Source: a virus. Taken from it: a DNA stretch of 64,000 nt. Both the position numbers and the translations under genes were made by a program. Numbering within the stretch: the stretch's first letter is position 1; every line of letters begins with the position of its first letter. Below the pieces are notes generated by a model, which had not been told where the DNA came from, did no database searches, and saw only the letters and a list, made by a program, of their open reading frames with translations. This document shows, piece by piece, positions 1 to 64,000 of the stretch. Location: the IMG/VR virus record IMGVR_UViG_3300010334_006426, positions 1 through 64,000 of that record; one strand, written 5' to 3'.

Positions 1-10
1 AAAAGAATCT

Positions 11-778
11 TCATAATCTTATTACACCTTCAGGGTATATGTCTCTATTATCATACCATTCATCTTTTATATGAAACCATTTTTCTGGCATAATAACTTT
101 TTTATTTTTGTTTTTATTAAGATAAGAGCCCCACCAACCAAAAGAAGAGGCCGAACTTATATTGTCTGTACATAGAGTAGAGAAAATAAAATCAGCATAA
201 AAGCTATTTGAATTTATAATTCTTATATTAGAGGTTTGCTTTATTTTTAATGTAGTATATGCATAGTTATCAGTCACAACAACAAATAATCTATTTTTAC
301 CAAAATATTCAAAACTCTTTTTAAGATACTCAGGATTTTCCAAAACGTCACAGTGTATATGTCTTGGATCTATTGCACCGCCTGAGTATGTACGAATCTG
401 TACACCTACCGGTTGATCTTTTAGATAATCTTTATACTTTTCATTTACTTGCTCTACCAATTCATCCGGAAACTCGAATGATTTTAATATTTTTTCTTTA
501 TTATGTTTAAAATATTTTTCTGTTTGAAAATAGCCATTTAAAGCTAAATTTGGCAGTCTTGGAATAGGTGAATAATAAAAATGTTTTTCTGTATAGCGAT
601 TAGTTATTATAGGTAGTTCATTATATGTTTTTAACTTGTTTTTAAAAACAGCATTAGCTTCAAAAGATGGAAATATAGCTTCATCGTTACAATCTATTGC
701 GTGAGATATTGTTGCCGCTATTTGAAAAAGTTGATTACCAAATCTTCCATTTTGACCTAATAAAGGATAGCAAATCAT
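11..778 (-). CDS. Alpha-1,2-fucosyltransferase-like glycosyltransferase (GT11)
   Basis: N-terminal GRFGNQLFQ, GYFQTEKYF, and C-terminal SSFGWWGSYL..VIMPEKW motifs typical of GT11. Confidence 0.85.
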   Translation of the reverse strand: MICYPLLGQNGRFGNQLFQIAATISHAIDCNDEAIFPSFEANAVFKNKLKTYNELPIITNRYTEKHFYYSPIPRLPNLALNGYFQTEKYFKHNKEKILKSFEFPDELVEQVNEKYKDYLKDQPVGVQIRTYSGGAIDPRHIHCDVLENPEYLKKSFEYFGKNRLFVVVTDNYAYTTLKIKQTSNIRIINSNSFYADFIFSTLCTDNISSASSFGWWGSYLNKNKNKKVIMPEKWFHIKDEWYDNRDIYPEGVIRL

Positions 779-2124
779 AATGTATAGCTCTCTCTTTCCT
801 TTGTTTGAGAATTATTAAGCTGTGGATGCCATAAGTGTAAGTTGTATGCGTTACGATTAGACTTAATAGCTGTATTATGCTTTGCAACAACATTATCAAA
901 CAATTCTTTCTCTTCTCCACCGTAACAATCTTTTGACGGAAACCCATTTACACTAAAGAATAATTTTCTTGGAATCGAAAAATTATTACCCCACGGATAC
1001 CAAGTATTAAAAGCTTCATTGTATGTATAAGCGCTATTATCGTGACGTAAATCCTTTTCAATAATTTTTATTTTCTTAAGAAGCTCTATATGATCAGTAC
1101 TATCTAAATATTTTTCAATTTCTTCAGTAGTCCTTTCGTTCGGACCAAAAATTATATCATTCTGCATATCTGGGTCCATATGGGCTGAAACAAAATTAGA
1201 CGAAAATAAATTATCACCATTAGTAAAGATTAGTCTGTCACCGGTAGATAGTGTTGCTGCCGTGTTCCAGTTATCAGCAAGAGTATATTTTCTATCTTTT
1301 GATTTTTTATTTAGCGATACCCTTACACCGCTAAATAATTTTTCTACCATCTGTAACGTTCCATCGTTAGAGTTGTCATCGGCTAGAATGACTTCATAAT
1401 TATCGTAAGACTGTTTAATAATACTGCTCAAACTAAATTTAAGCCTCTTACACTGATTATAGGACGAAATTATAACTGAAGCTTTTTTTGAAAAAGTTTT
1501 TAAGAATGGAATAGGTTGCTGCTTGTTTTCTATATCGGAAAAATCTTCCAACTGCCAGCATATCTTTGGTTTAAAAGCATAACAGTTATTGCCAGATTGT
1601 ATGCTTGTTAATATTACATCTATAGGCTGCTTGAGATCAAAAGTATTTTCTGGTAAATTATTCAATAGAAAGGGTATATGCTTACAGTTTAACCCGTAAC
1701 AATTAGTTGTATATGTATGAGATATTTTTTCTAAATTAACATTAATGGATTTATTTTTTGTTTGATGGTTACCGCCAAAATAAAGCATATCCCAATCCTT
1801 AGGTACCTGTCTATAAAAAAACTCAAAAGTTTCATTAAACTTCTCACAAAATACGTTATCATCTTCAACAACAAGAACATTTTTATAATTCTTTTCCTTA
1901 GCATCTATAAAGACTTTTCTATGACTATATGCACAGCCCGTCACACCTTCATGGTTCCATCCATTGCCAACCGCCTTATTAACTAGTACCGCTTTACCAT
2001 CAACAGCTTCTATCAATTTAAATGTAGACGATATTCTGTTAAACTGCTCAGTAATATGCTTTAACCTATCAGGTCTTCTCTTTAAGTTAATAACATAAAC
2101 ACAGTCAAAATATTTATTGAGCAT
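775..2124 (-). CDS. Two-domain glycosyltransferase (GT25 + GT2)
   Basis: N-terminal YVINLKRRPDR..EAVDG..GCAYSH..VEDD (GT25); C-terminal SVIISSYN..EVILADDNSNDGT..HLWH (GT2). Confidence 0.85.
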   Translation of the reverse strand: MLNKYFDCVYVINLKRRPDRLKHITEQFNRISSTFKLIEAVDGKAVLVNKAVGNGWNHEGVTGCAYSHRKVFIDAKEKNYKNVLVVEDDNVFCEKFNETFEFFYRQVPKDWDMLYFGGNHQTKNKSINVNLEKISHTYTTNCYGLNCKHIPFLLNNLPENTFDLKQPIDVILTSIQSGNNCYAFKPKICWQLEDFSDIENKQQPIPFLKTFSKKASVIISSYNQCKRLKFSLSSIIKQSYDNYEVILADDNSNDGTLQMVEKLFSGVRVSLNKKSKDRKYTLADNWNTAATLSTGDRLIFTNGDNLFSSNFVSAHMDPDMQNDIIFGPNERTTEEIEKYLDSTDHIELLKKIKIIEKDLRHDNSAYTYNEAFNTWYPWGNNFSIPRKLFFSVNGFPSKDCYGGEEKELFDNVVAKHNTAIKSNRNAYNLHLWHPQLNNSQTKERESYTL

Positions 2125-2929
2125 ACTTCTTATGAATTTGTTTGAGAATTTTTCTTAACTTAGGTTCGGGGGTATCCTCTACAGATCCGTGCCATGCAGG
2201 ACTTACACCGTGCTTTTTCTTAAAAAGCTCCATTCCGTTTAAAATATTATCCTTCCAATCCGACCTCGGTCGAATAGAGCTACTATTTTCAGAGCATTCT
2301 ATCTCATCTAGATATTTGTGACTGTCAGCTAAATCAGCAAAATTCCAATATGGAGTAAACATACCTGATTTTGTCATTCTATAGTCATGATCTACATGTT
2401 CAAATGCATTGGTGTAATCTTCATCTAAGAGTCCAACATCCTCTAGGACCTGCTTACTATAGTAACAAAATGCCCCTACGCTATGCATGTTTATAGCTAT
2501 TTTTATCTTACCATAATCAATAACATATCTAGGTTGCGGTTCACCGCCTGAAACTCCTCCTTTATTAGCCGGGCCGTGATAACCAAAATTAAAATGCTGT
2601 ATGCCTGTGATGTTTCTAGCCTCAATATATTTTTGAAAAACGTTTGGATCTTTAACTATAATATCATCCTCAACAATAAAGATGTGATCACAGTCGCTGC
2701 CTAGTAAGTAACGAAAAAGTTTATTTTTCGATTTCCCGACACCAAGATTTGTACTATTGTGAAAATAGGTAAATGACTTTTCTTTCTGAAGTTTATCTAT
2801 ATCTTCAAAATCGCTACCATCATTAACAACTGCTAACACGGGGTTATCTGGAATAGATCTAAAGCATTTAAGAAAAAACTTAGGCCTATTACATGTAACA
2901 ATTCCAACACCTATTTTATTTGATTGCAT
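2114..2929 (-). CDS. Glycosyltransferase family 2
   Basis: GIVTCNRP, VVNDGS, NLGVGKSKN, IVEDD, VGLLDE..FEHVD. Confidence 0.8.
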   Translation of the reverse strand: MQSNKIGVGIVTCNRPKFFLKCFRSIPDNPVLAVVNDGSDFEDIDKLQKEKSFTYFHNSTNLGVGKSKNKLFRYLLGSDCDHIFIVEDDIIVKDPNVFQKYIEARNITGIQHFNFGYHGPANKGGVSGGEPQPRYVIDYGKIKIAINMHSVGAFCYYSKQVLEDVGLLDEDYTNAFEHVDHDYRMTKSGMFTPYWNFADLADSHKYLDEIECSENSSSIRPRSDWKDNILNGMELFKKKHGVSPAWHGSVEDTPEPKLRKILKQIHKKYAQ

Positions 2930-3881
2930 AAAAATCCACCTTTCTTAAATCCGATAATTGTGTACCACCACTGTAACTAATGGCAGAAGAAAGATCTTGT
3001 CGAATTTCTTCAAACTTATCTAAATACGTCATAGTGTTGTGAGGTACCTTTTTTAGTGTACCTTCTATGTGTACATTTTCCACTTTATTATGCACAGATG
3101 CTGAGCCGAAATATAATTTATATGTTTGTCCGCTTTCATCCTCAAAAACATCAGCTGGGCTATCGCTGCATTCCGCAAATAATGACCCGCACATAACCAT
3201 ATCTGCACCTGCAACTATTGCTTTAGCAATATCACCATTGCATTTTATCCCACCATCTGCAATAATTGGTATACCGATATTTTCTTGAAAGATATTCCTA
3301 ACACATGTAAACATAGGCATCGTAAAACCGGTTTTATCCTTTGTTGTACAGGCATTACCTTGACCTATACCAACCTTAACCGCATCTGCACCTGCATTCA
3401 TAAGATCTAATGCCGCGTGTGCCGTTGCAATATTACCAGCTATCAAAAACGTTTTTGGTAGCGTATTCTTTATAAACTCCACCATCCTAATACAATCATC
3501 GCTATGACCGTGAGCAATATCAATAGTAATATAGTCTATACTATAATCGCTATTCTTAATACAATTAACAAGCGATATATCTTCTTGCTTAATACCTACA
3601 CTTATTGAGGTATAGAAATTCTCTTCAATTGCTTTAGTTACAAAATATTTGTTATTGTCAAATCTGTGCATTGTGTAAAAAAATCCGTTATTAGCTAATA
3701 CTTTAGCTAGTTTTTCATCAATAGTGCACTTCATATTAGAAGGTATTACAGGCAAATTAAACGTTCTTTGACCGAGCGTTGTAGATACCTTAGCTTTAGA
3801 TCTAGACTTTAATATACCCCGGTTTGGAGTTAAAGTTATGTCACTGTAAGAATATGCAGTCTTAACTACTTCCTGTTGCAC
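2916..3881 (-). CDS. guaC: GMP reductase
   Basis: IMPDH/GMPR barrel without CBS domains: PSNMK, IDIAHGHS, IAGNIAT, KVGIGQGNACTT, IIADGGI, YFGSAS; GTG start. Confidence 0.85.
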   Translation of the reverse strand: MQQEVVKTAYSYSDITLTPNRGILKSRSKAKVSTTLGQRTFNLPVIPSNMKCTIDEKLAKVLANNGFFYTMHRFDNNKYFVTKAIEENFYTSISVGIKQEDISLVNCIKNSDYSIDYITIDIAHGHSDDCIRMVEFIKNTLPKTFLIAGNIATAHAALDLMNAGADAVKVGIGQGNACTTKDKTGFTMPMFTCVRNIFQENIGIPIIADGGIKCNGDIAKAIVAGADMVMCGSLFAECSDSPADVFEDESGQTYKLYFGSASVHNKVENVHIEGTLKKVPHNTMTYLDKFEEIRQDLSSAISYSGGTQLSDLRKVDFYAIK

Positions 3882-3925
3882 TTGTATATATTATAATATA
3901 ACTAAATATAATCAATAAATAATGT
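3882..3925. promoter_or_regulatory. Divergent promoter pair: sigma70-like for guaC (-), late ATAAATA for ORF 3926 (+)
   Basis: Minus: TTGATT-N16-TAATAT-N6-GTG. Plus: ATAAATA-ATGT-ATG. Confidence 0.6.
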
Positions 3926-5011
3926 ATGCTCAATAATAGTGTAAATGTCAGAGATCTAAACCAAGTAGATCAAATTAATGAAGGTGATCTACTTATACTA
4001 GAAACATCTAGCGGTACTAATACTATTGACTTTCAAAATTTTGTTGTCGGACCAAATAACGTAAGTTGGTATTCCAGTTTTTTAGCGGTTAGCTCTATTT
4101 TTACCTCGCTTAGTACACAGGGTACCTTTGCCTCTCTTATAACTCCTACTATTTCATCAACCAATATTACAACAGCAAATATCTCAGCAAGATTTTTAAA
4201 CCTTGTTCATGTACCTGCAAATGATGGTGCTAACCCTAACATTTTTATAGGCGAAGGCACGACAGCTGACGGGTTGACCGGATTTAATATTTTCTTTGAT
4301 GAATTATTAAATCAGTTAACAGTTTCTTCTTCTTTTAGTGGTGTAGTTAATAATACTTTCGTAGCAGATCGTAATGGAAATATTGGGTTAGGCTCAACTG
4401 CTCCTAGCACCAGATTGGAAATTGTTAATAACAGTGCTCTTGATACAGCTACACCCGGTAAAAATAATTTTTATGGGTTACATTTTAACGGCCAAACCAC
4501 CCAGGATTATGCTGGCGGTATAACATGGAACGGTGGGAGTGCTGGTGCCCAGGCAGGAATCTATGTACAGGGTTCTGGACTGTATGGAACAAAAATGTAT
4601 TTCGGTACAACAGATAATTATAATATAGGTTCAAAAACAAGCATGATAATTGATCACAAAGGCAATACTTTAGCACTATCAGGTATCGGGTTTATTAAAA
4701 ATGGCGGAACTGTCACTCAGCCTAGCAGCAAAGGCGATGCTGTCACTATGCATGCACCTGCAGGTAAAATTGCTGTAGCTAGCGGAAATATTCTTTATCC
4801 TGGATACGCATCATTTAATTTTAATAATTTTTGTATTTCAAATACAGATATAATTTTATTACAACAGCAAACAGGTACAATGGGTGCTTATAATATAACA
4901 GCTTTGCCTTCCAATGGATCAGCCACTATAACCATTAGAAATGTTTCTAATGGTGCTTTAAATGAACCTTTTGAGATAAGATTTGCTGTAATAAAGACAG
5001 CCGCTTCTTGA
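3926..5011 (+). CDS. Putative tail fibre / virion appendage protein
   Basis: G/T/S/N-rich, GNIGLGSTAPSTRLEI fibre-type motif, beta-rich C-terminal domain, late promoter. Confidence 0.55.
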   Translation: MLNNSVNVRDLNQVDQINEGDLLILETSSGTNTIDFQNFVVGPNNVSWYSSFLAVSSIFTSLSTQGTFASLITPTISSTNITTANISARFLNLVHVPANDGANPNIFIGEGTTADGLTGFNIFFDELLNQLTVSSSFSGVVNNTFVADRNGNIGLGSTAPSTRLEIVNNSALDTATPGKNNFYGLHFNGQTTQDYAGGITWNGGSAGAQAGIYVQGSGLYGTKMYFGTTDNYNIGSKTSMIIDHKGNTLALSGIGFIKNGGTVTQPSSKGDAVTMHAPAGKIAVASGNILYPGYASFNFNNFCISNTDIILLQQQTGTMGAYNITALPSNGSATITIRNVSNGALNEPFEIRFAVIKTAAS

Positions 5012-5025
5012 TCAAGGCTAGTAAG

Positions 5026-5268
5026 TTAATACTGAAACGTATTATTATCTTCTGGAGTCTCTTCTTTATGAAACGGTAATGCTTTGTAAATCTTGTGTAG
5101 AATTTGCTTATCTTTAAGACCTAATGCTTTTAATCTGGAGTATTCTTTTCTGAAAGCACTTTTAAATTCCATAGAAAGGCTAAAATTTCGCGGGTAAAAC
5201 AACCGGGAAACTGTTTTAATGGGTTTATAGTTTTCTAATATCTTCTTTGCTTTGTTGTCAAAATTCAC
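5026..5268 (-). CDS. Hypothetical late protein
   Basis: ATAAATA 5 nt before GTG; N-terminus MNFDNKAKKILE. Confidence 0.6.
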   Translation of the reverse strand: MNFDNKAKKILENYKPIKTVSRLFYPRNFSLSMEFKSAFRKEYSRLKALGLKDKQILHKIYKALPFHKEETPEDNNTFQY

Positions 5269-5279
5269 ACTATTATTTA

Positions 5280-5975
5280 TTATAGAATACCTTTGTCTTT
5301 TTTCAGAAATTCTTTTTGATCTCTTATTAATTGCTCCATTTTAGCAATCTCATCCATGTTAACTAAGCTTTGCTCTTCACCGTACATTGTGCCTTCCGGT
5401 GTAACATACATTGCAATCTGCTCTATTCTCTCTTCTGTTGTACCGGAGATTTCTATAAGAGCGGGGCTATCGTGTTGTGGGAAAAAAGGCGAGACACCAG
5501 TAGTCTGAATTTGCTTATGAATGGCTTTAAAGATATTATCTATTTCAATAACATATTGTGGGTCAGTTTCCCTAATTAAATTACTTTCTATAGGCCCCAT
5601 TAAATCTCTGGTTATTAGAAAAATAATATCCAATGAGCGCATACTTTCTTTTACTTTTTCTATAGACATATTAATGTAATTTTCATTAAATCCCTTTAGA
5701 CCCTTATCATGTGCCCAGAGCGTATAAACTATATTATCTAACGGGCATCTATCATACACAACCTTATCATGCGGTGTGTAAGGCTTTTGTTGTGTAATCA
5801 TGAAATCTAATATTGCTAGTTGTGTCTTTTTATCTGTTTTTTTACTATGCCTGTTATTTTTTATTACATCTCTATATGTTGTTTTTGGCGTTTTATAATC
5901 AGACCAACGCTCTAGAAATGCTTTTACTACTGTAGTCTTACCTGTACACGCTGTTCCGCTAAAGGCAATCCGCAT
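5280..5975 (-). CDS. P-loop nucleoside/nucleotide kinase-like ATPase (dNMP kinase / NadR-like)
   Basis: N-terminal Walker A SGTACTGKTT and YDRCPLD motif. Confidence 0.65.
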   Translation of the reverse strand: MRIAFSGTACTGKTTVVKAFLERWSDYKTPKTTYRDVIKNNRHSKKTDKKTQLAILDFMITQQKPYTPHDKVVYDRCPLDNIVYTLWAHDKGLKGFNENYINMSIEKVKESMRSLDIIFLITRDLMGPIESNLIRETDPQYVIEIDNIFKAIHKQIQTTGVSPFFPQHDSPALIEISGTTEERIEQIAMYVTPEGTMYGEEQSLVNMDEIAKMEQLIRDQKEFLKKDKGIL

Positions 5976-6009
5976 ATTGTTATAATAGTGTAAAGTTCCT
6001 TGTAATCAA
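5976..6009 (-). promoter_or_regulatory. Sigma70-like promoter abutting the kinase start
   Basis: TTGATT-N16-TATTAT-N6-ATG on the minus strand. Confidence 0.55.
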
Positions 6010-6560
6010 CGGCCAATGAGCGGTTTGAATATATCCTCAAATGTTTTTGGCGGGTTGTTGAATCTATCGGGTTTTCTTAATTCAGCTTCTGTTTGTCCTT
6101 CTCTACCAAAAGGATTTGATTTTGTAGCGCCTTGTGGTATATTTTGAAAAACAATTCTATGTGTTTTAGGCGGTGAGCTTGGACGCGACAATTCTGGATA
6201 ATTTAGTTGATGTGTACCTATAGTTAAATTATCACCATTTAAATTAGCTATGCTACCCATATACGGTCCAAATAATTCATTTATATCTTGTGCCAGTTGC
6301 TGCATAGAATATTGATTTTCAGCTTGTGCTTGCTGTAAGTTTTTACCATTCTCTTGAATATAATTCATTAAATCAGAAATCATTGCTTGAAAAATAGCAT
6401 TAGAACGTTGCTGTAATTCTAAAGGATTTGCAGAATATTTTTGTTCTAAATCTTTTAGTGCTTCATCAAGAACATCCGCTTTTCTCTCCAATTCATCTCT
6501 AAACGTTTCTGCACTAGAAGATGCACCTTCTCTAAGAAAAAACTTGTTAAATGGCTTCAT
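6006..6560 (-). CDS. Hypothetical protein with capsid-targeting-like N-terminus
   Basis: Starts MKPFNKFFLRE; ATGA overlap with the upstream gene. Confidence 0.65.
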   Translation of the reverse strand: MKPFNKFFLREGASSSAETFRDELERKADVLDEALKDLEQKYSANPLELQQRSNAIFQAMISDLMNYIQENGKNLQQAQAENQYSMQQLAQDINELFGPYMGSIANLNGDNLTIGTHQLNYPELSRPSSPPKTHRIVFQNIPQGATKSNPFGREGQTEAELRKPDRFNNPPKTFEDIFKPLIGR

Positions 6561-8260
6561 TTTTTTCTTAATTTATTTACAAAGTCTAAGGTGGTATCAT
6601 ACTCTTGATCTTGTGGTTGTTGATTGTATTGTATAGGAGCAGCTTGCATAGGATTAGCAGCAGTAGCTTGCTTACCAAAAGGATCTAATACTTGTTGACC
6701 AGGTCTAATAATATTTGTAACTTCTTTATATCGTTTTGTTGCTGGATCGTATACAGCGGGAGTAACAAAAGTACCCAAGGCTGCTGCCTGCGCTGGTGTT
6801 AATACACGCCCACCAAAAGTATAGACCATATTACTTTGACCGGGTAGAGTAGGACCAGAGGAAGATTGATCATTATTACCCTCTCCTTCATCTTTCGTTT
6901 CACCACTTCTACCAGAAGTTTCTTTCATTTTTTTATCAAACCATGCATTTAAAGGGTTTATTATATTTGCAAACAATCTTGTCTGCATCTGTCTGTAAGC
7001 TTGGAACGCCGGTAACCCAACTCTAGTTAATTTCTTTACTGTCTTTTTTGCAGATTTTGCTAATCCCTTACCTACACCCTGGATAACTTCTTGCGTTGCA
7101 TTTGCAGCTTTTGTCTCAATAGATTTAGCTGCTTCCTTACTTGCAGCCTCAGCGCCAGTTTCTGCGGTTTTAGCAACTTCTTTTTCAATCTTAGCTGCCC
7201 CCTCCGCTGCTTTTAAAGCCGCACCCGGTGTTGCAATTTTATCAAAATATTTTAAATCTGGATAAACTTTTCGAATCACATCTATTACACTTGCAGGGGG
7301 TATATTGCCCATTTCTTTGCCAATGGTATGAAGATATGGCGCAACTAATGCGTCAGCCGGATTATCTACAATAAACTCAATAGCTTTTTTCACGGCACCT
7401 TCCTCACCATAAACTTCTCTAGGATTTTTTTTCATTCTTTCTCCTAGATGATAAATCTGCTTATCAACTAACTCTTTAAAGGTTTTATTTGTTTTTATGC
7501 CTTCCATTGCTGCTCGCGCGTAGTATTCTGTCCATTTAGCTACTTCCTCTGGTGATTTGCCTTCTAAACCTTTTAACGTGCCGGTTTTTGCAGTAGCCTC
7601 TAAAGTTTCTCCGGTACCTTTACCAAATGCATCAATAGCTGCTTTCTTAGCTTCTGCACCGCCTATTTTTTCAGCTGCCATTGCCATGGCTTCTGGCCCG
7701 CCCTTTGTACCTTTAACCAGCTTTAACATTTTTGTGTATATCTCCTCTATAAGCTTAGGAAATTTTGCGGCATTTTTGGTAGCATAATGGATGCTACCTC
7801 TTAACCCTATCCAACCGCCGCCGCCTATAGCAGCACCGGCTGCGGCACCAGGTATTGCGCCTACACCTGCACCAGCAGCCCCGGCTGCTGCACCTGCACC
7901 TGCGCCCATAAATAGACCCATATTTGGAACACAATTAAACAAATTTAATGCATACATCATCCAATTAAAAGTAGATGGTTTTTTTCTCCAAATAAAATAT
8001 GCTTCAATTGCATCGTCAACAGACATAAGACCTGTAGGATCTATTATTTCTACTGCTGTCATAAATATTTTACCTGCTGTACTATCTGCGTCCCCGGCTA
8101 ACCACTTTAACCCAGGAATTTTTTTACCCTTCAATGCAAATTTACCAATAGGATCAAGTATATTCTTTTCTAGTGGTTCTAAAAAATTACCTAACGATTC
8201 TAACGAACCTTCATTTAAAGGTTTATACTCATTAGCTACATATTGCTTAAACGTTTTCAT
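6557..8260 (-). CDS. Putative head-packaged/ejected protein with glycine-zipper membrane segment
   Basis: Start reassigned to ATG 8260 (MKTFKQYVANE, 1 nt after the upstream stop); DPTG motif followed by a hydrophobic GAGAGAAAGAAGAGVGAIPGAAAGAAIGGGG segment. Confidence 0.6.
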   Translation of the reverse strand: MKTFKQYVANEYKPLNEGSLESLGNFLEPLEKNILDPIGKFALKGKKIPGLKWLAGDADSTAGKIFMTAVEIIDPTGLMSVDDAIEAYFIWRKKPSTFNWMMYALNLFNCVPNMGLFMGAGAGAAAGAAGAGVGAIPGAAAGAAIGGGGWIGLRGSIHYATKNAAKFPKLIEEIYTKMLKLVKGTKGGPEAMAMAAEKIGGAEAKKAAIDAFGKGTGETLEATAKTGTLKGLEGKSPEEVAKWTEYYARAAMEGIKTNKTFKELVDKQIYHLGERMKKNPREVYGEEGAVKKAIEFIVDNPADALVAPYLHTIGKEMGNIPPASVIDVIRKVYPDLKYFDKIATPGAALKAAEGAAKIEKEVAKTAETGAEAASKEAAKSIETKAANATQEVIQGVGKGLAKSAKKTVKKLTRVGLPAFQAYRQMQTRLFANIINPLNAWFDKKMKETSGRSGETKDEGEGNNDQSSSGPTLPGQSNMVYTFGGRVLTPAQAAALGTFVTPAVYDPATKRYKEVTNIIRPGQQVLDPFGKQATAANPMQAAPIQYNQQPQDQEYDTTLDFVNKLRKK

Positions 8261-8261
8261 A

Positions 8262-8885
8262 TTATCCTCTATACTCAAAGTGATGCGGGTCACCCGGAAT
8301 TTGAGCATAATACCATCCAAACTTCGGCCCGTTAGTTTGCATCCATGCATATTCAGATGTACCGCGTTGTAAATCTAGTGCATTACCTAAGCCGTGTTTA
8401 GATGATCCAGGCTTACCTACAACAGCATATTTTCCTCTTAGACCTGCTTGATGATCTGTATTTCTATATGCACTATTAATTTTTATAGGTCCACCGTAAG
8501 CTTGTTGTGCAGAAAGAAAGGCTTTTGCAGCTCTAGGTGCAAGGTATGCATCATCTTTATACCATTGAGATAAACCAGGAGCTTCAGCATCATACTTACC
8601 AACCTTAACCAAATCCTTTTGCTGCAATTGACCGTTCTTACCGCTCATTGCAACAGGAGCATTTCTAGCTGTTACTTCAGGTTTTGCTATCGGCTTTGCA
8701 GAAGGCTGAACGACAGAAGAAGTAGGCTTAGCAGTAGAAATAGCCGTCTGCGGTGTACCAGGGGCTATATTTGTTTTAGATGCGGTATTACCTGTCTGAG
8801 CAGGCCTTTTAAGCTGGGTCGTTCTAGAAGATGCACCGGAGACATCGAAATATGCTTCTTTTACAAATTTTTTGAAACTAATCAC
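8262..8885 (-). CDS. Peptidase M15B (VanY / D-Ala-D-Ala carboxypeptidase-like cell-wall hydrolase)
   Basis: INSAYR..Q..L, PGSSKHGLGNALD, WMQTNG.KFGW, DPHHFEY; N-terminal MISFKKFVKE tag and P/T/A linker. Confidence 0.8.
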   Translation of the reverse strand: MISFKKFVKEAYFDVSGASSRTTQLKRPAQTGNTASKTNIAPGTPQTAISTAKPTSSVVQPSAKPIAKPEVTARNAPVAMSGKNGQLQQKDLVKVGKYDAEAPGLSQWYKDDAYLAPRAAKAFLSAQQAYGGPIKINSAYRNTDHQAGLRGKYAVVGKPGSSKHGLGNALDLQRGTSEYAWMQTNGPKFGWYYAQIPGDPHHFEYRG

Positions 8886-8889
8886 ATAT

Positions 8890-8897
8890 TATTTATA
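8890..8897 (-). promoter_or_regulatory. T4-type late promoter TATAAATA
   Basis: Exact TATAAATA 4 nt before GTG 8885; gp55 is encoded in the window. Confidence 0.75.
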
Positions 8898-8947
8898 TTC
8901 AATACAGGTAATGTATTAGAATATATAAGTCTATCAAATAAAATGAC

Positions 8948-9145
8948 TTATCTATTGATAACTGAGGCTAGTCTGGATTTAAACTGCTCTACAAACTTTT
9001 CTACAAAACTATCTAGAGCTTTATTGCCAGCTTCTATGCCATTATTCTTAATAATATTAGTTAGCTGGTCTTGATTGAGAAGAACTCTCCAGGATTCTTT
9101 GCCACCATTTTCACCAGTAATATTGACATCGATATTAATATTCAT
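8948..9145 (-). CDS. Hypothetical protein
   Basis: 65-aa ORF filling the gap, preceded by TTGCAT-N16-TAAATT. Confidence 0.6.
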   Translation of the reverse strand: MNINIDVNITGENGGKESWRVLLNQDQLTNIIKNNGIEAGNKALDSFVEKFVEQFKSRLASVINR

Positions 9146-9178
9146 AAAACAATTTAATTAAAAACAATATAAATGCAA

Positions 9179-9925
9179 CTACACCTTTAATGCTTTATCC
9201 CAAATTACAAGTTGTAGCCTAGGACTAAACTTTAAATCATGCTTTTTACATAATTCTGCAACCATTGCCGCCTTATTTGTATGTTCTGTCCTACTACCAC
9301 AACATGGCATTAACCATACCCTATGCTTAGGTACTAATACATCAGGATGTTCGATGTACTTTCGATATACTTCATCTAAATCTCTTAGATCATTAATCAC
9401 AAATTTAAAGCCTGAACCCGCCCTAACGTGCCATCTGAGGACGGTAGGTTTATATCTTTTTTCTTCTGAATCACCATTATTCGATAGCTTTGGCGAAGTT
9501 GTATATGTAGCTTGATATACTGACCATTCATCTAATGGCTGTATAGTTGCATTTGTTTCGAAATCAATTTTAGGTATAAACCCATTTCTCTTAGAAAACT
9601 CTCTTACTAGCTCCAATAAAGCTTTCTGCTGGATAAGAGGTTCACCGCCAGTAATCTTCCATATTGCTCCATCACGTAAATGCTTTGTGTGTCCTTCATT
9701 GTCTAATATATCAAGAATATCATTAACTGTAAAACGGTTTTTTACGGACCAACTGACAAAACTATCACAACCATGAGGTGAATCAGCTGATGCAAACCCC
9801 TTGCAAGTTAAATTACACATTGAAACTCGCATGAAAACTGAGGGCATGCCCGCATATTCTCCTTCACCTTCAATAGTATAAAAAATCTTATCATCGCTTA
9901 AGAAAATAATAGGTTGCTCACTCAT
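9179..9925 (-). CDS. queE: 7-carboxy-7-deazaguanine synthase (radical SAM)
   Basis: IFYTIEGEG..G.PSVFMR..CNLTC..CDS, ITGGEPL, ETNAT, SPKL, SPRLQ; other que genes nearby. Confidence 0.85.
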   Translation of the reverse strand: MSEQPIIFLSDDKIFYTIEGEGEYAGMPSVFMRVSMCNLTCKGFASADSPHGCDSFVSWSVKNRFTVNDILDILDNEGHTKHLRDGAIWKITGGEPLIQQKALLELVREFSKRNGFIPKIDFETNATIQPLDEWSVYQATYTTSPKLSNNGDSEEKRYKPTVLRWHVRAGSGFKFVINDLRDLDEVYRKYIEHPDVLVPKHRVWLMPCCGSRTEHTNKAAMVAELCKKHDLKFSPRLQLVIWDKALKV

Positions 9926-9976
9926 TATTAATATAATATATGCTTTATTCGGTTATTCAAGAATAAATATATATAG
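9926..9976. promoter_or_regulatory. Divergent promoter pair: sigma70-like for queE (-), late for phoH (+)
   Basis: Minus: TTGAAT followed by an AT-rich -10 just before ATG. Plus: ATAAATA-N7-ATG. Confidence 0.55.
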
Positions 9977-10720
9977 ATGTCGAAAAAAGACAGACAGCTC
10001 AAAAAAGCTGCAAAATTTGATAAAAGCGGTAGCGATTTATTAAAGTCGGATATTTTTCTTAATTTCAAAATAGATCAAAAGTTTCATTTTAACGATAGGC
10101 ATAAAGCTTTTGTTGAGAAAGCAAGTGACCCTAACTCCCAAATAATATTTTGCGATGGACCTGCAGGTTCTTCTAAGACTTATTGTGCAGTATATGTTGC
10201 GTTGACTATGTTAAAAGAACGTAAGATTGATGAAATATTCTACATTAGAAGTATCGTTGAATCTGCGACTCGAAAGCTAGGAAGCTTACCCGGAGAAGTA
10301 GATGAAAAGTTTAAGCCCTGGAGTATACCACTAATTGAAAAATGTGACGAGCTTGTTGGTAAGCAAACAACAAATGTTTTATTTGAAAGTGAGTATATTA
10401 AGTCAATACCAGTAAACTTTCTTCGTGGCTCAACTTTTGCTAATTCCGTGGTTATTGTTGATGAAGCCCAAAATTTAGAGCACAGCGAACTTGTCACAAT
10501 ATTAACTAGATTTGGTAGAAACTGTAAGTTATTTGTTATTGGCGATGCGAGACAATCAGATATTTTTGACAAATCTGGCTTTAAAAAGATTATGAATGTA
10601 TTTGATACTGATGAAAGCAGTGCCCATGGTATACACTCATTTCATTTCACCGAGGACGATATAACTAGAAGTAAGCTACTTAAATATATTGTTAAAGTTA
10701 TAAGTACAATCAAAAAATAA
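9977..10720 (+). CDS. phoH: PhoH-family ATPase
   Basis: GPAGSSKT, LGSLPG..EK..PW, FLRGSTF, IVDEAQN, LTRFG, GDARQSD. Confidence 0.9.
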   Translation: MSKKDRQLKKAAKFDKSGSDLLKSDIFLNFKIDQKFHFNDRHKAFVEKASDPNSQIIFCDGPAGSSKTYCAVYVALTMLKERKIDEIFYIRSIVESATRKLGSLPGEVDEKFKPWSIPLIEKCDELVGKQTTNVLFESEYIKSIPVNFLRGSTFANSVVIVDEAQNLEHSELVTILTRFGRNCKLFVIGDARQSDIFDKSGFKKIMNVFDTDESSAHGIHSFHFTEDDITRSKLLKYIVKVISTIKK

Positions 10721-11359
10721 TTACATACCCCAGCTAGTACCGCCAAATGGATTTGACCAACCTGTTGTAACGTTGTTACCCACTGTTGTACGTGCTGGTA
10801 ACGAGGCATTACCAGTGCTACTATCTACCTTTACATTCTCGACAGGCTTTTGATCAAACGGAAGCTCAAATTGCTCTGCATATACTTTAGCTGTATGTTT
10901 ATCACATGAACACTTACGACTCTCCGCAGAGACGATTGCAGAATTTTTATCATGCTCCCAAACTTCAACCTTTTGTACCCAACATCTATTGTTTGTTATG
11001 CCTCTTACATGTGCATCAGCCACATCAAAACACCAGTCTGCTGTTCTTTCAATGCCCACACCTTTATGCATAATTCTAAGATCTGCTGCACCGGCATCAT
11101 GCAAAGCTTTAAATTGATCTAACAATGGGTCATCTGCAGAAACACAAAATGTATGGTCAAATTGTTTTTCTAAAACTTGCTTGAGTTCCTTTAATCCACC
11201 AAAATCTACAACCCAATTTCTTTCATCCAGTCTATCACATGCAAACCAAAATTTTGCTACTAACCTGTAACCATGTATTAATTTGCAATGACTATCTGCT
11301 CTCCATTGCCTAAATGCACAACTACCTAATTCAATTATCTTTGTACTCTCAAATTGCAT
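10721..11359 (-). CDS. queD: 6-carboxytetrahydropterin synthase (QueD/PTPS family)
   Basis: SHCKLIHGY, WVVDFGGLK, FDHT, VEVWEHDKNSA. Confidence 0.8.
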   Translation of the reverse strand: MQFESTKIIELGSCAFRQWRADSHCKLIHGYRLVAKFWFACDRLDERNWVVDFGGLKELKQVLEKQFDHTFCVSADDPLLDQFKALHDAGAADLRIMHKGVGIERTADWCFDVADAHVRGITNNRCWVQKVEVWEHDKNSAIVSAESRKCSCDKHTAKVYAEQFELPFDQKPVENVKVDSSTGNASLPARTTVGNNVTTGWSNPFGGTSWGM

Positions 11360-11394
11360 ATGTTTATATTAATATGCAAATACGGCTAATCAAG

Positions 11395-11709
11395 TTATTT
11401 CTTTTGATTTGCCTTGCAGTCCGTACAACCATCACAATCACAGCCTTCTGCAGCATACTTACAGTGTTCTTCTGTAACTAATTTGAAACTATAATACTTT
11501 TCAAGATATGTTGAAACGGCACCATCAAAACTCTCACTTGTTTTGGTCTTACCTGCATTATTCAATGCTATAGCAGCCGCTTGCTTCTGTGCAGCTTCCT
11601 TGCTAGCAGGCTTTGAAGAACCTATCTTACCTTTAGCTTTGTAACTATTCATTAATTCAGAAATATTTTTACCTACTGTTTGTGCTGATGATCCGGGGTT
11701 TAATGGCAT
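11395..11709 (-). CDS. Small late protein with Cys-rich C-terminus
   Basis: TATAAATA 4 nt before ATG; C-terminal HC..CDCDGCTDC. Confidence 0.65.
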   Translation of the reverse strand: MPLNPGSSAQTVGKNISELMNSYKAKGKIGSSKPASKEAAQKQAAAIALNNAGKTKTSESFDGAVSTYLEKYYSFKLVTEEHCKYAAEGCDCDGCTDCKANQKK

Positions 11710-11717
11710 AATAATAT

Positions 11718-12974
11718 TTATATTAAATTAACACCTTTTAATTCTTTTAAAACAAATATAATAGGCTTAGTCGACTTTTTAATTTGCGGCAACTCTGCAA
11801 GTTTTTGCATAACTTTATCAAATTTATCTAGATTTCTATCTTTATTTGGTAATATTTTGTCAGAAATTTTATTTACCATATCGCCTAAATCATCTGGCAG
11901 GTTATTTGCAAGCAATTCTTCTAATGCCTTTCTAACAGTCTGTCTTACTTCGTCTTGAATAGTCTGTAAGGATATTTTACCCTCTTGATCTGTAATTCTA
12001 TTTAGAACTGAAATGATTTTACTTCCTTGATAATCCATAACCTTTGCATTGTAATATCTATCTTGTTCTTTTATTTTTTTAAATTTAATAATTAATATAC
12101 CTTTTTGCTCGGGATTGCCTAGAACTGCAAAATCTAAGCTTAAATCTATTTCCCTAGCTAGTTCAGTAGGCTCTAGTTCTATAATTTGGTTAACTTTTCT
12201 TCTACCTTCGAAAATACCTTTAGTGGTCATTCCTGAAGCCTGGTACTCCACCACCCCGTGCTTCATAGTCTTTAAGCCTTTAAGAGGTAAATTTTTTACA
12301 TAAATAGTATCGCCTTCCCTAACACCAGTAGGATATTCTTTTGACTTAGCTTTTCCATATCTGTCTACATCTACTAAATCATTAGGATTTAATGTTCTTA
12401 TAAATTTACCCAATTTACCTATAAAATTATTTTTACCTACAACAAACTTAGGAATACTAGAATAGGCTGATACGGCTTTGCCCGCTAAATTGCCTGCTGT
12501 TTTTAATAAATCGATAGGTGATAATCCTGGTATTAAATCTACTCCACTTTCATTTTGTAATATATTCTTATAAAAAGCCTTTAATTTTTCACTTTCATAA
12601 CCTAGTTCTTTTAAATAGGTTTCTATAAATTCATCGTTATTACTATTGAGAATATTTTTATAGCTAGGATTATCTTTGTTGATATTATTTTTCTGCAAAG
12701 CAGTTAAGATTTTTTTTTTGAAATTATCGAATGATGGTTTTTCTTGTACCGGTTCTATATGCTTCTTATCAACAGTCTGAATAGGTTCTATATTACTAGG
12801 GACATTTAATACATATACTTCAACAGTGTCAATACTTTCTGATAATATATAGCCTTCAAAGCTAGATACATTCTCATAGCCAAATGTAGATAGCTGTGAC
12901 GGGTCTACCTTAATTCTAACTTTCTTGAGCTTAGTTTGACCTAATGCTCTTTCAATTAAACCATCTACACGCAT
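11718..12974 (-). CDS. Hypothetical late protein
   Basis: 418-aa ORF; ATAAATA directly upstream. Confidence 0.7.
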   Translation of the reverse strand: MRVDGLIERALGQTKLKKVRIKVDPSQLSTFGYENVSSFEGYILSESIDTVEVYVLNVPSNIEPIQTVDKKHIEPVQEKPSFDNFKKKILTALQKNNINKDNPSYKNILNSNNDEFIETYLKELGYESEKLKAFYKNILQNESGVDLIPGLSPIDLLKTAGNLAGKAVSAYSSIPKFVVGKNNFIGKLGKFIRTLNPNDLVDVDRYGKAKSKEYPTGVREGDTIYVKNLPLKGLKTMKHGVVEYQASGMTTKGIFEGRRKVNQIIELEPTELAREIDLSLDFAVLGNPEQKGILIIKFKKIKEQDRYYNAKVMDYQGSKIISVLNRITDQEGKISLQTIQDEVRQTVRKALEELLANNLPDDLGDMVNKISDKILPNKDRNLDKFDKVMQKLAELPQIKKSTKPIIFVLKELKGVNLI

Positions 12975-13020
12975 ATGTTATTTATCCTTGATTAACCATG
13001 TTTATAACTTATAATAATGT
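12975..13020. promoter_or_regulatory. Divergent promoter pair: sigma70-like for folE (+), late for ORF 12974 (-)
   Basis: Plus: TTGATT(12988)-N16-TATAAT(13010)-N5-ATG. Minus: ATAAATA-ACAT-ATG. Confidence 0.7.
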
Positions 13021-13677
13021 ATGGTTAAAAAACGTAATTTACAATTTGCAAATCACAATCACCCAGTAAACGAGCAAGAAAAACAAGAGATTATAGATAA
13101 AGCGGCTAAAGCCTATGAATCTTACATGGATGCTCTTGGCTATGATTGGAGAAATGATCCGAACAGCGCTAATACACCACATAGGGTTGCTAAGGCTTTC
13201 GTAGAGGATTTTGCCTGGGGATGTTATAGTGAACCTCCTAAGATCACAGCATTTGATAATATAGATAAGTATGATGGCATAGTTGCGCAGACTAATATCA
13301 AAGTTACTTCTCTGTGCTCTCATCATCATGCACCTTTTACAGGTTTTGCACATGTCGCATATATCCCATCTAAAAATGGAAAGGTTATTGGGTTGAGTAA
13401 GCTTAATAGAATAGTTGATTGGTTCTCGCGTAGACCACAAGTTCAAGAAAACTTAACAATGCAAATACACGATTATATCGATACAGTTTGTGAAAAGAAT
13501 AATGGCGTTGCAGTTATGATTGAAGCAGGACATACTTGTTGCTCCAATAGAGGTATCAGGCATGACTCTACTATGCGTACGGCTAGAATGTCAGGGGCCT
13601 TTCTAGACAATAAAGATAACTCTAGGGCCGAGTTTTACAAGTTTGTTGAGTTTGCACAAAATAGAAAACTTACCTGA
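13021..13677 (+). CDS. folE: GTP cyclohydrolase I
   Basis: TPHRVAK, SLCSHHHAPF.G.AHVAYIP, GLSKLNRIV..FSRRPQVQE, HTC...RG. Confidence 0.92.
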   Translation: MVKKRNLQFANHNHPVNEQEKQEIIDKAAKAYESYMDALGYDWRNDPNSANTPHRVAKAFVEDFAWGCYSEPPKITAFDNIDKYDGIVAQTNIKVTSLCSHHHAPFTGFAHVAYIPSKNGKVIGLSKLNRIVDWFSRRPQVQENLTMQIHDYIDTVCEKNNGVAVMIEAGHTCCSNRGIRHDSTMRTARMSGAFLDNKDNSRAEFYKFVEFAQNRKLT

Positions 13678-13689
13678 CTAAATAATTAG

Positions 13690-14007
13690 TGTAATCTCAT
13701 CATAAAAGGTGAGCTCACTGTTCCACCTTCCAGCATTTCTTGCGTTAGGGATTTAGTATTTTTTTCCCATGAATACTGTAACTATAATGTTTTAATAGAA
13801 TCTGATAATAAAGATAAATGTTACGATAGATTAAAAAAGTTTGGTGTAATGGATTATGTAGAGGACATCTTAACAGAAAATGAAGAGGAAGGATTGAGAA
13901 TAGATAATAATTTTAATTACTCACCCACAATCTGTATGGTTAAATTTATTAAAGTAGAGAATATACACTACATTTTACATTCAATAGGCTTTAACGGTTT
14001 ATATTAA
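13690..14007 (+). CDS. Unannotated 105-codon open frame lacking an in-frame 5' start (possible 1-nt insertion, pseudogene or non-canonical start)
   Basis: Open frame CNLIIKGELTVPPSS...GFNGLY* fills the folE-protease gap; CTAAATA late motif then an out-of-frame GTG immediately upstream. Confidence 0.55.
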   Translation, partial: CNLIIKGELTVPPSSISCVRDLVFFSHEYCNYNVLIESDNKDKCYDRLKKFGVMDYVEDILTENEEEGLRIDNNFNYSPTICMVKFIKVENIHYILHSIGFNGLY

Positions 14008-14395
14008 TATTCACAACACCGCCATTTTGCTTTATAAATTCTTCACCCAATAGTACAGGAGTGTCGTTTTCACTTCTATCAGCAAGACTAAATGGCACAC
14101 CGTTAAATTGTTCTTTACCTAAACTACAATCTAATTTTACTACAGGTCTATCTTCTTTATTGCCGCTACCTATGTGAATGTATACTCTATCTGCGACAGG
14201 CAGTGTTAATCTTTTATCATTTACTGTTGTAAAAGTGACCTTGTCATTCTTTTCCTCTAGATCTAAAGCATGCAATACATTATAAGCACTATTCCCCGTA
14301 TCTACTTTAGCTTTAACAGTTCCTATATGCTGTAAAGTTATACCTTCTGTTAGACCAAGTATTTGTTCGTAAAAAAATTGTTTAAACGTAACCAT
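13991..14395 (-). CDS. Retropepsin-like (RimK-associated type) aspartyl protease
   Basis: AKVDTGN, RPVV, FSLADRS, PVLLG; N-terminal MVTFKQFFYE tag. Confidence 0.8.
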   Translation of the reverse strand: MVTFKQFFYEQILGLTEGITLQHIGTVKAKVDTGNSAYNVLHALDLEEKNDKVTFTTVNDKRLTLPVADRVYIHIGSGNKEDRPVVKLDCSLGKEQFNGVPFSLADRSENDTPVLLGEEFIKQNGGVVNININR

Positions 14396-14428
14396 ATAAT
14401 ATAGTATTTATTACTATAAATAATAATA
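14396..14428. promoter_or_regulatory. Back-to-back late promoters
   Basis: Plus TATAAATA before ATG 14429; minus ATAAATA before ATG 14395. Confidence 0.65.
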
Positions 14429-14947
14429 ATGAGCGAAAAAAAAGAAGTATTGAATATAACGGAAGCTTATAAAAAGATTGTTATAAATGAATTAGGCGGC
14501 TCAACTCCAGGGGACGGAGTCAGCACGGTACCCGCTCCGCAACATTCTTCTGTTGTTGCAATAAAAAATGAAGAGGAAATATCGCCTAGAGAAGTAGAAA
14601 CGGGCGAAACCGGCTCAGATATGGCTAAAGGTGAATTATACAAACTACATAAAGATGCTAAGGACTTATATAATTTAATATCTTCATGTGAAAATTTAGA
14701 ACCATGGATTTTTAGCAAAATAACTGTTGCCGCTAGTTATATTCAAGGGGTAAAAAATTATTTAGAATATGATAATTTTAAGAAAAAAGGAGAGTTTACC
14801 CCTGAAGCCGGAGGACATGAAGATCTTGTTGCAATGAAAGTGAAGGACATGCTAAATGGAGAGAGTCGTGAAGTTGTTGAGAAGGTTTTACGTCAAGCAA
14901 TATTTAATTTAGAAGCTATACAAGCGCTAGAAGAAGTTAAGCAATAG
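14429..14947 (+). CDS. Hypothetical late protein (possible prohead core/internal protein)
   Basis: Late promoter; N-terminal ITEAY; helical MAKGELYK..LEPWIFSKIT..YLEY block. Confidence 0.6.
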   Translation: MSEKKEVLNITEAYKKIVINELGGSTPGDGVSTVPAPQHSSVVAIKNEEEISPREVETGETGSDMAKGELYKLHKDAKDLYNLISSCENLEPWIFSKITVAASYIQGVKNYLEYDNFKKKGEFTPEAGGHEDLVAMKVKDMLNGESREVVEKVLRQAIFNLEAIQALEEVKQ

Positions 14948-16262
14948 TTCTTCTCGGGCCACCAAATTGTCTATTAATTTTAGTAAACTCTAATCTGTCT
15001 ACTAATTTAACATGATTAGTACCAACAAATAATACAATTCCTTCATCTTTTGTCGGGGTAAAAGAGCCATCAGCATTTTGTATAAATGTTTTGCCTACTT
15101 TTGATTCTAACGTAGCTAGCGCTTGCAGTAATAAATTCTTAGCACGTGCCATGTGAAATGTACCTGTAATTAAATTCAAAAAATTTTCTTTATTTTGCTC
15201 TAAAAACGATAGCACACTATTCATTCTTAATTCGATATTATGTTTACCAGTAGGTGTTTTTTTTGATTCTTGTTCTTTCGTATATCTTGAAGCAATAAAT
15301 TGCCTCAAACCGTCAATAAATTTGTCTATAAAAAACTCCTCTCCTCTAGCGGCGGCACCAAAAATACCTTGTGGTGCAATATCTACCTGTTTGTTTAAAT
15401 ATATTTTTAATAATGACAGAATAGGATTAGTTAGGTATTCGGCATTAAACTGCTGTGATATATTTCCAATATATAACTTAGCTTTACTTGCTTCAGCATT
15501 TATTTTTTTTAAAAGATCATCCGAAATATTAACAGATAAAGAACTAAAATTACTACTCTGAATAAACGCTTTAGATTTTACGCTGCTGGATATTAATGAG
15601 TCAACGTTTCTACCTTGCGAGATTAGCTCTATACCACCAGTACTAGTAGGTTTACCCTTAAATGATTCATGAACTATAATGCCAACTTCTGAATTACTTA
15701 CTCTATTAGATAATGGACTCTTCGAATCTACAGGAACTGCATAAGCAATTATATTTGGCTTAAAAGTAATAAAATTCTCTTCCCCAATCTTTACAATTTT
15801 TTTATCTTTTGGAAGTGCAAATAATACATCAGCTTGATATATTTTGCCAGACCCGTCATAGGCCTGCCTCAAATATTTAAGTAAATTTTTTAATTTATTT
15901 TCTAGTTCAGGCTTATCGCCATAAAAAAGATTAACCTCAGAATCAGCATGCATTATTTTTGGATTTGCTTGACTCAATCCGCCTTTAAGTGATATAAAAA
16001 ACTGATTTTTAAATTGTGATCTCGGATCAATACCAAATAGAATCATTGGACTGCCATCTATTTTTGCATTCATTTCTTGGTTCGTTTCAAAGCCTTTTAT
16101 TTTTTTGTTTATTTCATCTATATGTTGAATAAAATTTTCAAACCCTTCTTTACCATTTTCAATTGCTAAATCTTCTAAATGAGATAAATGTGTTTTTAAG
16201 TGTGCATCACTTTCTATTATTACTTTTTTTTCTTCTTGAATAAAATTTATAAAAGAGTTCAT
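14937..16262 (-). CDS. Ligase/capping-enzyme-like nucleotidyltransferase (resembles a conserved T4-like phage family, possibly DUF6267)
   Basis: THLSHLED, motif I KIDG, QAD, motif IV DEGIVL, motif V KLVDRLEF. Confidence 0.6.
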   Translation of the reverse strand: MNSFINFIQEEKKVIIESDAHLKTHLSHLEDLAIENGKEGFENFIQHIDEINKKIKGFETNQEMNAKIDGSPMILFGIDPRSQFKNQFFISLKGGLSQANPKIMHADSEVNLFYGDKPELENKLKNLLKYLRQAYDGSGKIYQADVLFALPKDKKIVKIGEENFITFKPNIIAYAVPVDSKSPLSNRVSNSEVGIIVHESFKGKPTSTGGIELISQGRNVDSLISSSVKSKAFIQSSNFSSLSVNISDDLLKKINAEASKAKLYIGNISQQFNAEYLTNPILSLLKIYLNKQVDIAPQGIFGAAARGEEFFIDKFIDGLRQFIASRYTKEQESKKTPTGKHNIELRMNSVLSFLEQNKENFLNLITGTFHMARAKNLLLQALATLESKVGKTFIQNADGSFTPTKDEGIVLFVGTNHVKLVDRLEFTKINRQFGGPRRTIA

Positions 16263-16894
16263 TTTTTTAATCTTTCGTAAACTTTTGCCATATCTTCCTT
16301 TGTAATCGGTGGTAAAAACTTCTTAAACAAATCAAAATTATTTTTGCTTAAAGCTTCTCTAGCTTTTGTCGCTGATGTTAATCTAGATACTTCTTTTTGA
16401 TTTATACTCTTGACCTCTTTACCGCTAAACACAGATGCGTTTTGATTCTTAAAAAAGGCGCTATATCTATCTTGTGCATCTTCTTGACTAGCGTATAAAT
16501 TTATTGAATAAGGTCCTTTAGTTTTCTGCTGTATCAAAGACACTACTTCCTGAGCTTTTGGATGAGGTGCTTGCGATCTGGGTGTGGGTGTAAATCTACC
16601 ATTATTAAGAATATCTGCAATATGGTAAACCGCTAAAACAGGCGACCCTGAGGTTAGTATAAAATTAATATTTTTAGGTAAATATGTTTTGTACATATTC
16701 CATATATCTAGAGATTGTTGAGATGTAATATTATCCCTATCTATAGCAGATATAAGTACAAACACCATGTTATTCTCGAGACAGGCCTTTTTTACTGTAT
16801 CAAAATGCCCTTTGTGTGGGGGTTTAAACGCACCAGGAAATACACCTATAGAGGTTTCCGCGGACTCGATTAAAAACTGTCTAAACGTTTTCAT
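16259..16894 (-). CDS. HIGH-family nucleotidyltransferase (cytidyltransferase/NadD/CoaD-like)
   Basis: GVFPGAFKPPHKGH and C-terminal SATKAREAL; N-terminal MKTFRQFLIE tag. Confidence 0.75.
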   Translation of the reverse strand: MKTFRQFLIESAETSIGVFPGAFKPPHKGHFDTVKKACLENNMVFVLISAIDRDNITSQQSLDIWNMYKTYLPKNINFILTSGSPVLAVYHIADILNNGRFTPTPRSQAPHPKAQEVVSLIQQKTKGPYSINLYASQEDAQDRYSAFFKNQNASVFSGKEVKSINQKEVSRLTSATKAREALSKNNFDLFKKFLPPITKEDMAKVYERLKK

Positions 16895-18073
16895 TTAGAG
16901 ATTCTTCAGCGGTTCTTTTAAGCCTATCTTAGGCGCGCCAGCACTAATCTGATTTGCATAAATAAATTCGCCTAATCTTTCTTTTGGAATATAAACAAAT
17001 ACATCTGAATTAACTATAAAAAGACCAGTTTCAGGAAAAGTATTAAAAATAACGTTTGTCAATGCAGTACGTATTTCCTCCAGTCCTTGAGCTAAATTTA
17101 AACTTTTTATGGTTTGTTTAAACGAATCTTGATTAGTACATTTTTTAAACAGCCTGCATTGTTTTTGTGTAATGGACCTATCTATGTTTCTAGCTTCTTT
17201 TTCAAAAAAATCTTTTTCCTGCTGATCATCTGCATTTATTTTATAATTCTTCAATATTGTATCGTACAAATCTTTTATATTGGTATTGTTTCCGCCAGGT
17301 GTAGTAGTTGTAACAACATCATTTAATACGTCAGCAAACTGTTTTAACGAAAAAATTAATGCAGGCCGGAGTTTATAATGACCTAGCGCTAGTTTATCGC
17401 CTAATAAAATTCCTTGAGACAGCTCCACGTTTGACTTGCTAAGAATAGTATGTATGTATTTGTCTATTGTCCAGCCCTCCAGACGGTCTTGATACTGAGG
17501 TCCAACAGCTATTCGAGTAATAGGGTTTTTTATTATGGCATCGTTAATAGCGGCCTTACTACTATCATCCATAGAATCATATGCTCTTAACACTTCATCT
17601 AAAAATCCATTTACGGCGTTTATTACTTGTGTTGCTGCCTGCTTACCGTTAGTGCCTGTACGAACTGTTTTTGTTTTCTTACCTTCCTTATCAGTAACAA
17701 TTTTAATTTCCTTAACTTCATAATGACCGCCATCTGGAGCTAAAACGTCAAAGCTAACCCCGGAACCCTGTATAATACTAAATGAACGTCTTTTAAATTC
17801 CGCAGCTTTATGGGCCTCTAACCGCCTAAGAGCATCATAAGAACTAACACCCCAAAATATACAAGCAAGACTATACTCACCTCTACCTACTCCGCCGTCT
17901 ATTGTATTAAAAAGCTCAGTTGGGTTTGCAAGATTAAATTCTGTCCATTTGTACTGCCTGCCAGGCTCAAATGCATTGGTTTGTTCTAATAAAACTTGCC
18001 GTCTTGGTAGAGGCGGTATAGGCCTGAACATGACCTGTTCTGTATATAGACAGTTTAAACTCTTGTAGTCCAC
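16895..18073 (-). CDS. Putative PD-(D/E)XK nuclease-fold protein
   Basis: GVGRGE...SFDVLAPDGGHYEVKE spacing (E..D..ExK); CATAAATA 4 nt before GTG. Confidence 0.45.
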   Translation of the reverse strand: MDYKSLNCLYTEQVMFRPIPPLPRRQVLLEQTNAFEPGRQYKWTEFNLANPTELFNTIDGGVGRGEYSLACIFWGVSSYDALRRLEAHKAAEFKRRSFSIIQGSGVSFDVLAPDGGHYEVKEIKIVTDKEGKKTKTVRTGTNGKQAATQVINAVNGFLDEVLRAYDSMDDSSKAAINDAIIKNPITRIAVGPQYQDRLEGWTIDKYIHTILSKSNVELSQGILLGDKLALGHYKLRPALIFSLKQFADVLNDVVTTTTPGGNNTNIKDLYDTILKNYKINADDQQEKDFFEKEARNIDRSITQKQCRLFKKCTNQDSFKQTIKSLNLAQGLEEIRTALTNVIFNTFPETGLFIVNSDVFVYIPKERLGEFIYANQISAGAPKIGLKEPLKNL

Positions 18074-18087
18074 AAGTTATTTATGAT

Positions 18088-18441
18088 TTATTCTTTAGGT
18101 TCAGTATTAACATCAATAGAATTCGAATACTTCTTCATTATATCGACTATAGAAGTAAGTACTTGTGAAGCATTCGTTTCGTTGATTTCAGGCAAATCTT
18201 TTAAGGCTTTTTCATCTAAATCGCCAGGATTCATAAAAAGTGCTTTTCTTAGCAATCTAACTAAAAAAACTTCACCTTCCGATGTAAGAGGGTTTTGATC
18301 GCTATCAGCTGGTTGTTCGGTCGGGACCGGTGGGGTTGCGGGCAGAGGTGCAGCGGCCGGGTCAGCAGAGGGCATTTGCTCTTGAGGTCCTTGCTCGTTT
18401 ATCTCAGCAAGTTTTTTATTAATAATTTCTAGAAATTTCAT
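18088..18441 (-). CDS. Hypothetical late protein
   Basis: MKFLEIINKKLAE followed by a P/A linker; coupled to the upstream gene. Confidence 0.65.
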   Translation of the reverse strand: MKFLEIINKKLAEINEQGPQEQMPSADPAAAPLPATPPVPTEQPADSDQNPLTSEGEVFLVRLLRKALFMNPGDLDEKALKDLPEINETNASQVLTSIVDIMKKYSNSIDVNTEPKE

Positions 18442-18830
18442 TACACGCTAGGAGTTGTAGGCGTGGTTGGCGCTTGAGGTGTAGCAGCTTTTTGCAAATC
18501 TGTTACAACCTTAGTAATATTGTCAACTGCTTTAGAGCTAACATCTGTTAGCTGCTTTTTAGCATCAGTAATCTTTTTTGTTACATCTGTTTTTAATTTT
18601 TGAACTTCAGGATCATCTTTAAGTACATCCATTGCTTTCATGAGAGCATTAACAACTCCGCCTGTAGGAGTCATGCCTGCAGCTGTGGTTGCAACGCTCT
18701 GTACGGTTTGAGCAACACTAGGAGTTGCGGGAGTAACCGCTGGAGTTGCGGTATATTCCTTTAACCATTGAGGCTTATCTAAACTAAGCTCTTCATACTT
18801 TGCTTGCAACATGTTTAAGAATTTCATCAT
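18441..18830 (-). CDS. Hypothetical late protein
   Basis: ATAAATA upstream; T/P/A-rich with a coiled coil. Confidence 0.65.
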   Translation of the reverse strand: MMKFLNMLQAKYEELSLDKPQWLKEYTATPAVTPATPSVAQTVQSVATTAAGMTPTGGVVNALMKAMDVLKDDPEVQKLKTDVTKKITDAKKQLTDVSSKAVDNITKVVTDLQKAATPQAPTTPTTPSV

Positions 18831-18836
18831 CTATAT

Positions 18837-19355
18837 TTATGTTATAAATAACCCTAGTTTCATATTAAAATTATTATCTATATCTGATGATGATGTAATA
18901 TTGTACTTTACTAGCATTGCCTTTAACTTCTCTACATTAGGATGTTTCTTGGCCCTATTAAAGACCTTAAATACTTTTATTCTAGCCTCTTTGCCTTCGC
19001 CCTTGCAGCAATTTACAATAACCTCAAATTCAGCAATACTAATTTTTTCGTATAAATATGTAAGTGACAATATTTTAGCTACTCTTATAAAAGTAGAGTA
19101 AAAGAAATTAAAATAATCTTTGAACTCCTCTAATTTTGCAGATTTTGACGTATAAAACAACAATTTCTGATGCTTATTTTTATCTATAACGTTAAAGATA
19201 CTATTACAAATTCTAAGCACTATAAAGCTTTTAATAAGTTTAGATTTATTCTGCAAACAGAATTTACTATTATCTTCAGAGACACTACTTTCTACTCTTT
19301 CTAAAATGTTATCTACATTAATTATCTTAACGCTGCAACCCTGAACGTATGACAT
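18837..19355 (-). CDS. Hypothetical early/middle protein
   Basis: TTGATA-N17-TATAAT-N6-ATG upstream. Confidence 0.6.
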   Translation of the reverse strand: MSYVQGCSVKIINVDNILERVESSVSEDNSKFCLQNKSKLIKSFIVLRICNSIFNVIDKNKHQKLLFYTSKSAKLEEFKDYFNFFYSTFIRVAKILSLTYLYEKISIAEFEVIVNCCKGEGKEARIKVFKVFNRAKKHPNVEKLKAMLVKYNITSSSDIDNNFNMKLGLFIT

Positions 19356-19373
19356 AATTTTATTATAAAGGAA

Positions 19374-19796
19374 TTATTTTTTGTTATCAATAAAATTCTT
19401 TGGCGGTGAGCCTATTCTTACGTTTAGGATGCCATTGTAATATTCCTCTCTAAGTATGACATCTTTTTCTATTTGCTCTTTTATCTCTCTATAGCCTAAT
19501 TCCCACTTAGAGTCACAGAAGTGTAGTATTGTAAATTCAAAATTTTCTTTACCATACTTTACTATATCCTCATTAAGCTCAACTGATGACCCTGTGTAAG
19601 ACTTCCAATCTGTTTCTTTTATCTCATGTCTTTTATTCTTCTTACCTTTTAACGGCGGCCGCTTTAATGTAGTTATGCACTGTTTTTTACCAATGTATTT
19701 TCGTTTAGTTACAAGATTTTGAATTTCGTATATAAAGCCAAAAGCATTTTCTTTAAAGGTAACTCTGTGGCCTAATTTCCAATGTCCTAAATTCAC
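19374..19796 (-). CDS. GIY-YIG family endonuclease
   Basis: GFIYEIQN..RKYIGKK, YTGSS, E..EQ, YYN. Confidence 0.75.
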   Translation of the reverse strand: MNLGHWKLGHRVTFKENAFGFIYEIQNLVTKRKYIGKKQCITTLKRPPLKGKKNKRHEIKETDWKSYTGSSVELNEDIVKYGKENFEFTILHFCDSKWELGYREIKEQIEKDVILREEYYNGILNVRIGSPPKNFIDNKK

Positions 19797-19799
19797 CGA

Positions 19800-20021
19800 C
19801 TATTTAATCAGCGGCCGTCTTTGTACAACTATTTTACGTTTTTTGCCAATTTTTTTAGCTCCGAGTGCTACAGGGACCCTACTATCTCCAGGTGCATAGA
19901 AATCCGTATTACCAACAGCACCGCCATGGCCCATTGACGTTGCAGTACCAAAAACACCACCGTCACCAGCAGCATTCATTTCATAAAAAAATGTTTTAAA
20001 TGTCTTATACTTGATTATCAT
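19800..20021 (-). CDS. Small hypothetical protein with tag-like N-terminus
   Basis: KTFKTFFYE followed by a Gly-rich segment and basic tail. Confidence 0.55.
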   Translation of the reverse strand: MIIKYKTFKTFFYEMNAAGDGGVFGTATSMGHGGAVGNTDFYAPGDSRVPVALGAKKIGKKRKIVVQRRPLIK

Positions 20022-20044
20022 AGACGTTATCTTATTATTTATGA

Positions 20045-20440
20045 ATGGATCAGCTCAATCTATATATAAAAGAATTAGAAGAGGACGTTAAGCTAGATGA
20101 GTTAAATCTTAAGGAAGCAGCATTAATGTTACCTGCACGCAAAGCCAAATGGGTTTCTAGGTTAATTATAGAAAAAAATAATTTAAATGAATTAATAAAA
20201 AAGAAAAATAAAATTATTAGTGAAGTTGTAGAGACTATCAAAAAAGAATCAGCAGTTAGATTGACATTACCGGTTTTAGAGAAAGCAGCCGAAAGGCATA
20301 CTGTAGTTTCTGATATTGCTATGGAAATTTCTAAAAGAGAAAACATAATAGAATTTTTAGAGCGTGTAGAAAAAACAATCCATAGCATAGGGTTTGATTT
20401 AAAAAACTTGATTGAAATTATCAAGATGGAGACCTCTTGA
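20045..20440 (+). CDS. uvsY: UvsY-like recombination mediator
   Basis: Size, helical pattern, C-terminal GFDLKNLIE, adjacent to uvsW. Confidence 0.7.
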   Translation: MDQLNLYIKELEEDVKLDELNLKEAALMLPARKAKWVSRLIIEKNNLNELIKKKNKIISEVVETIKKESAVRLTLPVLEKAAERHTVVSDIAMEISKRENIIEFLERVEKTIHSIGFDLKNLIEIIKMETS

Positions 20441-21918
20441 TGGTAAATTTTGAGTTAGATAAAACTGGCAAATACGGATACATTGCAGGTGATCACATAA
20501 ACGATATAAGAGAATTTTTCTCTGTAAAAAACGAGGGCGCTAGATTTGCTAGAATGAAAGGTAGGTTTATTCCATCTAGAACCTACGCTATTACACCTGG
20601 TGGGCGAATTGACCCTTGCTTATTCTATGAAATTACTAAATTTCTTCTTCAGAATAATTATTGCAAGCAAGATCAAATTAGAGCATCTAGCGATTTCCTA
20701 AATGTCATTTTACCAGCACAATCAAGTTATCATAAAAATATTTCTTACTCTAAGGAGCCTTTCAACAATTTAACGCTACAACTTAGAGATTATCAAAAAT
20801 CTGTAGTTACAAAATGCTTAGAGTCAGGCAGAGGGGTAGTTGTACTGGCGACTGCGGGCGGTAAGACTCTTATTATGGCCTCCCTTTTATCTAACTTTTT
20901 TCATTTTAAAAATAATTTTAAGTGTTTAGTTATCGTACCCGACCTTGGATTAGTTGAACAAACATTTTCTGACTTTAATAATTATGGTGTACCTTTTAAA
21001 GTTAGACGGTGGACAGGTTCGCATCAATTAGAACATAATAAGAATGATTCGTCTAATGTTATTGTTGCTAACTTAGGTATACTGCAGTCAGATAACTCAG
21101 ATTTATCCTGGCTTGAAGATATAGATTTAATAATAATTGATGAAGTTCATAAGCTAAGAAGAGGTAATAAAATAAATGACATATTAAAAGGAATTAAAAC
21201 TAATATTCGTTTTGGGTTTACAGGTACTATGCCGGAAGATAAACTAGATCAATGGAATATAATAGGTAAAATCGGGCCTATAATTTACGAGAAAAACAGC
21301 TTTCAACTTAGAACCGAAAAATATATATCTAATGTAACCGCTAATATATTAGAAGTTACCTATAATAGTACACCGCCAACAGTAAAAGATATTGTTAACC
21401 CAGCGGAAAAATATAGAATTGAACTTGAATTTTTGTTTACCAATTTATTCAGAAACAATACTTTAGCGGTATTGTGTAATAACGCGCCAAATAATGTATT
21501 GGTATTAATAGATTATATTAAGCACGGGCAAGAACTATATGAGCATTTAACTAAATTTTGTAATAGAAAGCAAATATTTTTTATAAGAGGCGAAGTTGAG
21601 GTTTCAGATAGAGAGGAAGTAAAAAATTTAATGGAAAAAAGTAGCAATGTCGTCTGTATTGCCATAAGTAAAATATTCAGCACAGGGGTAAATATTAAGA
21701 ATTTACATTTTATTGTTTTTGCAGGAGGCGGCAAGGCCAAGATAAAAACAATTCAAAGTATAGGCAGAGGGCTACGCTTACATGAAAGTAAGGATAAGCT
21801 ATATATTTTTGACATAGCAGATCAGTTAACATATGGTAAACGGCATCAATTAAAGCGGCAGCAACTCTATGATATGGAAAAAATTCCATATTCGGTAAAA
21901 AAAATAACTGAAAAATAA
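20437..21918 (+). CDS. uvsW: UvsW SF2 DNA helicase
   Basis: LRDYQ, ATAGGKT, DEVH, GFTGT, FSTGVNIKNLH, QSIGRGLR. Confidence 0.92.
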   Translation: MMVNFELDKTGKYGYIAGDHINDIREFFSVKNEGARFARMKGRFIPSRTYAITPGGRIDPCLFYEITKFLLQNNYCKQDQIRASSDFLNVILPAQSSYHKNISYSKEPFNNLTLQLRDYQKSVVTKCLESGRGVVVLATAGGKTLIMASLLSNFFHFKNNFKCLVIVPDLGLVEQTFSDFNNYGVPFKVRRWTGSHQLEHNKNDSSNVIVANLGILQSDNSDLSWLEDIDLIIIDEVHKLRRGNKINDILKGIKTNIRFGFTGTMPEDKLDQWNIIGKIGPIIYEKNSFQLRTEKYISNVTANILEVTYNSTPPTVKDIVNPAEKYRIELEFLFTNLFRNNTLAVLCNNAPNNVLVLIDYIKHGQELYEHLTKFCNRKQIFFIRGEVEVSDREEVKNLMEKSSNVVCIAISKIFSTGVNIKNLHFIVFAGGGKAKIKTIQSIGRGLRLHESKDKLYIFDIADQLTYGKRHQLKRQQLYDMEKIPYSVKKITEK

Positions 21919-21921
21919 TTT

Positions 21922-22521
21922 ATGAAAAACGCTAAAAATAAAAAACCTAAAATAACTTCTAAACAGAAAGATGTCAAGGGGGATGAATTGCCACCTGAAT
22001 TAACTGATTTAAAATCTGTTATCGGTACAATCCCTAAGGAAGGCAAGCCCGTACCTGGTAAGAAATTAAAACCATCAGAAAAACCTCATTATGTTAATAG
22101 TAAGCAATTTGAAGAGGAAATTAAAATATATTATCAAACCGATAACATGACTGAATATTTAGCAGATGCTATAAGACGAATTGCTTATGGTCTATCGTTT
22201 GCTCCTAATTTTATTAATTATTCATATAGAGATGAAATGATTGGTGATGCTGTAGTAAAGATGTACCAAGCATTAAAGTACAAAAAATTTAAGCTTGACC
22301 AAGGGTTCAGTCCTTTTAGTTACTTTACAACTATTGCATTTCATGCATTTATAAGTCGTATTAAAAAAGAAAAAAAGCATCATCAATTAATAGTAGACTA
22401 TAGGGAGCGAAATTACGACAGTCTTATCAATAAAGACGAGGCGGACACCGGGATACGCGTTTACACCAGTGAAGGTGGTGGAGGTATGGATAACAGCCTC
22501 TATAATGAGAGTAATGCCTAA
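21922..22521 (+). CDS. gp55: Late-transcription sigma factor gp55
   Basis: HYVN, PNFINYSYRDEMIGDA, PFSYFTTIAFHAFI.RIKKEKK. Confidence 0.9.
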   Translation: MKNAKNKKPKITSKQKDVKGDELPPELTDLKSVIGTIPKEGKPVPGKKLKPSEKPHYVNSKQFEEEIKIYYQTDNMTEYLADAIRRIAYGLSFAPNFINYSYRDEMIGDAVVKMYQALKYKKFKLDQGFSPFSYFTTIAFHAFISRIKKEKKHHQLIVDYRERNYDSLINKDEADTGIRVYTSEGGGGMDNSLYNESNA

Positions 22522-23554
22522 TAGTCAGATTGCTATATTCTCCGATTTACATCTTGGTGTTCATATGAACAGCCAAGTATGGCATGACGTTTCTTTGAAC
22601 TGGGCTAAGTGGATTACAGAAGAACTTAAATCCAAAAACATTAAAGAAATAATATTTTGTGGAGATTTTTTTCATAGTCGTAGCGAAATTACCGTTAACA
22701 CCCTACATCACGCAAGTACAATATTAGAGTATTTTAAGGACTTTAAATTGTATATGTTAGCGGGTAATCACGATTCATTTTATAAAAATAATTGCACCGT
22801 TAATAGTATCCGCATTTTCTACGGCCGTGATAATATTATTATTGTAGATAGACCTACCTTACTGCAAATTGGCGGTAAAGAATGTTTTTTTGCACCGTGG
22901 GGTACAGAATTAAGCGAAATACAAGATTGTGATATAGTGTTTGGTCATTTTGAAATTGAAACATTTAAAATGAATACCTTTAAAGTATGTGAAGGCGGTT
23001 TTAAGTCGCAGGATTTATTAAAGTTTGCTCCTCTTGTTATTTCAGGTCACTTTCATTTAAGAGAAGAAAGAAAATATAGCAACGGCACAGTTCTATATGT
23101 TGGTTGTCCATTTGAATTAGATTTTGGCGATGAAGGGTCTACTAAAGGGTATTATATTTTAGATATGAACAAAGCGAGCTATGATTTTTACCCCAACGAT
23201 ATATCACCTCGTCATATAAAGATAAATCTTTCCGATCTTATAAAAATTGAAAATTTTACTGAAGCTGGTAGAACAGTTCTCGGAAATAATATTATCAAGC
23301 TCGGTTTAGATAAAAACATATCTGCTCAAGATTTAGAGAAATTAACAATTAAACTTCATAACTTTAAACCATTGAATTTAGTTGTAGATAACAGTATAGA
23401 GTTTGACAAGTTCGGAGCAGATTTGGAGTCTAATATAGATCTTAGCGGGGTAGATATTGCTAAGGCTATTACAGACTTTGTTCAAATGTTAGATATAGAC
23501 AATAAAAAAGATGTTGTTGAATATACTGTATCCTTATACAACCAGTGTAAATGA
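22514..23554 (+). CDS. gp47: Recombination endonuclease gp47 (Mre11/SbcD-like)
   Basis: SDLHLG, GDFF, GNHD, GHFE, SGHFH; start reassigned to ATG 22514. Confidence 0.9.
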   Translation: MPNSQIAIFSDLHLGVHMNSQVWHDVSLNWAKWITEELKSKNIKEIIFCGDFFHSRSEITVNTLHHASTILEYFKDFKLYMLAGNHDSFYKNNCTVNSIRIFYGRDNIIIVDRPTLLQIGGKECFFAPWGTELSEIQDCDIVFGHFEIETFKMNTFKVCEGGFKSQDLLKFAPLVISGHFHLREERKYSNGTVLYVGCPFELDFGDEGSTKGYYILDMNKASYDFYPNDISPRHIKINLSDLIKIENFTEAGRTVLGNNIIKLGLDKNISAQDLEKLTIKLHNFKPLNLVVDNSIEFDKFGADLESNIDLSGVDIAKAITDFVQMLDIDNKKDVVEYTVSLYNQCK

Positions 23555-25356
23555 AGAAAATAATTTTTAATACATTAACAATAAAGAATTTTCTTAGCAT
23601 AGGTGAAACCCCTGTTAAGATTAATTTTAAGTCAGGGTTACACGGTATTACTGGTATAAACAAAGATCAATTTGATAGAAGGAATGGTGTAGGTAAGAGT
23701 ACTATACCTGATGCATTATATTTTGCCCTGTTCGGGACCACAATAAGAGAGCTCAAAAAAGAATTTATTATAAACAATATTACTGGTAAAACTTGTGAAG
23801 TTTCTCTATTGTTTAGTATTATTAAAGGTAAAGAAAAAACTAATTACGAAATCATCAGAACACTCGAGCCCAGTAAGTGTATGCTGTATCAGAATGATAG
23901 AGATATAACACGTGATAGTATTGTTAATACTACCCAATATATTTGTGAACTAATTCAATGTACACCAGAAATATTTCAAAACTGTGTTATTATGACGGTG
24001 AATAACACAGTGCCTTTTATGGCTAAGAAAAAAACTGAAAAGCGTAAATTTATTGAAGGTATTTTTAATCTTGAAATTTTTAGTAAAATGCTTTTGCAGT
24101 TACGCGATGAATATAACGAGGTCAAAAAGACGTTAGACGTAGAAAACGCAAAGCAAGAGGAGGTTGAAACATCAGTAGCAACATTAATGCAACAAAAAGA
24201 AAAAACACACCGGGAGTATGAAGATAGAAAAAATACTCTATTAAAAAGAAAAGACGATATAACAAAAGAAATATTTAGTATAAATGAAAGAATTTCTAGT
24301 TTTACTCCTATTAATGAAGATGAGGTTAATAAAAATCTTAACCTTTTAGCAAATAAATTACAGGAATGCGACAATAAAATCCATGAGCTAGGCAAAAATA
24401 TTGCTGCGTTAGAAACAAAGAATGAATTTGTTGTTGGATCTTTAGCTAAAATAGGTACAGAAGACGATATATGCCCTACTTGCTTGAGACAGGTAGAGGA
24501 CCAGGATAAGCAGCATATTCATAAAACTATCACAGTCTATAAGACCGAATTAAAGCAAAGAGAGTCTGAAATACGGGGGTTTGAGTCAAAGTTATCCGAG
24601 ATGAATACACTTAAAGCGAAAATAGTTGATGCCATTAAGAAGGGTCAAAATAGTATTAGTAAGAATAATTTGCTAAAACAACAGCATAAAAATGATTTGG
24701 AAAAAATTAAGCAAATAGATGAATTAAATGGGCAGATAGAGCAAGACCTTAAGCATTTAAGTGATAGTAGTACAACGATGGATAATTTAATTACCGATAC
24801 TGAAGATAAGCTTACAAAGATAAAAGAAAAGACAAATGGGTTAAGAAAAGTTATTAATCTGCTTGATACTGTAAAATTTGTTGTTAGTGAAGAGGGGGTA
24901 AAGAGTTTTATTGTGAAAAGAATTTTAAAGCTGTTTAATAGTAAGCTAGCTTCTTATCTTAAAAGATTAAACTCTAACGCCATTATAACCTTTAATGAAT
25001 ATTTTGAAGATACAATTATTAATGCCAAAGGCAAAGAAACTACTTATTTCAACTTTAGCGGAGCGGAGAGAAAGGTTATTGATTTAGCTATAATGTTTAG
25101 CTTTATAGATATGTTAAGTCTGCAAGGCAATATATATTATAATATTCAATTTTATGATGAGTTACTAGACACTAGTTTAGACGAAGCTGGTGTTGAATTA
25201 GTATTAAGACTATTAGCGGAATTTGTTGAAAAGAACGGTTTCGGTGTATATATAATTACCCATAGAAAGGAATGTTCTAGACTGGTGAGCGGTGAAACAA
25301 TTTATCTCGAAAAACAAAATGGAATTACAACCCTAGGTAAATATATTAACAGTTGA
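23551..25356 (+). CDS. gp46: Recombination ATPase gp46 (Rad50/SbcC-like)
   Basis: KNFLSIG, NGVGKST, CPTC zinc hook, FSGAE, DELLD. Confidence 0.92.
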   Translation: MKKIIFNTLTIKNFLSIGETPVKINFKSGLHGITGINKDQFDRRNGVGKSTIPDALYFALFGTTIRELKKEFIINNITGKTCEVSLLFSIIKGKEKTNYEIIRTLEPSKCMLYQNDRDITRDSIVNTTQYICELIQCTPEIFQNCVIMTVNNTVPFMAKKKTEKRKFIEGIFNLEIFSKMLLQLRDEYNEVKKTLDVENAKQEEVETSVATLMQQKEKTHREYEDRKNTLLKRKDDITKEIFSINERISSFTPINEDEVNKNLNLLANKLQECDNKIHELGKNIAALETKNEFVVGSLAKIGTEDDICPTCLRQVEDQDKQHIHKTITVYKTELKQRESEIRGFESKLSEMNTLKAKIVDAIKKGQNSISKNNLLKQQHKNDLEKIKQIDELNGQIEQDLKHLSDSSTTMDNLITDTEDKLTKIKEKTNGLRKVINLLDTVKFVVSEEGVKSFIVKRILKLFNSKLASYLKRLNSNAIITFNEYFEDTIINAKGKETTYFNFSGAERKVIDLAIMFSFIDMLSLQGNIYYNIQFYDELLDTSLDEAGVELVLRLLAEFVEKNGFGVYIITHRKECSRLVSGETIYLEKQNGITTLGKYINS

Positions 25357-25387
25357 ACTAGTACAAATGATTTATATATAATACAAA
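25353..25387 (+). promoter_or_regulatory. Sigma70-like promoter abutting the glycosyltransferase start
   Basis: TTGAAC ... TATAAT-N5-ATG. Confidence 0.5.
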
Positions 25388-26611
25388 ATGTTCGCTTCTA
25401 ACCCCTTTACCCCGCCGCTTTTACAACATACGCAATACTCTAACCCTATTGCACCTTCACAATCTATTGTACAGGCTGATAATTCATTGCCGCCAGAGGT
25501 CAATTTACCTAGAGTTGTTCAATATTATGCAGATTACTCTGGCTGTGGATTCTGGCGTATGCTTTGGCCTGAGCATTTATTAAATGCCTATGGACATATG
25601 ACAGTTCACGGTAGTACAGTAATGGTTCTCGATCCAAGATGGTACGTAAATGTTAAAGCAGTAAGAGTTCAAAGACAGGCAACTTCATCACAATTGCAGT
25701 TTGTAAAGTTTTTAAAAGAGGTATCCAAGCAGATTGGTTTTAGAATTATTTACGAGATAGATGATTTAGTATTTTGTGAAGATATACCAGATTATAATAA
25801 ATTTAAAACGGCTTTCGTTGATCCTGAGATCAGAAAAAATGCTCAAGAGATAATGTCGTTGTGCGACGAGATTACTGTTACGTGTGATTTCATGAAAGAC
25901 TATTATGCTGAAAAAACAGGGCATAAAAATATTACTGTAATACCTAATTTTCCGCCAAAATTTTGGTTAGGACATTTTTATGATGAAAAGACAATAAGTT
26001 CTAATTACGATATCTATAAAAACAAGCCAAGAATTTTATACGCTGGATCAGGAGCTCATTTTGATGTTGAAAACCGTGTAAACCAAAACGATGACTTTGC
26101 TCATGTTGTTAAAGCTATATATGATACACACAATGAATTTCAGTGGGTATTTTTAGGCGCTTACCCGCTTGCATTGAGACCTTTAATTGAAGCTGGTGTA
26201 GTCGAGTTTCATCCCTGGGTAAATCTTTATAATTATGGTGAGAAAATTAAAAATTTAAGAATTAATATGGTTGTTGCTCCGCTTCAGAACAATACATTCA
26301 ACAAAAGTAAATCAGATTTAAAATGGATCGAAGCTAATTGCTTTGGCTTACCTATTGCCTGCCAGGACTTATGTACATACAAAGATGCTGAGTTTAGGTT
26401 TAAAACAGGCGATGAGATGATTGAGAATATTAGGGAAGTTCTTAGTAAGAAGGGCAGATATATGAATATTTGTTCAGCTGCACGTAAGCAAGCAGATAAG
26501 CGTTGGTTGGAGAATGATGAAAATCTGGCGTGTTATCGCGAACTATTCAGCTTCCCTTACGGAAGTAAAGATAGAGCTCAGCTCAATAGAATTAATAATA
26601 TTAAAGCTTAG
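25388..26611 (+). CDS. GT-B fold glycosyltransferase
   Basis: SGCGFWRM.WP, YEIDD, VIPN, APLQNNTFNKSKSDLKWIEA. Confidence 0.75.
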   Translation: MFASNPFTPPLLQHTQYSNPIAPSQSIVQADNSLPPEVNLPRVVQYYADYSGCGFWRMLWPEHLLNAYGHMTVHGSTVMVLDPRWYVNVKAVRVQRQATSSQLQFVKFLKEVSKQIGFRIIYEIDDLVFCEDIPDYNKFKTAFVDPEIRKNAQEIMSLCDEITVTCDFMKDYYAEKTGHKNITVIPNFPPKFWLGHFYDEKTISSNYDIYKNKPRILYAGSGAHFDVENRVNQNDDFAHVVKAIYDTHNEFQWVFLGAYPLALRPLIEAGVVEFHPWVNLYNYGEKIKNLRINMVVAPLQNNTFNKSKSDLKWIEANCFGLPIACQDLCTYKDAEFRFKTGDEMIENIREVLSKKGRYMNICSAARKQADKRWLENDENLACYRELFSFPYGSKDRAQLNRINNIKA

Positions 26612-26927
26612 TTAAGACTTTAAACAGATAGCAAATACTTGGATAAGTTATAAACGTTAATACAGGTGTAATCAACGTTGCATTAGAAAAAAGTACAAAA
26701 AGTATTCCTACCAAAAGAGAAAGCCAGAAACTCAAACATATCCAACAAGACAATAGCTTACTGAGAAACGGACTCTTAATACACAGATAGTCATCAAACT
26801 CCATATTAATAATAAAGTCTTTGTTAAAGAAAATTTTGCCAAGAGTTATTTTAAGTGGGCTACCAAACCATAATAACAGAAGACTGCAAACAAATAAAGA
26901 ACCTGTAAAAAAATCTATAATGCTCAT
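26601..26927 (-). CDS. Small membrane protein with CxxC (DUF1360-like)
   Basis: Start reassigned to ATG 26927; hydrophobic helices, LLSCWICLSFW. Confidence 0.6.
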   Translation of the reverse strand: MSIIDFFTGSLFVCSLLLLWFGSPLKITLGKIFFNKDFIINMEFDDYLCIKSPFLSKLLSCWICLSFWLSLLVGILFVLFSNATLITPVLTFITYPSICYLFKVLTKL

Positions 26928-27115
26928 TGTATTAACTGTTGCTGTAACCTTGCAATATATTGCTGTCTTAGGTTTCTTTCTGCACAACTCCCACACCCGC
27001 CTTGCTTTCGTACGTTATCAAAATCTTGGCCATACTGATGCCGGAGAGATTCACAGTCCCTGATTTTGTCAGGGCATGGCTTAGTAAAATCAAAGAATTG
27101 CATTATTTCATCCAT
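26924..27115 (-). CDS. Small Cys-containing protein
   Basis: Start reassigned to ATG 27115 (MDEIMQFF); CP..C..GGCGSC; ATGA coupling to the next gene. Confidence 0.6.
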   Translation of the reverse strand: MDEIMQFFDFTKPCPDKIRDCESLRHQYGQDFDNVRKQGGCGSCAERNLRQQYIARLQQQLIQ

Positions 27116-27160
27116 ATAATATATTATTGCTAAAGTAAGAAAATCAATTATTATATATAG

Positions 27161-29746
27161 ATGATAGGATATAGAAATGTTGCATACGACCCGAGGCAAG
27201 AGCTTATACGCTTGTTTACCTGGGATAGTAATGGAAAGAGAGTTGCTATTGACTCTACTTTTCATCCTTATATATTCCTAGAAAGTAACAATTCTCAAGA
27301 CGCTACAAGTATCTTTAATACAAAATTAAAGAAAAAAAGCTTTAGAAATCAATTTGAAAAATCCAGATATTTAAATGAAACTAAAACAAGTAGAATTTTT
27401 GAAAATTTATCTCCCTCGCAGCAATTCCTGATTGATAATTTTTGGCAAGTAAATGAGAGTGCTGAATTCTCACAATTTCCCCTTAAACTATTTTTTCTAG
27501 ATATCGAAACATATTCTGTAGATGACTTTCCAAATATCGAAACTGCCAATCATCCTATTAATATCATAACTATTTATGATACTTTAGTTAAAAAATTTGT
27601 AACTTGGGGTACTAAACCTTATCATAAAATTGCAGAGGATCAGGTTTATTTTTACTGTAAAACTGAAAGAGAGATGCTTGAAAGATTTATAAAACATTTT
27701 GAAAATGATTATCCTGACGTTGTGCTGGGATGGAATTCAGTATTGTTCGACTTGCCATATTTAATTAATAGAATTAGAGGATTGTTCGATGATGCCACGG
27801 TAGCAAGATTAAGCCCTATGCAAAGGGTACATAGTAGAACCCTCAGAGGACAATTTGGTAAGGAGCAAGTAAGATGGTATATTGACGGTATATCGTGCTT
27901 AGACTACCTAGATATTTACAAGCGTTTCTGCATGGTATTGAGAGAGAATTATAAGCTCAATAATATTACTAAAATAGAGCTGGGTGAACAAAAGATAGAT
28001 TACGGTGAAACTAATTTGAGTAGTCTTGCTGATACAGATTGGGGCAAATTTGTCGAATATAACATTCAGGACGTACGACTACTTGTTAGATTAGAGGAAA
28101 AGTTACAATATTTTCAATTATTACGAATGTTAAGCTACACAGGATTAACAACAATGGAAGCTGCGATGGGTAGTATGAGCGTCATTATCGGCGCATGTGC
28201 TGTAAGGGCAAGATATAGAAATAAAAAAATACCTACTTTTATTAGAGGAGAAGACGATGGAAAGCAGAACGAGGGTGCCTACGTGAGTGAGCCAAAAAGA
28301 GGATTTCAGAAGAGTGTTGTCAGTTTTGATGCAAACAGTCTATATCCGTCTGTGATGATAACTTTAAATTTATCCCCTGAAACAAAGATGGGTGTTATAG
28401 AGAATCAAACAAAAGAAGAAGTCACAATTAGGGATACTAACAACAATATGGTTACTCTTCCTATATCTAAATTTGCTACTTTAGTGCAGCAAGAGAAACT
28501 AAGCATAAGTAAAGCTAAAGTTTTGTTTAGTCAGAAGCACAAAGGGATTATCCCTGAAATGGTTGATTTATATTACAAATATCGCGTCCAGGTGAGAAAA
28601 GATTTAAAGAAAGTCAAGAGACATCTTACCACACTAATAAAGGGGACAGCGGAATATCAAAAGACTAAAGACGAGATAAACGTTTTGAATATCAAGCAAC
28701 ACACGATAAAAATCTTTATTAATACAGTCTACGGGGCACTTGGCAATAAAGTTTTTCCTCTTGGAGATGATGACCTGGCTAGAAGTATTACACTAACCGG
28801 GCAGGCAGTTATTAAGCAAGGCAATATTATACTATCAAACTATATTAAGGAAAAGGCTAATCTATCAGAAGATGATATTAAGAAGGATACACCAATCATT
28901 TATAATGATACAGACTCAGTATATATCACATTACAGTCTTTAATCGAAAAAGCAGGCTTGCCATTTCTTAATAACGGCAAAATTGCACCTGAGTTTTATA
29001 AAGAAGTTGAAAATATAGAGAATTATCTCAATTCTCAGATAAAGCTCTGGTGTGAGAAGTCTCTAAATAGCCATGACAGTAGAATTATTTTTAAACGCGA
29101 AGCAATTTGTGACGTTGGTGTTTTCCTACAAAAAAAACGCTATGTTATTCATATTTTAGATGAAGAAGGTATACCTACAGAGAAATTTAAGTATACAGGT
29201 GTAGAAATAGCTAGAACAACAATGCCTGCACCAATTAAGCCGCACGCAAAAAGAATTGTTGAAACAATGTTACTAACTCAAGATCAGCAAAAGACGGGTG
29301 AGGTAATTGCCGAGACATACGATTTATTTAAAACGCTTCCTTTTAACGATATATCTTTTGTTACTGGTTTAAAGGGCTATGAAAAGTATTCTCACCGTTG
29401 CGATGGGTTTAAAACTGTCAAATCAATGCCCTTACACGTAAAAGCTGCTTATATGCACAACTTGTTATTAACGACTTTTAATATTGACAAGAAGTATGAA
29501 AAAATAGGGTCAGGAGATAAGATAAGATATTTTTATGTCAAGCAGCCTAATAAGTTTAATATTAGTGCTATCGCATACAAATATTATTATCCGGAAGAAT
29601 TTGCTAATATATTTGAACCAGATCATGATTTAATGTTTGAAAAGATTATATACAGTGCTGTAGAGCGTTTTTACGAAGCAGTGAACTGGGTACCTAAAAA
29701 ACCAGGTGAAGCGCTTCAATGCGATTTATTTTCACTTTTAAGTTGA
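27161..29746 (+). CDS. gp43: Family B DNA polymerase gp43
   Basis: Exonuclease DIET, GWNS..FDLPY, YNIQD; polymerase SFDANSLYPS, KIFINTVYG, YNDTDS, KKRY. Confidence 0.95.
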   Translation: MIGYRNVAYDPRQELIRLFTWDSNGKRVAIDSTFHPYIFLESNNSQDATSIFNTKLKKKSFRNQFEKSRYLNETKTSRIFENLSPSQQFLIDNFWQVNESAEFSQFPLKLFFLDIETYSVDDFPNIETANHPINIITIYDTLVKKFVTWGTKPYHKIAEDQVYFYCKTEREMLERFIKHFENDYPDVVLGWNSVLFDLPYLINRIRGLFDDATVARLSPMQRVHSRTLRGQFGKEQVRWYIDGISCLDYLDIYKRFCMVLRENYKLNNITKIELGEQKIDYGETNLSSLADTDWGKFVEYNIQDVRLLVRLEEKLQYFQLLRMLSYTGLTTMEAAMGSMSVIIGACAVRARYRNKKIPTFIRGEDDGKQNEGAYVSEPKRGFQKSVVSFDANSLYPSVMITLNLSPETKMGVIENQTKEEVTIRDTNNNMVTLPISKFATLVQQEKLSISKAKVLFSQKHKGIIPEMVDLYYKYRVQVRKDLKKVKRHLTTLIKGTAEYQKTKDEINVLNIKQHTIKIFINTVYGALGNKVFPLGDDDLARSITLTGQAVIKQGNIILSNYIKEKANLSEDDIKKDTPIIYNDTDSVYITLQSLIEKAGLPFLNNGKIAPEFYKEVENIENYLNSQIKLWCEKSLNSHDSRIIFKREAICDVGVFLQKKRYVIHILDEEGIPTEKFKYTGVEIARTTMPAPIKPHAKRIVETMLLTQDQQKTGEVIAETYDLFKTLPFNDISFVTGLKGYEKYSHRCDGFKTVKSMPLHVKAAYMHNLLLTTFNIDKKYEKIGSGDKIRYFYVKQPNKFNISAIAYKYYYPEEFANIFEPDHDLMFEKIIYSAVERFYEAVNWVPKKPGEALQCDLFSLLS

Positions 29747-29776
29747 TTTTTTTTAAGCATCATATATATTATTGAT

Positions 29777-30136
29777 ATGAGTAATATTATTGTTTTTGTA
29801 AATCATGTCGGTCAAACCCTTATTGCAGAGCAGCTGCAAGAAACTAAGGATAATTTAAAAATTAAGAATCCTGCTATTCTGCATGTTGTTCCTAATCAAA
29901 CGGGTCAACTGCAAGTTCAATTAATTCCATATTTTTTCAAGGAATTTATTGAACCTAAGGCAAGAAAAGAAGGTGCTATTTTTAATTTTGATAAGTCTAA
30001 GGTTGTTTCTAGCGAGATTAAGCTAGAACCAAAGCTTGCAGAGCAGTACAATCGCATCTTTTCTGATACCCCTGTTGCAAATGCTACATCACAGCAGGGC
30101 GGCGAAGCTTCAGTTATCAAGTTGTTTGACGAATGA
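29777..30136 (+). CDS. Hypothetical protein
   Basis: 119-aa ORF leading the uvsX operon; TTGATT..TATTAT promoter at 29743. Confidence 0.7.
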   Translation: MSNIIVFVNHVGQTLIAEQLQETKDNLKIKNPAILHVVPNQTGQLQVQLIPYFFKEFIEPKARKEGAIFNFDKSKVVSSEIKLEPKLAEQYNRIFSDTPVANATSQQGGEASVIKLFDE

Positions 30137-31215
30137 AGCAAGACGAGATACTGTCAAAAGCATTTAAAGCGTTAGATGCCCTTAACCCGGAAGCTACGTT
30201 TTTATCTGAAAACGCACTCTGTAATGTTGATACTTGGTATGATACAGGCTGCTACGCTCTAAATGCTATTGTATCTGGTAAACTACGTGAAGGCGGTATC
30301 CCTAAGGGTAGAATAACAATATTTGCCGGTCCTTCGCAAACAGGTAAAACATTGCTTGTAAATAAAATTCTTGGACTAGCTCAGAAGAAAGGTATTATAC
30401 CAGTAATATTTGATACTGAGTTTGCTATTGACAAGACAACCACCGCTGGTGTTGGTCTTGATCCAGATAAAACAAAATATGTACCTGTTTATACTATTGA
30501 AAATGCTCGTAATCAAATCAGTACATTTTTAGATAGTATTGTTGAGAATAATCTACAAGGTAAATTTATTATTAGCTTAGATAGCTTAGGTAATCTTGCA
30601 GGTAGTAAAGAAGTTTCAGATGTTGAGAAAGACAAGAGCGCTGCCGATATGGGCACAAGAGCTAAAGGGTTAAAGAGTATGCTAAGACTTTTAACTTATA
30701 AAGCGGGTCGCGCAGGTGTCCCTATTCTGATGACTAATCATACTTATAGCGATCCTGCATCACTGTATCCTTCACTAGTACAAAATCAAAGCGGTGGCAG
30801 TGGCCCTCTTTATATGGCTAGTGTAATTGTTCAGTTAGCTAAGAGAAATGAAAAGCAGGAAAATGAAGAGGAAGCAATCCTGCCTGAAGCTAAGAATTAT
30901 AATGGCGTAACATTGAGAGCACTGACTGTAAAAAATAGATTTGTACCGCCTTTTCTTGAGGCTAGCATTAATTTGAACTATTTAACTGGTCTCGATAAGT
31001 ATAGTGGCTTACTCGAGATGGCTGTTAACCATGGTTTGATTATTCAAACCGGTTCTACTTACACCAAACCAGACGGTACCAAGCTAGGTTACGCAAAGAA
31101 CTTTACTAAAGATAAAAAGTTCTTTGATGAGTTAATCCCTTTGCTAGATAAAAAGCTTGAAACCGCATACAAATATGGAAACGTATCTGATGAGGTTGTG
31201 AGTGAAAAAGAATAA
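30133..31215 (+). CDS. uvsX: UvsX RecA-like recombinase
   Basis: DTGCYALN, GPSQTGKT, FDTE, LDSLGNL, DMGTRAK, TNHTY, SGGSG, KNRF. Confidence 0.92.
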   Translation: MKQDEILSKAFKALDALNPEATFLSENALCNVDTWYDTGCYALNAIVSGKLREGGIPKGRITIFAGPSQTGKTLLVNKILGLAQKKGIIPVIFDTEFAIDKTTTAGVGLDPDKTKYVPVYTIENARNQISTFLDSIVENNLQGKFIISLDSLGNLAGSKEVSDVEKDKSAADMGTRAKGLKSMLRLLTYKAGRAGVPILMTNHTYSDPASLYPSLVQNQSGGSGPLYMASVIVQLAKRNEKQENEEEAILPEAKNYNGVTLRALTVKNRFVPPFLEASINLNYLTGLDKYSGLLEMAVNHGLIIQTGSTYTKPDGTKLGYAKNFTKDKKFFDELIPLLDKKLETAYKYGNVSDEVVSEKE

Positions 31216-31945
31216 AGTAGTTGTTCCTATTTCCGGCGGTATGGATAGTACTGTCATTTTATATAAAGCTGTAGAGCAGTTTGGCGTAGAAAATGTTCTT
31301 GGATTATCATACGATTATGGCCAACGGCACAAAAGAGAATTAAAATTAGCAAAATACCATATTGAAAAATTAAAAATAAAAGAATGGTCTACTATTGACG
31401 TGACGTTTATCAGACAGCTTGCACCAACAAGTAGTTTGACTAATGATGATATTGATACACCTGATATAAGACAAATCGCGGGTGAGGCGCAACCTAAATC
31501 GTATGTTCCAAATAGAAATATGATTTTTTTGAGCATTGCTGCTTCGTATGCAGAAGCTGTAGGCGCTAGTGTGGTGTATCACGGTGCGACTAAAGTTGAT
31601 AGTTTAGCCGGCTACTGGGATGCTAGTCCAGAATTTCTACCAACTATTAACAGTGTATTAGCTCTTAATAGAGAAATTAGAATTAGTATAGAAGCCCCGT
31701 TAATAGAAATGGATAAGGCTGATATTGTAAAAGAGGGTATTAGACTGAAAGTACCGTTTAGCAAAACATATACGTGTTATTCTGGTGAAAATTTGAGCGA
31801 TGCAAATTCACCTAGCAGTGCATTGCGTATCAAAGGATTTGCAAAAGCTGGTTATATAGACCCTCTTAAATATAGACAAGATTTAAGCAATGTATGGGAA
31901 AAGTATAATTGTAGATTAATTGACTACGACACATATAATAATTAA
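31202..31945 (+). CDS. queC: 7-cyano-7-deazaguanine synthase-like (atypical, Zn-cysteines lost)
   Basis: PP-loop SGGMDS, YGQRH..EL, YVPNRNMIFLS, GYWD, APL...K. Confidence 0.85.
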   Translation: MKKNKVVVPISGGMDSTVILYKAVEQFGVENVLGLSYDYGQRHKRELKLAKYHIEKLKIKEWSTIDVTFIRQLAPTSSLTNDDIDTPDIRQIAGEAQPKSYVPNRNMIFLSIAASYAEAVGASVVYHGATKVDSLAGYWDASPEFLPTINSVLALNREIRISIEAPLIEMDKADIVKEGIRLKVPFSKTYTCYSGENLSDANSPSSALRIKGFAKAGYIDPLKYRQDLSNVWEKYNCRLIDYDTYNN

Positions 31946-32620
31946 ATGTGTGGTATTTTTGGAGCGACTGAAAGAGAGCAATTTCTCACCCTCTACGAAT
32001 TAAATCAAAAGAGAGGCAATTTTGCCACATCGCTCTGCTTTGTTAATAAGAAAGGCGATATGCATATTCATCGCTGGAGCGGCGTCATAGATACTCGGCA
32101 AATTAAAAAAACTCTAGATAATACAGAAGAAGAAATTGTTATGCTTGTCGGTCATACACAAGCACCTACTTCCTCGAAAAGAAAGTATTCTGCAGAAACC
32201 GCTCACCCTTTTAACGTACAAAACTATACAATAGCACATAATGGGGTTTTATCTAATTTTAATGATTTGAAGGAAATGTTTGACCCTAAATGGAAGAATC
32301 CTGTTGATAGTAGTATTATACCTTTTATGTGTACAATGTATGAAGAAGAATTTCCAAACAGTGAAAGTATAGAAGCAATTATACATACGCTAGGTAAACT
32401 GGAAGGTACGTTTGGACTATGGATATATGAATCATCGCGCAATACAATGTATCTTGCAAGATGTGGTAGTACGTTGTTTGCTAATAAAATAGAAAATAGT
32501 TTTAGCAGTGTAAAATTTAAAAACTCTGAAGCTCTGGACGAAGGGAGTTTATATCAATTGACACCTGAAGGGATTACAGCTGTAGGGGTGTTTGACTGTG
32601 ACAGTCCGTTCTTTACTTAA
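31946..32620 (+). CDS. Class II (Ntn) glutamine amidotransferase
   Basis: N-terminal MCGIFG, GHTQAPT, AHPF, AHNG, VDS; directly after queC. Confidence 0.85.
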   Translation: MCGIFGATEREQFLTLYELNQKRGNFATSLCFVNKKGDMHIHRWSGVIDTRQIKKTLDNTEEEIVMLVGHTQAPTSSKRKYSAETAHPFNVQNYTIAHNGVLSNFNDLKEMFDPKWKNPVDSSIIPFMCTMYEEEFPNSESIEAIIHTLGKLEGTFGLWIYESSRNTMYLARCGSTLFANKIENSFSSVKFKNSEALDEGSLYQLTPEGITAVGVFDCDSPFFT

Positions 32621-33465
32621 TCACCGAAGCTAAATCCACCAGCGTCAACTCCTCTATCTCTACCTATCATTCCTAGCTCCCGGGCAACCGTACCTGCGTC
32701 GTCTGTCTCTGGATAATCTTCTATTGTATCCACTTCACCCGATCCTTCGCCTTCTGCAGATTGTTTTTCTACTTGCTTTTCCTTTAGTACTCCTGCTTGC
32801 TTAAGAATATCTATTAAATCATAAGATTTTATCTTTAATTGCTGATCTTTAGGCAAGCCCGGGGTCTCGTTGTATTCTTTTATAGCGTTTTTAAGTACAC
32901 CTAAAATTTCTTTTTCGTTAATATCTTCGTCAGGCAGCCCAAAGACTAAAGCCTTCAGCTTCTTATTCTCAATAGCTACCGATTTATCTATTTCATATAC
33001 AGTTTCTGTCTTTACTGGCTTAGCCTCTGGAGCAGATTTTGCACCATCTTCTACAGCTTTTTCCACTTCTTTAGGCTGCGCTACGGCATTACCATGTTCA
33101 TCTATATCAATAACATCAAGTAAATTATTAACTATTCTAGCTGTATAGCCTGCAACAGTTGATCCAATTTTTAGTTCGTCTTTTATTAAATTAATTAACT
33201 CAACCTTGAATTTATCTTTTGAACCAGGGTAAAATAGTTTATATTCCATACCATTAGATGTATGTGTTACAGGTTTGAACAGCTTGGTTTCTATACTGTT
33301 AATTAATGAATCAATTTTTTCGTCCGGTAACCCCTTCAAGCCGTAACCACCACCAGCACCCTGACGGGGATCAGATTTAAATTTTAACTTATCAACAGCA
33401 TATTTTGCCATTTCATCTAAATGCTTTGAATATGCCTCAAAAATAAATTTACTATCATTGTCCAT
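32617..33465 (-). CDS. Hypothetical late protein
   Basis: TATAAATA upstream; starts MDNDSKFIFEAY; acidic C-terminus. Confidence 0.7.
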   Translation of the reverse strand: MDNDSKFIFEAYSKHLDEMAKYAVDKLKFKSDPRQGAGGGYGLKGLPDEKIDSLINSIETKLFKPVTHTSNGMEYKLFYPGSKDKFKVELINLIKDELKIGSTVAGYTARIVNNLLDVIDIDEHGNAVAQPKEVEKAVEDGAKSAPEAKPVKTETVYEIDKSVAIENKKLKALVFGLPDEDINEKEILGVLKNAIKEYNETPGLPKDQQLKIKSYDLIDILKQAGVLKEKQVEKQSAEGEGSGEVDTIEDYPETDDAGTVARELGMIGRDRGVDAGGFSFGD

Positions 33466-33505
33466 AGTACTTGATTATTTATAAGAAATCATTATAATTT
33501 CATGT
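33466..33505. promoter_or_regulatory. Overlapping divergent promoters
   Basis: Plus TTGATT-N16-TATAAT-N7-ATG; minus TATAAATA lies inside its spacer. Confidence 0.65.
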
Positions 33506-34156
33506 ATGATAGGGGTTTTTTCAGTAAGTCCGTTAGAGGGAAACTGTTTACTAGAGAAGACATTGCCAAAAAATAGTAATTTAACCCTTAATATTCAATA
33601 TAATAATAAAGTCATAGGACTTAGTAAATTCTATAATAGTATAATAGAAGATGCAAAGAACGACAAATATGAGGTAGTTATTTGCTGTCATCATGATGTT
33701 TCTTTAAGATTCGCGAATCTAGAAGTTGCTGCTAAAGATGCTTTAATGAATTTTGATGTTGTTGGTGTCGCAGGAGGGCGCGTACCTTCGATTATAGAGA
33801 AAAATTTATGGCATTGGATGATGCCCAGTTCTAACTACAGAGGTATAGCTGCTCACGGAGATAAAATTGATAATATGTTTGTTACATCTTTTGGCCCTAC
33901 CCCTGCATCGGTTGATGTATTAGACGGGGTATTTTTAATGTTCAATACTAAAAAGGTTAGAGATTCTGGTGCCAGATTTGATGAAAGTTTTATGTGGCAT
34001 CATTATGATATAGATTTTAGCTTGACTTGTAGAAAGCATAATCTTAAATTAGGTGTATGGCCTGTACTAGTATATCATCAGAGTCCAGGGTTAAGAGACC
34101 TAGAGGATAAGGAATGGGTAAAAAGTAATAACTTTTTTAAATTAAAATGGAAGTAA
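33506..34156 (+). CDS. GT2-like glycosyltransferase
   Basis: CHHDV, VVGVAG, VLDGVF, FDE.F.WHHYDIDFSL, HQSPG. Confidence 0.75.
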   Translation: MIGVFSVSPLEGNCLLEKTLPKNSNLTLNIQYNNKVIGLSKFYNSIIEDAKNDKYEVVICCHHDVSLRFANLEVAAKDALMNFDVVGVAGGRVPSIIEKNLWHWMMPSSNYRGIAAHGDKIDNMFVTSFGPTPASVDVLDGVFLMFNTKKVRDSGARFDESFMWHHYDIDFSLTCRKHNLKLGVWPVLVYHQSPGLRDLEDKEWVKSNNFFKLKWK

Positions 34157-35484
34157 AAACAAAAAAACAATTAGATTTAGATTTTTATGAAAATGTAGTG
34201 ATATACAACTCGCTCATTAACCCTGATTATCTTTCATCTATTATAGATTCGCTCGATGTTAGGTATTTTAAAAATAAAGATATTAAAAATATCATTTCAA
34301 TTATTATTAAATTTTTTCAAGAGAGAGGAACAACGCCCACTCATACCGAACTTAAGGCCTATCTTATTAACGATGAGCTCAAGACAAGCTTCAAGAACGT
34401 TGTTAATTTGTTTGTAGATTTAGATAAAAAATTTGAAAAAAATGAATTGGTAGATAACACAGAATTGTTTTTAAAAGAAAAAGCAGTATACCATGCATTG
34501 TTAGACGCGGCCGATAAATTAGATTCTAAACAATTAAATACAGCTGACCTTCTTACTAAGATAGAAAAAGCTGTTGGGATTAACCTATCTCAGCATATGG
34601 GTATAGAATTATTTAATGATATAGATTTATTTATTAAAGATCTTCATAGCGAAGAACCACATATCAAATCTGGCTGGAAATGGTTAGACGGTAAACTTGG
34701 CGGAGGTTTTCTAGAAAACGGTAGAGCTCTTTATGTATTTGCAGGTGAAACGAATGTAGGGAAAAGTATTGTTCTAGGAAATATTGCTACAAATATTGCC
34801 CTGGATGGAAAGACAGTATTACTAGTTTCTCTTGAAATGAGCGAAATGATGTACGCGAGAAGACTATCATCTTCTATAACCAGTATACCTCTTAGCCATT
34901 TAAAATCGGAATCGGACAATTTAAAGCAATTAATTACACAGATAGCTTCTGGCAAAAGCTCTAAGATTATTATTAAAGAGTTCCCGCCCTCCACACTAAC
35001 ACCACATCAATTAAAGGCTTTTGTTAAGAAGCTTATTCAAAAAAATATTAAACCGGATGCTATTGTGTTGGATTATTTAAATCTTTTACACAGCCCACTC
35101 GGTAATAACAGCTATGAAAGAGTTTTATATGCGGCACAACAAGTACGGGCTTTGAGTTACGAGCTAAACTGTCCAATTATTTCAGCTACACAGCTGAACA
35201 GGTCTGGTTATAATGTTGATAACCCCGGTTTAGAAACAATATCTGAGAGTATAGGTCTTGCAACCACTTCAGATGCAATTATATCTATTTGGCAAAAAGA
35301 TGAAGATAAAGAACTTGGTATTATTAATATAGGTATGACAAAGAACCGATTTGGGCCTAATTTTGGCAGTATTGCATTAAAAATCGATTATAATACATTA
35401 CAGATTACAGAAGACGATACTATTAACGAAAGCGAAGAGGCTAGAGAATTTACTAAATCGCTCGCTAATTTAAGTTCTACGTGA
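34147..35484 (+). CDS. gp41: Replicative helicase gp41 (DnaB-like)
   Basis: GETNVGKS, SLEM, KEFPP, LDYLNL, SATQLNRSG, SESIG, KNRFG. Confidence 0.92.
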   Translation: MEVKTKKQLDLDFYENVVIYNSLINPDYLSSIIDSLDVRYFKNKDIKNIISIIIKFFQERGTTPTHTELKAYLINDELKTSFKNVVNLFVDLDKKFEKNELVDNTELFLKEKAVYHALLDAADKLDSKQLNTADLLTKIEKAVGINLSQHMGIELFNDIDLFIKDLHSEEPHIKSGWKWLDGKLGGGFLENGRALYVFAGETNVGKSIVLGNIATNIALDGKTVLLVSLEMSEMMYARRLSSSITSIPLSHLKSESDNLKQLITQIASGKSSKIIIKEFPPSTLTPHQLKAFVKKLIQKNIKPDAIVLDYLNLLHSPLGNNSYERVLYAAQQVRALSYELNCPIISATQLNRSGYNVDNPGLETISESIGLATTSDAIISIWQKDEDKELGIINIGMTKNRFGPNFGSIALKIDYNTLQITEDDTINESEEAREFTKSLANLSST

Positions 35485-35526
35485 TTTTCACCCCACCACA
35501 AATAAATTCATATAGTTTTAGATTGT

Positions 35527-35793
35527 ATGAATTTCAACAATATACATCAAGAAGAAACAGATCACTTATTTAGATCTTATTGTAGTTTTGTCTGTATTGC
35601 GTTTAATAAGAAATATAACCTTGCAAATATTTTATTATTATTTTTACAGAACAAAAATTTAAAAAGTTTATTTAAGTCACTATTAGATGTTGAAAGCGAT
35701 GTTCTTGCAGTTAAAATGTTCCTTGAGTTTGATCCTTCATTATGTAAAAGCAAATATATAATGAAGTATCTAAACACTCATAGAGCAAAATGA
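35527..35793 (+). CDS. Hypothetical protein
   Basis: 88-aa ORF, ATGA-coupled to the next gene. Confidence 0.55.
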   Translation: MNFNNIHQEETDHLFRSYCSFVCIAFNKKYNLANILLLFLQNKNLKSLFKSLLDVESDVLAVKMFLEFDPSLCKSKYIMKYLNTHRAK

Positions 35794-36422
35794 TTTCAGA
35801 AAAAATAATTTATAATCTCTTTTTAAAGGTTTCCAGGTCACAGGCTGGTCTACCCTACAGACTTAGAAAGCAATGGCATGGTTTTGAGGAGACGCCCCAC
35901 TATCAACATGTATTAAGACTAAAAAACTTTTTCTCTCGCAACAAAAGTGTTGATATAAATGATTTTTTCTCTGCTCCATATACAATATATCCAGGCGAAA
36001 GTGGGTTTGATCTACCATTTTACTCATCACCCAAAGCAATAAAGATATATACTTTAGCTCAAAAAAAGAAGCTTTTATTGGAACCTGATGATAATTATCA
36101 TTTACAAAGTATTACTAAAGGTTTAAAATATATTTTTCGATACTGCAAAGAAAAAAATATAAAAATTTTTCAGTATCCAGAATATAGGGAAGGTATTCAC
36201 CCTGCTTTTATTTCACATTTAAAAGAAAATCGAGTCAGTATATACAACATGTTTGCTTTTGAAAATTTTGATAAATGGTTAAGAACTGTTGACTCTGATA
36301 TACTTCATTTTATTCTTGGAGATCTTTACAATAACTTAGATGTTTTTAGGACTAAGTTTCTGACAAGTAAGTATGCTAAAAAATTATCTACAGTAGGATT
36401 AAAGAAAATATCGGAAAAATAA
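35790..36422 (+). CDS. Hypothetical protein, possibly gp59-like helicase loader
   Basis: Basic ~210-aa ORF directly upstream of gp32 (the T4 position of gp59); no diagnostic motif. Confidence 0.4.
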   Translation: MISEKIIYNLFLKVSRSQAGLPYRLRKQWHGFEETPHYQHVLRLKNFFSRNKSVDINDFFSAPYTIYPGESGFDLPFYSSPKAIKIYTLAQKKKLLLEPDDNYHLQSITKGLKYIFRYCKEKNIKIFQYPEYREGIHPAFISHLKENRVSIYNMFAFENFDKWLRTVDSDILHFILGDLYNNLDVFRTKFLTSKYAKKLSTVGLKKISEK

Positions 36423-36465
36423 AAAAAATAGTTGATTCTTTTTTCGAATACATTATTATATATAC

Positions 36466-37305
36466 ATGAGCGTAATTACCAAATCAATGTTTGAAAGCAT
36501 TAAAAGTGCTTTAGTAAAAAATAACACCCAACCTTCCCGTAATAAGGATATTTTAAAGTGTGAGGTAGGCAATACATATACAGTCCGATTGTTACCGAAC
36601 GCTACTAATCCTGAAAAAACATTCTTCCATTATTATACTTTTGGATGGACCAGCTTCTGCACTGGCCAATATGTTTCTGCTATTAGTCCCTCTAGTTTTG
36701 GTGGCCGTGATCCTATTGCAGAATATCGCTACAAAGTATTAAAAACTGGCACCGAAGAGGAAAAAAACAAAGCAAGAGCTATTATTCGCTCCGAAAAATG
36801 GTTGGTAAATGCTTATATTATCAACGATCCAGTTAATCCCGATAATAATGGCAAAAATATGATTGTTCGTTACGGTAAGCAGCTTCATAAGATTATTATG
36901 GATGCGATTGAAGGAGAAGGTGCAGAAGATTTTGGTCTTAAGATATTTGACCTTTCTGAAAAAGGATGTAATCTTAAGATCAAGGTTGAGCAGCAGGGGG
37001 ATTATCCCACATATGTTAGCAGCAAGTTTACACCTGCTAAAGCTATTGAAGGACTCGATAAGTCTAAATTTGATAGTATCTACAAAGGAATTATTGACCT
37101 GGACACTGTTTTCCCTGTTAAGAGCTGTGATGACCTCAAGATTATGCTCGATGAGCATTATTTCTGTAGTTCATCCGAACAGTCTGAGTCAACTGCTGCT
37201 GCACCTACCAAGAGTAATAAGAATGCCCCGACAGCTTCAGCAGAAGATTTGCTGGAAGATGATACAGTCAAGCAGCTTTTGGCGGATATTGAAGATACAA
37301 AATAA
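36466..37305 (+). CDS. gp32: Single-stranded DNA-binding protein gp32
   Basis: VRLLP, DPIAE, NAYIINDPVNPDNNGK, YGK, YPTY..SKF, acidic tail. Confidence 0.85.
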   Translation: MSVITKSMFESIKSALVKNNTQPSRNKDILKCEVGNTYTVRLLPNATNPEKTFFHYYTFGWTSFCTGQYVSAISPSSFGGRDPIAEYRYKVLKTGTEEEKNKARAIIRSEKWLVNAYIINDPVNPDNNGKNMIVRYGKQLHKIIMDAIEGEGAEDFGLKIFDLSEKGCNLKIKVEQQGDYPTYVSSKFTPAKAIEGLDKSKFDSIYKGIIDLDTVFPVKSCDDLKIMLDEHYFCSSSEQSESTAAAPTKSNKNAPTASAEDLLEDDTVKQLLADIEDTK

Positions 37306-37718
37306 TGTCTGATATTATTAATCTTGACCCTAATGCTGATCCGCATGCCAGGGAAGTGGTTCTTAATTTGCTCGGTGCAACATTATCTGAATTAAGAGAT
37401 ATCGATAGAGCTGTTGTTGGTTCTTCTCGTAATATATCTGCGTTAAAAACAGATTTAAAAAATGTTTTTACACAGCCAGGTCCGCAGTCAACAACAGTTG
37501 CAGCCGGTTTAAATATCCAACAACCACCTCCGTTAACCCCTGTTCCTATTCAAGTTGCCGCAGTCAACACTACACAACAAGTAGAGACTATTCAAGAGGA
37601 TCCAAATCAACTAGTATTTGATTTTAATAAAAAAATTACACCAGATGATGTTATTGACAAGTTAGATAGAATTTTAGACAAATTAGATTCAGTTATTAGT
37701 TTAATTAAAAAAAATTAA
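37305..37718 (+). CDS. Hypothetical protein
   Basis: 137-aa ORF coupled to gp32. Confidence 0.65.
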   Translation: MSDIINLDPNADPHAREVVLNLLGATLSELRDIDRAVVGSSRNISALKTDLKNVFTQPGPQSTTVAAGLNIQQPPPLTPVPIQVAAVNTTQQVETIQEDPNQLVFDFNKKITPDDVIDKLDRILDKLDSVISLIKKN

Positions 37719-37753
37719 TATTGCAATCTATTGTTAGCTAATATAATCATATT

Positions 37754-38482
37754 GTGAATGTATTCATACCCAATAAAAAATTGTTTTTAAGTGGGTTTTT
37801 GTCACCATTATCGAAAATAAATGATAGTTGTGTTGTATGCATAAAGGATTCAGGTCTTAACTGTACCGTTTGTACAGCTGACTCGTCTATCATTCTTAAT
37901 GCGCAATATAAGCTTAATCTTGATATTGATAATACATTATGTTTGAACATTGCTGATGTAAAGAAAGTTATAAAAGCTTTTGAATGTATCAGCGGGGATA
38001 CATTTACTTTTAATGTTGATAAAAACAATATTAACTATTCCGGGCCAGAAGTTAATTTTAAATATCATTTACTAGAAAACGGAATTATAACACAACCTAA
38101 GCTTAATATTGATAAAATAGATTGTTTAGAATTTCCTATCTCTTTTGTTGTTCAATATAAAACTTTAATAGAATTATTGAGAGGTAGTACCTTTGCAACT
38201 GAAAGTAACAAGCTTTATCTGTATTCTAAAGATAATAAGATTTACGGTGATCTGACTGATAGAGCAAGACACAATATAGATAGTTTTTCTATACCATTAG
38301 CTGAATACACTGGCGTAGAATTAACAGATATATGCTTGAACTTTGAATTAATCAGAATAATTAGTAGTGTGAGGGTCAAGCAGTTAGAATGTAAGATTAA
38401 TCCCAAGCTTGGTGTTATTGTTTTTCAATTAAATGACGAGACAATAAAAACAAGATATATTGCCTCTTCACTGGTAAAATGA
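37754..38482 (+). CDS. gp45: Sliding clamp gp45-like
   Basis: Size (242 aa), alternating beta/alpha clamp pattern, replication context. Confidence 0.6.
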   Translation: MNVFIPNKKLFLSGFLSPLSKINDSCVVCIKDSGLNCTVCTADSSIILNAQYKLNLDIDNTLCLNIADVKKVIKAFECISGDTFTFNVDKNNINYSGPEVNFKYHLLENGIITQPKLNIDKIDCLEFPISFVVQYKTLIELLRGSTFATESNKLYLYSKDNKIYGDLTDRARHNIDSFSIPLAEYTGVELTDICLNFELIRIISSVRVKQLECKINPKLGVIVFQLNDETIKTRYIASSLVK

Positions 38483-38841
38483 AAACGCCTAATAATAAAA
38501 TTAGAACGCCTAGCTATTTTATGAAGAGGCTACGTGACAACGGTTTTATTGTTTTAAGAATATTTGATAGATATGGAAAGCACGATCCTAGGAGATGGAC
38601 AGTTCTAGTTGACCCTGGGTTGGCTTCTGTTTTTATCACCTGTTTTTCAAATAAAGATTTTAACGGTGATTTAATGTTTGAACTAAATGATGGCGGTATT
38701 AGATTTAATAAAAACTATAGCATTAAAACCGATAGTATAGAAGTAATTATCACCTATTTGTTAGATCGCGGTATTAACAATAATCCTCACAACAGCCCGT
38801 ATTATGTGCAAAGACCTAAATATTCTAGTGAAAAAACCTGA
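38479..38841 (+). CDS. Hypothetical protein
   Basis: 120-aa ORF, ATGA-coupled. Confidence 0.65.
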   Translation: MKTPNNKIRTPSYFMKRLRDNGFIVLRIFDRYGKHDPRRWTVLVDPGLASVFITCFSNKDFNGDLMFELNDGGIRFNKNYSIKTDSIEVIITYLLDRGINNNPHNSPYYVQRPKYSSEKT

Positions 38842-39157
38842 TAAAAATAAAGACGATAATATGGACAAAAAACCTAAAATAGCTAATGTTGAAAAAAAGC
38901 AAATAGAAGATCTGCTAAAATCTAGTCTTCAGGACTTTTTGCTACGTAAATCGACTATTGGTTCGGAAAAAGCTAAAAATGTTCAAAATCTTGTTTCTCT
39001 CATTACAGAATATTTGAGTGCATTTATAGTAATTGGTTATGATGTTTCTGGTGAGCCTGTTAACCTGATACATGCAACTAATCAAATGGATGCTGATGCT
39101 CTAAGTGCTGCAATTAATAAATTTATTATCCATTCAATTCAAAATAACGACAAGTGA
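38828..39157 (+). CDS. Hypothetical protein
   Basis: Probable GTG start at 38828, 5 nt after CTAAATA. Confidence 0.55.
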   Translation: MKKPDKNKDDNMDKKPKIANVEKKQIEDLLKSSLQDFLLRKSTIGSEKAKNVQNLVSLITEYLSAFIVIGYDVSGEPVNLIHATNQMDADALSAAINKFIIHSIQNNDK

Positions 39158-40017
39158 AAACGGTTTTAATCTTTGGCAAAGGATTTATCGGTAGGGGATT
39201 AGAAAAGTTTTTACTCACAAAAAATGTTTCGGTAGAAGCGTATAGCCATGCAGAGTTAAATTATTCTGATCCTGTTTTATTACAGCAATTTTTAAAAGAT
39301 AGATACTCTAATTATGAAGTTGTAATTAATTGCTCTGGTTACACAGGCTTGCCTAATGTTGACGGGTGCGAAAGTAATAAATCAGATTGTTGGTTTAGAA
39401 ACGTTATTGTTCCTAGGAATATTGTTTTAAGTTCTAATATGTTCGAATTACCAGTATTTCAAATTAATAGTGGGTGCATCTATACCGGATACGAGAAACA
39501 TTTTTCGGAATTAGATGAGCCTAATTTTGGATTGTTTAATAATGAAAGTAGTTTTTATAGTAAGACAAAGCATGCTTCAGAGACTATTTTTAAGAATTGT
39601 CTTGTTTACAGCATTAGAATTCGCATGCCGTTTGAAGGTTCATTGGATAAGAAAAATTATTTATATAAACTCTACAAATATAATAGCTTGATAAGCTCTC
39701 CGAATAGTTTAACTAGCACGGAAGATCTTTATAATTTTCTATTAAAATTTATAATACTTAGGAATACAATTGTTCCCGGGCCTATAAACGTTGTTAACGA
39801 AGGGTGTATGGAGGCTAAAGATATTATTGATATATTTAAAAAACATAATGTTATTAACGAAAAATGGAATTTTATTAATTTGGAAAATCTTAATACTGTC
39901 GCAAAAAGAAGTAATTGTATTTTAAGTACAGACAAAATTAAATCAGTCAATCTTCAGCTACCTGATGTACTAGAGTCCCTTGAAAGAGATATTAAAAAAT
40001 TTGCATCTTTACTTTAA
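39154..40017 (+). CDS. NDP-4-keto-6-deoxyglucose epimerase/reductase (RmlD / NRS-ER-like, NDP-rhamnose synthesis)
   Basis: Rossmann GKGFIG, GYTGLPNVDGCE, SGCIY, SFYSKTK (YxxxK), RIRMP, RSNCIL. Confidence 0.75.
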   Translation: MKTVLIFGKGFIGRGLEKFLLTKNVSVEAYSHAELNYSDPVLLQQFLKDRYSNYEVVINCSGYTGLPNVDGCESNKSDCWFRNVIVPRNIVLSSNMFELPVFQINSGCIYTGYEKHFSELDEPNFGLFNNESSFYSKTKHASETIFKNCLVYSIRIRMPFEGSLDKKNYLYKLYKYNSLISSPNSLTSTEDLYNFLLKFIILRNTIVPGPINVVNEGCMEAKDIIDIFKKHNVINEKWNFINLENLNTVAKRSNCILSTDKIKSVNLQLPDVLESLERDIKKFASLL

Positions 40018-40279
40018 TAAAAATTTACCTACTAACCGCGGAATTTATGCTGTTGAAAAAGGTCAATTTATTGGAGAGTTTTTTGTCTATATAAAAACTC
40101 TAGATAACGGGGAATTCTCTTTTTTGAGCTTACCAAAAATGAATAAAAGAAACGTTACCTCGGAGTCTTTTAATACAGGTCTTAAGAATAAGATTATTGT
40201 TTTTATTGAAAAATTACCAAAGCCTATATACAGATTATGCTGTCAGCAGTATAATAAGTCTGTTGATAAGCAGAAATAG
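39980..40279 (+). CDS. Hypothetical protein
   Basis: ORF continuing the operon; start uncertain. Confidence 0.55.
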   Translation: MKEILKNLHLYFNKNLPTNRGIYAVEKGQFIGEFFVYIKTLDNGEFSFLSLPKMNKRNVTSESFNTGLKNKIIVFIEKLPKPIYRLCCQQYNKSVDKQK

Positions 40280-40293
40280 CATATAAATATAGT

Positions 40294-40470
40294 ATGGACT
40301 TTGTCAGACCAATAAAAATTACTAGCCCTATTAGCGGTCAACCAGTCGAACCTAAAATTGTAGAGCGGGTTTACGAAGGCAAGCTTTACAAAGAAGCGCA
40401 TTGGATTGACCCGGCTAGCGGTACCTTTATTCGTAAAGGTATAATTAGCGTGGAAGATATAAAAAAGTAA
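40294..40470 (+). CDS. Unannotated 58-aa late protein
   Basis: Exact TATAAATA at 40282-40289 then ATG; MDFVRPIKITSPISGQPVEPK...WIDPASGTFIRKG...KK*. Confidence 0.75.
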   Translation: MDFVRPIKITSPISGQPVEPKIVERVYEGKLYKEAHWIDPASGTFIRKGIISVEDIKK

Positions 40471-40504
40471 TTGATTGTTCATAGTTTTACTTTAAACTTA
40501 AATA

Positions 40505-41533
40505 GTGGTATTATTAACTGAAGATTACATTATATCTAAGTTTTATCAGTACGCTGGGAATCCTAGGTACAATAGACTTTCTAAATCGTATAATGGTGGT
40601 TGTCCCACGTGTAGAGAGGGCACCTCGTGGGGAAAGAAGAGGCGCTTATACTACGTAACTAGAAAAAATTTAATATTTTGTCATAATTGCGGTTTAAGTA
40701 TGCGCCCGGCTAAATGGATACAATCTGTTTCTGGTCTTACATATGGAGAGGTCTTAAAAGAAAATAGTGGATTTCAGACAGAAATAAATTTAAGTGAAAC
40801 AAATAACGAACCTGAAAAGATTGTTAATCAAGAGGAATTACCTCTAGATCCTATTAATTTATTGGACCCTTCTCAAGTAAGTTTCTATAGCAATGATAGT
40901 ATAATTAAAGATGCTTTATCATTAGTTAGAAAAAGACGTTTAGATACAGCAGTCAACAGACCTAAGACGCTTTGGATTAGCTTAAAAGATAAAATTCATA
41001 GAGATAGATTGGTTGTACCGTTTTACGACATAGATGAAAAAATCGTTCACTATCAGTCGCGTACTATAAGGGAAAATAAATATAAAAAATTTCCAAAATA
41101 TCTATCTAAATTAAATAGCGAAAAAAGTCTTTTTGGAATTAATAGCATAAGCGAAAAAATTCCTTATCTGTTTATAACGGAAGGTCCAATCGATGCCTTT
41201 TTCATTGAAAATGGAATAGCTGTTGCAGGTATTAATGAAAGTAGTGATTTAGTATTTACAGATAAACAAAAATCACAAATAGCTGCTTTTCCGTTGCATG
41301 AAAAAATTTGGATATTGGATAATCAGCGGAATGATAAGGCTAGTAAAAAGAAGACTAACATCTTACTTAAGAAAGGTTATAAGGTTTTTATATGGCCGGA
41401 GAAAACAAAACATTTCAAAGACTTAAATGAAATGGCTATAAATCTAAAGATAGATAAAGTTTCTACAAAATTTATACTTGAAAATACCTTCTCCGGTATT
41501 AAGGGTAGTTTATTATTGTCTAACCTAGATTAA
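40505..41533 (+). CDS. gp61: DNA primase gp61
   Basis: Zn ribbon CPTC...CHNC, VPFYD, TOPRIM TEGPIDA, WILDN, KDLNE. Confidence 0.9.
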   Translation: MVLLTEDYIISKFYQYAGNPRYNRLSKSYNGGCPTCREGTSWGKKRRLYYVTRKNLIFCHNCGLSMRPAKWIQSVSGLTYGEVLKENSGFQTEINLSETNNEPEKIVNQEELPLDPINLLDPSQVSFYSNDSIIKDALSLVRKRRLDTAVNRPKTLWISLKDKIHRDRLVVPFYDIDEKIVHYQSRTIRENKYKKFPKYLSKLNSEKSLFGINSISEKIPYLFITEGPIDAFFIENGIAVAGINESSDLVFTDKQKSQIAAFPLHEKIWILDNQRNDKASKKKTNILLKKGYKVFIWPEKTKHFKDLNEMAINLKIDKVSTKFILENTFSGIKGSLLLSNLD

Positions 41534-41955
41534 CCTTCTTCACCAGAAATAAGATAACCCTTTAACGATTCATTTAGAGAGCTCAACTCCATAGCTACTC
41601 TAGCTAATCTCTTCTTCTCACTGTTAGATATTTTTTCAAACAATGTATCGCACCCTGCTGCGGCTAATTGAGACTGTACACTATTACCATCGACTCCGTT
41701 GATAAAGGCTATAAACTTTTCAACCTCCTGTATCCAGCCTGCTAATGTTTTCTTTTGTGCCGCGTTATGTGCGCCTCTAACTTGGTCGACACCTTGAGGA
41801 GGTGTCTGTGCGTCCAAAGTCGCGGGATCTGTACCAGGATCTAGTTCTGCTTGCATTGCGCCAGAATCAGTTTTAATTTGTTGTTTTTCTTCGTCTGCTT
41901 CTAATATACTTAAAAATCGTCTTTCAAACAAATTGGGCTTTTCAAACAAGTTCAT
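41530..41955 (-). CDS. Hypothetical late protein
   Basis: ATAAATA upstream; MNLFEKPNLFERRFLSILE. Confidence 0.65.
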   Translation of the reverse strand: MNLFEKPNLFERRFLSILEADEEKQQIKTDSGAMQAELDPGTDPATLDAQTPPQGVDQVRGAHNAAQKKTLAGWIQEVEKFIAFINGVDGNSVQSQLAAAGCDTLFEKISNSEKKRLARVAMELSSLNESLKGYLISGEEG

Positions 41956-41994
41956 AATATTATTTATTATTTATGGAGAAGATTAAATATATAT

Positions 41995-42366
41995 ATGATT
42001 AAAAAAGTCAGTACACTCAATGAAGATTCGCAAATGCTTTATAATAAATGGGTTAGAGGTATCGCTACAAGAGAATTACAACCAGAAATAATTACATTAT
42101 CTGATATAGTAAATAGATTTCGTAATAATAATAAAGCTCCTAAAAAGCTACCTTATCCTTTGGATAGTGTAGTAGACTTTTTAGGCGATATATTTGTTAA
42201 GTGTGCTGACTTAAGACGTACCTTGGCGCAAGGCGTTGTGAGCCCTTTAATTAAAGACAAAGCGTCAAAAATTAAAACAGTTAGAGATTTAAATAAAAAA
42301 ATAGAGAGAATACAGCAGCAAATATTTGATTGTACTGAAGATCTCAATAAATTACTTGAAAAGTAA
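41995..42366 (+). CDS. Hypothetical protein
   Basis: TTAAATA upstream; 123 aa. Confidence 0.6.
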   Translation: MIKKVSTLNEDSQMLYNKWVRGIATRELQPEIITLSDIVNRFRNNNKAPKKLPYPLDSVVDFLGDIFVKCADLRRTLAQGVVSPLIKDKASKIKTVRDLNKKIERIQQQIFDCTEDLNKLLEK

Positions 42367-42389
42367 TATTTTGGTTTTAATATATATTA

Positions 42390-42821
42390 ATGGCTAAAAA
42401 GATATTACAAAGCTTTGGTCTTACCTTTTTAATTAGCGCTATTCTTGCTTGGCCGTTGACATTTCTAGGCGTTAGCTTTATTAGTGGCGTTCTTTTTTTC
42501 AGCGCAGTTCAATTCGTAGGGTTTTATTTTTATAGAGAAATACAAGAGCGTAAACTGCTTTTAGAGCAGCAAAATTTTATTTTAGCTAGAGAAGCCGAAC
42601 TAAGTAAGCAGGGGTCAGAGGTTATATGTCCCTGTGATAGACAGGTTAAATGCTTTGTTCCTATAAAGCTAAACGAGAGAAATGAATACGTATGCCCAGG
42701 TTGCAACAAGGATGCTAATGTTAATGTATTATTAAAAACTGTTTTGGTCACTACCCCTATAATTGAGTCTGCTGAAGATGTGATAGCAAATAATTTAAAG
42801 GAAAAAAATGGAAGTAATTAA
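42390..42821 (+). CDS. Membrane-anchored zinc-ribbon protein
   Basis: Two N-terminal hydrophobic helices, CPC...CPGC. Confidence 0.6.
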   Translation: MAKKILQSFGLTFLISAILAWPLTFLGVSFISGVLFFSAVQFVGFYFYREIQERKLLLEQQNFILAREAELSKQGSEVICPCDRQVKCFVPIKLNERNEYVCPGCNKDANVNVLLKTVLVTTPIIESAEDVIANNLKEKNGSN

Positions 42822-43194
42822 TGTACCTGCAAGCCAAGTATTACCTGTATCAGGGTATGTGGCACCACCTTCTATAGCACAAGTTAAGAAAGAAGCAGAA
42901 GAATTCTTTTTTTCAAAAGGATTATTAGCACACAAAATCTATAAAAATGCATACACTAGCTCACTCGCTGATTCACCGTCATCAGAACAGTTTATTCAAG
43001 ACTTTTTTAACGTTTTAGAAAATTCAATCAAGACGCAGATAAAAAACAACAATCAAGATGTTTCTATATCTATAAAATTAGTTTTTGATACATTGAGAAA
43101 TAGTTTTAATATTTTATCCGCTCTTGGAGTAAAAATTGATCCAATTACGTTTTTTGCCACGCTGGTAGCGTTTATTTTAAGTAAATTAAGATAG
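42808..43194 (+). CDS. Hypothetical protein
   Basis: 128 aa, hydrophobic C-terminus. Confidence 0.55.
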   Translation: MEVINVPASQVLPVSGYVAPPSIAQVKKEAEEFFFSKGLLAHKIYKNAYTSSLADSPSSEQFIQDFFNVLENSIKTQIKNNNQDVSISIKLVFDTLRNSFNILSALGVKIDPITFFATLVAFILSKLR

Positions 43195-43232
43195 TTGTTG
43201 CGTATGTTTATTTTTTCATCTATTATGATGAA

Positions 43233-43601
43233 ATGAGCAATACAATCCAAATTAACTGTAAAGATAAGACCATTTCCATGAAAAAAATCGAATATGCTAG
43301 ATGGCTTTGTCTTATAGAAGCAATTGATCTTGTTGAAAAAAAAGCTGAAGAACTTAAAGCGGACTTAATAGGTGATGACTTCTGGGTTAAGCCTTTAGCT
43401 TTTCAGAAGTATATAGACCACAGATTAGAGACTATGGTGATTGATGTAGATAGAGAAGAATTTAATATACCTACTATGGTTTCTATACAATCCAACAAAG
43501 ACCTTGTACCTGTTAATGTTGAAGTACAGGAAACAGAAGATCAGTCTGAAGAAGAGTTTGAGCCTACTGAAAAAGATTTGTCTGTGCTGACTATGGTTTA
43601 A
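43233..43601 (+). CDS. Hypothetical protein
   Basis: 122 aa; TTGCGT-N17-TATTAT upstream. Confidence 0.6.
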   Translation: MSNTIQINCKDKTISMKKIEYARWLCLIEAIDLVEKKAEELKADLIGDDFWVKPLAFQKYIDHRLETMVIDVDREEFNIPTMVSIQSNKDLVPVNVEVQETEDQSEEEFEPTEKDLSVLTMV

Positions 43602-44350
43602 TAGTAGCCGCCGTAAATTTCTGTATTGTTCACAGACATGTCAAAGATATTTTTACTGCTAAATTTATCTGAACTTTCTGGATAACTAGAAGGCCTTGGG
43701 CTATATGTAACATCGTTAGGTAGGTTTGTTGTAATAGTTCCATATCTTTCATTATCGTAGACTTGGTTGCTACCCTTTTCTTGAGGCAGATTAGGTTCAA
43801 AAGAATAGTCAAATCTCTTTGCCTTTAATAACCATACATAATGGCCCATTAAAGGATTTATTTGTGAATTCTCTTGATCTAAACGCTCTGTAATTTCATA
43901 CATCTTTCCATCACGGTCTCCTGGTCGTGAGTTTCCGTATTCTGCTAGCTTAAATACATCACCGGCTTTAGGTTCAGCATCAGGTGGAAAAGTAGCGTAA
44001 AAAGAACTTATGTGCATGTACGCGGTACATGTTTCATCACTCATATAGCCAAATTTACTAAGTATAAGGGCATTCTCAGATAACTGTATTGCCATAACAA
44101 CATCTTTTGGATCTTCAAATCTAGAAGTAGGCTGCTCCCCATATACGTTATCAGCAGATAATAAATTATAGCTATTTCTATAATATTTTACTTTTTGACC
44201 ATACAAATCTAATTGTTCACGCCAGTAGTTGCTATATAACTGTCTCTCACATTCATTATTATCTTTCTCTGTAAACCTTAACGTACTTGTTGTATATTTT
44301 AATGGATAGGTTCTAATGCAGTTTGTTCCGGTATATCTATCGACACTCAT
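43598..44350 (-). CDS. gp14: Neck / head-tail connector protein gp14-like
   Basis: E..LYGQ.V.Y, VYGE, LSKFG...DE, PKAGD, FDYS.E. Confidence 0.7.
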   Translation of the reverse strand: MSVDRYTGTNCIRTYPLKYTTSTLRFTEKDNNECERQLYSNYWREQLDLYGQKVKYYRNSYNLLSADNVYGEQPTSRFEDPKDVVMAIQLSENALILSKFGYMSDETCTAYMHISSFYATFPPDAEPKAGDVFKLAEYGNSRPGDRDGKMYEITERLDQENSQINPLMGHYVWLLKAKRFDYSFEPNLPQEKGSNQVYDNERYGTITTNLPNDVTYSPRPSSYPESSDKFSSKNIFDMSVNNTEIYGGYY

Positions 44351-44712
44351 TTTTGAAGAATATAACCTCCCAGGTTGTGGTCAAACTTTAATAAAATGCC
44401 TGTATTACCTAGAGATTTTGGTGTGTTTGGGTTGACCCTAGAAATACCGTATTTAGTGCAAATTTTTTGGATTTCATCTTGAGATAAAGCCTTTCTATTT
44501 GTATTTGAAGTTCTTAAATCATTCATAGCTTGTATAGACTTTGGATCTACTTTGTGCATATCAGGAACCGTTTGCGCGTGCTTTCTGAATCCAGGATCTT
44601 TTATAACTTTACGGTGACGTTGTGTTGGCTTGAGCTCTGTTAGCGTTCCTTGATTCCAAGTTGTTATTTCCTGAATTAATATATTATTAAATATTTTTTC
44701 GAAAATACTCAC
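44347..44712 (-). CDS. Hypothetical late protein
   Basis: TATAAATA (44717-44724) before GTG; MSIFEKIFNNILIQE. Confidence 0.65.
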   Translation of the reverse strand: MSIFEKIFNNILIQEITTWNQGTLTELKPTQRHRKVIKDPGFRKHAQTVPDMHKVDPKSIQAMNDLRTSNTNRKALSQDEIQKICTKYGISRVNPNTPKSLGNTGILLKFDHNLGGYILQK

Positions 44713-44726
44713 ATATTATTTATAAT

Positions 44727-44752
44727 AAAAAAGCCGTCATAAGACGGCTTTT
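44727..44752 (-). terminator. Intrinsic terminator
   Basis: Perfect hairpin AAAAGCCGTC-ATAA-GACGGCTTTT; U6 tail on the minus strand, just downstream of ORF 44773-45699. Confidence 0.8.
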
Positions 44753-44772
44753 CTACTTTTATGTAAGGTTCT

Positions 44773-45699
44773 TTATTTAAAGAAATCGCCAGCCTTGTAA
44801 CCTGGTGCGTTTACTTTATTGTTCTTGCCTTGTAAGGAATGACCCTTACTATCAGGTAGAGCAGAAGGCTTACCATCCATTGTTACACCTTTGGTGTCAC
44901 CGGAAGCCTTGGAGCTCTTAGCATGGCCAAGCTTACCTGGAACTTTATTGTTCTTGCCTTGTAGGGATTGACCTTTACTATCGGGAAGTTCTTCTAATTC
45001 CGTGGCTTCACCAGCAACAGCTTCTTCATCTTCATCTTCATCTTTCTCTTTCTTGTCGGCCTTACTCTGTTCATCTTCGTCGGAGCCAGCTTCTTCAGCG
45101 CCAGCTTCTTCAGCGCCAGCTTCAGATCCTTCTACATCTTCTTTATCTTCGCCGTGTTCTTCAGAGCCACCTAGTACATCGCCGAGCATATCATGTAGCT
45201 TCTGAGCAACATCGCGAGGAAGAGTTACTGTAACATCTTCGTGTTCACCGCCAAGGTCTTCAGCTTTATCAGCCTCAGCACCCTCGGGGCCGGCTTGAAT
45301 GCCTAAATCAAAGGCATCATCCTTCATTACATCTTCGTAAAGTCTATCAAAAATTGATTTGCTCATATTATTATTTATATTCGCTGGATCCTTTTTTTCA
45401 AGAGCCGTAGAAAATTTTTGTGGCTCAAAATGATTATTTTTTTTAGCAGTTTTTGGATCCACTATATCTTTACTAAACCCTTCTGCAGCCTCTGGGCCAG
45501 TATTTTTTAAAGAAAAAGCATTTTTATCACTTCCCTTAGAGGTAATTTTCTTAGTATCTATTTTTTTATCCTTAGCAGAGGCAAAAGTATTCAAAGTTTT
45601 AACAGTCTTCTCTTCAACGACATTTTGCTTTATTTCAGGGCTTTTTTTCATAGCCTCGTAAACTAACCCTATATCCTTTATACTTTTTACTCTTGTCAT
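44773..45699 (-). CDS. Acidic low-complexity late protein (prohead core/scaffold-like)
   Basis: TATAAATA upstream; E/D/K-rich; internal repeats; own terminator. Confidence 0.65.
   Translation of the reverse strand: MTRVKSIKDIGLVYEAMKKSPEIKQNVVEEKTVKTLNTFASAKDKKIDTKKITSKGSDKNAFSLKNTGPEAAEGFSKDIVDPKTAKKNNHFEPQKFSTALEKKDPANINNNMSKSIFDRLYEDVMKDDAFDLGIQAGPEGAEADKAEDLGGEHEDVTVTLPRDVAQKLHDMLGDVLGGSEEHGEDKEDVEGSEAGAEEAGAEEAGSDEDEQSKADKKEKDEDEDEEAVAGEATELEELPDSKGQSLQGKNNKVPGKLGHAKSSKASGDTKGVTMDGKPSALPDSKGHSLQGKNNKVNAPGYKAGDFFK
44813..44988 (-). repeat. Duplicated coding motif LPDSKGxSLQGKNNKV, 129 nt apart
   Basis: ACTTTATTGTTCTTGCCTTGTA at 44813 and 44942. Confidence 0.8.
45085..45123 (-). repeat. 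15-nt tandem repeat encoding AEEAG
   Basis: GCCAGCTTCTTCAGC x2 plus a partial third copy. Confidence 0.8.
45372..45379 (-). promoter_or_regulatory. Intragenic late promoter TATAAATA
   Basis: Exact motif 5 nt before the in-frame ATG at 45366. Confidence 0.6.
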
Positions 45700-45731
45700 A
45701 TATATGTATTTATATTATTAATAAATAAAAT

Positions 45732-47447
45732 ATGGGAGATAAAGAAAAATATTATCTAGGCAACGAAAGGCTTCCTACTACCAGCACGAAGTTTGAGTAC
45801 ACCCCGGATATGATAAACGAGCTTAAAAAATGCAAAAAAAACTTATTGCATTTTGCTGAAAACTACTTCTTTATCATTAATTTAGATAGAGGTAAAGAAA
45901 AAATTAAGCTATACTCTTGTCAAAAAAGAGTTTTAAGAAGTTTAAGAGATAGCCGTTTTATAATATTGCTATCTTCTAGACAGAGCGGCAAAACAACACA
46001 AATGACTATATATTGCCTTTGGAATGCATGCTTTAACGATGATCAAAGAATATTAATTGTAGCTAATAAAGAGCAGACAGCAAAAAATATATTTAAAAGA
46101 ATAAGAATGGCATATGAGATGTTGCCTAACTTTATAAAACCTGGAGTAGTAGAGTATGGTCAAACTAGCATGACACTCACCAATGGTAGCAGCATAGGTA
46201 TCAGTACAACCAGCAGTGATGCAGGTAGAGGCGACAGCTGCAATTGTTTAATTTTAGATGAGCTAGCCTTTATCGACAATCATATAGTTGATAAATTCTG
46301 GGAATCTGTTTACCCTATTATTAGTAGTTCTAAGAAAAGTAAAATTTTTATAGCTAGTACTCCTAATGGTACGGATAATCTTTTTTACAGATTGTTCAAG
46401 GGAGCTGAAGAAGGTGATAATAACTGGAAAGCAGAAAGAATTGATTGGTGGGAAATACCAGGTCGTGATGAAAAGTGGAAACATGATACAATTAAAACAT
46501 TAGGCAGTCTCGAGACATTTTCACAAGAATTTGGAAATGAATTTTTGCATGGTGGTGAAAGTAGTCTCAACGAGCAACTATACAATTCCTGTTTAAGGGA
46601 TTGTAGGGAGCCTGAATTTATTTTTGAAGAAGGAAAATATTTACTGTGGGAGGAGCCTAGGGAGGGAAGACTCTATACCGTTGGTGTTGATGTTAGCGAA
46701 GGTGTAAATGAATGCGCTAGTGTAGCGCAAATTTTAGATATTACAGATTTATCGCATGTAGAACAGGTTGCAGTTTTTCATACTCGCAACACACCACCAT
46801 TTCAATTTACCTCAAAACTTTTAGATATTTTAAATCAGTGGGGAAGACCCCCGGTTTGTATAGAGAGAAATAGTTGCGGTGCTCAGGTAGTAGAGCAGTT
46901 AAAATTCACACACGGGTATGAAAATATTGTTTCATGGGGGGCTAAGGCGGGTGACAAAACAGAATTCAAAAGGGTGGGTATTCTTTCACACACAAATACA
47001 AAATACAGAGGTATTACTAATATGAGATATTGGGTAAATGAGTTAAAAGCTATAAAATTCAGAGACATTAATACATTAAAAGAATTTAAAACTTTTATAA
47101 GATACCCTAATAATACCTGGGGTGCTAGGCCAGGTGCAGATAGCTATGATGACCGTGTTATGGCCTTGGTTTGGGCATTAATAATTTTAGAAAATGAATT
47201 ATGTAGTAGATATTTTGATGTTGTAAAGCTTGATGATTGTGATAGGCCTCAAGTTTTAAAATCTCTTGATTATGGAATTAGAGGTGTAATTAGCCCCTTA
47301 AGTTTATATAGTAACGAGAAAGATTCTGGTATAAACACGGCATTACCGACTATATTTCAAGAAGACGCAGCTTCTGCTGACCTGGAGATGGACGATTTAA
47401 GAAGACAAGGCTGGTACTTGCCAGGTGAATCTTATTTTGATAAATAA
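45732..47447 (+). CDS. gp17: Terminase large subunit gp17
   Basis: SRQSGKTT, LIVANK, ILDELAF, ASTPNG, FSQEF, GVDVSEG, DDRVMAL. Confidence 0.95.
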   Translation: MGDKEKYYLGNERLPTTSTKFEYTPDMINELKKCKKNLLHFAENYFFIINLDRGKEKIKLYSCQKRVLRSLRDSRFIILLSSRQSGKTTQMTIYCLWNACFNDDQRILIVANKEQTAKNIFKRIRMAYEMLPNFIKPGVVEYGQTSMTLTNGSSIGISTTSSDAGRGDSCNCLILDELAFIDNHIVDKFWESVYPIISSSKKSKIFIASTPNGTDNLFYRLFKGAEEGDNNWKAERIDWWEIPGRDEKWKHDTIKTLGSLETFSQEFGNEFLHGGESSLNEQLYNSCLRDCREPEFIFEEGKYLLWEEPREGRLYTVGVDVSEGVNECASVAQILDITDLSHVEQVAVFHTRNTPPFQFTSKLLDILNQWGRPPVCIERNSCGAQVVEQLKFTHGYENIVSWGAKAGDKTEFKRVGILSHTNTKYRGITNMRYWVNELKAIKFRDINTLKEFKTFIRYPNNTWGARPGADSYDDRVMALVWALIILENELCSRYFDVVKLDDCDRPQVLKSLDYGIRGVISPLSLYSNEKDSGINTALPTIFQEDAASADLEMDDLRRQGWYLPGESYFDK

Positions 47448-47450
47448 CAT

Positions 47451-48044
47451 ATGGCTACTTCTCCAAATCAGCTTCCTATTTTTCAAAGCCCTCTAAACAA
47501 ACAGAGAAAAGATAAATTTATATGTGTTTTAACTATTCCAAGAATTTTGAGGGATGAGGTTAAAGATATAGCAAGAAGAAATTCTTCTATAAATTTCGAT
47601 GCATTACAATTTAGTATCTTTGGTGCTGTTGCCCCGCCTATAGAAATTCCTCCTGTAGGTATACCATATGCAGGGCAAACATTAAAGGTTACATCTTATG
47701 CGCGTCCATCATTCCCAACATTAAAGGTAGATTTTACCGTAGATAACTGGTTTAATAACTATTGGGTAATATACAAGTGGCTTGAAGTGTTTAATGATCC
47801 TAAAATAGGTATCTTTAGCCCTCAGGACAAAGAAGTTGAATCTAGAACTGGTGAATATATGACAAATATATCTATATATGGTTTAGACGAATATAATAAC
47901 AAAACAATTCAATTTGATTATATTAGATCATTTCCAACTGCCTTACAAGGCATAGAATATAATGATAGGGATGCTGACGAAATGGTATGTAGTTTTAATT
48001 TTGCTTACCATCAATTAAAGGTTTCTCTATTACCTGTAAATTAA
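47451..48044 (+). CDS. Tail tube terminator/completion protein gp3-like
   Basis: Tube-like fold pattern L.VDFTVD..FNNY..IYKWL, FPTAL; position next to the sheath gene. Confidence 0.6.
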   Translation: MATSPNQLPIFQSPLNKQRKDKFICVLTIPRILRDEVKDIARRNSSINFDALQFSIFGAVAPPIEIPPVGIPYAGQTLKVTSYARPSFPTLKVDFTVDNWFNNYWVIYKWLEVFNDPKIGIFSPQDKEVESRTGEYMTNISIYGLDEYNNKTIQFDYIRSFPTALQGIEYNDRDADEMVCSFNFAYHQLKVSLLPVN

Positions 48045-48090
48045 TTTGTAGACTTTTTTTATTTTTTTTGAAAAAGTTAAACATAAGTAA

Positions 48091-48098
48091 TATAAATA
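48091..48098 (+). promoter_or_regulatory. Late promoter for the sheath operon
   Basis: Exact TATAAATA. Confidence 0.75.
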
Positions 48099-48105
48099 TT
48101 AACGT

Positions 48106-48141
48106 ATGAGTAACAATTCCCTTGCAGGAGATAATAACTAA
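48106..48141 (+). other. 11-codon upstream mini-ORF (MSNNSLAGDNN*)
   Basis: ATG 7 nt after TATAAATA; stop 5 nt before the sheath ATG. Confidence 0.5.
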
Positions 48142-48146
48142 AATAT

Positions 48147-50573
48147 ATGGCAAGAACAATTCAAAGCCCAGGAGTTGAAATTCGTGAGGTTGATCTTTCC
48201 TTAAGACCAGTAATCACACAAGGTACTAGCGTTTTTGTCGCTGGTTTCTCCAATCAAGGCCCTATCGACGAAGTTTTACAGCCAGCAAGTATTAGTGAGT
48301 TTGAACAAATCTACGGTACACCGACAAATGCTGCTGAGAGATATTTTTATCATACAGTAAAAGCTTCCCTACAAGCCCCGGTTCAATTAAAAGTTACAAG
48401 ACTACCCTATGGTGAAGCTAAGGGCGAAGGGTTTAATGCATGGAGATATAGTGCATTAGTTTATCCTGTTATCTCTCTGACAACCGACAAAGTAGGCTTA
48501 TCTTCCGTAGAATTAAGAAGTCTTAGCGGTTCTAATGCATATTATCTAAAATCGCCAACACATCTTGAACTTACTTTAGAACAATATCAAAATTTAATTA
48601 ACAATAATATCTCTTGGGAAAATTTTGCTGGAGGTTATTTTGATTCTCCTAGTAGTATCTCTTATGAGACAATTGGTAATGCAGGTTTAGTTATTCTAAA
48701 CAAATCTCAAGTTTCGAATAATAATAAATTCGAAGGCTATTATGTTGCTATTACTGATAATGCAAATGTAAATCCTGCCACACCTTTTGACGGTATTAAC
48801 GGTATTAAGTCGATTGGAGCTAATTTACCTTCAATAAACAGCTTTATAAGCGTACCTACAACAAGACTTAATTTTCCATTGACGGCAACTAAGTTTGGCG
48901 ATGGTAGTAGTATTAGTGAAATCATGGAAAATGCTGCTACATTTGATATTTCTCCAGCCTCGTTCAGTGATACACTTACAATTGGTGTATTTAAATTGAG
49001 ACAGAGTGTATTTTCTCCTGATGTTATTTCGCTGGATTATGTTTTAGCTGAAAAATATATTGGCTCTTTAGATTACTATAGGCAAATTGCTGATCCAAAT
49101 GGCGGCCCTGCAGCAGCCTTTTATATTGGTAATGTAACAGAAAGATCACCCAATATCAAGGTCTTGGTAAATCCATGGATTTCTAATCAAGGTAGAAATA
49201 CCTGGCTTGGTAGTGATGGCAACCCCACAAAGACAGTAAGGGTCACTAACAAACAAGGGGCTATTCCGTTAGCATTACCTGGTTATACCGAAACCGCTAA
49301 AAGTTATATAACCCGTATTGGTGCTGCTTCTGCTATCAATGGTACAAACTTATCCGACCTATTAACCACCACAATGGAAGGTAATAAGTTGTTCCCATTA
49401 GGCGTTTATACTGATACAGTAGTTTCTAATAAAAATATCGGTAATCTACCACAGAAGCTTGAAAGAGCTTTCGAGCTTGTTGAAAATCCTGACCTATACA
49501 ATATTAATCTAGTACCCGAAGCCGGTCTAGGTACTATATTTGTAAGCGTAGCAGAGCAAGCATTTAACAACAATTTGCCTGTTTCGGCTTGCGGACCTTA
49601 CCATGAAAATACACCGGTAAATAGTCTTAGCGGATTGTTCATTACTAATAATGAGCTCTTGGGTGAAGAAGGATCGAGAATCAGATCTAATTATAATGCA
49701 GTTGCAAGTATAATGGTAAATGCTGCACAGAATCAAAGAAAAGATTTCCTTGTAATCCTGGACGCCTTGAGACATATATTTGTTCAAGGCGAAAACCACA
49801 AGGTTTTAAGCAACAAGAAGATTTATAGCCCTAATGCTGGTGTTGGAGTCGATCCTAAAGCTTCAGACTACACTCCCACGAGCTTTAGTCAGCATATCTA
49901 CTGGCCATTAAGACATCAATTTAGCTTAATTGATTCTAGCTACGCTTGCAGCTACGCTACTGTTGCTCAAGTATTAGACCCATCATCTAATCGTCAAGTC
50001 TGGGTACCTTTCTCTGGGTTTGCAGCAGCCGCTATGGGTAATACTGATGCTAACTTCCAGCCCTGGTTTGCGCCTGCTGGATTTACAAGAGGCGTTCTAT
50101 TAGGAGTAAATGATTTAGGTATGTATCCTAAGCAAAAACAACGTGATCAACTGTACAAGATAGGCCTGAACCCTGTGCCGTTCTTCCCCGTTGAAGGGTT
50201 TGTAATCTTTGGTCAGAAGACCTTGCTTAAGAAGCCAAGTGCATTTGATCGTATTAACGTACGTAGATTGTTCTTAGATCTAGAAGTTGCAACTAGAGAT
50301 ACCGTTAAATATTTCGTATTCGAACCAAATACACTATTTACAAGAACACAAGTTGTAAATACACTTACACCTATATTTGATAATGCTAAGAATACAGAGG
50401 GATTATATGATTATCTAATCATTTGCGATGAGCGTAATAATACACCCGATGTAATAGATCAAAATGAATTGAAGGTCGATATTTATCTTAAGCCAGTACG
50501 CGCTGCAGAGTTTATCTTAGTAAGCTTCTATGCAACTCGTACCGGTCAAAACTTCCAGGAGTTACTAGCGTAA
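48147..50573 (+). CDS. gp18: Tail sheath protein gp18
   Basis: SPGVEIREVDLS, PWFAPAGFTRG, FGQKTL, SAFDRINVRRLF, FEPN, CDERNNTP, KPVRAAEFI. Confidence 0.95.
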   Translation: MARTIQSPGVEIREVDLSLRPVITQGTSVFVAGFSNQGPIDEVLQPASISEFEQIYGTPTNAAERYFYHTVKASLQAPVQLKVTRLPYGEAKGEGFNAWRYSALVYPVISLTTDKVGLSSVELRSLSGSNAYYLKSPTHLELTLEQYQNLINNNISWENFAGGYFDSPSSISYETIGNAGLVILNKSQVSNNNKFEGYYVAITDNANVNPATPFDGINGIKSIGANLPSINSFISVPTTRLNFPLTATKFGDGSSISEIMENAATFDISPASFSDTLTIGVFKLRQSVFSPDVISLDYVLAEKYIGSLDYYRQIADPNGGPAAAFYIGNVTERSPNIKVLVNPWISNQGRNTWLGSDGNPTKTVRVTNKQGAIPLALPGYTETAKSYITRIGAASAINGTNLSDLLTTTMEGNKLFPLGVYTDTVVSNKNIGNLPQKLERAFELVENPDLYNINLVPEAGLGTIFVSVAEQAFNNNLPVSACGPYHENTPVNSLSGLFITNNELLGEEGSRIRSNYNAVASIMVNAAQNQRKDFLVILDALRHIFVQGENHKVLSNKKIYSPNAGVGVDPKASDYTPTSFSQHIYWPLRHQFSLIDSSYACSYATVAQVLDPSSNRQVWVPFSGFAAAAMGNTDANFQPWFAPAGFTRGVLLGVNDLGMYPKQKQRDQLYKIGLNPVPFFPVEGFVIFGQKTLLKKPSAFDRINVRRLFLDLEVATRDTVKYFVFEPNTLFTRTQVVNTLTPIFDNAKNTEGLYDYLIICDERNNTPDVIDQNELKVDIYLKPVRAAEFILVSFYATRTGQNFQELLA

Positions 50574-50597
50574 CAATAAAGGAGAATAAATAATTTT

Positions 50598-51149
50598 ATG
50601 GCAGACGTAAAACAACTTATTGCAGATTTTTACAGAGTAGCTTCCGCTAGAGACTTCCAGCGTGATATTCAATTTCGTGTATTGAGTATTACCCCTGGCG
50701 GTACAACAGTAACATTTGATGAAAATGATCTAGTATATGCAAAGGCTGCGTCGCTACCCGCGCGCTCTATTACAGCAGTAAATGCAAAATATATGGGATT
50801 AAATTTTAATCTACCAGGTGTTGCTACATATCCCGGTAGTGAAGGTTATATACTTAATTTCTATAATGATGCTAAGAATAATCTTCGCCAGAAATTTGAA
50901 GATTGGACACGTGATACCTTTAATGATGCTAACAGCACTGGTAATTACTTCACCCCAACACAATCGAGTACAATTGACTTAGTACAGCTCGATACACAAA
51001 TGAACAGGGTTGCGCAATATCAACTTGTTGGTGTTAGTATTCGCAATGTCGGTGCAATCGAATATCCAATAGGCGATGGTACAGGGCAGATTGTCAATTT
51101 CCCAGTAACTCTTGCTTATCATTACTTTACTCGTAAGCAAGTTTCTTAA
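50598..51149 (+). CDS. gp19: Tail tube protein gp19
   Basis: Follows the sheath gene; AKAASLP, LRQKFEDW, VQLD, F.VTLAY. Confidence 0.85.
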   Translation: MADVKQLIADFYRVASARDFQRDIQFRVLSITPGGTTVTFDENDLVYAKAASLPARSITAVNAKYMGLNFNLPGVATYPGSEGYILNFYNDAKNNLRQKFEDWTRDTFNDANSTGNYFTPTQSSTIDLVQLDTQMNRVAQYQLVGVSIRNVGAIEYPIGDGTGQIVNFPVTLAYHYFTRKQVS

Positions 51150-51179
51150 TAGAAAATTAAATTTGCCATAAATATTTGA

Positions 51180-52118
51180 ATGGCATTATCTAATCCAATT
51201 ACCGACGCTTTTCAGGGCTTAGCATCTAATACAGTTGGTATTGGTAGAGGAATAAACCCCTTAAGTCAGCCACAAATTACAGACATTCTCGGGTTTAATA
51301 TACCTGGCGTCCCATTAATCAGTACAAGAGATTATTTCCTTCTTCAACTTCAAAGCTGGCTTACGGCTATACCGTTACAAACACAATGGATTGCAGTTAT
51401 AGACAGTTTTCCATATTGCTTAAGAACTGAAATACTTCAAAATATGGAACGTTCTGATGGCGGTAAAAAAAGCTATGATATAGATCGAGCTAAAGCAATT
51501 TTAACTAGCTATCCATTTCAAAAAGTAATAGGTTGTGTATTTGCACAAGGGGCTTTCGTACCTGGCGAGCAGCTAACAGTTAGAGACACTGCTTTAGATA
51601 ATAACAGAGGATTTATACCTGGAATAGTTGCTGAAAAAAGAGTGGGATATAGCGGGTCACCTTTGAGATTAGATTTCTTAGAAACCAATACAAGTATAGT
51701 TGATTTTATCTTCAGGCCCTGGGTAATGTTAGCTAGTCATTATGGGTTAGTCGCTAGACCAAATGATATGCCAGGCAGCAAAGATTTTTATAACGTTAAG
51801 TCAAACATAACACTTCTTTGCTATACAAGAAGCTATCAAAACGTAAGTCAAATTCCGCGAAAAGTTTTTACTTTTTATAATGTCGTCCCCACTTTAATCA
51901 ATAATTTTACATTAGACTATAAAGAAGAACCTCAACAAGCAACTGCCTATAGCGTTAATTTTACTTATACAAACTATACTATTCAAAATAGTATGTATTT
52001 CCCTATTGCGGATATCATTAAGACAGTTTCTAATGCAGCGAATGGCAGCTATTCGCCTGTTGTTTCGCCGCTACAGAATTCATCTAATTCCCCCGTCAAT
52101 GTAGGTGGCTTTTTCTAA
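51180..52118 (+). CDS. Baseplate tail-tube initiator (gp54-like)
   Basis: Tube-fold pattern and position; late promoter CATAAATA. Confidence 0.5.
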   Translation: MALSNPITDAFQGLASNTVGIGRGINPLSQPQITDILGFNIPGVPLISTRDYFLLQLQSWLTAIPLQTQWIAVIDSFPYCLRTEILQNMERSDGGKKSYDIDRAKAILTSYPFQKVIGCVFAQGAFVPGEQLTVRDTALDNNRGFIPGIVAEKRVGYSGSPLRLDFLETNTSIVDFIFRPWVMLASHYGLVARPNDMPGSKDFYNVKSNITLLCYTRSYQNVSQIPRKVFTFYNVVPTLINNFTLDYKEEPQQATAYSVNFTYTNYTIQNSMYFPIADIIKTVSNAANGSYSPVVSPLQNSSNSPVNVGGFF

Positions 52119-52137
52119 ATTTTTTGTTTAATAATAT

Positions 52138-52965
52138 ATGGAATTTTACCTAAATTGTTGGGTACCATCGTTAAGCGGTTTTTTTAAATTAAAAGAATTA
52201 AAAAACTCTCAACTATCTATTTTATCTAAATATATTTTAAATGAAGATCATGAAGGCACTAATATGTGCTTTAATGAAATTATTAATAAAAATTTTCTAG
52301 AGATAAACCCTAATTTAAATGTTAACCGTTTTGATAAGTGGTTTATTTTAAGTTTTTTAAGAGCTACAAATATTTCTCCAATACTCTACTTACAAACTGC
52401 TAATACAGCTAACGTTCCTTGTAATATAGAGCTGTCTCTCTATGAAACGCTTACAAGATTATCAGAAATTTCACCTGTTAGTGCTATCGATGTCAAACTA
52501 GAAAATATTAATATAATACTCTATCCTAGCGAGAGTTTATATACAGTTGAACCTGTTGTAGATTCTGTTAAAGAACTAAAACATCTTAAAAATAATATTA
52601 CTAATAGAGATGAAATTTACAAGCTTTTAGGAAGAAGAGAAAATTTGAGAAATTATTTAGCGCAGCAAATGTTATATTTTGATAGTCTTAGCAATGACTT
52701 GATAATAAAAAATGAAAACCCTGCTCTCAAGCTTACGAATATACCTGTAAGAGTTTTTGATAATACTTTATTCTTTTTTTTAAGATCTATCTATCTACCC
52801 TATTGCAAAGGTGTTTACGAAAAACTTTTCAGTCTTAAAAAATTAATGAATTTGAGCCTAGATGAGTATTATCAACTTACCCCGTCAGAATGCGATATTT
52901 TAATAAGCCTTTATAAGCAGGATGAATCGTCTAAAACGCAGCATAGTTACAGTCTTCAACAATAA
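52138..52965 (+). CDS. Putative baseplate hub assembly protein (gp26/gp51-like)
   Basis: Position; C-terminal LTPSECDILI resembling tail assembly chaperones. Confidence 0.4.
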   Translation: MEFYLNCWVPSLSGFFKLKELKNSQLSILSKYILNEDHEGTNMCFNEIINKNFLEINPNLNVNRFDKWFILSFLRATNISPILYLQTANTANVPCNIELSLYETLTRLSEISPVSAIDVKLENINIILYPSESLYTVEPVVDSVKELKHLKNNITNRDEIYKLLGRRENLRNYLAQQMLYFDSLSNDLIIKNENPALKLTNIPVRVFDNTLFFFLRSIYLPYCKGVYEKLFSLKKLMNLSLDEYYQLTPSECDILISLYKQDESSKTQHSYSLQQ

Positions 52966-52984
52966 ATTTGTCTATAAATAATAT

Positions 52985-54919
52985 ATGGATAATACAGACA
53001 ATGCAGTTGAGTCAGAACAAAATATAAAAAGTTCTGATAATGTTACTCTATTAAACAACAAGGAAGCTGAATTTTCTGTGCCTAGCTCTACTGATGAAAA
53101 TATTTACTATACGTTAGCGTCATTAGAAGCTGATAGTCTCAATCGAAAAGTTTTAAGAGATAAAGAACTATACGGCGATTTAGATAAAGCTGATGAAAAA
53201 GCTAAGACTCTTTTAGAGCAGGACATGGTATTTGATATTCCTGAAATCAAGCCTGATGAAGCCTCGTTAAATATTAGCGACACTAAAAAAGAAGATGCTT
53301 TCGCGCAGGAGCAACCTGCAAATATTGAGAGTGACAAGAGTAAAAAATCTCAAAACACTGATTCACCTGTTAAAAGCGAAAATAATCAACTTGGTTCCGC
53401 AAAAACTAAGCCCGTTGAACCATCTCAGCCTACAATAGCATCTAAAGCAAAGCAGGAAGCAGATGAAATAAGACGTAACGCACAAATTCAAATAGAAAAA
53501 ATGAAATCTGAGGTCTCGCAATCTGTAGAGCCTCCTCCAAATATATATGATGCTCCTAAGCCAAGACAGCAGTCGTCTCAAAGTACAGTTAATAATAAGA
53601 ATAAAGAAAGCAAAGAAGAGGAAGGATCTACTTTAAAGAAATTTGAGGTACCACAATGGGCCGAAAACATTTCAAGAAAAATGCCTGTGCAACCAGAAGC
53701 TTTAAATGAAGACAGTTTGGCTGTAAGTAGGGAAGCTAGAGATATTAACCTGACTCAACCTGATAAATCATCCTCTTTAGAACCTGAGAAAAAACCGGGT
53801 CAGTCACAAGCACCTGTAAAATTATCAGAAACATTACAATCTAAGACTGGTGATCAGCAGCCTGTTTTAGAAAGCTCTTCAACAAAAAATATTAAAAGCG
53901 ACATCAATAAGACAGAAGAGATTACGGTGACAGATGGAAAAGATAAAATAGAAAAAAAACAACCTAAAGAAGAGGTTAAACCGGAAAAGCCAGTATTGAA
54001 TGTACAAGACATTCAGCAAGCTAGTACACCGCAACAAAATACTCAAAGTAACAACTCGGTTGATTCACTTAAAAAGTTTTTAAATTTTTTGACACCGTCA
54101 CAGCAAACAGAAGCAGCTGAAGTATTGAGTGAAAATAAACCACAACAGACACAAGATAATGATATGCCACAACAGCAGCAACCTAATATAGATAATAACA
54201 TAGAACAACCTACAGTTGTAGCTGGTCCAGAACCTGAAAATAAACCTAATATTCTTGATGAACCTTTTCAAAATAAAAGACCTATAGACAATCCGCAAAT
54301 TGCTGGTCAAGTTATGTCTATAATAAATTCAATCAACAATAATACTATAAACCCTAACTTAGATCTTTTCAATTTCAAATCTTATGTTAACAAAGGTATT
54401 AAGGAAAGAGGATTGCTAAATCAAATGCCTCAAGTTAATAATATGGAAAATCTACTTAAACAGATACCATTTCTACAGCCTCCTTTAGCAGGTAATAATG
54501 AACCTCAACAAAATAGACCTCAAGGACAGATGCCTTTTCTTGATTTTAACTCCTTTGTACCTAAGGTTGAAGAGAAGAGGCAATCTACACCAATCACTAA
54601 TAATAATGACAAACTATTAACAGATATGAATATAAACTTAAATAAAATTTCGGCCACCATACAGCAATCTCAGCAGAATTTAATAAATTCATTAAATAAT
54701 TTAAGCAATATTGCTAATCAAATCTTGAAAACAATACCTTCTATTTCTATATCGCAGGATAATAGCTCTGTAGCCTCCGGGGGAAATCAAAAAAATTCTG
54801 GAAGATTTTCACCCACAGAAAACTTAAATTTAATTGGTAATTATAGAGACGATTTAGGTTTAACACCTAGAAATTATACTACTAACACCATATTTCCAGG
54901 GAATAATAGTATAGTATGA
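52985..54919 (+). CDS. Low-complexity tail-module protein (possible tape measure/gp29 analogue)
   Basis: 644 aa rich in Q/N/E/K/P; TATAAATA at 52973-52980; position. Confidence 0.45.
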   Translation: MDNTDNAVESEQNIKSSDNVTLLNNKEAEFSVPSSTDENIYYTLASLEADSLNRKVLRDKELYGDLDKADEKAKTLLEQDMVFDIPEIKPDEASLNISDTKKEDAFAQEQPANIESDKSKKSQNTDSPVKSENNQLGSAKTKPVEPSQPTIASKAKQEADEIRRNAQIQIEKMKSEVSQSVEPPPNIYDAPKPRQQSSQSTVNNKNKESKEEEGSTLKKFEVPQWAENISRKMPVQPEALNEDSLAVSREARDINLTQPDKSSSLEPEKKPGQSQAPVKLSETLQSKTGDQQPVLESSSTKNIKSDINKTEEITVTDGKDKIEKKQPKEEVKPEKPVLNVQDIQQASTPQQNTQSNNSVDSLKKFLNFLTPSQQTEAAEVLSENKPQQTQDNDMPQQQQPNIDNNIEQPTVVAGPEPENKPNILDEPFQNKRPIDNPQIAGQVMSIINSINNNTINPNLDLFNFKSYVNKGIKERGLLNQMPQVNNMENLLKQIPFLQPPLAGNNEPQQNRPQGQMPFLDFNSFVPKVEEKRQSTPITNNNDKLLTDMNINLNKISATIQQSQQNLINSLNNLSNIANQILKTIPSISISQDNSSVASGGNQKNSGRFSPTENLNLIGNYRDDLGLTPRNYTTNTIFPGNNSIV

Positions 54920-56388
54920 ACTTATTTGCATTTGAAAAATTTGGTTCTCCTAAACCTCAATATCAAGGAGCTCCTCGCTTAGTTCCCGTTGGCTCTATAA
55001 GCGGACCCGGGGCAAACAACATAGCCAAAGATAGTTCAAGTTACGGACTGATTGATGTTGTTAATAATTTTCAATGGACTACCTCACCAAAGTCATCTAG
55101 GATGGAAGTACCTGCTATATTTTTAAAAGAAAAAAGACTTAAGAACAATTCATTGTATGCGCAAGTAGCTTACTACGGCATGGCTCTTGGCGGTATTTTA
55201 GGCGGCGCAGCTGGCGGTCTTACGGCTTTAAATAATTCTATCAGGCCTTTTATGACTTCTGTTTTAGGTGGGTTTGGTGCAGGTACTTTTACTCAGGTTT
55301 TAAATAACGCCTTAGGGCAGCTAACATCATATATTTCTGGTAATGCTGGCGCGGCTGAATCTGGTATTTTTAGTTCTAATATTACAAGAATAGCAGAGGG
55401 TGTAGGTGCTATAGCAGGGTGGAACGCTACACCAGAAACAATACAAGCAGGTGTAAATGCTATTGCCTCCATATCCCAACAGTTAGGCAGATTTACTCCA
55501 GACAATTTTAATATACCTAGTCTTAATAGCGATATACTATCACCTTATGAAGGATTGTATATTACAGAAGATACAAAATTTATTTATAATATGCCTTATT
55601 TCTCGAACGAACAGAATACTGTTAATAATATGTTTGGTGATTTTGATGAAGTAATGGGTGAAGGTGGTATAGATCCATTAAATGCATACGGTACAGCAAA
55701 AAATGTAAGGGCTGCAGCAAATTTTGTTTCTGGTACAGTTAATTTCGATGCCCCGGGCATCTATATTGAAAAGCCAAAATTTTTCAATTTTAAAGAAACA
55801 GGCGAACAAATAAGGTTTAGTTTTCCTCTTATCAATACCGGATGGTCTACGTTTGAAGACGTGGTTCAGAATTGGCAATTAATGTACATGCTTGCCTATC
55901 AAAATCGCCCTAACAGAAGAACACGAGACTTAATTGATCCGGCAGTAATTTATGAAATTACAATACCGGGGGTAAGATTTTACCCTTACGCATACATAAG
56001 CAGCATGGCTATTAATTTTGTAGGTGCTAGAAGAAGAATGAACATAAGAGTACCTTTAGAAGGTGGTCTGGGAACTATTAACACTATTATACCTGATGCC
56101 TATGTAATTGATATAACATTTACTACTCTTGTATCTGAAACACAGAATTTCTTGTATGCTTGCTTACATGACAAGCAAGATATCATAACAACATCAAGTT
56201 CTAGGTCGCCTTTTGATATTTTTGGTGATGATCTTTCTAAGAATTATTCAGGCGCATTAAAACAAAATCTAAATCCCAATACACAGTCGTCCGCAAATAA
56301 GCTATTGAATGCGGCAGGAGATTTTGTACCTAGAGTCATTAATACATTTAAACAATCACCATTAGATATATTAGGAGGCGGCTTGTGA
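54916..56388 (+). CDS. Baseplate tail-tube cap (gp48-like)
   Basis: F.FPLINT, DP..YE.TIPG, YIS.M.INF; precedes gp53. Confidence 0.5.
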   Translation: MNLFAFEKFGSPKPQYQGAPRLVPVGSISGPGANNIAKDSSSYGLIDVVNNFQWTTSPKSSRMEVPAIFLKEKRLKNNSLYAQVAYYGMALGGILGGAAGGLTALNNSIRPFMTSVLGGFGAGTFTQVLNNALGQLTSYISGNAGAAESGIFSSNITRIAEGVGAIAGWNATPETIQAGVNAIASISQQLGRFTPDNFNIPSLNSDILSPYEGLYITEDTKFIYNMPYFSNEQNTVNNMFGDFDEVMGEGGIDPLNAYGTAKNVRAAANFVSGTVNFDAPGIYIEKPKFFNFKETGEQIRFSFPLINTGWSTFEDVVQNWQLMYMLAYQNRPNRRTRDLIDPAVIYEITIPGVRFYPYAYISSMAINFVGARRRMNIRVPLEGGLGTINTIIPDAYVIDITFTTLVSETQNFLYACLHDKQDIITTSSSRSPFDIFGDDLSKNYSGALKQNLNPNTQSSANKLLNAAGDFVPRVINTFKQSPLDILGGGL

Positions 56389-56777
56389 TTGGATTAAGTG
56401 CTTTAGGCGGGTTTAGAAAAGATATTAATCTTTTAGAAAAAATACCATCTATTAGTTATGAAAATATTTTTCGTATGTATTTGACTGAAAATACTGATAA
56501 TACAAATTTCTATTATTATAATTTGCTCAATAGTGTTTATTTTCCAGATGATATACCTAGCAGCATCTATTATGCTATTACGTTAAATAAAAGACTTCCA
56601 TGGACAGCTATTAGTTATAATGAATATAGAACTACAGATTTATGGTGGCTAATTGTCTTAGCAAACAAAATACATAACCCAGTTTACTATCCCGCACCAG
56701 GTTCAACCTTAAGAATTATTAAACCTGAATATGTAAAGCTTATATTTAACGAAATAACCGCTCAAATAAAACAATAA
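56385..56777 (+). CDS. gp53: Baseplate wedge gp53-like (LysM-type)
   Basis: ISY..Y.TTDLWWLIVLAN.I.NP...G..LRI. Confidence 0.75.
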   Translation: MIGLSALGGFRKDINLLEKIPSISYENIFRMYLTENTDNTNFYYYNLLNSVYFPDDIPSSIYYAITLNKRLPWTAISYNEYRTTDLWWLIVLANKIHNPVYYPAPGSTLRIIKPEYVKLIFNEITAQIKQ

Positions 56778-58330
56778 TGAACCCAATAGTACAAAATTTG
56801 TCCTTTTCGAGTCAAGGCGAACATGTTCAAATTGGCGACATGCAGTATGAGTTTAATGTTCAGCTTTATAATGGCGATGGTAATTCTATAGGGATAAAAT
56901 ACCCTAGTATAGTAGAGCTTTGTATATCTGATTTAATTACTACATTTGCCCCTGATGGTTATCTAATTTTTAATAATCCTTTAGATGCAATCGAGAGTGT
57001 TCAAAGCATATCAACAGATGTAAGAGGTATGCCTCAGCAGGCATTTACACCTTTCACTTTTAGAGGAGATGGTAGAGATTTTCTTGTTATAAATATAAAA
57101 CCCTCTGTCAACATAGGTGACAGTGATCCACTTAATACATCGGATGATAATGAGTACTCTTTTAGCTATGTATTTACAGTGTACGATATGCAAGATATTA
57201 TAACTGATGATAGAGAAGTTAAACTAAAAAAACTTTTTCTGTGTGACTTAACTTTTCAAATTTTAAATGAAAAAAATAGCTATTTTTCTACAGCTAAAAT
57301 GACAGATGGAAAAGGTAAAAGTAATACCGAGAGAAGTGCTTTTACTGGACAAGCATTAAGACAGCTACTATCAGATGTTTTATCTAAAGATACTAAGCTT
57401 AAACAATCTTTTAGTACCGAATGGGATCTTGGAAGTGAGAAAATATTTTACAGTAGCCCAGCTGGAAATAAAGCTATAGATGATTTGTATTACTTGTTAG
57501 ATTATCATGTTAGTGGTAAAGAAAATGATTATTGCCCAGCATTATTGAGAAAAAGTAGAAAAAATGTATGGGCATTAACACCGATTACTAAATTATTTCG
57601 TACCGCTTACTATAAAGGATCTTCTTCTTTTGGAGATATAGGTGGAACCGGGTTATCAGAAAATTTTATATTAGGAAAGCCTACTACTGGTGACTATGAT
57701 CCGTTAAACGTTATTGAACGTAATCCTTCCTCTTCAGTATTTGCAAATAATTTACCAGATTATTCTTATATAGAAAATTTTGAAAGTGCTAGTATATCTG
57801 CCACATCAAATACTTTAGGTGTTGCGACACATGTTGTTCATAGCTATGACCCGGCTAATAAAACCTTTTCTATAGACTTAACAGAAAATAATATTAATAG
57901 TTCTTATAACAAATATAAAAAATATTTTGTTAATTCGCAGAAAGGTGTAATGGGGTCTTCACCTAGCCCTAATATATTTTTAAACAAAACTAAGACAGAA
58001 AATAAATCAATTCAACACGTATTTAATCCCAACACAAATCAATCTATACGATTAAATTCAGGTACTAATAAAATTATGTTAAACTCAATTTTTAATAATA
58101 CTACCATTGCTTTTAAAACAAGAGGCAGTATTCTAAGAGAAGCTGGTAAATTCTTTACTTTAGAGAGACGAGACTTTGCAAATAATTCTGCTTTTGATAA
58201 TAAAATGCTAGGTACATATTTCATTACTAAGGTAGATCATGTATTTAAGAACGGTCAATATTATAACTATATAGTAGGAGTTAAGACGTATGCTGCAGAA
58301 AGCATGAACATGTCTAATGAAATTATATGA
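56777..58330 (+). CDS. Baseplate hub protein (gp27-like)
   Basis: C-terminal G...R.AG.F..GTYFITKVDHVF; position. Confidence 0.55.
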   Translation: MNPIVQNLSFSSQGEHVQIGDMQYEFNVQLYNGDGNSIGIKYPSIVELCISDLITTFAPDGYLIFNNPLDAIESVQSISTDVRGMPQQAFTPFTFRGDGRDFLVINIKPSVNIGDSDPLNTSDDNEYSFSYVFTVYDMQDIITDDREVKLKKLFLCDLTFQILNEKNSYFSTAKMTDGKGKSNTERSAFTGQALRQLLSDVLSKDTKLKQSFSTEWDLGSEKIFYSSPAGNKAIDDLYYLLDYHVSGKENDYCPALLRKSRKNVWALTPITKLFRTAYYKGSSSFGDIGGTGLSENFILGKPTTGDYDPLNVIERNPSSSVFANNLPDYSYIENFESASISATSNTLGVATHVVHSYDPANKTFSIDLTENNINSSYNKYKKYFVNSQKGVMGSSPSPNIFLNKTKTENKSIQHVFNPNTNQSIRLNSGTNKIMLNSIFNNTTIAFKTRGSILREAGKFFTLERRDFANNSAFDNKMLGTYFITKVDHVFKNGQYYNYIVGVKTYAAESMNMSNEII

Positions 58331-59154
58331 GCATTACTACAGATCCACAGCTAACACAAATAAATTTATTTTATAAGAAGGATTTCTACGAAAAAGCATC
58401 CAACTATCTTGGCGCAATACAAAGTTATTCTACTGAGCTCGGTTATGCTATAGAACATTCTAAGGCAAAAGTCGCTAATGACCCTATAACAGCGATGTCA
58501 GATTTCTACGTTAAGATGGATAATAGAATGAAAAGTATGGGAGCACAATTTACAGCGCATTGGATAAAAAATTATAATTTAACATTAGAAAAAGTAAGAA
58601 ATGAAGTTGGTCTAAAAATTGGTACAGGTACTTTTTATCGCAGTTTTGGTGATAGTATTGGCAGTATAGCTAGACAAGAAACTCTTTACGATGAGAGCAC
58701 CACATCAATTCAAAATAAAGCTTTTCCTGTGAGATATGGTTCTTCTATGTCGAACAAAATACACCCTCAAATACAATTACTTTATGCGGACTTTAGTAAT
58801 AAACTTAATAAAATTTTTAATCAAAATTTACAAAATATACAATCAACAGGTTCTTTGTCTACTAAATCCCATGGAGAAAATTTAGTGCCCGACGTAGAGC
58901 ATTCAAAAAGAATACAGAGCATAATTGCAACGTTAAATCAAAAAATAAGGAATGAATTTAAGGAACTTTACAATGTAATACTTCTCTATTGTCAGTACAA
59001 TCCTAGAGCATCAACTCAAAATATTCAATTTGTTCCAAATTTTAACATTACAGTTAATGTAGAAGGTAACAACTTAAATCAAGATATACTCTTTAATCAA
59101 TTACAAGAAGTTAAGAAAGATATTGTCACGAAGACAATACTGGGACTAGGGTAA
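58327..59154 (+). CDS. Hypothetical tail-module protein
   Basis: 275 aa, ATGA-coupled. Confidence 0.6.
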   Translation: MSITTDPQLTQINLFYKKDFYEKASNYLGAIQSYSTELGYAIEHSKAKVANDPITAMSDFYVKMDNRMKSMGAQFTAHWIKNYNLTLEKVRNEVGLKIGTGTFYRSFGDSIGSIARQETLYDESTTSIQNKAFPVRYGSSMSNKIHPQIQLLYADFSNKLNKIFNQNLQNIQSTGSLSTKSHGENLVPDVEHSKRIQSIIATLNQKIRNEFKELYNVILLYCQYNPRASTQNIQFVPNFNITVNVEGNNLNQDILFNQLQEVKKDIVTKTILGLG

Positions 59155-59608
59155 CATTTACTGCCTCTGCTTGTGCCTCTATAACTTTTGCTTCGTCCAG
59201 AATGCGCTTAAACACCTCATCTCGACTTAATAAAAGTTTTTCTTTTCTATCATCGTCTTTCAACATTTTTCTAGATTCAATTTCCATAATTTTTAAATCT
59301 TTTGCAGAGTCTTTCTTCATTTGTGTTACGTGAATATCTTTAATAATAGAAAGCGCACTCGACACAGCCTTTAATGCCTCAGATAGTGCTTCTACCTCTC
59401 GACTTTCAGGGTTATTCATTACATAATCCTTTACACCTTCAACTATTTCAAGACCTTGAGTTACTAGCTTACCAGTACTATTAAGTACAAAACTTTCTAA
59501 CTTTTCCCTAGGTAGATCGAAATTATTATTGAGAAGATCCTTATTATTGTTTGTATTAACTTTTAATTGGGTTATTAAGTCGTCTACGCTAAATTCTTTT
59601 TCTGCCAT
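59126..59608 (-). CDS. Terminase small subunit gp16-like
   Basis: Helical ~160 aa, PESREVEALSEALKAV resembling the gp16 PRxxEV helix; TATAAATA upstream. Confidence 0.45.
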   Translation of the reverse strand: MAEKEFSVDDLITQLKVNTNNNKDLLNNNFDLPREKLESFVLNSTGKLVTQGLEIVEGVKDYVMNNPESREVEALSEALKAVSSALSIIKDIHVTQMKKDSAKDLKIMEIESRKMLKDDDRKEKLLLSRDEVFKRILDEAKVIEAQAEAVNVTLVPVLSS

Positions 59609-59656
59609 TCATTATTTATACCTTGAAATTAATATACAATATATTATATTATTACT
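59609..59656. promoter_or_regulatory. Divergent late (-) and sigma70-like (+) promoters
   Basis: Minus TATAAATA-N4-ATG; plus TTGAAA-N16-TATATT-N6-ATG. Confidence 0.6.
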
Positions 59657-60100
59657 ATGAGTAATGTTCCTTATTCCCCTAACATGAAGTTTGAGAAAAC
59701 TCATCCTAACGCACAGCTTCCTAAGAAAAATTTTCCTACAGATTCTGGCTGGGATTTATTTGCTGTCGAAAATACTGTTATCCCTGCTAATGGCAAAGCT
59801 GTTGTGCCCGTTGGACTTAAGCTGGCCTATCTTGAAGACGGGTATTGGCTGAGTGTTGAGTCTAGATCCGGCTTGAGCTTTAAAAACTCCATTTTAGCCC
59901 ACCCTGGAGTTATAGATCAAAACTATAGAGGCGACCTTGGTGTGCTACTATATAATCATAGCAGCGCGGATTATAATGTTTCAGCAGGTGAGAGAATAGC
60001 CCAGCTGGTATTACACTATAATATACAAATTAATGTTGATTGGGGTGCTATTCAACTGACGGATAGAGGCGAAAAAGGATTCGGAAGTAGCGGTAAATGA
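59657..60100 (+). CDS. dut: Trimeric dUTPase
   Basis: SGWDL, RSGL, GVIDQNYRG, GERIAQL, RGEKGFGSSG. Confidence 0.95.
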   Translation: MSNVPYSPNMKFEKTHPNAQLPKKNFPTDSGWDLFAVENTVIPANGKAVVPVGLKLAYLEDGYWLSVESRSGLSFKNSILAHPGVIDQNYRGDLGVLLYNHSSADYNVSAGERIAQLVLHYNIQINVDWGAIQLTDRGEKGFGSSGK

Positions 60101-61032
60101 TAGATGTCGATAAAGTCTGGACGGAAAAATACCGTCCTGCAACATTGAATGATATAGTTTTATCAGAAAAAAATAAATCTATACTTAAAAAGTTTGTTGA
60201 TCAAGATGAAATTCCTAATCTTCTTTTTTGCGGGCATGCTGGTATAGGAAAAACAACATCAGCTAAAGTGCTTATTAATATACTTGACGCAGAACATATC
60301 TACCAAAATTGCTCTGAGGTGGGGATTGATGCAGTTCGGAATGATATAACAGGGTTTAGTAGAACAAAGAGTTTTAACGGTAAGAAGAAAATTGTTTTGC
60401 TAGATGAGATTGATGGAATGGCTTCTATAGAAGCGCAAAGATCTCTACGTAATGTTTTGGAAGAATACGCCGGGCACTGCAGATTTATATTGACTTGTAA
60501 TTACAAGCACAGAGTTATTGTACCGCTGCAAAGCAGATGCCAGTCTATTGATCTAGATCCAAATATTACTGAGGTTGCAAAGAGATGTTTCACCATCTTA
60601 AAGCAAGAGACAATTGCTGTTGACGAAGAAAATAAAAAGAGATTAGTTGGATTAATTAGAAAATATTTTCCAGATATACGCAAGTGTATCAATGAAATGC
60701 AAAAGTTTTCCACAGACGGTAAGCTCACTATACCTGATTTAAATGTTAATAGTGACTTTGCCGATAAAATAATTAAACTAGTAACTAGCAAGAAGGTTCT
60801 ACAGGGTCGAAAATTTGTTATTGAGAATGAAGCTTCTTTTAACGGGGATTACCCTATTTTGATGAAAAATGTCTTTGATGAAATCTGTAAAGGTAATTAT
60901 GGCTTAACAGAAAATCAAAAAAGAATGTGGCTTGTTACTACTGGCGAATACATGTACAGATCGGCATTAGTTCTAGATCAAGAAATAAATTTTTACTGTT
61001 TATTGTTGGCGTTATCAGAGATTAGCGCTTAG
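60097..61032 (+). CDS. gp44: Clamp loader ATPase gp44
   Basis: WTEKYRP, GHAGIGKTT, LDEID, FILTCN, LQSRC, FPDIR. Confidence 0.92.
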   Translation: MIDVDKVWTEKYRPATLNDIVLSEKNKSILKKFVDQDEIPNLLFCGHAGIGKTTSAKVLINILDAEHIYQNCSEVGIDAVRNDITGFSRTKSFNGKKKIVLLDEIDGMASIEAQRSLRNVLEEYAGHCRFILTCNYKHRVIVPLQSRCQSIDLDPNITEVAKRCFTILKQETIAVDEENKKRLVGLIRKYFPDIRKCINEMQKFSTDGKLTIPDLNVNSDFADKIIKLVTSKKVLQGRKFVIENEASFNGDYPILMKNVFDEICKGNYGLTENQKRMWLVTTGEYMYRSALVLDQEINFYCLLLALSEISA

Positions 61033-61645
61033 GTAAATACTTGGCCGTAGATTTTCCTGGATTAGGGAAATTAGGATTAACTTCTGGAGTGCGAGCATCT
61101 TTTGCAGGTGAGCTAGGTATTTGAACATTTACATTATTAAGTTTTCTATCACCTTCATTATCTTTATTATTACCTAAATCACTAGTCTGTGTTTGTCTAA
61201 AAGGGCGTAATGTTGCTTCAGCTGTTTTTTCTGCTTGCTCTAGCTTAGGGTCTATATTAACGTTACCTTCTCTTTTTAGACTATTAGGAACCGGGGCTAA
61301 ATTAGGGTATGTATGTATAGGTTCTAAAAGATGTGCTGGTACAGTAATAAATTCACGATATAAACCAGGCGCAACCTCTTGAACTATGTCAACTATGAAC
61401 GATTCTGCTTCGTTTTGTATATCACCAGAGTGAATAGTGGGTCTAACTGTTTTTATGGCGCTAACACGAAGATTGAGACCGCTATCTTTGAAAGATTTGG
61501 CCTTTTGAACATAGTTTGGAGCTTGCTTCTTGAAGAAATCATCACTAAATGCATTTTCTGTGAATTTAACTAAATCACCAGTTAGAAATCCACCTCTAGT
61601 AAACCTTTGAATAGAAGATTCATATAGCCTGACAAATTTGTTCAT
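61022..61645 (-). CDS. Hypothetical late protein
   Basis: TATAAATA upstream; MNKFVRLYE. Confidence 0.65.
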   Translation of the reverse strand: MNKFVRLYESSIQRFTRGGFLTGDLVKFTENAFSDDFFKKQAPNYVQKAKSFKDSGLNLRVSAIKTVRPTIHSGDIQNEAESFIVDIVQEVAPGLYREFITVPAHLLEPIHTYPNLAPVPNSLKREGNVNIDPKLEQAEKTAEATLRPFRQTQTSDLGNNKDNEGDRKLNNVNVQIPSSPAKDARTPEVNPNFPNPGKSTAKYLPKR

Positions 61646-61714
61646 ACATATTATTTATAGCTTAAAACCGTTAAATAAATACTTTTGTAACAAATATTAC
61701 ACTATAAATATAGT

Positions 61715-62182
61715 ATGGCAGCTATTGTATTAAACTCGTTTTCGGCACCTGCTTCAGGCGCTTTATATAGAGACTTACTATTAGATCTTAAAATAAACTA
61801 TACTAGAAACCTACAATTAGAAAAACATAGAGAAGTGAAGGATTTGCAAAGATCAGAAGATATAGGCGCAATTAAAAATAGCCTATTTAATTTATTTACT
61901 ACTATACCTGGTCAAAAAATATTAAACCCTATTTATGGCTTAAATTTATTGCAATATTTATTTGTACCCGCGTCAACATCACAAGCTAGAATTATTGGGG
62001 AGGTAATCTTTACTGGTGTAAAAAGATTTGAACCTAGATTATTAATTCGCAAGGTTAACGTTGAAGCTATCGAAGATCAGAATCAATATAACGTAGCAAT
62101 GATAATGGATGTACCCTCTTTAAACGTTACAAATGTATCTTTAAATGGAACATTAAATGATTCGGGATTTTATTATAATTAA
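61715..62182 (+). CDS. gp25: Baseplate wedge gp25
   Basis: YRDL, D..AIKNSL.NLF.T.PGQK.LNP.YG, FEPR. Confidence 0.9.
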   Translation: MAAIVLNSFSAPASGALYRDLLLDLKINYTRNLQLEKHREVKDLQRSEDIGAIKNSLFNLFTTIPGQKILNPIYGLNLLQYLFVPASTSQARIIGEVIFTGVKRFEPRLLIRKVNVEAIEDQNQYNVAMIMDVPSLNVTNVSLNGTLNDSGFYYN

Positions 62183-62184
62183 AC

Positions 62185-64000
62185 ATGAATACAGATATTA
62201 CAAATAATCCATTTAGTTTGCCTATTAACGCTTATGCAGCGTTCGATGCCTCTAGTTTAAAATCGTTAATGATACAGCGCTTGAGCCAGGGTAATGTATT
62301 TACAGATCAAATTTACGAGGGTAGTAATTTTAATAGTCTACTCGACATTATAGCTTACAGTTATAATGTTCTGTTGTTTTATCTAAACAAAACTGCTAGT
62401 GAGAGTATCTTTAGCCAGGCACAGCTGTATGAGAACATGAATAAAATTGTAAAGTTGCTTGGGTATAATCCAATAGGCGTACAAACCAGTATTTTGAGTT
62501 TCAATACAACCGCGCCATCCAGTCTACCTAGTGGAGTTTATACTATTCCAAGATATTCTTACTTTACAATAAACGGTATACCGTATTCATTCACCGAAGA
62601 TGCAACATTTATAAAAAATAGCGATGGTGATGAAGTCTTGCAAAACTTAAGTGATTCTAGCGTCTTGTATCAAGGATTAATGACACCATATCCAAGTTAT
62701 ATAGCTAACGGCGCGCCCTACGAAGAATTTATATTAGCCGCAGTTGGTGATGAGGGTAATGCAGATTTAATAGACCATAATAACATACATGTTTACGTTA
62801 CAACTAAGAACGGAACGTATGAACAATGGAATAGGGTAAATAGTCTTTACTTAGAATCATCTAACAGTAAGAGTTTTGAATGTCGTCTTAATGAAAATCA
62901 AAGATATGTTATAAAATTTGGTAATAATGTTAATGGAAAACAAATACCACAAAATAGTTTAATAACTGTCTTTTATCTTAAGAGTAGCGGTTATGCAGGG
63001 CAAATAGGGCCAAACGTTTTGGACGGTAATAGATTATTTCTTTATAATCAGCCAACATACAACAAGATTTTTAACGATATTAAAACAAATACAACTTACC
63101 TAAATGATGCTCAAGCATCTTTATTATCATTTAGTAACTCATCTCCTAGCACAGTCTTTAACGGGTATGAAAGTACTAAAGATATACGTAACAACGCGCC
63201 TAATTTATTTAAAACACAATATAGATTAGTTACTACAACTGATACGGAACTTTATATAAAAAATAATTTTAATAATGTTATTAATGATGTAGCTGTATTG
63301 AATAATTGGGAGTATCTAGCAGAGCATGTACGTTATCTATACAATTTAGGGCTAAGGTCCCCTAATAATGATAGCCGTGTATTGTTTAATCAAGTTACTT
63401 TTGCCGATAGTTGTGACTTTAATAATCTATATGTTTACGTGGTTCCTAAATTGCAAAATAATAATTTTAGTACAACTCTTAGAAATAATTTTCTCAATAC
63501 TGGATTAAAAGATAAAATTATAAACACTATACAGAATTTAAAAATGGCTACAACAGAGATAGTCATGATGGACCCTGTCTACATTGCAGTATCGCTGGGG
63601 GTAGCTAGTATAGATGAAATAAACAACAAAGAACTTACTACTTCTATAGGGGATGAAACAACTATACTTGTCGGTAGATCGCCTAATAGTAGATTTTCAG
63701 AAAATGAAATAAAATCTCAAATTAATAATATAATAACTAGTTATTTTAGTGTTGAAAACTGTAAGCTAGGGCAAACTATAGATTTACTATCTTTAACATC
63801 ATCAATATTATCATTAGAAGGTGTAACTTCTTTAAGAACTCAAAGAGTTGTAAATGGACAGCAAATAGTGAAAAACGGATTAAGTTTTATGGTGTTTAAT
63901 CCCGTATACAGCGACTCTAACGAAGATATAAATATTATAAATCAAAACCTTACTCTACAAAGATTTAAAATTCCATATTTGTACAAATCGGAGACAATAT
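62185..64000 (+). CDS. gp6: Baseplate wedge gp6 (3'-truncated by window end)
   Basis: Not in the ORF track; FTDQIYEGSNFNSLLDIIAY..FYLN..ASES..AQLYEN..LGYNP, IKFGN..NGK, RLVT..D. Confidence 0.88.
   Translation, partial: MNTDITNNPFSLPINAYAAFDASSLKSLMIQRLSQGNVFTDQIYEGSNFNSLLDIIAYSYNVLLFYLNKTASESIFSQAQLYENMNKIVKLLGYNPIGVQTSILSFNTTAPSSLPSGVYTIPRYSYFTINGIPYSFTEDATFIKNSDGDEVLQNLSDSSVLYQGLMTPYPSYIANGAPYEEFILAAVGDEGNADLIDHNNIHVYVTTKNGTYEQWNRVNSLYLESSNSKSFECRLNENQRYVIKFGNNVNGKQIPQNSLITVFYLKSSGYAGQIGPNVLDGNRLFLYNQPTYNKIFNDIKTNTTYLNDAQASLLSFSNSSPSTVFNGYESTKDIRNNAPNLFKTQYRLVTTTDTELYIKNNFNNVINDVAVLNNWEYLAEHVRYLYNLGLRSPNNDSRVLFNQVTFADSCDFNNLYVYVVPKLQNNNFSTTLRNNFLNTGLKDKIINTIQNLKMATTEIVMMDPVYIAVSLGVASIDEINNKELTTSIGDETTILVGRSPNSRFSENEIKSQINNIITSYFSVENCKLGQTIDLLSLTSSILSLEGVTSLRTQRVVNGQQIVKNGLSFMVFNPVYSDSNEDINIINQNLTLQRFKIPYLYKSETI

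Follow-up and report, generated by a model that had tools for sequence, protein, structure and literature searches.

Introduction

The closest described counterpart of the locus analyzed here is the DpdA3 system of Flavobacterium phage immuto 2-6A, in whose DNA G is fully replaced by 7-(formylamino)methyl-7-deazaguanine (fdPreQ1) and for which DpdA3 was proposed to act after replication (PMC10516641). In the Campylobacter phage CP220 (Firehammervirus), the pathway stops at CDG/ADG (PMC10516641), and dADG replaces 100% of G. The Cellulophaga phage phiST, which has a DpdA3/DpdL system (dDG), encodes the founding DpdA3, CGPG_00065. Tests of DpdA3 in E. coli failed, and DNA base exchange has not yet been shown for any DpdA3 (PMC10516641). 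The DpdA1 and DpdA2 phages (9g, CAjan) and the bacterial DpdA/DpdB/DpdC systems likewise combine preQ0 supply genes with a TGT-fold transglycosylase that has three catalytic Asp. Their enzymes are recognized by Pfam TGT, contain additional elements and modify no more than ∼30% of G, whereas the DpdA3 described below is invisible to Pfam TGT and belongs to a family tied to complete replacement.

The DNA studied here (the window) comprises the initial 64 kb of a 105-kb contig (∼50% complete) from an uncultured T4-like phage. We report that the window is probably the base-synthesis (precursor-supply) half of a two-part DpdA3-type 7-deazaguanine DNA-modification system.

Results

The precursor genes, a GATase gene and the genes for a GMP reductase and a P-loop kinase were all located at positions 2916-32620, and folE, queD, queE, queC and the GATase gene spanned 23.4 kb, in agreement with a previous sequence-only reading that had described them as dispersed over 23 kb. 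The gene queE (9179..9925, minus strand) encodes 7-carboxy-7-deazaguanine synthase (radical SAM, Fer4_12); it matched many phage QueE and was 38% identical (E 1e-38) to an annotated halovirus QueE. The product of queD (10721..11359, minus strand), 6-carboxytetrahydropterin synthase of the PTPS fold, matched PF01242 (E 1.2e-17) and the QueD-like phrog_2389 (E 4e-38) and bears a C-terminal extension. GTP cyclohydrolase I is encoded by folE (13021..13677, plus strand; PF01227, E 1.2e-47) and 7-cyano-7-deazaguanine synthase by queC (31202..31945, plus strand; TIGR00364, 172 bits against a cut-off of 150). Alignment to PDB 3BL5 showed that the three Cys of the CxxCxxC zinc site are replaced in this QueC; the site has also been lost from the QueC of immuto 2-6A. 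Directly after queC lies the gene of a stand-alone class-II (Ntn) GATase (31946..32620, plus strand; GATase_6/7) that starts with MCGIFG. As queC and the GATase are two separate genes, the locus does not encode a Gat-QueC fusion (class-II GATase N-terminal to QueC). Their adjacency is kept in the complete relative G001. FolE, QueD, QueE and the zinc-less QueC would convert GTP to preQ0, and the adjacent GATase probably supplies ammonia to QueC.

The genes share a promoter class, TTGAWT-N15-17-TAWWWT-N4-8-ATG, which occurred 11 times in the window compared with 0.39 ± 0.63 times in shuffled sequences (0 of 100 shuffles reached 11) and in which the -10 element lies 5-7 nt from the start codon. 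Such sites precede kinA (5982..6009, minus strand; TTGATT-N16-TATTAT-N6-ATG), queE (9933..9960, minus strand; TTGAAT-N16-TATTAT-N7-ATG), queD (11366..11393, minus strand; TTGATT-N16-TAATAT-N6-ATG), folE (12988..13020, plus strand; TTGATT-N16-TATAAT-N5-ATG), uvsY and orf119. The last of these heads the orf119-uvsX-queC-GATase operon: promoter, orf119 and uvsX occupy 29743..31215 on the plus strand (TTGATT-N16-TATATT-N6-ATG), and the operon continues into queC, whose start overlaps the stop of uvsX. The layout is shared, with deviations from the strict pattern, by the early, sigma70-like promoter of guaC (3888..3915, minus strand; TTGATT-N16-TAATAT, 6 nt to a GTG start) and by that of the family-B DNA polymerase gp43 (27127..29746 including the promoter, plus strand; TTGCTA-N16-TATTAT-N6-ATG), which has TTGCTA as its -35 element. 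The DpdA3 operon outside the window is preceded by a promoter of the same class. This common class bears out the earlier description of one co-regulated 7-deazaguanine pathway, and all units would be transcribed early from it, alongside the replication genes.

The same reading had seen no TGT or DpdA in the window, and this holds: Pfam TGT had no match at E≤10 anywhere on the contig, and a DpdA3 profile gave a single match on the whole contig, outside the window, at contig positions 102,520-103,317 (minus strand). The gene was recognized by its homology to the phiST, CP220 and immuto 2-6A proteins and by a predicted TGT fold. CGPG_00065 of phiST matched contig positions 102,520-103,296 (minus strand) over its full length (E 5e-10, 24-26% identity), and the protein is 45% identical to CP220 gp056 (3e-49) and 41% identical to immuto gp206, a 'DNA guanine transglycosylase' (1e-53); it also matches phrog_19058 (E 2.5e-53). 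The AF2 model had a pLDDT of 96.6, the top 50 Foldseek matches were all TGT with a probability of 1.0, and comparison with the TGT fold (VIA) gave a Z of 18.3 and an rmsd of 2.8 Å with 231 of 270 residues aligned. The best PDB profile match was the DpdA 7UI4, across HLLG...D(T/S)S. Three residues, D55, D86 and D213, were invariant in 108 sequences. D213 (in DTSNP) aligns to the Asp of 'SIDS' in 7UI4, and D55, D86 and D213 lie 31 and 127 residues apart, much as D95/D130/D256 of bDpdA do (35 and 126); the three are thus predicted to be the TGT/DpdA active-site aspartates, D55 and D86 being assigned by spacing, not by residue-level superposition. The 268-aa protein consists of the barrel core only, without the zinc subdomain, its family has an acidic median pI of 5.5, and DpdA3-DpdN fusion proteins exist.

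With DpdA3 on the same contig, ∼40 kb past the window, the locus encodes no DpdA-free route but a variant form of an already known system. The sequence-only reading had built its proposal on dpdA being absent genome-wide and had named a dpdA elsewhere in the genome as the finding that would speak for the conventional route. That premise has fallen, and its Campylobacter precedent for dADG without DpdA is outdated, CP220 itself encoding DpdA3 (PMC10516641). DpdA3 was present in every relative examined, which further argues against a DpdA-independent (dNTP-only) route; no further TGT was found in the relatives G001-G003. Taken alone, FolE, QueD, QueE and QueC are also queuosine precursor genes, and a boost of host tRNA queuosine or of pterin/folate supply, with no DNA modification, would suit such a set, as was once proposed for phages without DpdA (PMC6884629). 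For the present phage this is highly improbable, since DpdA3 and DpdN are on the contig, behind the same promoter class, and have orthologues in phages whose DNA modification has been proven chemically. We are confident that a DpdA3-type DNA modification system is present in this phage.

The operon forming the second half of the system (contig 97.0-103.3 kb) encodes DpdA3, an AsnB-like protein, a halogenase-like protein, the formyltransferase DpdN, DUF1599, a P-loop kinase and QueF (TIGR03138, E 8.5e-79). Its gene order agrees with the immuto 2-6A cluster (DpdA3...DpdN-kinase-QueF), to which DpdN (gp204, E 4e-63) is 46% and the kinase 28% identical. DpdA3 co-occurs with folE, queD, queE and queC of the window and with queF and dpdN of its own operon, so that the full fdPreQ1 gene set (FolE, QueD, QueE, QueC, QueF, DpdN, DpdA3) is on the contig (7 of 7). 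The layout of the DpdA3 cluster is conserved in G001 and in 59 IMG/VR loci. The phage differs from immuto 2-6A, whose polymerase is of family A, in having its preQ0 genes scattered among replication genes, ∼70 kb from DpdA3. GuaC, DUF1599 and a GATase partnering QueC are additions of the present clade, and the present phage has, on top of these, the AsnB-like and halogenase-like genes and a relocated guaC. CP220, also a T4-like myovirus, has a related QueE and differs in being without GuaC and PRTase and in having an HD-P-loop fusion beside DpdA3. The phiST DpdA3 belongs to another subgroup (phrog_20335); that phage has DpdL and a MazG-like gene and is without QueC, QueF, DpdN and the AAA_28 kinase.

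The two added genes may alter the final product, which counts against fdPreQ1. The AsnB-like protein and the flavin-dependent halogenase-like protein would then make an amidated, halogenated or oxidised derivative; alternatively, QueC and the GATase would act as fused Gat-QueC does and yield the base of archaeosine (G+), the fusion being the source of dG+ in phage 9g (PMC6884629). Both genes are part of the operon, the stop codon of the halogenase gene overlapping the start of dpdN, and the relative L011 has a halogenase in the equivalent slot; the pyrrole ring of a 7-deazapurine would be a chemically plausible halogenase substrate, and similar adjacent GATase-QueC pairs recur in large Vibrio phages. 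However, such insertions are uncommon, with a halogenase in 1 and an AsnB-like gene in 0 of the 59 loci, and the WxWxIP motif of the halogenase-like protein is degenerate (GWRFEIA). The closest AsnB-like homologues sit outside deazaguanine clusters, in S-SCSM1 (beside a glycosyltransferase) and in G001 (at 54.8 kb), and insertion into this slot may therefore have been incidental. QueF, moreover, is universal in the clade and requires the step from preQ0 to preQ1, not to G+. A final base other than fdPreQ1 thus appears quite unlikely.

The window also encodes a putative GMP reductase (guaC, 2916..3881, minus strand), assigned by the equivalog profile NF003966 (NCBIfam; 357.4 bits against a cut-off of 344) and by the Cys loop: the protein matches PDB 1YPF end to end (E 1e-80), and its 'GIGQGNACTTK' aligns to 'GIGPGKVCITK' of 1YPF with the catalytic Cys kept. 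GuaC orthologues (∼52% identical) are found inside the DpdA3 cluster of relatives, between DpdN and DUF1599, in 16 of the 59 loci. The AAA_28 P-loop kinase gene kinA (5280..5975, minus strand; Pfam AAA_28, E 7.7e-10; phrog_2107, 'thymidylate kinase') is a distant paralogue of the DpdA3-cluster kinase (27% identical, E 4e-6), and its orthologue in G001 (70% identical) lies 1.1 kb from queE. A kinase of this family, of nucleoside/nucleotide type, was linked to DpdA3 in all 59 loci, as tightly as QueF, and homologues flank DpdA3 in immuto 2-6A and, immediately beside it, in CP220. The occurrence of GuaC and the kinase within the DpdA3 cluster of relatives upholds the earlier assignment of both to the pathway.

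Discussion

In the mechanism that we propose as the most likely one, the preQ0 genes of the window are joined by those for GMP reductase and a P-loop kinase. QueF would reduce preQ0 to preQ1, DpdA3, as a minimal TGT-fold transglycosylase, would replace guanine of the phage DNA with the deazaguanine, and DpdN would formylate the aminomethyl group; the predicted product is fdPreQ1, as measured in immuto 2-6A. Management of the guanine nucleotide economy may fall to GuaC, the kinases and the small Gpt-like PRTase of relatives, which would salvage displaced guanine and either feed GTP to FolE or drain GMP to IMP. GuaC would waste GMP if feeding FolE were the sole purpose, which counts against this explanation.

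The base could instead enter before replication. The enzyme making a mononucleotide of deazaguanine would be DpdA3, by base exchange on (d)GMP/(d)GTP, or else the Gpt-like PRTase of relatives; the kinase would phosphorylate the mononucleotide and gp43 would incorporate the analogue, while GuaC would drain GMP and lower competing dGTP; in one variant DpdA3 might merely patch residual G. Incorporation by gp43 would explain the 100% replacement, and replacement was complete in all DpdA3 phages tested (PMC10516641). The invariable kinase linkage and the embedding of GuaC in the DpdA3 cluster are consistent with this route, as are the homologous small PRTases of this clade, immuto 2-6A and phiST. 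The linked kinase, the HD-P-loop protein adjoining DpdA3 in CP220 and the MazG-like gene beside it in phiST would be superfluous to exchange in DNA, and a minimal, acidic barrel is unexpected for an enzyme working on every G in DNA; both points count against DNA-level exchange. ADG nucleoside was detected in infected cells, according to Crippen 2019 as cited in PMC10516641. On the other hand, all characterised TGT-fold enzymes act on polynucleotides and DpdA3 keeps their three catalytic Asp. A dGTPase-type gene (HD, MazG) was not found in the complete relative, unlike in other total-replacement phages; the PRTase was not found in CP220 or MA9V-3, nor the kinase in phiST or MA9V-3, and the kinase is without a solved relative. 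The authors who defined DpdA3 favour post-replicative insertion (PMC10516641). We consider entry before replication doubtful and lean slightly toward post-replicative exchange by DpdA3.

With DpdA3 on the contig, the proposal that the modified base enters as a dNTP is no longer needed, and its DpdA-free premise has failed; it keeps some standing because the published model does not account for the nucleotide enzymes linked to DpdA3.

The apparent exception is removed: the phage has a DpdA3, beyond the window and in a form that Pfam TGT does not detect, and the DpdA3/DpdN/QueF system now extends to a T4-like clade that is uncultured and very large, with relatives encoded at 539 or more IMG/VR loci and ∼3,250 matching protein clusters. 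The DpdA3-linked kinase and the GMP reductase, DUF1599 and Gpt-like PRTase of the clade are facts that the published model does not use, and they bear on the way in which DpdA3 phages attain 100% replacement and on whether this happens before or after replication. The timing in turn matters for restriction evasion and for the making of fully deaza-substituted DNA.

Precursor genes of a deeply branching T4-like phage

The window (bases 1-64000) belongs to a linear IMG/VR contig of 105,140 bp, has a GC content of 32-37%, and the contig completeness was estimated at ∼50% (CheckV). T4-type replication and recombination proteins (gp43, UvsX, UvsY, UvsW, gp46/47 and gp55) are encoded, and the gp43 polymerase shows at most ∼30% identity to that of any cultured phage. 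The source phage is T4-like, uncultured and deeply branching.

The dispersed 7-deazaguanine genes named in the sequence-only reading were all real, as confirmed by profile and homology matches. The GMP reductase gene guaC (2916-3881, minus strand) matched NCBIfam NF003966 with 357 bits against a cut-off of 344, and the protein aligned end-to-end with PDB 1YPF, with the catalytic Cys kept. The minus strand also carries kinA, encoding an AAA_28 P-loop kinase (5280-5975), queE (9179-9925) and queD (10721-11359), while folE (13021-13677), queC (31202-31945) and the class-II GATase gene directly 3' of queC (31946-32620) are on the plus strand. At its C-terminus (window 31775-31945), QueC lacks the CxxCxxC zinc site, of which the first Cys alone is kept. 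Because QueC of the Flavobacterium phage immuto 2-6A (L008:4516-5397) has the same loss and a similar S-rich motif, the zinc-less protein is a phage QueC subtype and not the product of a broken gene; since immuto demonstrably makes a preQ1 derivative, the loss is compatible with function.

An ORF of 418 aa between queD and folE (11718-12974, minus strand) was initially considered as a DpdA candidate and was rejected as a pathway enzyme. It had no match in Pfam, PHROG or a phage tblastn search, its promoter is of the late type, and conservation in G001, a complete relative, is only 30%; it probably encodes a virion or injected protein. The window further contains at least five glycosyltransferase genes (GT11, a GT25+GT2 fusion, GT2, a phrog_7162 glycosyltransferase and GT2_5), located at 11-2929 (minus), 25388-26611 (plus) and 33506-34156 (plus). 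Three of them directly follow guaC, two have the early promoter class, and their target may be the virion, the envelope of the host or DNA.

A shared early promoter class

The proposal that these genes share a sigma70-like promoter class with the replication genes was borne out by a start-anchored pattern. The window holds 11 sites of TTGAWT-N15-17-TAWWWT-N4-8-ATG where 0.39 would be expected, a count that no shuffle out of 100 attained. The significance is limited to the pattern anchored to start codons: a generic -35/-10 scan without this anchor gave 42 sites versus 35 ± 5, a number within chance for such AT-rich DNA. Pattern sites stand before kinA, queE, queD, folE, uvsY and orf119, the first gene of the overlapping run orf119-uvsX-queC-GATase, and the same layout was found at guaC (with a GTG start) and gp43 (with TTGCTA as the -35 box). 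Examples are located at 12988-13023, 29743-29779, 36432-36468 and contig 103,317. At 18 ORF starts on the contig there is no Shine-Dalgarno sequence and only 5-7 nt separate the -10 box from the start codon, which makes it probable that the early mRNAs are leaderless. The same geometry has been reported for late TATAAATA promoters.

DpdA3 outside the window

The absence of a TGT or DpdA gene from the window was confirmed. The Pfam TGT profile (PF01702) had no match even at E<=10 across the whole contig and the three relatives G001-G003; this profile is blind to DpdA3, and its silence is no evidence of absence. DpdA3 was defined from CGPG_00065 of the Cellulophaga phage phiST (Cui et al., 2023; PMC10516641). 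With this protein as query, the contig gave a single full-length match at 102,520-103,296 (minus strand, E 5e-10). The encoded protein shares 45% identity with gp056 of the Campylobacter phage CP220 and 41% with the protein of immuto whose annotation reads "DNA guanine transglycosylase", and matches phrog_19058 with an E-value of 2.5e-53. The sequence-only reading had considered that dpdA might be absent genome-wide, naming beforehand a dpdA elsewhere in the genome as the refuting observation; such a gene is present on the same contig, and with it the step from a missing DpdA to base entry as a dNTP falls away. The Campylobacter phages invoked as a DpdA-free precedent, once thought to lack the enzyme, carry DpdA3 as well (PMC10516641).

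Relatives of DpdA3 numbered ∼3,250 among protein clusters and 1,708 among 50%-identity representatives. Single-sequence AF2 gave a pLDDT of 38; the AlphaFold model used was built from a 108-sequence alignment and reached 96.6. All 50 top Foldseek matches of this model were tRNA-guanine transglycosylases, and VIA-align gave a Z of 18.3 across 231 residues. The best PDB match of the family profile was the Salmonella DNA-guanine transglycosylase 7UI4, over HLLG...D(T/S)S. D55, D86 and D213 are invariant, with a spacing that resembles that of the catalytic D95, D130 and D256 of the 7UI4 enzyme. This conservation of TGT catalytic residues speaks against the alternative that the nucleotide enzymes reflect entry of the deazaguanine as a dNTP, although DpdA3 is minimal and acidic (family median pI 5.5) and replacement is complete in every DpdA3 phage tested, as that alternative would have it.

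DpdA3 heads a co-oriented, partly overlapping gene run, all on the minus strand. Its promoter, TTGATT-N15-TATAAT-N6-ATG, is of the same class as those in the window; the TTG called as start by the ORF finder is actually the -35 box, and the promoter-based start at contig 103,317 yields a protein of 268 aa. The run continues with genes for an AsnB-like amidotransferase (contig 101,202-102,479), a flavin-dependent halogenase-like protein (99,556-101,133), a formyltransferase (98,982-99,566), DUF1599 (98,645-98,992), an AAA_28 cluster kinase (97,888-98,469) and a bimodular QueF (96,990-97,910). The formyltransferase corresponds to DpdN of immuto (gp204; 46% identity, E 4e-63). Natural fusions of DpdA3 with a DpdN formyltransferase domain exist in metagenomic proteins (P0127 and P0197, 447 aa), which argues for a physical coupling of insertion and formylation. 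DUF1599 had no PDB match, no similarity to the phiST MazG and no function in the literature, and the Atlas confirms family membership only. For kinA and the cluster kinase, no solved relative was found by sequence.

Within this operon, the AsnB-like and halogenase-like genes form an insertion that separates DpdA3 from DpdN (contig 99,556-102,479; L007:4556-7479, minus strand). In the halogenase-like protein GxGxxG and the Lys of VFKFA are present, with GWRFEIA replacing WxWxIP. The pair may serve further derivatisation of the base or may be an incidental insertion.

Conservation of the DpdA3 neighbourhood

The split layout is kept in G001 (229,717 bp, CheckV 100%), with DpdA3-DpdN-GuaC-DUF1599-kinase-QueF at 78.7-83.0 kb, gp43-uvsX-queC-GATase at 154-160 kb, and folE, queD, phoH, queE and kinA at 174-180 kb. 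Neighbourhood diversity was assessed on IMG/VR loci at least 51% identical to the query, 59 of which extended 5 kb or more downstream of DpdA3. Kinase and QueF genes were present at 59/59 loci, DpdN at 50/59, DUF1599 at 40/59 and GuaC at 19/59 (16 of these inside the DpdA3 cluster); a halogenase occurred at 1/59 and an AsnB-like gene at 0/59. These counts mark GuaC as a genuine member of the DpdA3 neighbourhood, specific to this clade, and the AsnB-like/halogenase-like pair as a rare insertion. In the source phage guaC has moved ∼100 kb from the cluster and kept its early promoter. Its product shares only ∼52% identity with the GuaC encoded inside the cluster in relatives, versus 64-89% for neighbouring genes, which suggests relocation plus replacement or fast divergence.

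The invariant linkage of kinase and DpdA3 would fit entry as a dNTP, as would an HD-P-loop protein beside DpdA3 in CP220 and a MazG-like protein in phiST; across DpdA3 phages, however, the kinase and the PRTase are patchy. A kinase of the family flanks DpdA3 in both CP220 (34% identity, E 7e-18) and immuto (28%, E 1e-15), whereas phiST and the Chryseobacterium phage MA9V-3 lack it. No dGTPase was found: a search of G001-G003 for a dGTP-clearing enzyme yielded no MazG or HD gene. We regard dNTP entry as a plausible but less likely alternative to exchange in DNA. In CP220 gp055-gp057 (L009:6868-9361), DpdA3 lies between an HD-phosphohydrolase/P-loop fusion and a kinase homologous to that of the source phage. 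No kinase is mentioned in the DpdA3 paper (PMC10516641).

Each of the five large relatives carries a gene for a small Gpt-like PRTase 8-12 kb away from DpdA3 (in G001 at 65.7 kb, L030:1453-1929), and the enzyme has homologues in immuto and phiST. No such gene was found on the 105-kb contig, whose end falls just past gp5; the source-phage gene would fall beyond that end.

Proposed pathway

Alongside the established gene identities, fold, synteny and shared early promoters, we moderately favor a model in which preQ0 is supplied, processed by QueF, exchanged into DNA by DpdA3 and formylated by DpdN. FolE, QueD, QueE and QueC would convert GTP to preQ0, with the GATase probably as ammonia source; QueF would carry preQ0 to preQ1, DpdA3 would exchange G in DNA for preQ1, and DpdN would formylate the inserted base. 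The PRTase, the kinases and GuaC would handle the abundant displaced guanine and the GTP demand. The gene order in immuto is DpdA3, a small ORF, DpdN, kinase and QueF, and in its DNA G is completely replaced by 7-(formylamino)methyl-7-deazaguanine (PMC10516641, Table 1). Because the gene set of the source phage matches that of immuto, whose base is known, a base identical or closely related to it is predicted here. Unlike the source phage, CP220, immuto, phiST and MA9V-3 lack GuaC.

A variant of the known DpdA3/DpdN system is present in a large clade of uncultured T4-like phages. Its unexplained, testable feature is that DpdA3 is tightly coupled to enzymes of nucleotide metabolism.

Follow-up and report, generated by a model that had tools for sequence, protein, structure and literature searches.

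Why do seven unrelated genes of one environmental phage begin with nearly the same peptide? The 64,000-nucleotide stretch analysed here (positions 1 to 64,000 of the virus record IMGVR_UViG_3300010334_006426; hereafter the window) belongs to a marine T4-like phage. Seven of its minus-strand genes, whose products are mutually unrelated by Pfam and PHROGs, begin with N-termini of the common pattern M-x-[T/S/P]-F-x-x-[F/Y]-h-x(1-2)-E. Tagged genes are named below by their start, the higher coordinate in Table 1.

A shared N-terminal peptide on seven genes

The seven near-identical tags listed in an original prediction, made from the letters of the window, are all present exactly as it gave them. 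Six lie at the start codon (a GTG in gene 8885), and that of gene 20021 follows four extra residues (MIIK). In the six frames of the whole 105-kb contig, on which the motif scan was run, the strict pattern matched seven times, and six of these matches were start codons of long ORFs. A log-odds matrix trained on the seven tags gave 15.6-23.3 bits to six tagged N-termini, and a maximum of 13.6 bits at 30,749 internal positions. The next best of about 110 genes scored only 4.3 bits, so 13 looser N-termini that the original prediction had also included (matrix scores of 2.7 or less) are not separable from noise. The motif scan that it had proposed as a check therefore sets six tags far apart but does not sustain the looser set, and its count of about 20 tagged genes was too high; the robust cases are seven. 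Its claim that replication and tail genes lack the tag held in the matrix scan of the contig's N-termini.

A permissive pattern passed three of the 13 looser cases (18073, 45366 and 61645), and matched nine non-core N-termini against 4.5 expected by chance. The gene at 16895-18073, put forward earlier as a tagged nuclease, does not carry a robust tag. The N-terminus at 61645 is one residue shorter than the tag and fits the permissive pattern only, with a low matrix score, and the candidate at 45366 uses an internal start with its own TATAAATA box upstream. The product of 32617-33465 and the S-SCSM1 virion protein ORF89, which have similar N-termini, showed no homology by BLASTP.

Within the seven tags, residue 4 is always F, residue 7 is F or Y, and Glu stands at position 10 or 11. 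Residue -3 from this Glu is L, I, L, F, F, V and A across the set; a hydrophobic residue at -3 with Glu at -1 is the criterion for processing by gp21, and all seven tags are putative sites by this sequence measure. Pfam domain coordinates place the tag outside the cargo folds.

Table 1. Features of the window, and of the capsid module elsewhere on the contig
Feature	Position	Strand	Basis or status
Predicted coiled-coil protein, 184 aa; tag MKPFNKFFLRE	6006..6560	-	sequence
Protein with long Gly/Ala-rich hydrophobic segment, 567 aa; tag MKTFKQYVANE	6557..8260	-	sequence
VanY/M15 D-Ala-D-Ala carboxypeptidase-like protein, 207 aa; tag ISFKKFVKE after the GTG start	8262..8885	-	Pfam VanY
PF05618 protein (retropepsin-like/aspartic-protease-like, with DTG), 134 aa; tag MVTFKQFFYE	13991..14395	-	Pfam
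DUF6267 protein, ligase-like nucleotidyltransferase fold, 441 aa; tag MNSFINFIQE	14937..16262	-	Pfam PF19782, 2e-57
HxGH nucleotidyltransferase (cytidylyltransferase/NMNAT-like), 211 aa; tag MKTFRQFLIE	16259..16894	-	PHROG cytidyltransferase, 1.6e-9
Gly-rich gp61.1-like protein with basic tail, 73 aa; tag KTFKTFFYE	19800..20021	-	alignment
Late-promoter box TATAAATA, operon 8885/8260/6560	8890..8897	-	
Late-promoter-like box AATAAATA, ahead of 14395	14405..14412	-	
Late-promoter-like box CATAAATA, operon 18073/16894/16262	18078..18085	-	
Late-promoter-like box CATAAATA, ahead of 20021	20036..20043	-	
Very acidic candidate, 197 aa; N-terminus ..SIFDRLYE	44773..45366	-	not counted as tagged
Candidate N-terminus MNKFVRLYE, behind a TATAAATA box	61022..61645	-	not counted as tagged
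gp21-family prohead protease homologue	contig 84457-85131		PHROG 207, 6e-58
Scaffold protein (gp22-type)	contig 85480-86355		adjoins gp21 homologue
Major capsid protein (gp23-type)	contig 86432-87901		adjoins gp21 homologue

The earlier claim of late transcription was borne out for the seven, with xATAAATA boxes upstream of the tagged genes or their operons (11-22 nt upstream of 20021, 18073, 14395 and 8885). These boxes end 4-5 nt ahead of several start codons, and the tag is AT-rich and Lys-rich. It could be an expression signal whose codon or peptide context aids translation of late, nearly leaderless mRNAs, with any presence in virions reflecting abundance. We give this explanation very little credence. 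Four of the seven lie inside operons and lack a separate promoter, whereas genes that immediately follow late boxes (12974, 11709, 5268 and capsid and tail genes) are untagged. Conservation is at the amino-acid level and synonymous codons vary freely at fixed tag residues (Ser is encoded by both AGT and TCT), which indicates selection on the peptide. In T4, moreover, the tag alone suffices for packaging of foreign proteins (PMC9026906).

Predicted cargo and the capsid module

In the retropepsin-like protein from 14395, the PF05618 match (38.8 bits against a cutoff of 27) begins at residue 12, immediately behind the tag, and orthologues of this protein retain the tag. The GxFxPPHxGH motif of the nucleotidyltransferase 16894 runs from residue 17. 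In the protein from 8885, a low-complexity linker of about 100 aa follows the tag and the VanY domain occupies residues 118-194 (25.9 bits against a cutoff of 25).

The DUF6267 protein has a second conserved Glu at residue 17; F4 and E17 are conserved at 90% or more, and the K67-x-D-G and EG motifs are invariant. In its AF2 model (pLDDT 89) the tag forms a detached helix spanning residues 4-11, with a disordered linker behind it. An exhaustive aligner gave RNA ligases as the best structural matches of this model, in a consistent series at moderate scores (Z 8.6-6.7), and Foldseek returned no match with E at or below 0.001. In S-PM2 and S-SZBM1 the DUF6267 orthologue is untagged.

The product of 20021 aligns with T4 gp61.1 and with the virion proteins S-SCSM1 ORF97 and S-CREM2 ORF160, and its counterpart in one relative (L007) bears the tag directly at its start. 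The 567-aa protein has no Pfam or PHROGs family and only weak matches in the protein atlas, where its model has a pLDDT of 0.42, indicating a poorly ordered protein. The mature parts of the seven proteins gave no PHROG or Pfam match to the internal virion proteins of T4. A radical-SAM-like gene lies at 9179-9925.

Further along the contig, the gp21 homologue is 35% identical to T4 gp21 and retains the GELNHP and SSR motifs. An ..ILKE|A site is found at the beginning of the adjoining scaffold protein, and a ..VNE|A site in the major capsid protein. Among cultured phages, Megablast with the tail region found no close relative.

The tag in other phages and in virions

In IMG/VR the exact tag occurs at 120 or more loci, heading at least 130 ORFs; 128 of 133 matches head ORFs of at least 50 aa. 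A control pattern made by permuting the codons had 0 matches, which again argues against an expression signal. The tagged cargo falls into 75 unrelated families, among them SAM lyase, ADP-ribosyltransferase, lysozyme, DPBB-domain and cytidylyltransferase proteins. At residues 8 and 11, which the search pattern left free, the tags resemble a gp21 cleavage site: of 120 distinct tags, 79 have I or L at the first of these positions and 52 have A or S at the second. Not every T4-like phage uses the system, since the cyanophage S-PM2, itself T4-like, has no tag at all.

T4-like gene neighbours were present at 92 of the 120 loci. This bears on the idea that the tag is recognised by a different partner, perhaps a chaperone or a modifying enzyme, or serves a membrane or secretion route, for which the radical-SAM-like gene of the window might speak. 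Across the tag loci, however, the T4-like head module is the sole co-occurring partner, and we consider such a role quite improbable.

Published mass spectrometry of cyanophage virions has reported enzymes including NMNAT/cytidylyltransferase, SAM hydrolase and kinases (PMC9602691, PMC10665884, PMC9146016). Some of these classes are identical to the cargo of the window and bear the same tag. Among 219 genes of S-CREM2, the four with the highest matrix scores (ORF136, cytidylyltransferase ORF154, SAM hydrolase ORF6 and kinase ORF14) are all in the virion list (Table 3 of PMC10665884; hypergeometric p about 0.003), and the neighbouring virion proteins ORF13 and ORF12 have variant tags. The virion-detected NMNAT of S-SCSM1 and cytidylyltransferase of S-SZBM1 also have the tag as their N-terminus, so that tagged counterparts of nucleotidyltransferase 16894 are virion proteins in all three phages. 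The strongly tagged S-SCSM1 ORF30 is absent from the reported virion proteins.

The authors of these proteomes allow for carry-over of abundant proteins, as the expression-signal explanation would have it, and leave true packaging of the enzymes undecided. The words N-terminal, targeting and propeptide are all absent from the S-CREM2 paper (PMC10665884), and the sections available of the other two (PMC9602691, PMC9146016) give no packaging signal for these enzymes. A literature search for literal tag strings retrieved only the T4 sequence, in an engineering paper.

These proteomes are of whole virions, with head and tail not separated, and mass spectrometry is blind to the compartment. The tag might send proteins to a part of the virion other than the head, for instance the tail tube, the tape-measure or the baseplate-hub compartment, which would release wall-degrading and membrane-active proteins first. 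The tagged VanY domain is 44% identical to the peptidase domain within S-SCSM1 ORF214, a 1131-aa virion protein of the baseplate-hub module; the PHROG match of the VanY-like protein is a tape-measure protein; and lysozyme and DPBB lytic-transglycosylase-like domains are among the tagged proteins of IMG/VR. We nevertheless regard a tail location as unlikely. The tag matches the T4 head signal at experimentally defined positions, its Glu-Ala/Ser end resembles a prohead protease site, and that protease acts inside proheads. Cytoplasmic-type cargo predominates (SAM lyase, kinase, NMNAT, ligase-like and T4 Alt-like ADP-ribosyltransferase), and in T7 a wall-degrading enzyme is carried inside the head.

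A predicted capsid address and its known counterparts

The tag is real and far beyond chance, matches the functional positions of the T4 capsid targeting sequence (CTS), is modular, occurs mostly on T4-like contigs and goes with virion association in relatives. Our preferred reading, to which we assign a probability of roughly three in four, is that the seven N-termini are T4-type capsid-targeting propeptides that load enzymes and other cargo into the head. It is based on similarity to the T4 CTS, the gp21/gp22/gp23 module, the modularity of the tag and virion detection in three cyanophages. We infer from this that the tag would act as a short amphipathic propeptide whose aromatic residues 4 and 7 dock the new protein to the scaffolding core while the prohead assembles. 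The hydrophobic-x-Glu end would then be cut after Glu by the gp21-family protease, and the mature cargo would be kept in the head, rather than the tail, with the DNA and ejected into the host at infection. Predicted for delivery in this way are the VanY-type peptidoglycan peptidase, the retropepsin-like protein, the RNA-ligase-like enzyme and the HxGH nucleotidyltransferase, along with the small, basic gp61.1-like protein, the 567-aa protein with its hydrophobic Gly/Ala-rich segment and the coiled-coil protein. The modular address tag of the original prediction is supported, within the reach of computation and published proteomes, as regards unrelated enzymes, the T4-like CTS and the virions of relatives, but not in its gene count, its nuclease or its description of the T4 internal proteins as inert.

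The proteins that enter the host with the DNA decide how the first minutes of infection go, and with them whether restriction, NAD-depletion and RNA-targeting defences are escaped. The near-T4 tag, together with tagged proteins in the virions of three cultured relatives, suggests that injected proteins are probably predictable from sequence, and a simple N-terminal scan would suffice if the tag is reliable. It also seems reasonably likely that M-K-T-F-K-Q-F-h-x-E is a sequence-readable capsid address throughout the T4 superfamily, in ocean cyanophages as well as in phages that infect other marine bacteria. In that case genomic and metagenomic sequence alone would reveal the injected effectors (SAM lyases, ADP-ribosyltransferases, kinases, NMNAT-like and ligase-like enzymes, proteases and wall hydrolases). 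The puzzling 'non-structural' enzymes of cyanophage virion proteomes would have a mechanism, T4 gp61.1 would be predicted to be an overlooked head protein, and the packaging toolbox built on the T4 CTS could be carried over to marine phages.

The closest known system is that of T4, whose IPI, IPII and IPIII carry a CTS (Mullaney and Black 1996; reviewed in PMC9026906, PMC3012670). In mutants of the IPIII CTS, targeting depended on residues 4 and 7 and processing on residues 8 and 10; gp21 cleaves after L/I-x-E (PMC9026906). The conserved positions of the tag are these same four. Like the T4 CTS, it is a 10-residue N-terminal peptide with F at residue 7, a hydrophobic residue 8 and Glu at residue 10, on unrelated proteins in a genome with a gp21 protease and gp22 scaffold; residue 4 is aromatic in both (Y in ipII and ipIII and F in ipI of T4, F here). 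Applied to 2,426 candidate starts of T4, the window-derived matrix ranked ipI 2nd and ipIII/ipII 5th and 6th. Residue -3 is often F or V here, whereas it is L or I in T4, and the window has seven carriers where T4 has three (four with gp61.1). A different kind of shared leader, the serine-rich 16-mer on radical-SAM clients in RB43-type phages, was also weighed and was rejected since its sequence is unrelated to the tag.

In the giant phages phiKZ, 201phi2-1 and SPN3US, many head-internal proteins are likewise cut after Glu by a gp21-related protease (PMC9026906), but their propeptides are longer, with an S/A-x-E motif, and no one short N-terminal address common to these proteins has been described. 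T4 Alt, an ADP-ribosyltransferase, is another parallel: an enzyme with a short N-terminal propeptide ending in Glu that is trimmed by gp21, loaded into the head and injected, as is predicted here. Its propeptide diverges more from the CTS, and no Alt homologue is found among the seven tagged genes of the window; the link lies in tagged ADP-ribosyltransferase-like cargo of IMG/VR relatives. Recognisable enzymes are among the cargo here, in contrast to the small basic proteins of T4. Calling the T4 internal proteins inert was nonetheless wrong, because IPI* is an anti-restriction protein and Alt is a head-packaged enzyme (PMC3012670, PMC9026906). Since both are already active head cargo, the enzymatic cargo predicted here is an extension of the T4 system and not a new principle.

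The tag and its cargo in the window

The original prediction held that about 20 late genes share a capsid-targeting N-terminus like that of the T4 internal proteins. The seven N-termini it described as near-identical were all found in the sequence as written, and define a tag of about ten residues, M-x-[T/S/P]-F-x-x-[F/Y]-h-x(1-2)-E. Searched in six frames of the whole 105-kb contig, the strict pattern gave seven matches. Six lie at the start codon of a long ORF, always on the minus strand and at 6.5-17 kb. The tag at 20021, behind four extra residues, was matched only without the requirement for an initiator residue. With a log-odds matrix derived from all seven, six N-termini scored 15.6-23.3 bits, against 4.3 for the next best among about 110 genes and 13.6 for the highest of 30,749 internal positions. 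The 13 looser carriers in the prediction lay within matrix noise, with 3/13 passing a permissive pattern, which was not significantly enriched among contig N-termini after removal of the core tags. The robust count is therefore seven, and the remainder of the predicted 20 could not be told from chance matches.

The sole strict match away from a start, at 12869, covers residues 36-46 (..SSFEGYILSE) of a 418-aa late protein (11718-12974, minus strand), and a counterpart is kept in the relative L007 (..DSYEGYILEE). This internal match could be a candidate processing or docking site.

Genes with the robust N-terminal tag in the window
Product	Position	Strand	Remarks
Protein of unknown function	6006-6560	-	
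Protein of unknown function	6557-8260	-	Long Gly/Ala-rich hydrophobic segment
VanY/M15 peptidase	8262-8885	-	Catalytic domain 44% identical to one in a large S-SCSM1 baseplate-hub virion protein
PF05618 retropepsin-like protein	13991-14395	-	DTG motif
DUF6267 protein	14937-16262	-	Invariant KxDG and EG motifs; fold nearest RNA ligases
HxGH nucleotidyltransferase	16259-16894	-	
73-aa Gly-rich basic protein	19800-20021	-	Alignable to T4 gp61.1 and, in two cyanophages, to virion proteins

Ligases filled all top 18 rows of a structure search with the DUF6267 protein, at moderate Z values (nick-sealing RNA ligase 8.6, T4 Rnl2 8.0, T4 Rnl1 6.7). In some relatives DUF6267 and a cytidylyltransferase-like domain form a single fused protein (proteins P0089, P0093, P0101), a hint that the adjacent tagged enzymes at 14937-16894 act together. 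In the window the VanY-type domain stands alone as a tagged protein of 207 aa, whereas in S-SCSM1 it is embedded in a 1131-aa virion protein of the baseplate-hub module (L140:5318-8713); tag and embedding would offer this peptidase two different ways of being delivered.

The placement of the seven genes behind a late motif or in such an operon was borne out: xATAAATA late-promoter-like boxes precede 20021, 18073, 14395 and 8885 by 11-22 nt, and the other tagged genes follow downstream in those operons. Boxes at minus-strand 5281, 8897, 11722, 12986, 18085 and 18841 end 4-5 nt before start codons, a spacing that would imply leaderless or nearly leaderless late mRNAs. The minus-strand ORF 44773-45699, which adjoins the terminase gene, contains a perfect TATAAATA box and ATG; this internal start, 45366, would yield a nested, extremely acidic 197-aa product similar in this respect to gp67/gp68, core proteins of the T4 prohead.

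Correspondence with the T4 capsid targeting sequence

Applied to 2,426 candidate starts of the whole T4 genome, the window-derived matrix ranked ipI second and ipIII and ipII fifth and sixth. Rank 1 was gp61.1 (54 aa; NC_000866 18966-19130, minus strand), whose first ten residues are a textbook capsid targeting sequence (CTS); T4 gp61.1 may be an overlooked head-internal protein. It also gave alignments to the 73-aa tagged window protein, to small tagged proteins encoded beside primase in IMG/VR contigs, and to two virion proteins, S-SCSM1 ORF97 and S-CREM2 ORF160; the homology of the 73-aa protein is tentative, since the family is of low complexity. Mutagenesis of the IPIII CTS assigned targeting to residues 4 and 7 and processing to residues 8 and 10, and the prohead protease gp21 cleaves after L/I-x-E (PMC9026906). 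The residues constant across the window tags are exactly these functional positions (4, 7, 8 and 10). In T4 the CTS by itself suffices for packaging foreign proteins (PMC9026906).

The tag is a separable element. Pfam domains of tagged cargo begin directly behind it or behind a linker. In the high-confidence AlphaFold structure predicted for the DUF6267 cargo (pLDDT 89) it forms a detached helix (residues 4-11). The disordered stretch behind it holds another, almost invariant Glu at residue 17, an arrangement like that of the T4 ipI propeptide, which is 19 residues long. The S-PM2 and S-SZBM1 orthologues are untagged and begin at a conserved HLxHLED motif, and most other DUF6267 homologues retain the tag.

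The contig, of which the window covers the first 64 kb, derives from an uncultured marine T4-like myophage with terminase, sheath, tube and replication module. Its closest sequences are IMG/VR contigs (60-75% protein identity); cultured relatives, Methylophilales phage Melnitz and cyanophages, are distant. The head module, outside the window, includes a gp21 homologue (84457-85131; 35% identity to T4 gp21) with His and Ser motifs kept. The scaffold protein's own N-terminus ends in an ..ILKE/A site, and the major capsid protein has a ..VNE/A site placed as in T4 gp23 cleavage.

Spread of the tag in IMG/VR

A scan of IMG/VR with exact back-translated M-K-T-F-K-Q-F-h-x-E gave at least 133 matches in at least 120 loci, and a control with those codons permuted gave none. 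Among the matches listed, 128/133 open an ORF no shorter than 50 aa. Neighbouring genes resembled those of T4 or the window phage in 92 of the 120 listed loci, including gp17, gp18, gp15, gp13, gp61, gp23, gp20 and gp21. Without the tag, cargo of these 120 loci fell into at least 75 families (55 singletons); those sampled included S-adenosylmethionine lyase, ADP-ribosyltransferase-like, lysozyme with LysM, DPBB domain, cytidylyltransferase, DUF6321 and DUF7178. At the two positions left free by the pattern, I or L stood at residue 8 in most listed tags, and A or S at residue 11 in 52/120, a composition that, as judged from sequence, is the profile of a putative gp21 Glu-Ala/Ser site. One IMG/VR contig (3300025288_000189, L032:7000-9422) carries four identically tagged genes with unrelated bodies within 2.4 kb, a layout like that of the internal-protein loci in T-even phages, which are hypervariable.

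Synonymous codons of the fixed residues varied freely in the listed tags. An expression signal at the gene start is an unlikely explanation of the tag, because conservation acts on the peptide, tagged genes occur within operons while other genes placed immediately after late promoters are untagged, and in T4 the tag alone packages foreign proteins.

Virion proteomes and delivery

In the accessible text of three cyanophage proteome papers, "non-structural" enzymes are reported in CsCl-purified particles and no packaging signal is given for them; the words N-terminal, targeting and propeptide are absent from the S-CREM2 paper (PMC10665884). Of 221 S-CREM2 ORFs, 52 encode virion proteins (Table 3, PMC10665884). 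Ranked by matrix score, the top four of 219 called genes were ORF136, cytidylyltransferase ORF154, SAM hydrolase ORF6 and kinase ORF14, and all four are virion proteins (hypergeometric p about 0.003). Within the block ORF1-20, the tag or a close variant is present on virion proteins ORF6, 12, 13 and 14 and on none of the 14 undetected ORFs. The S-SCSM1 NMNAT (ORF91), detected in virions, is tagged; ORF30 is tagged yet absent from the reported virion proteins. In S-SZBM1 the virion-detected cytidylyltransferase has a version one residue shorter, and the product of the untagged DUF6267 gene beside it was not detected. Carry-over of abundant proteins into virion preparations retains a small probability as the source of such detections. 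A 69-aa S-SCSM1 virion protein, ORF93 (L137:7627-7836), has a tag-like C-terminus, ..RTFKEFLEYIE, directly before its stop. Tag use, as predicted from these genomes, differs by lineage: the window phage has seven tagged genes, T4 has four and Melnitz a few, and the cyanophages S-CREM2, S-SCSM1 and S-PM2 have four to six, two and none, respectively.

The best-supported reading, to which we give a probability of roughly three in four, is that the window tags are T4-type CTSs, with predicted head packaging and delivery at infection. Residues 4 and 7 would dock the protein on the scaffolding core, the prohead protease would cleave behind the Glu, and the mature proteins would stay in the head and reach the host at infection. 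For wall-degrading cargo, delivery by a tail route would fit equally well, and the published mass spectrometry does not separate head from tail.

It has long been known that T4 has a CTS and that the variable internal proteins of the T-even group use it. A review proposed it as a possible evolutionary device to load varied proteins (PMC9026906). In the searchable literature we found no account of a CTS conserved almost verbatim among distant T4-like phages of the sea, carried by recognisable enzymes and by at least 75 families of cargo, or matching the unexplained enzymes of cyanophage virion proteomes. What the present analysis adds is the tie between the tag and published virion proteomes.
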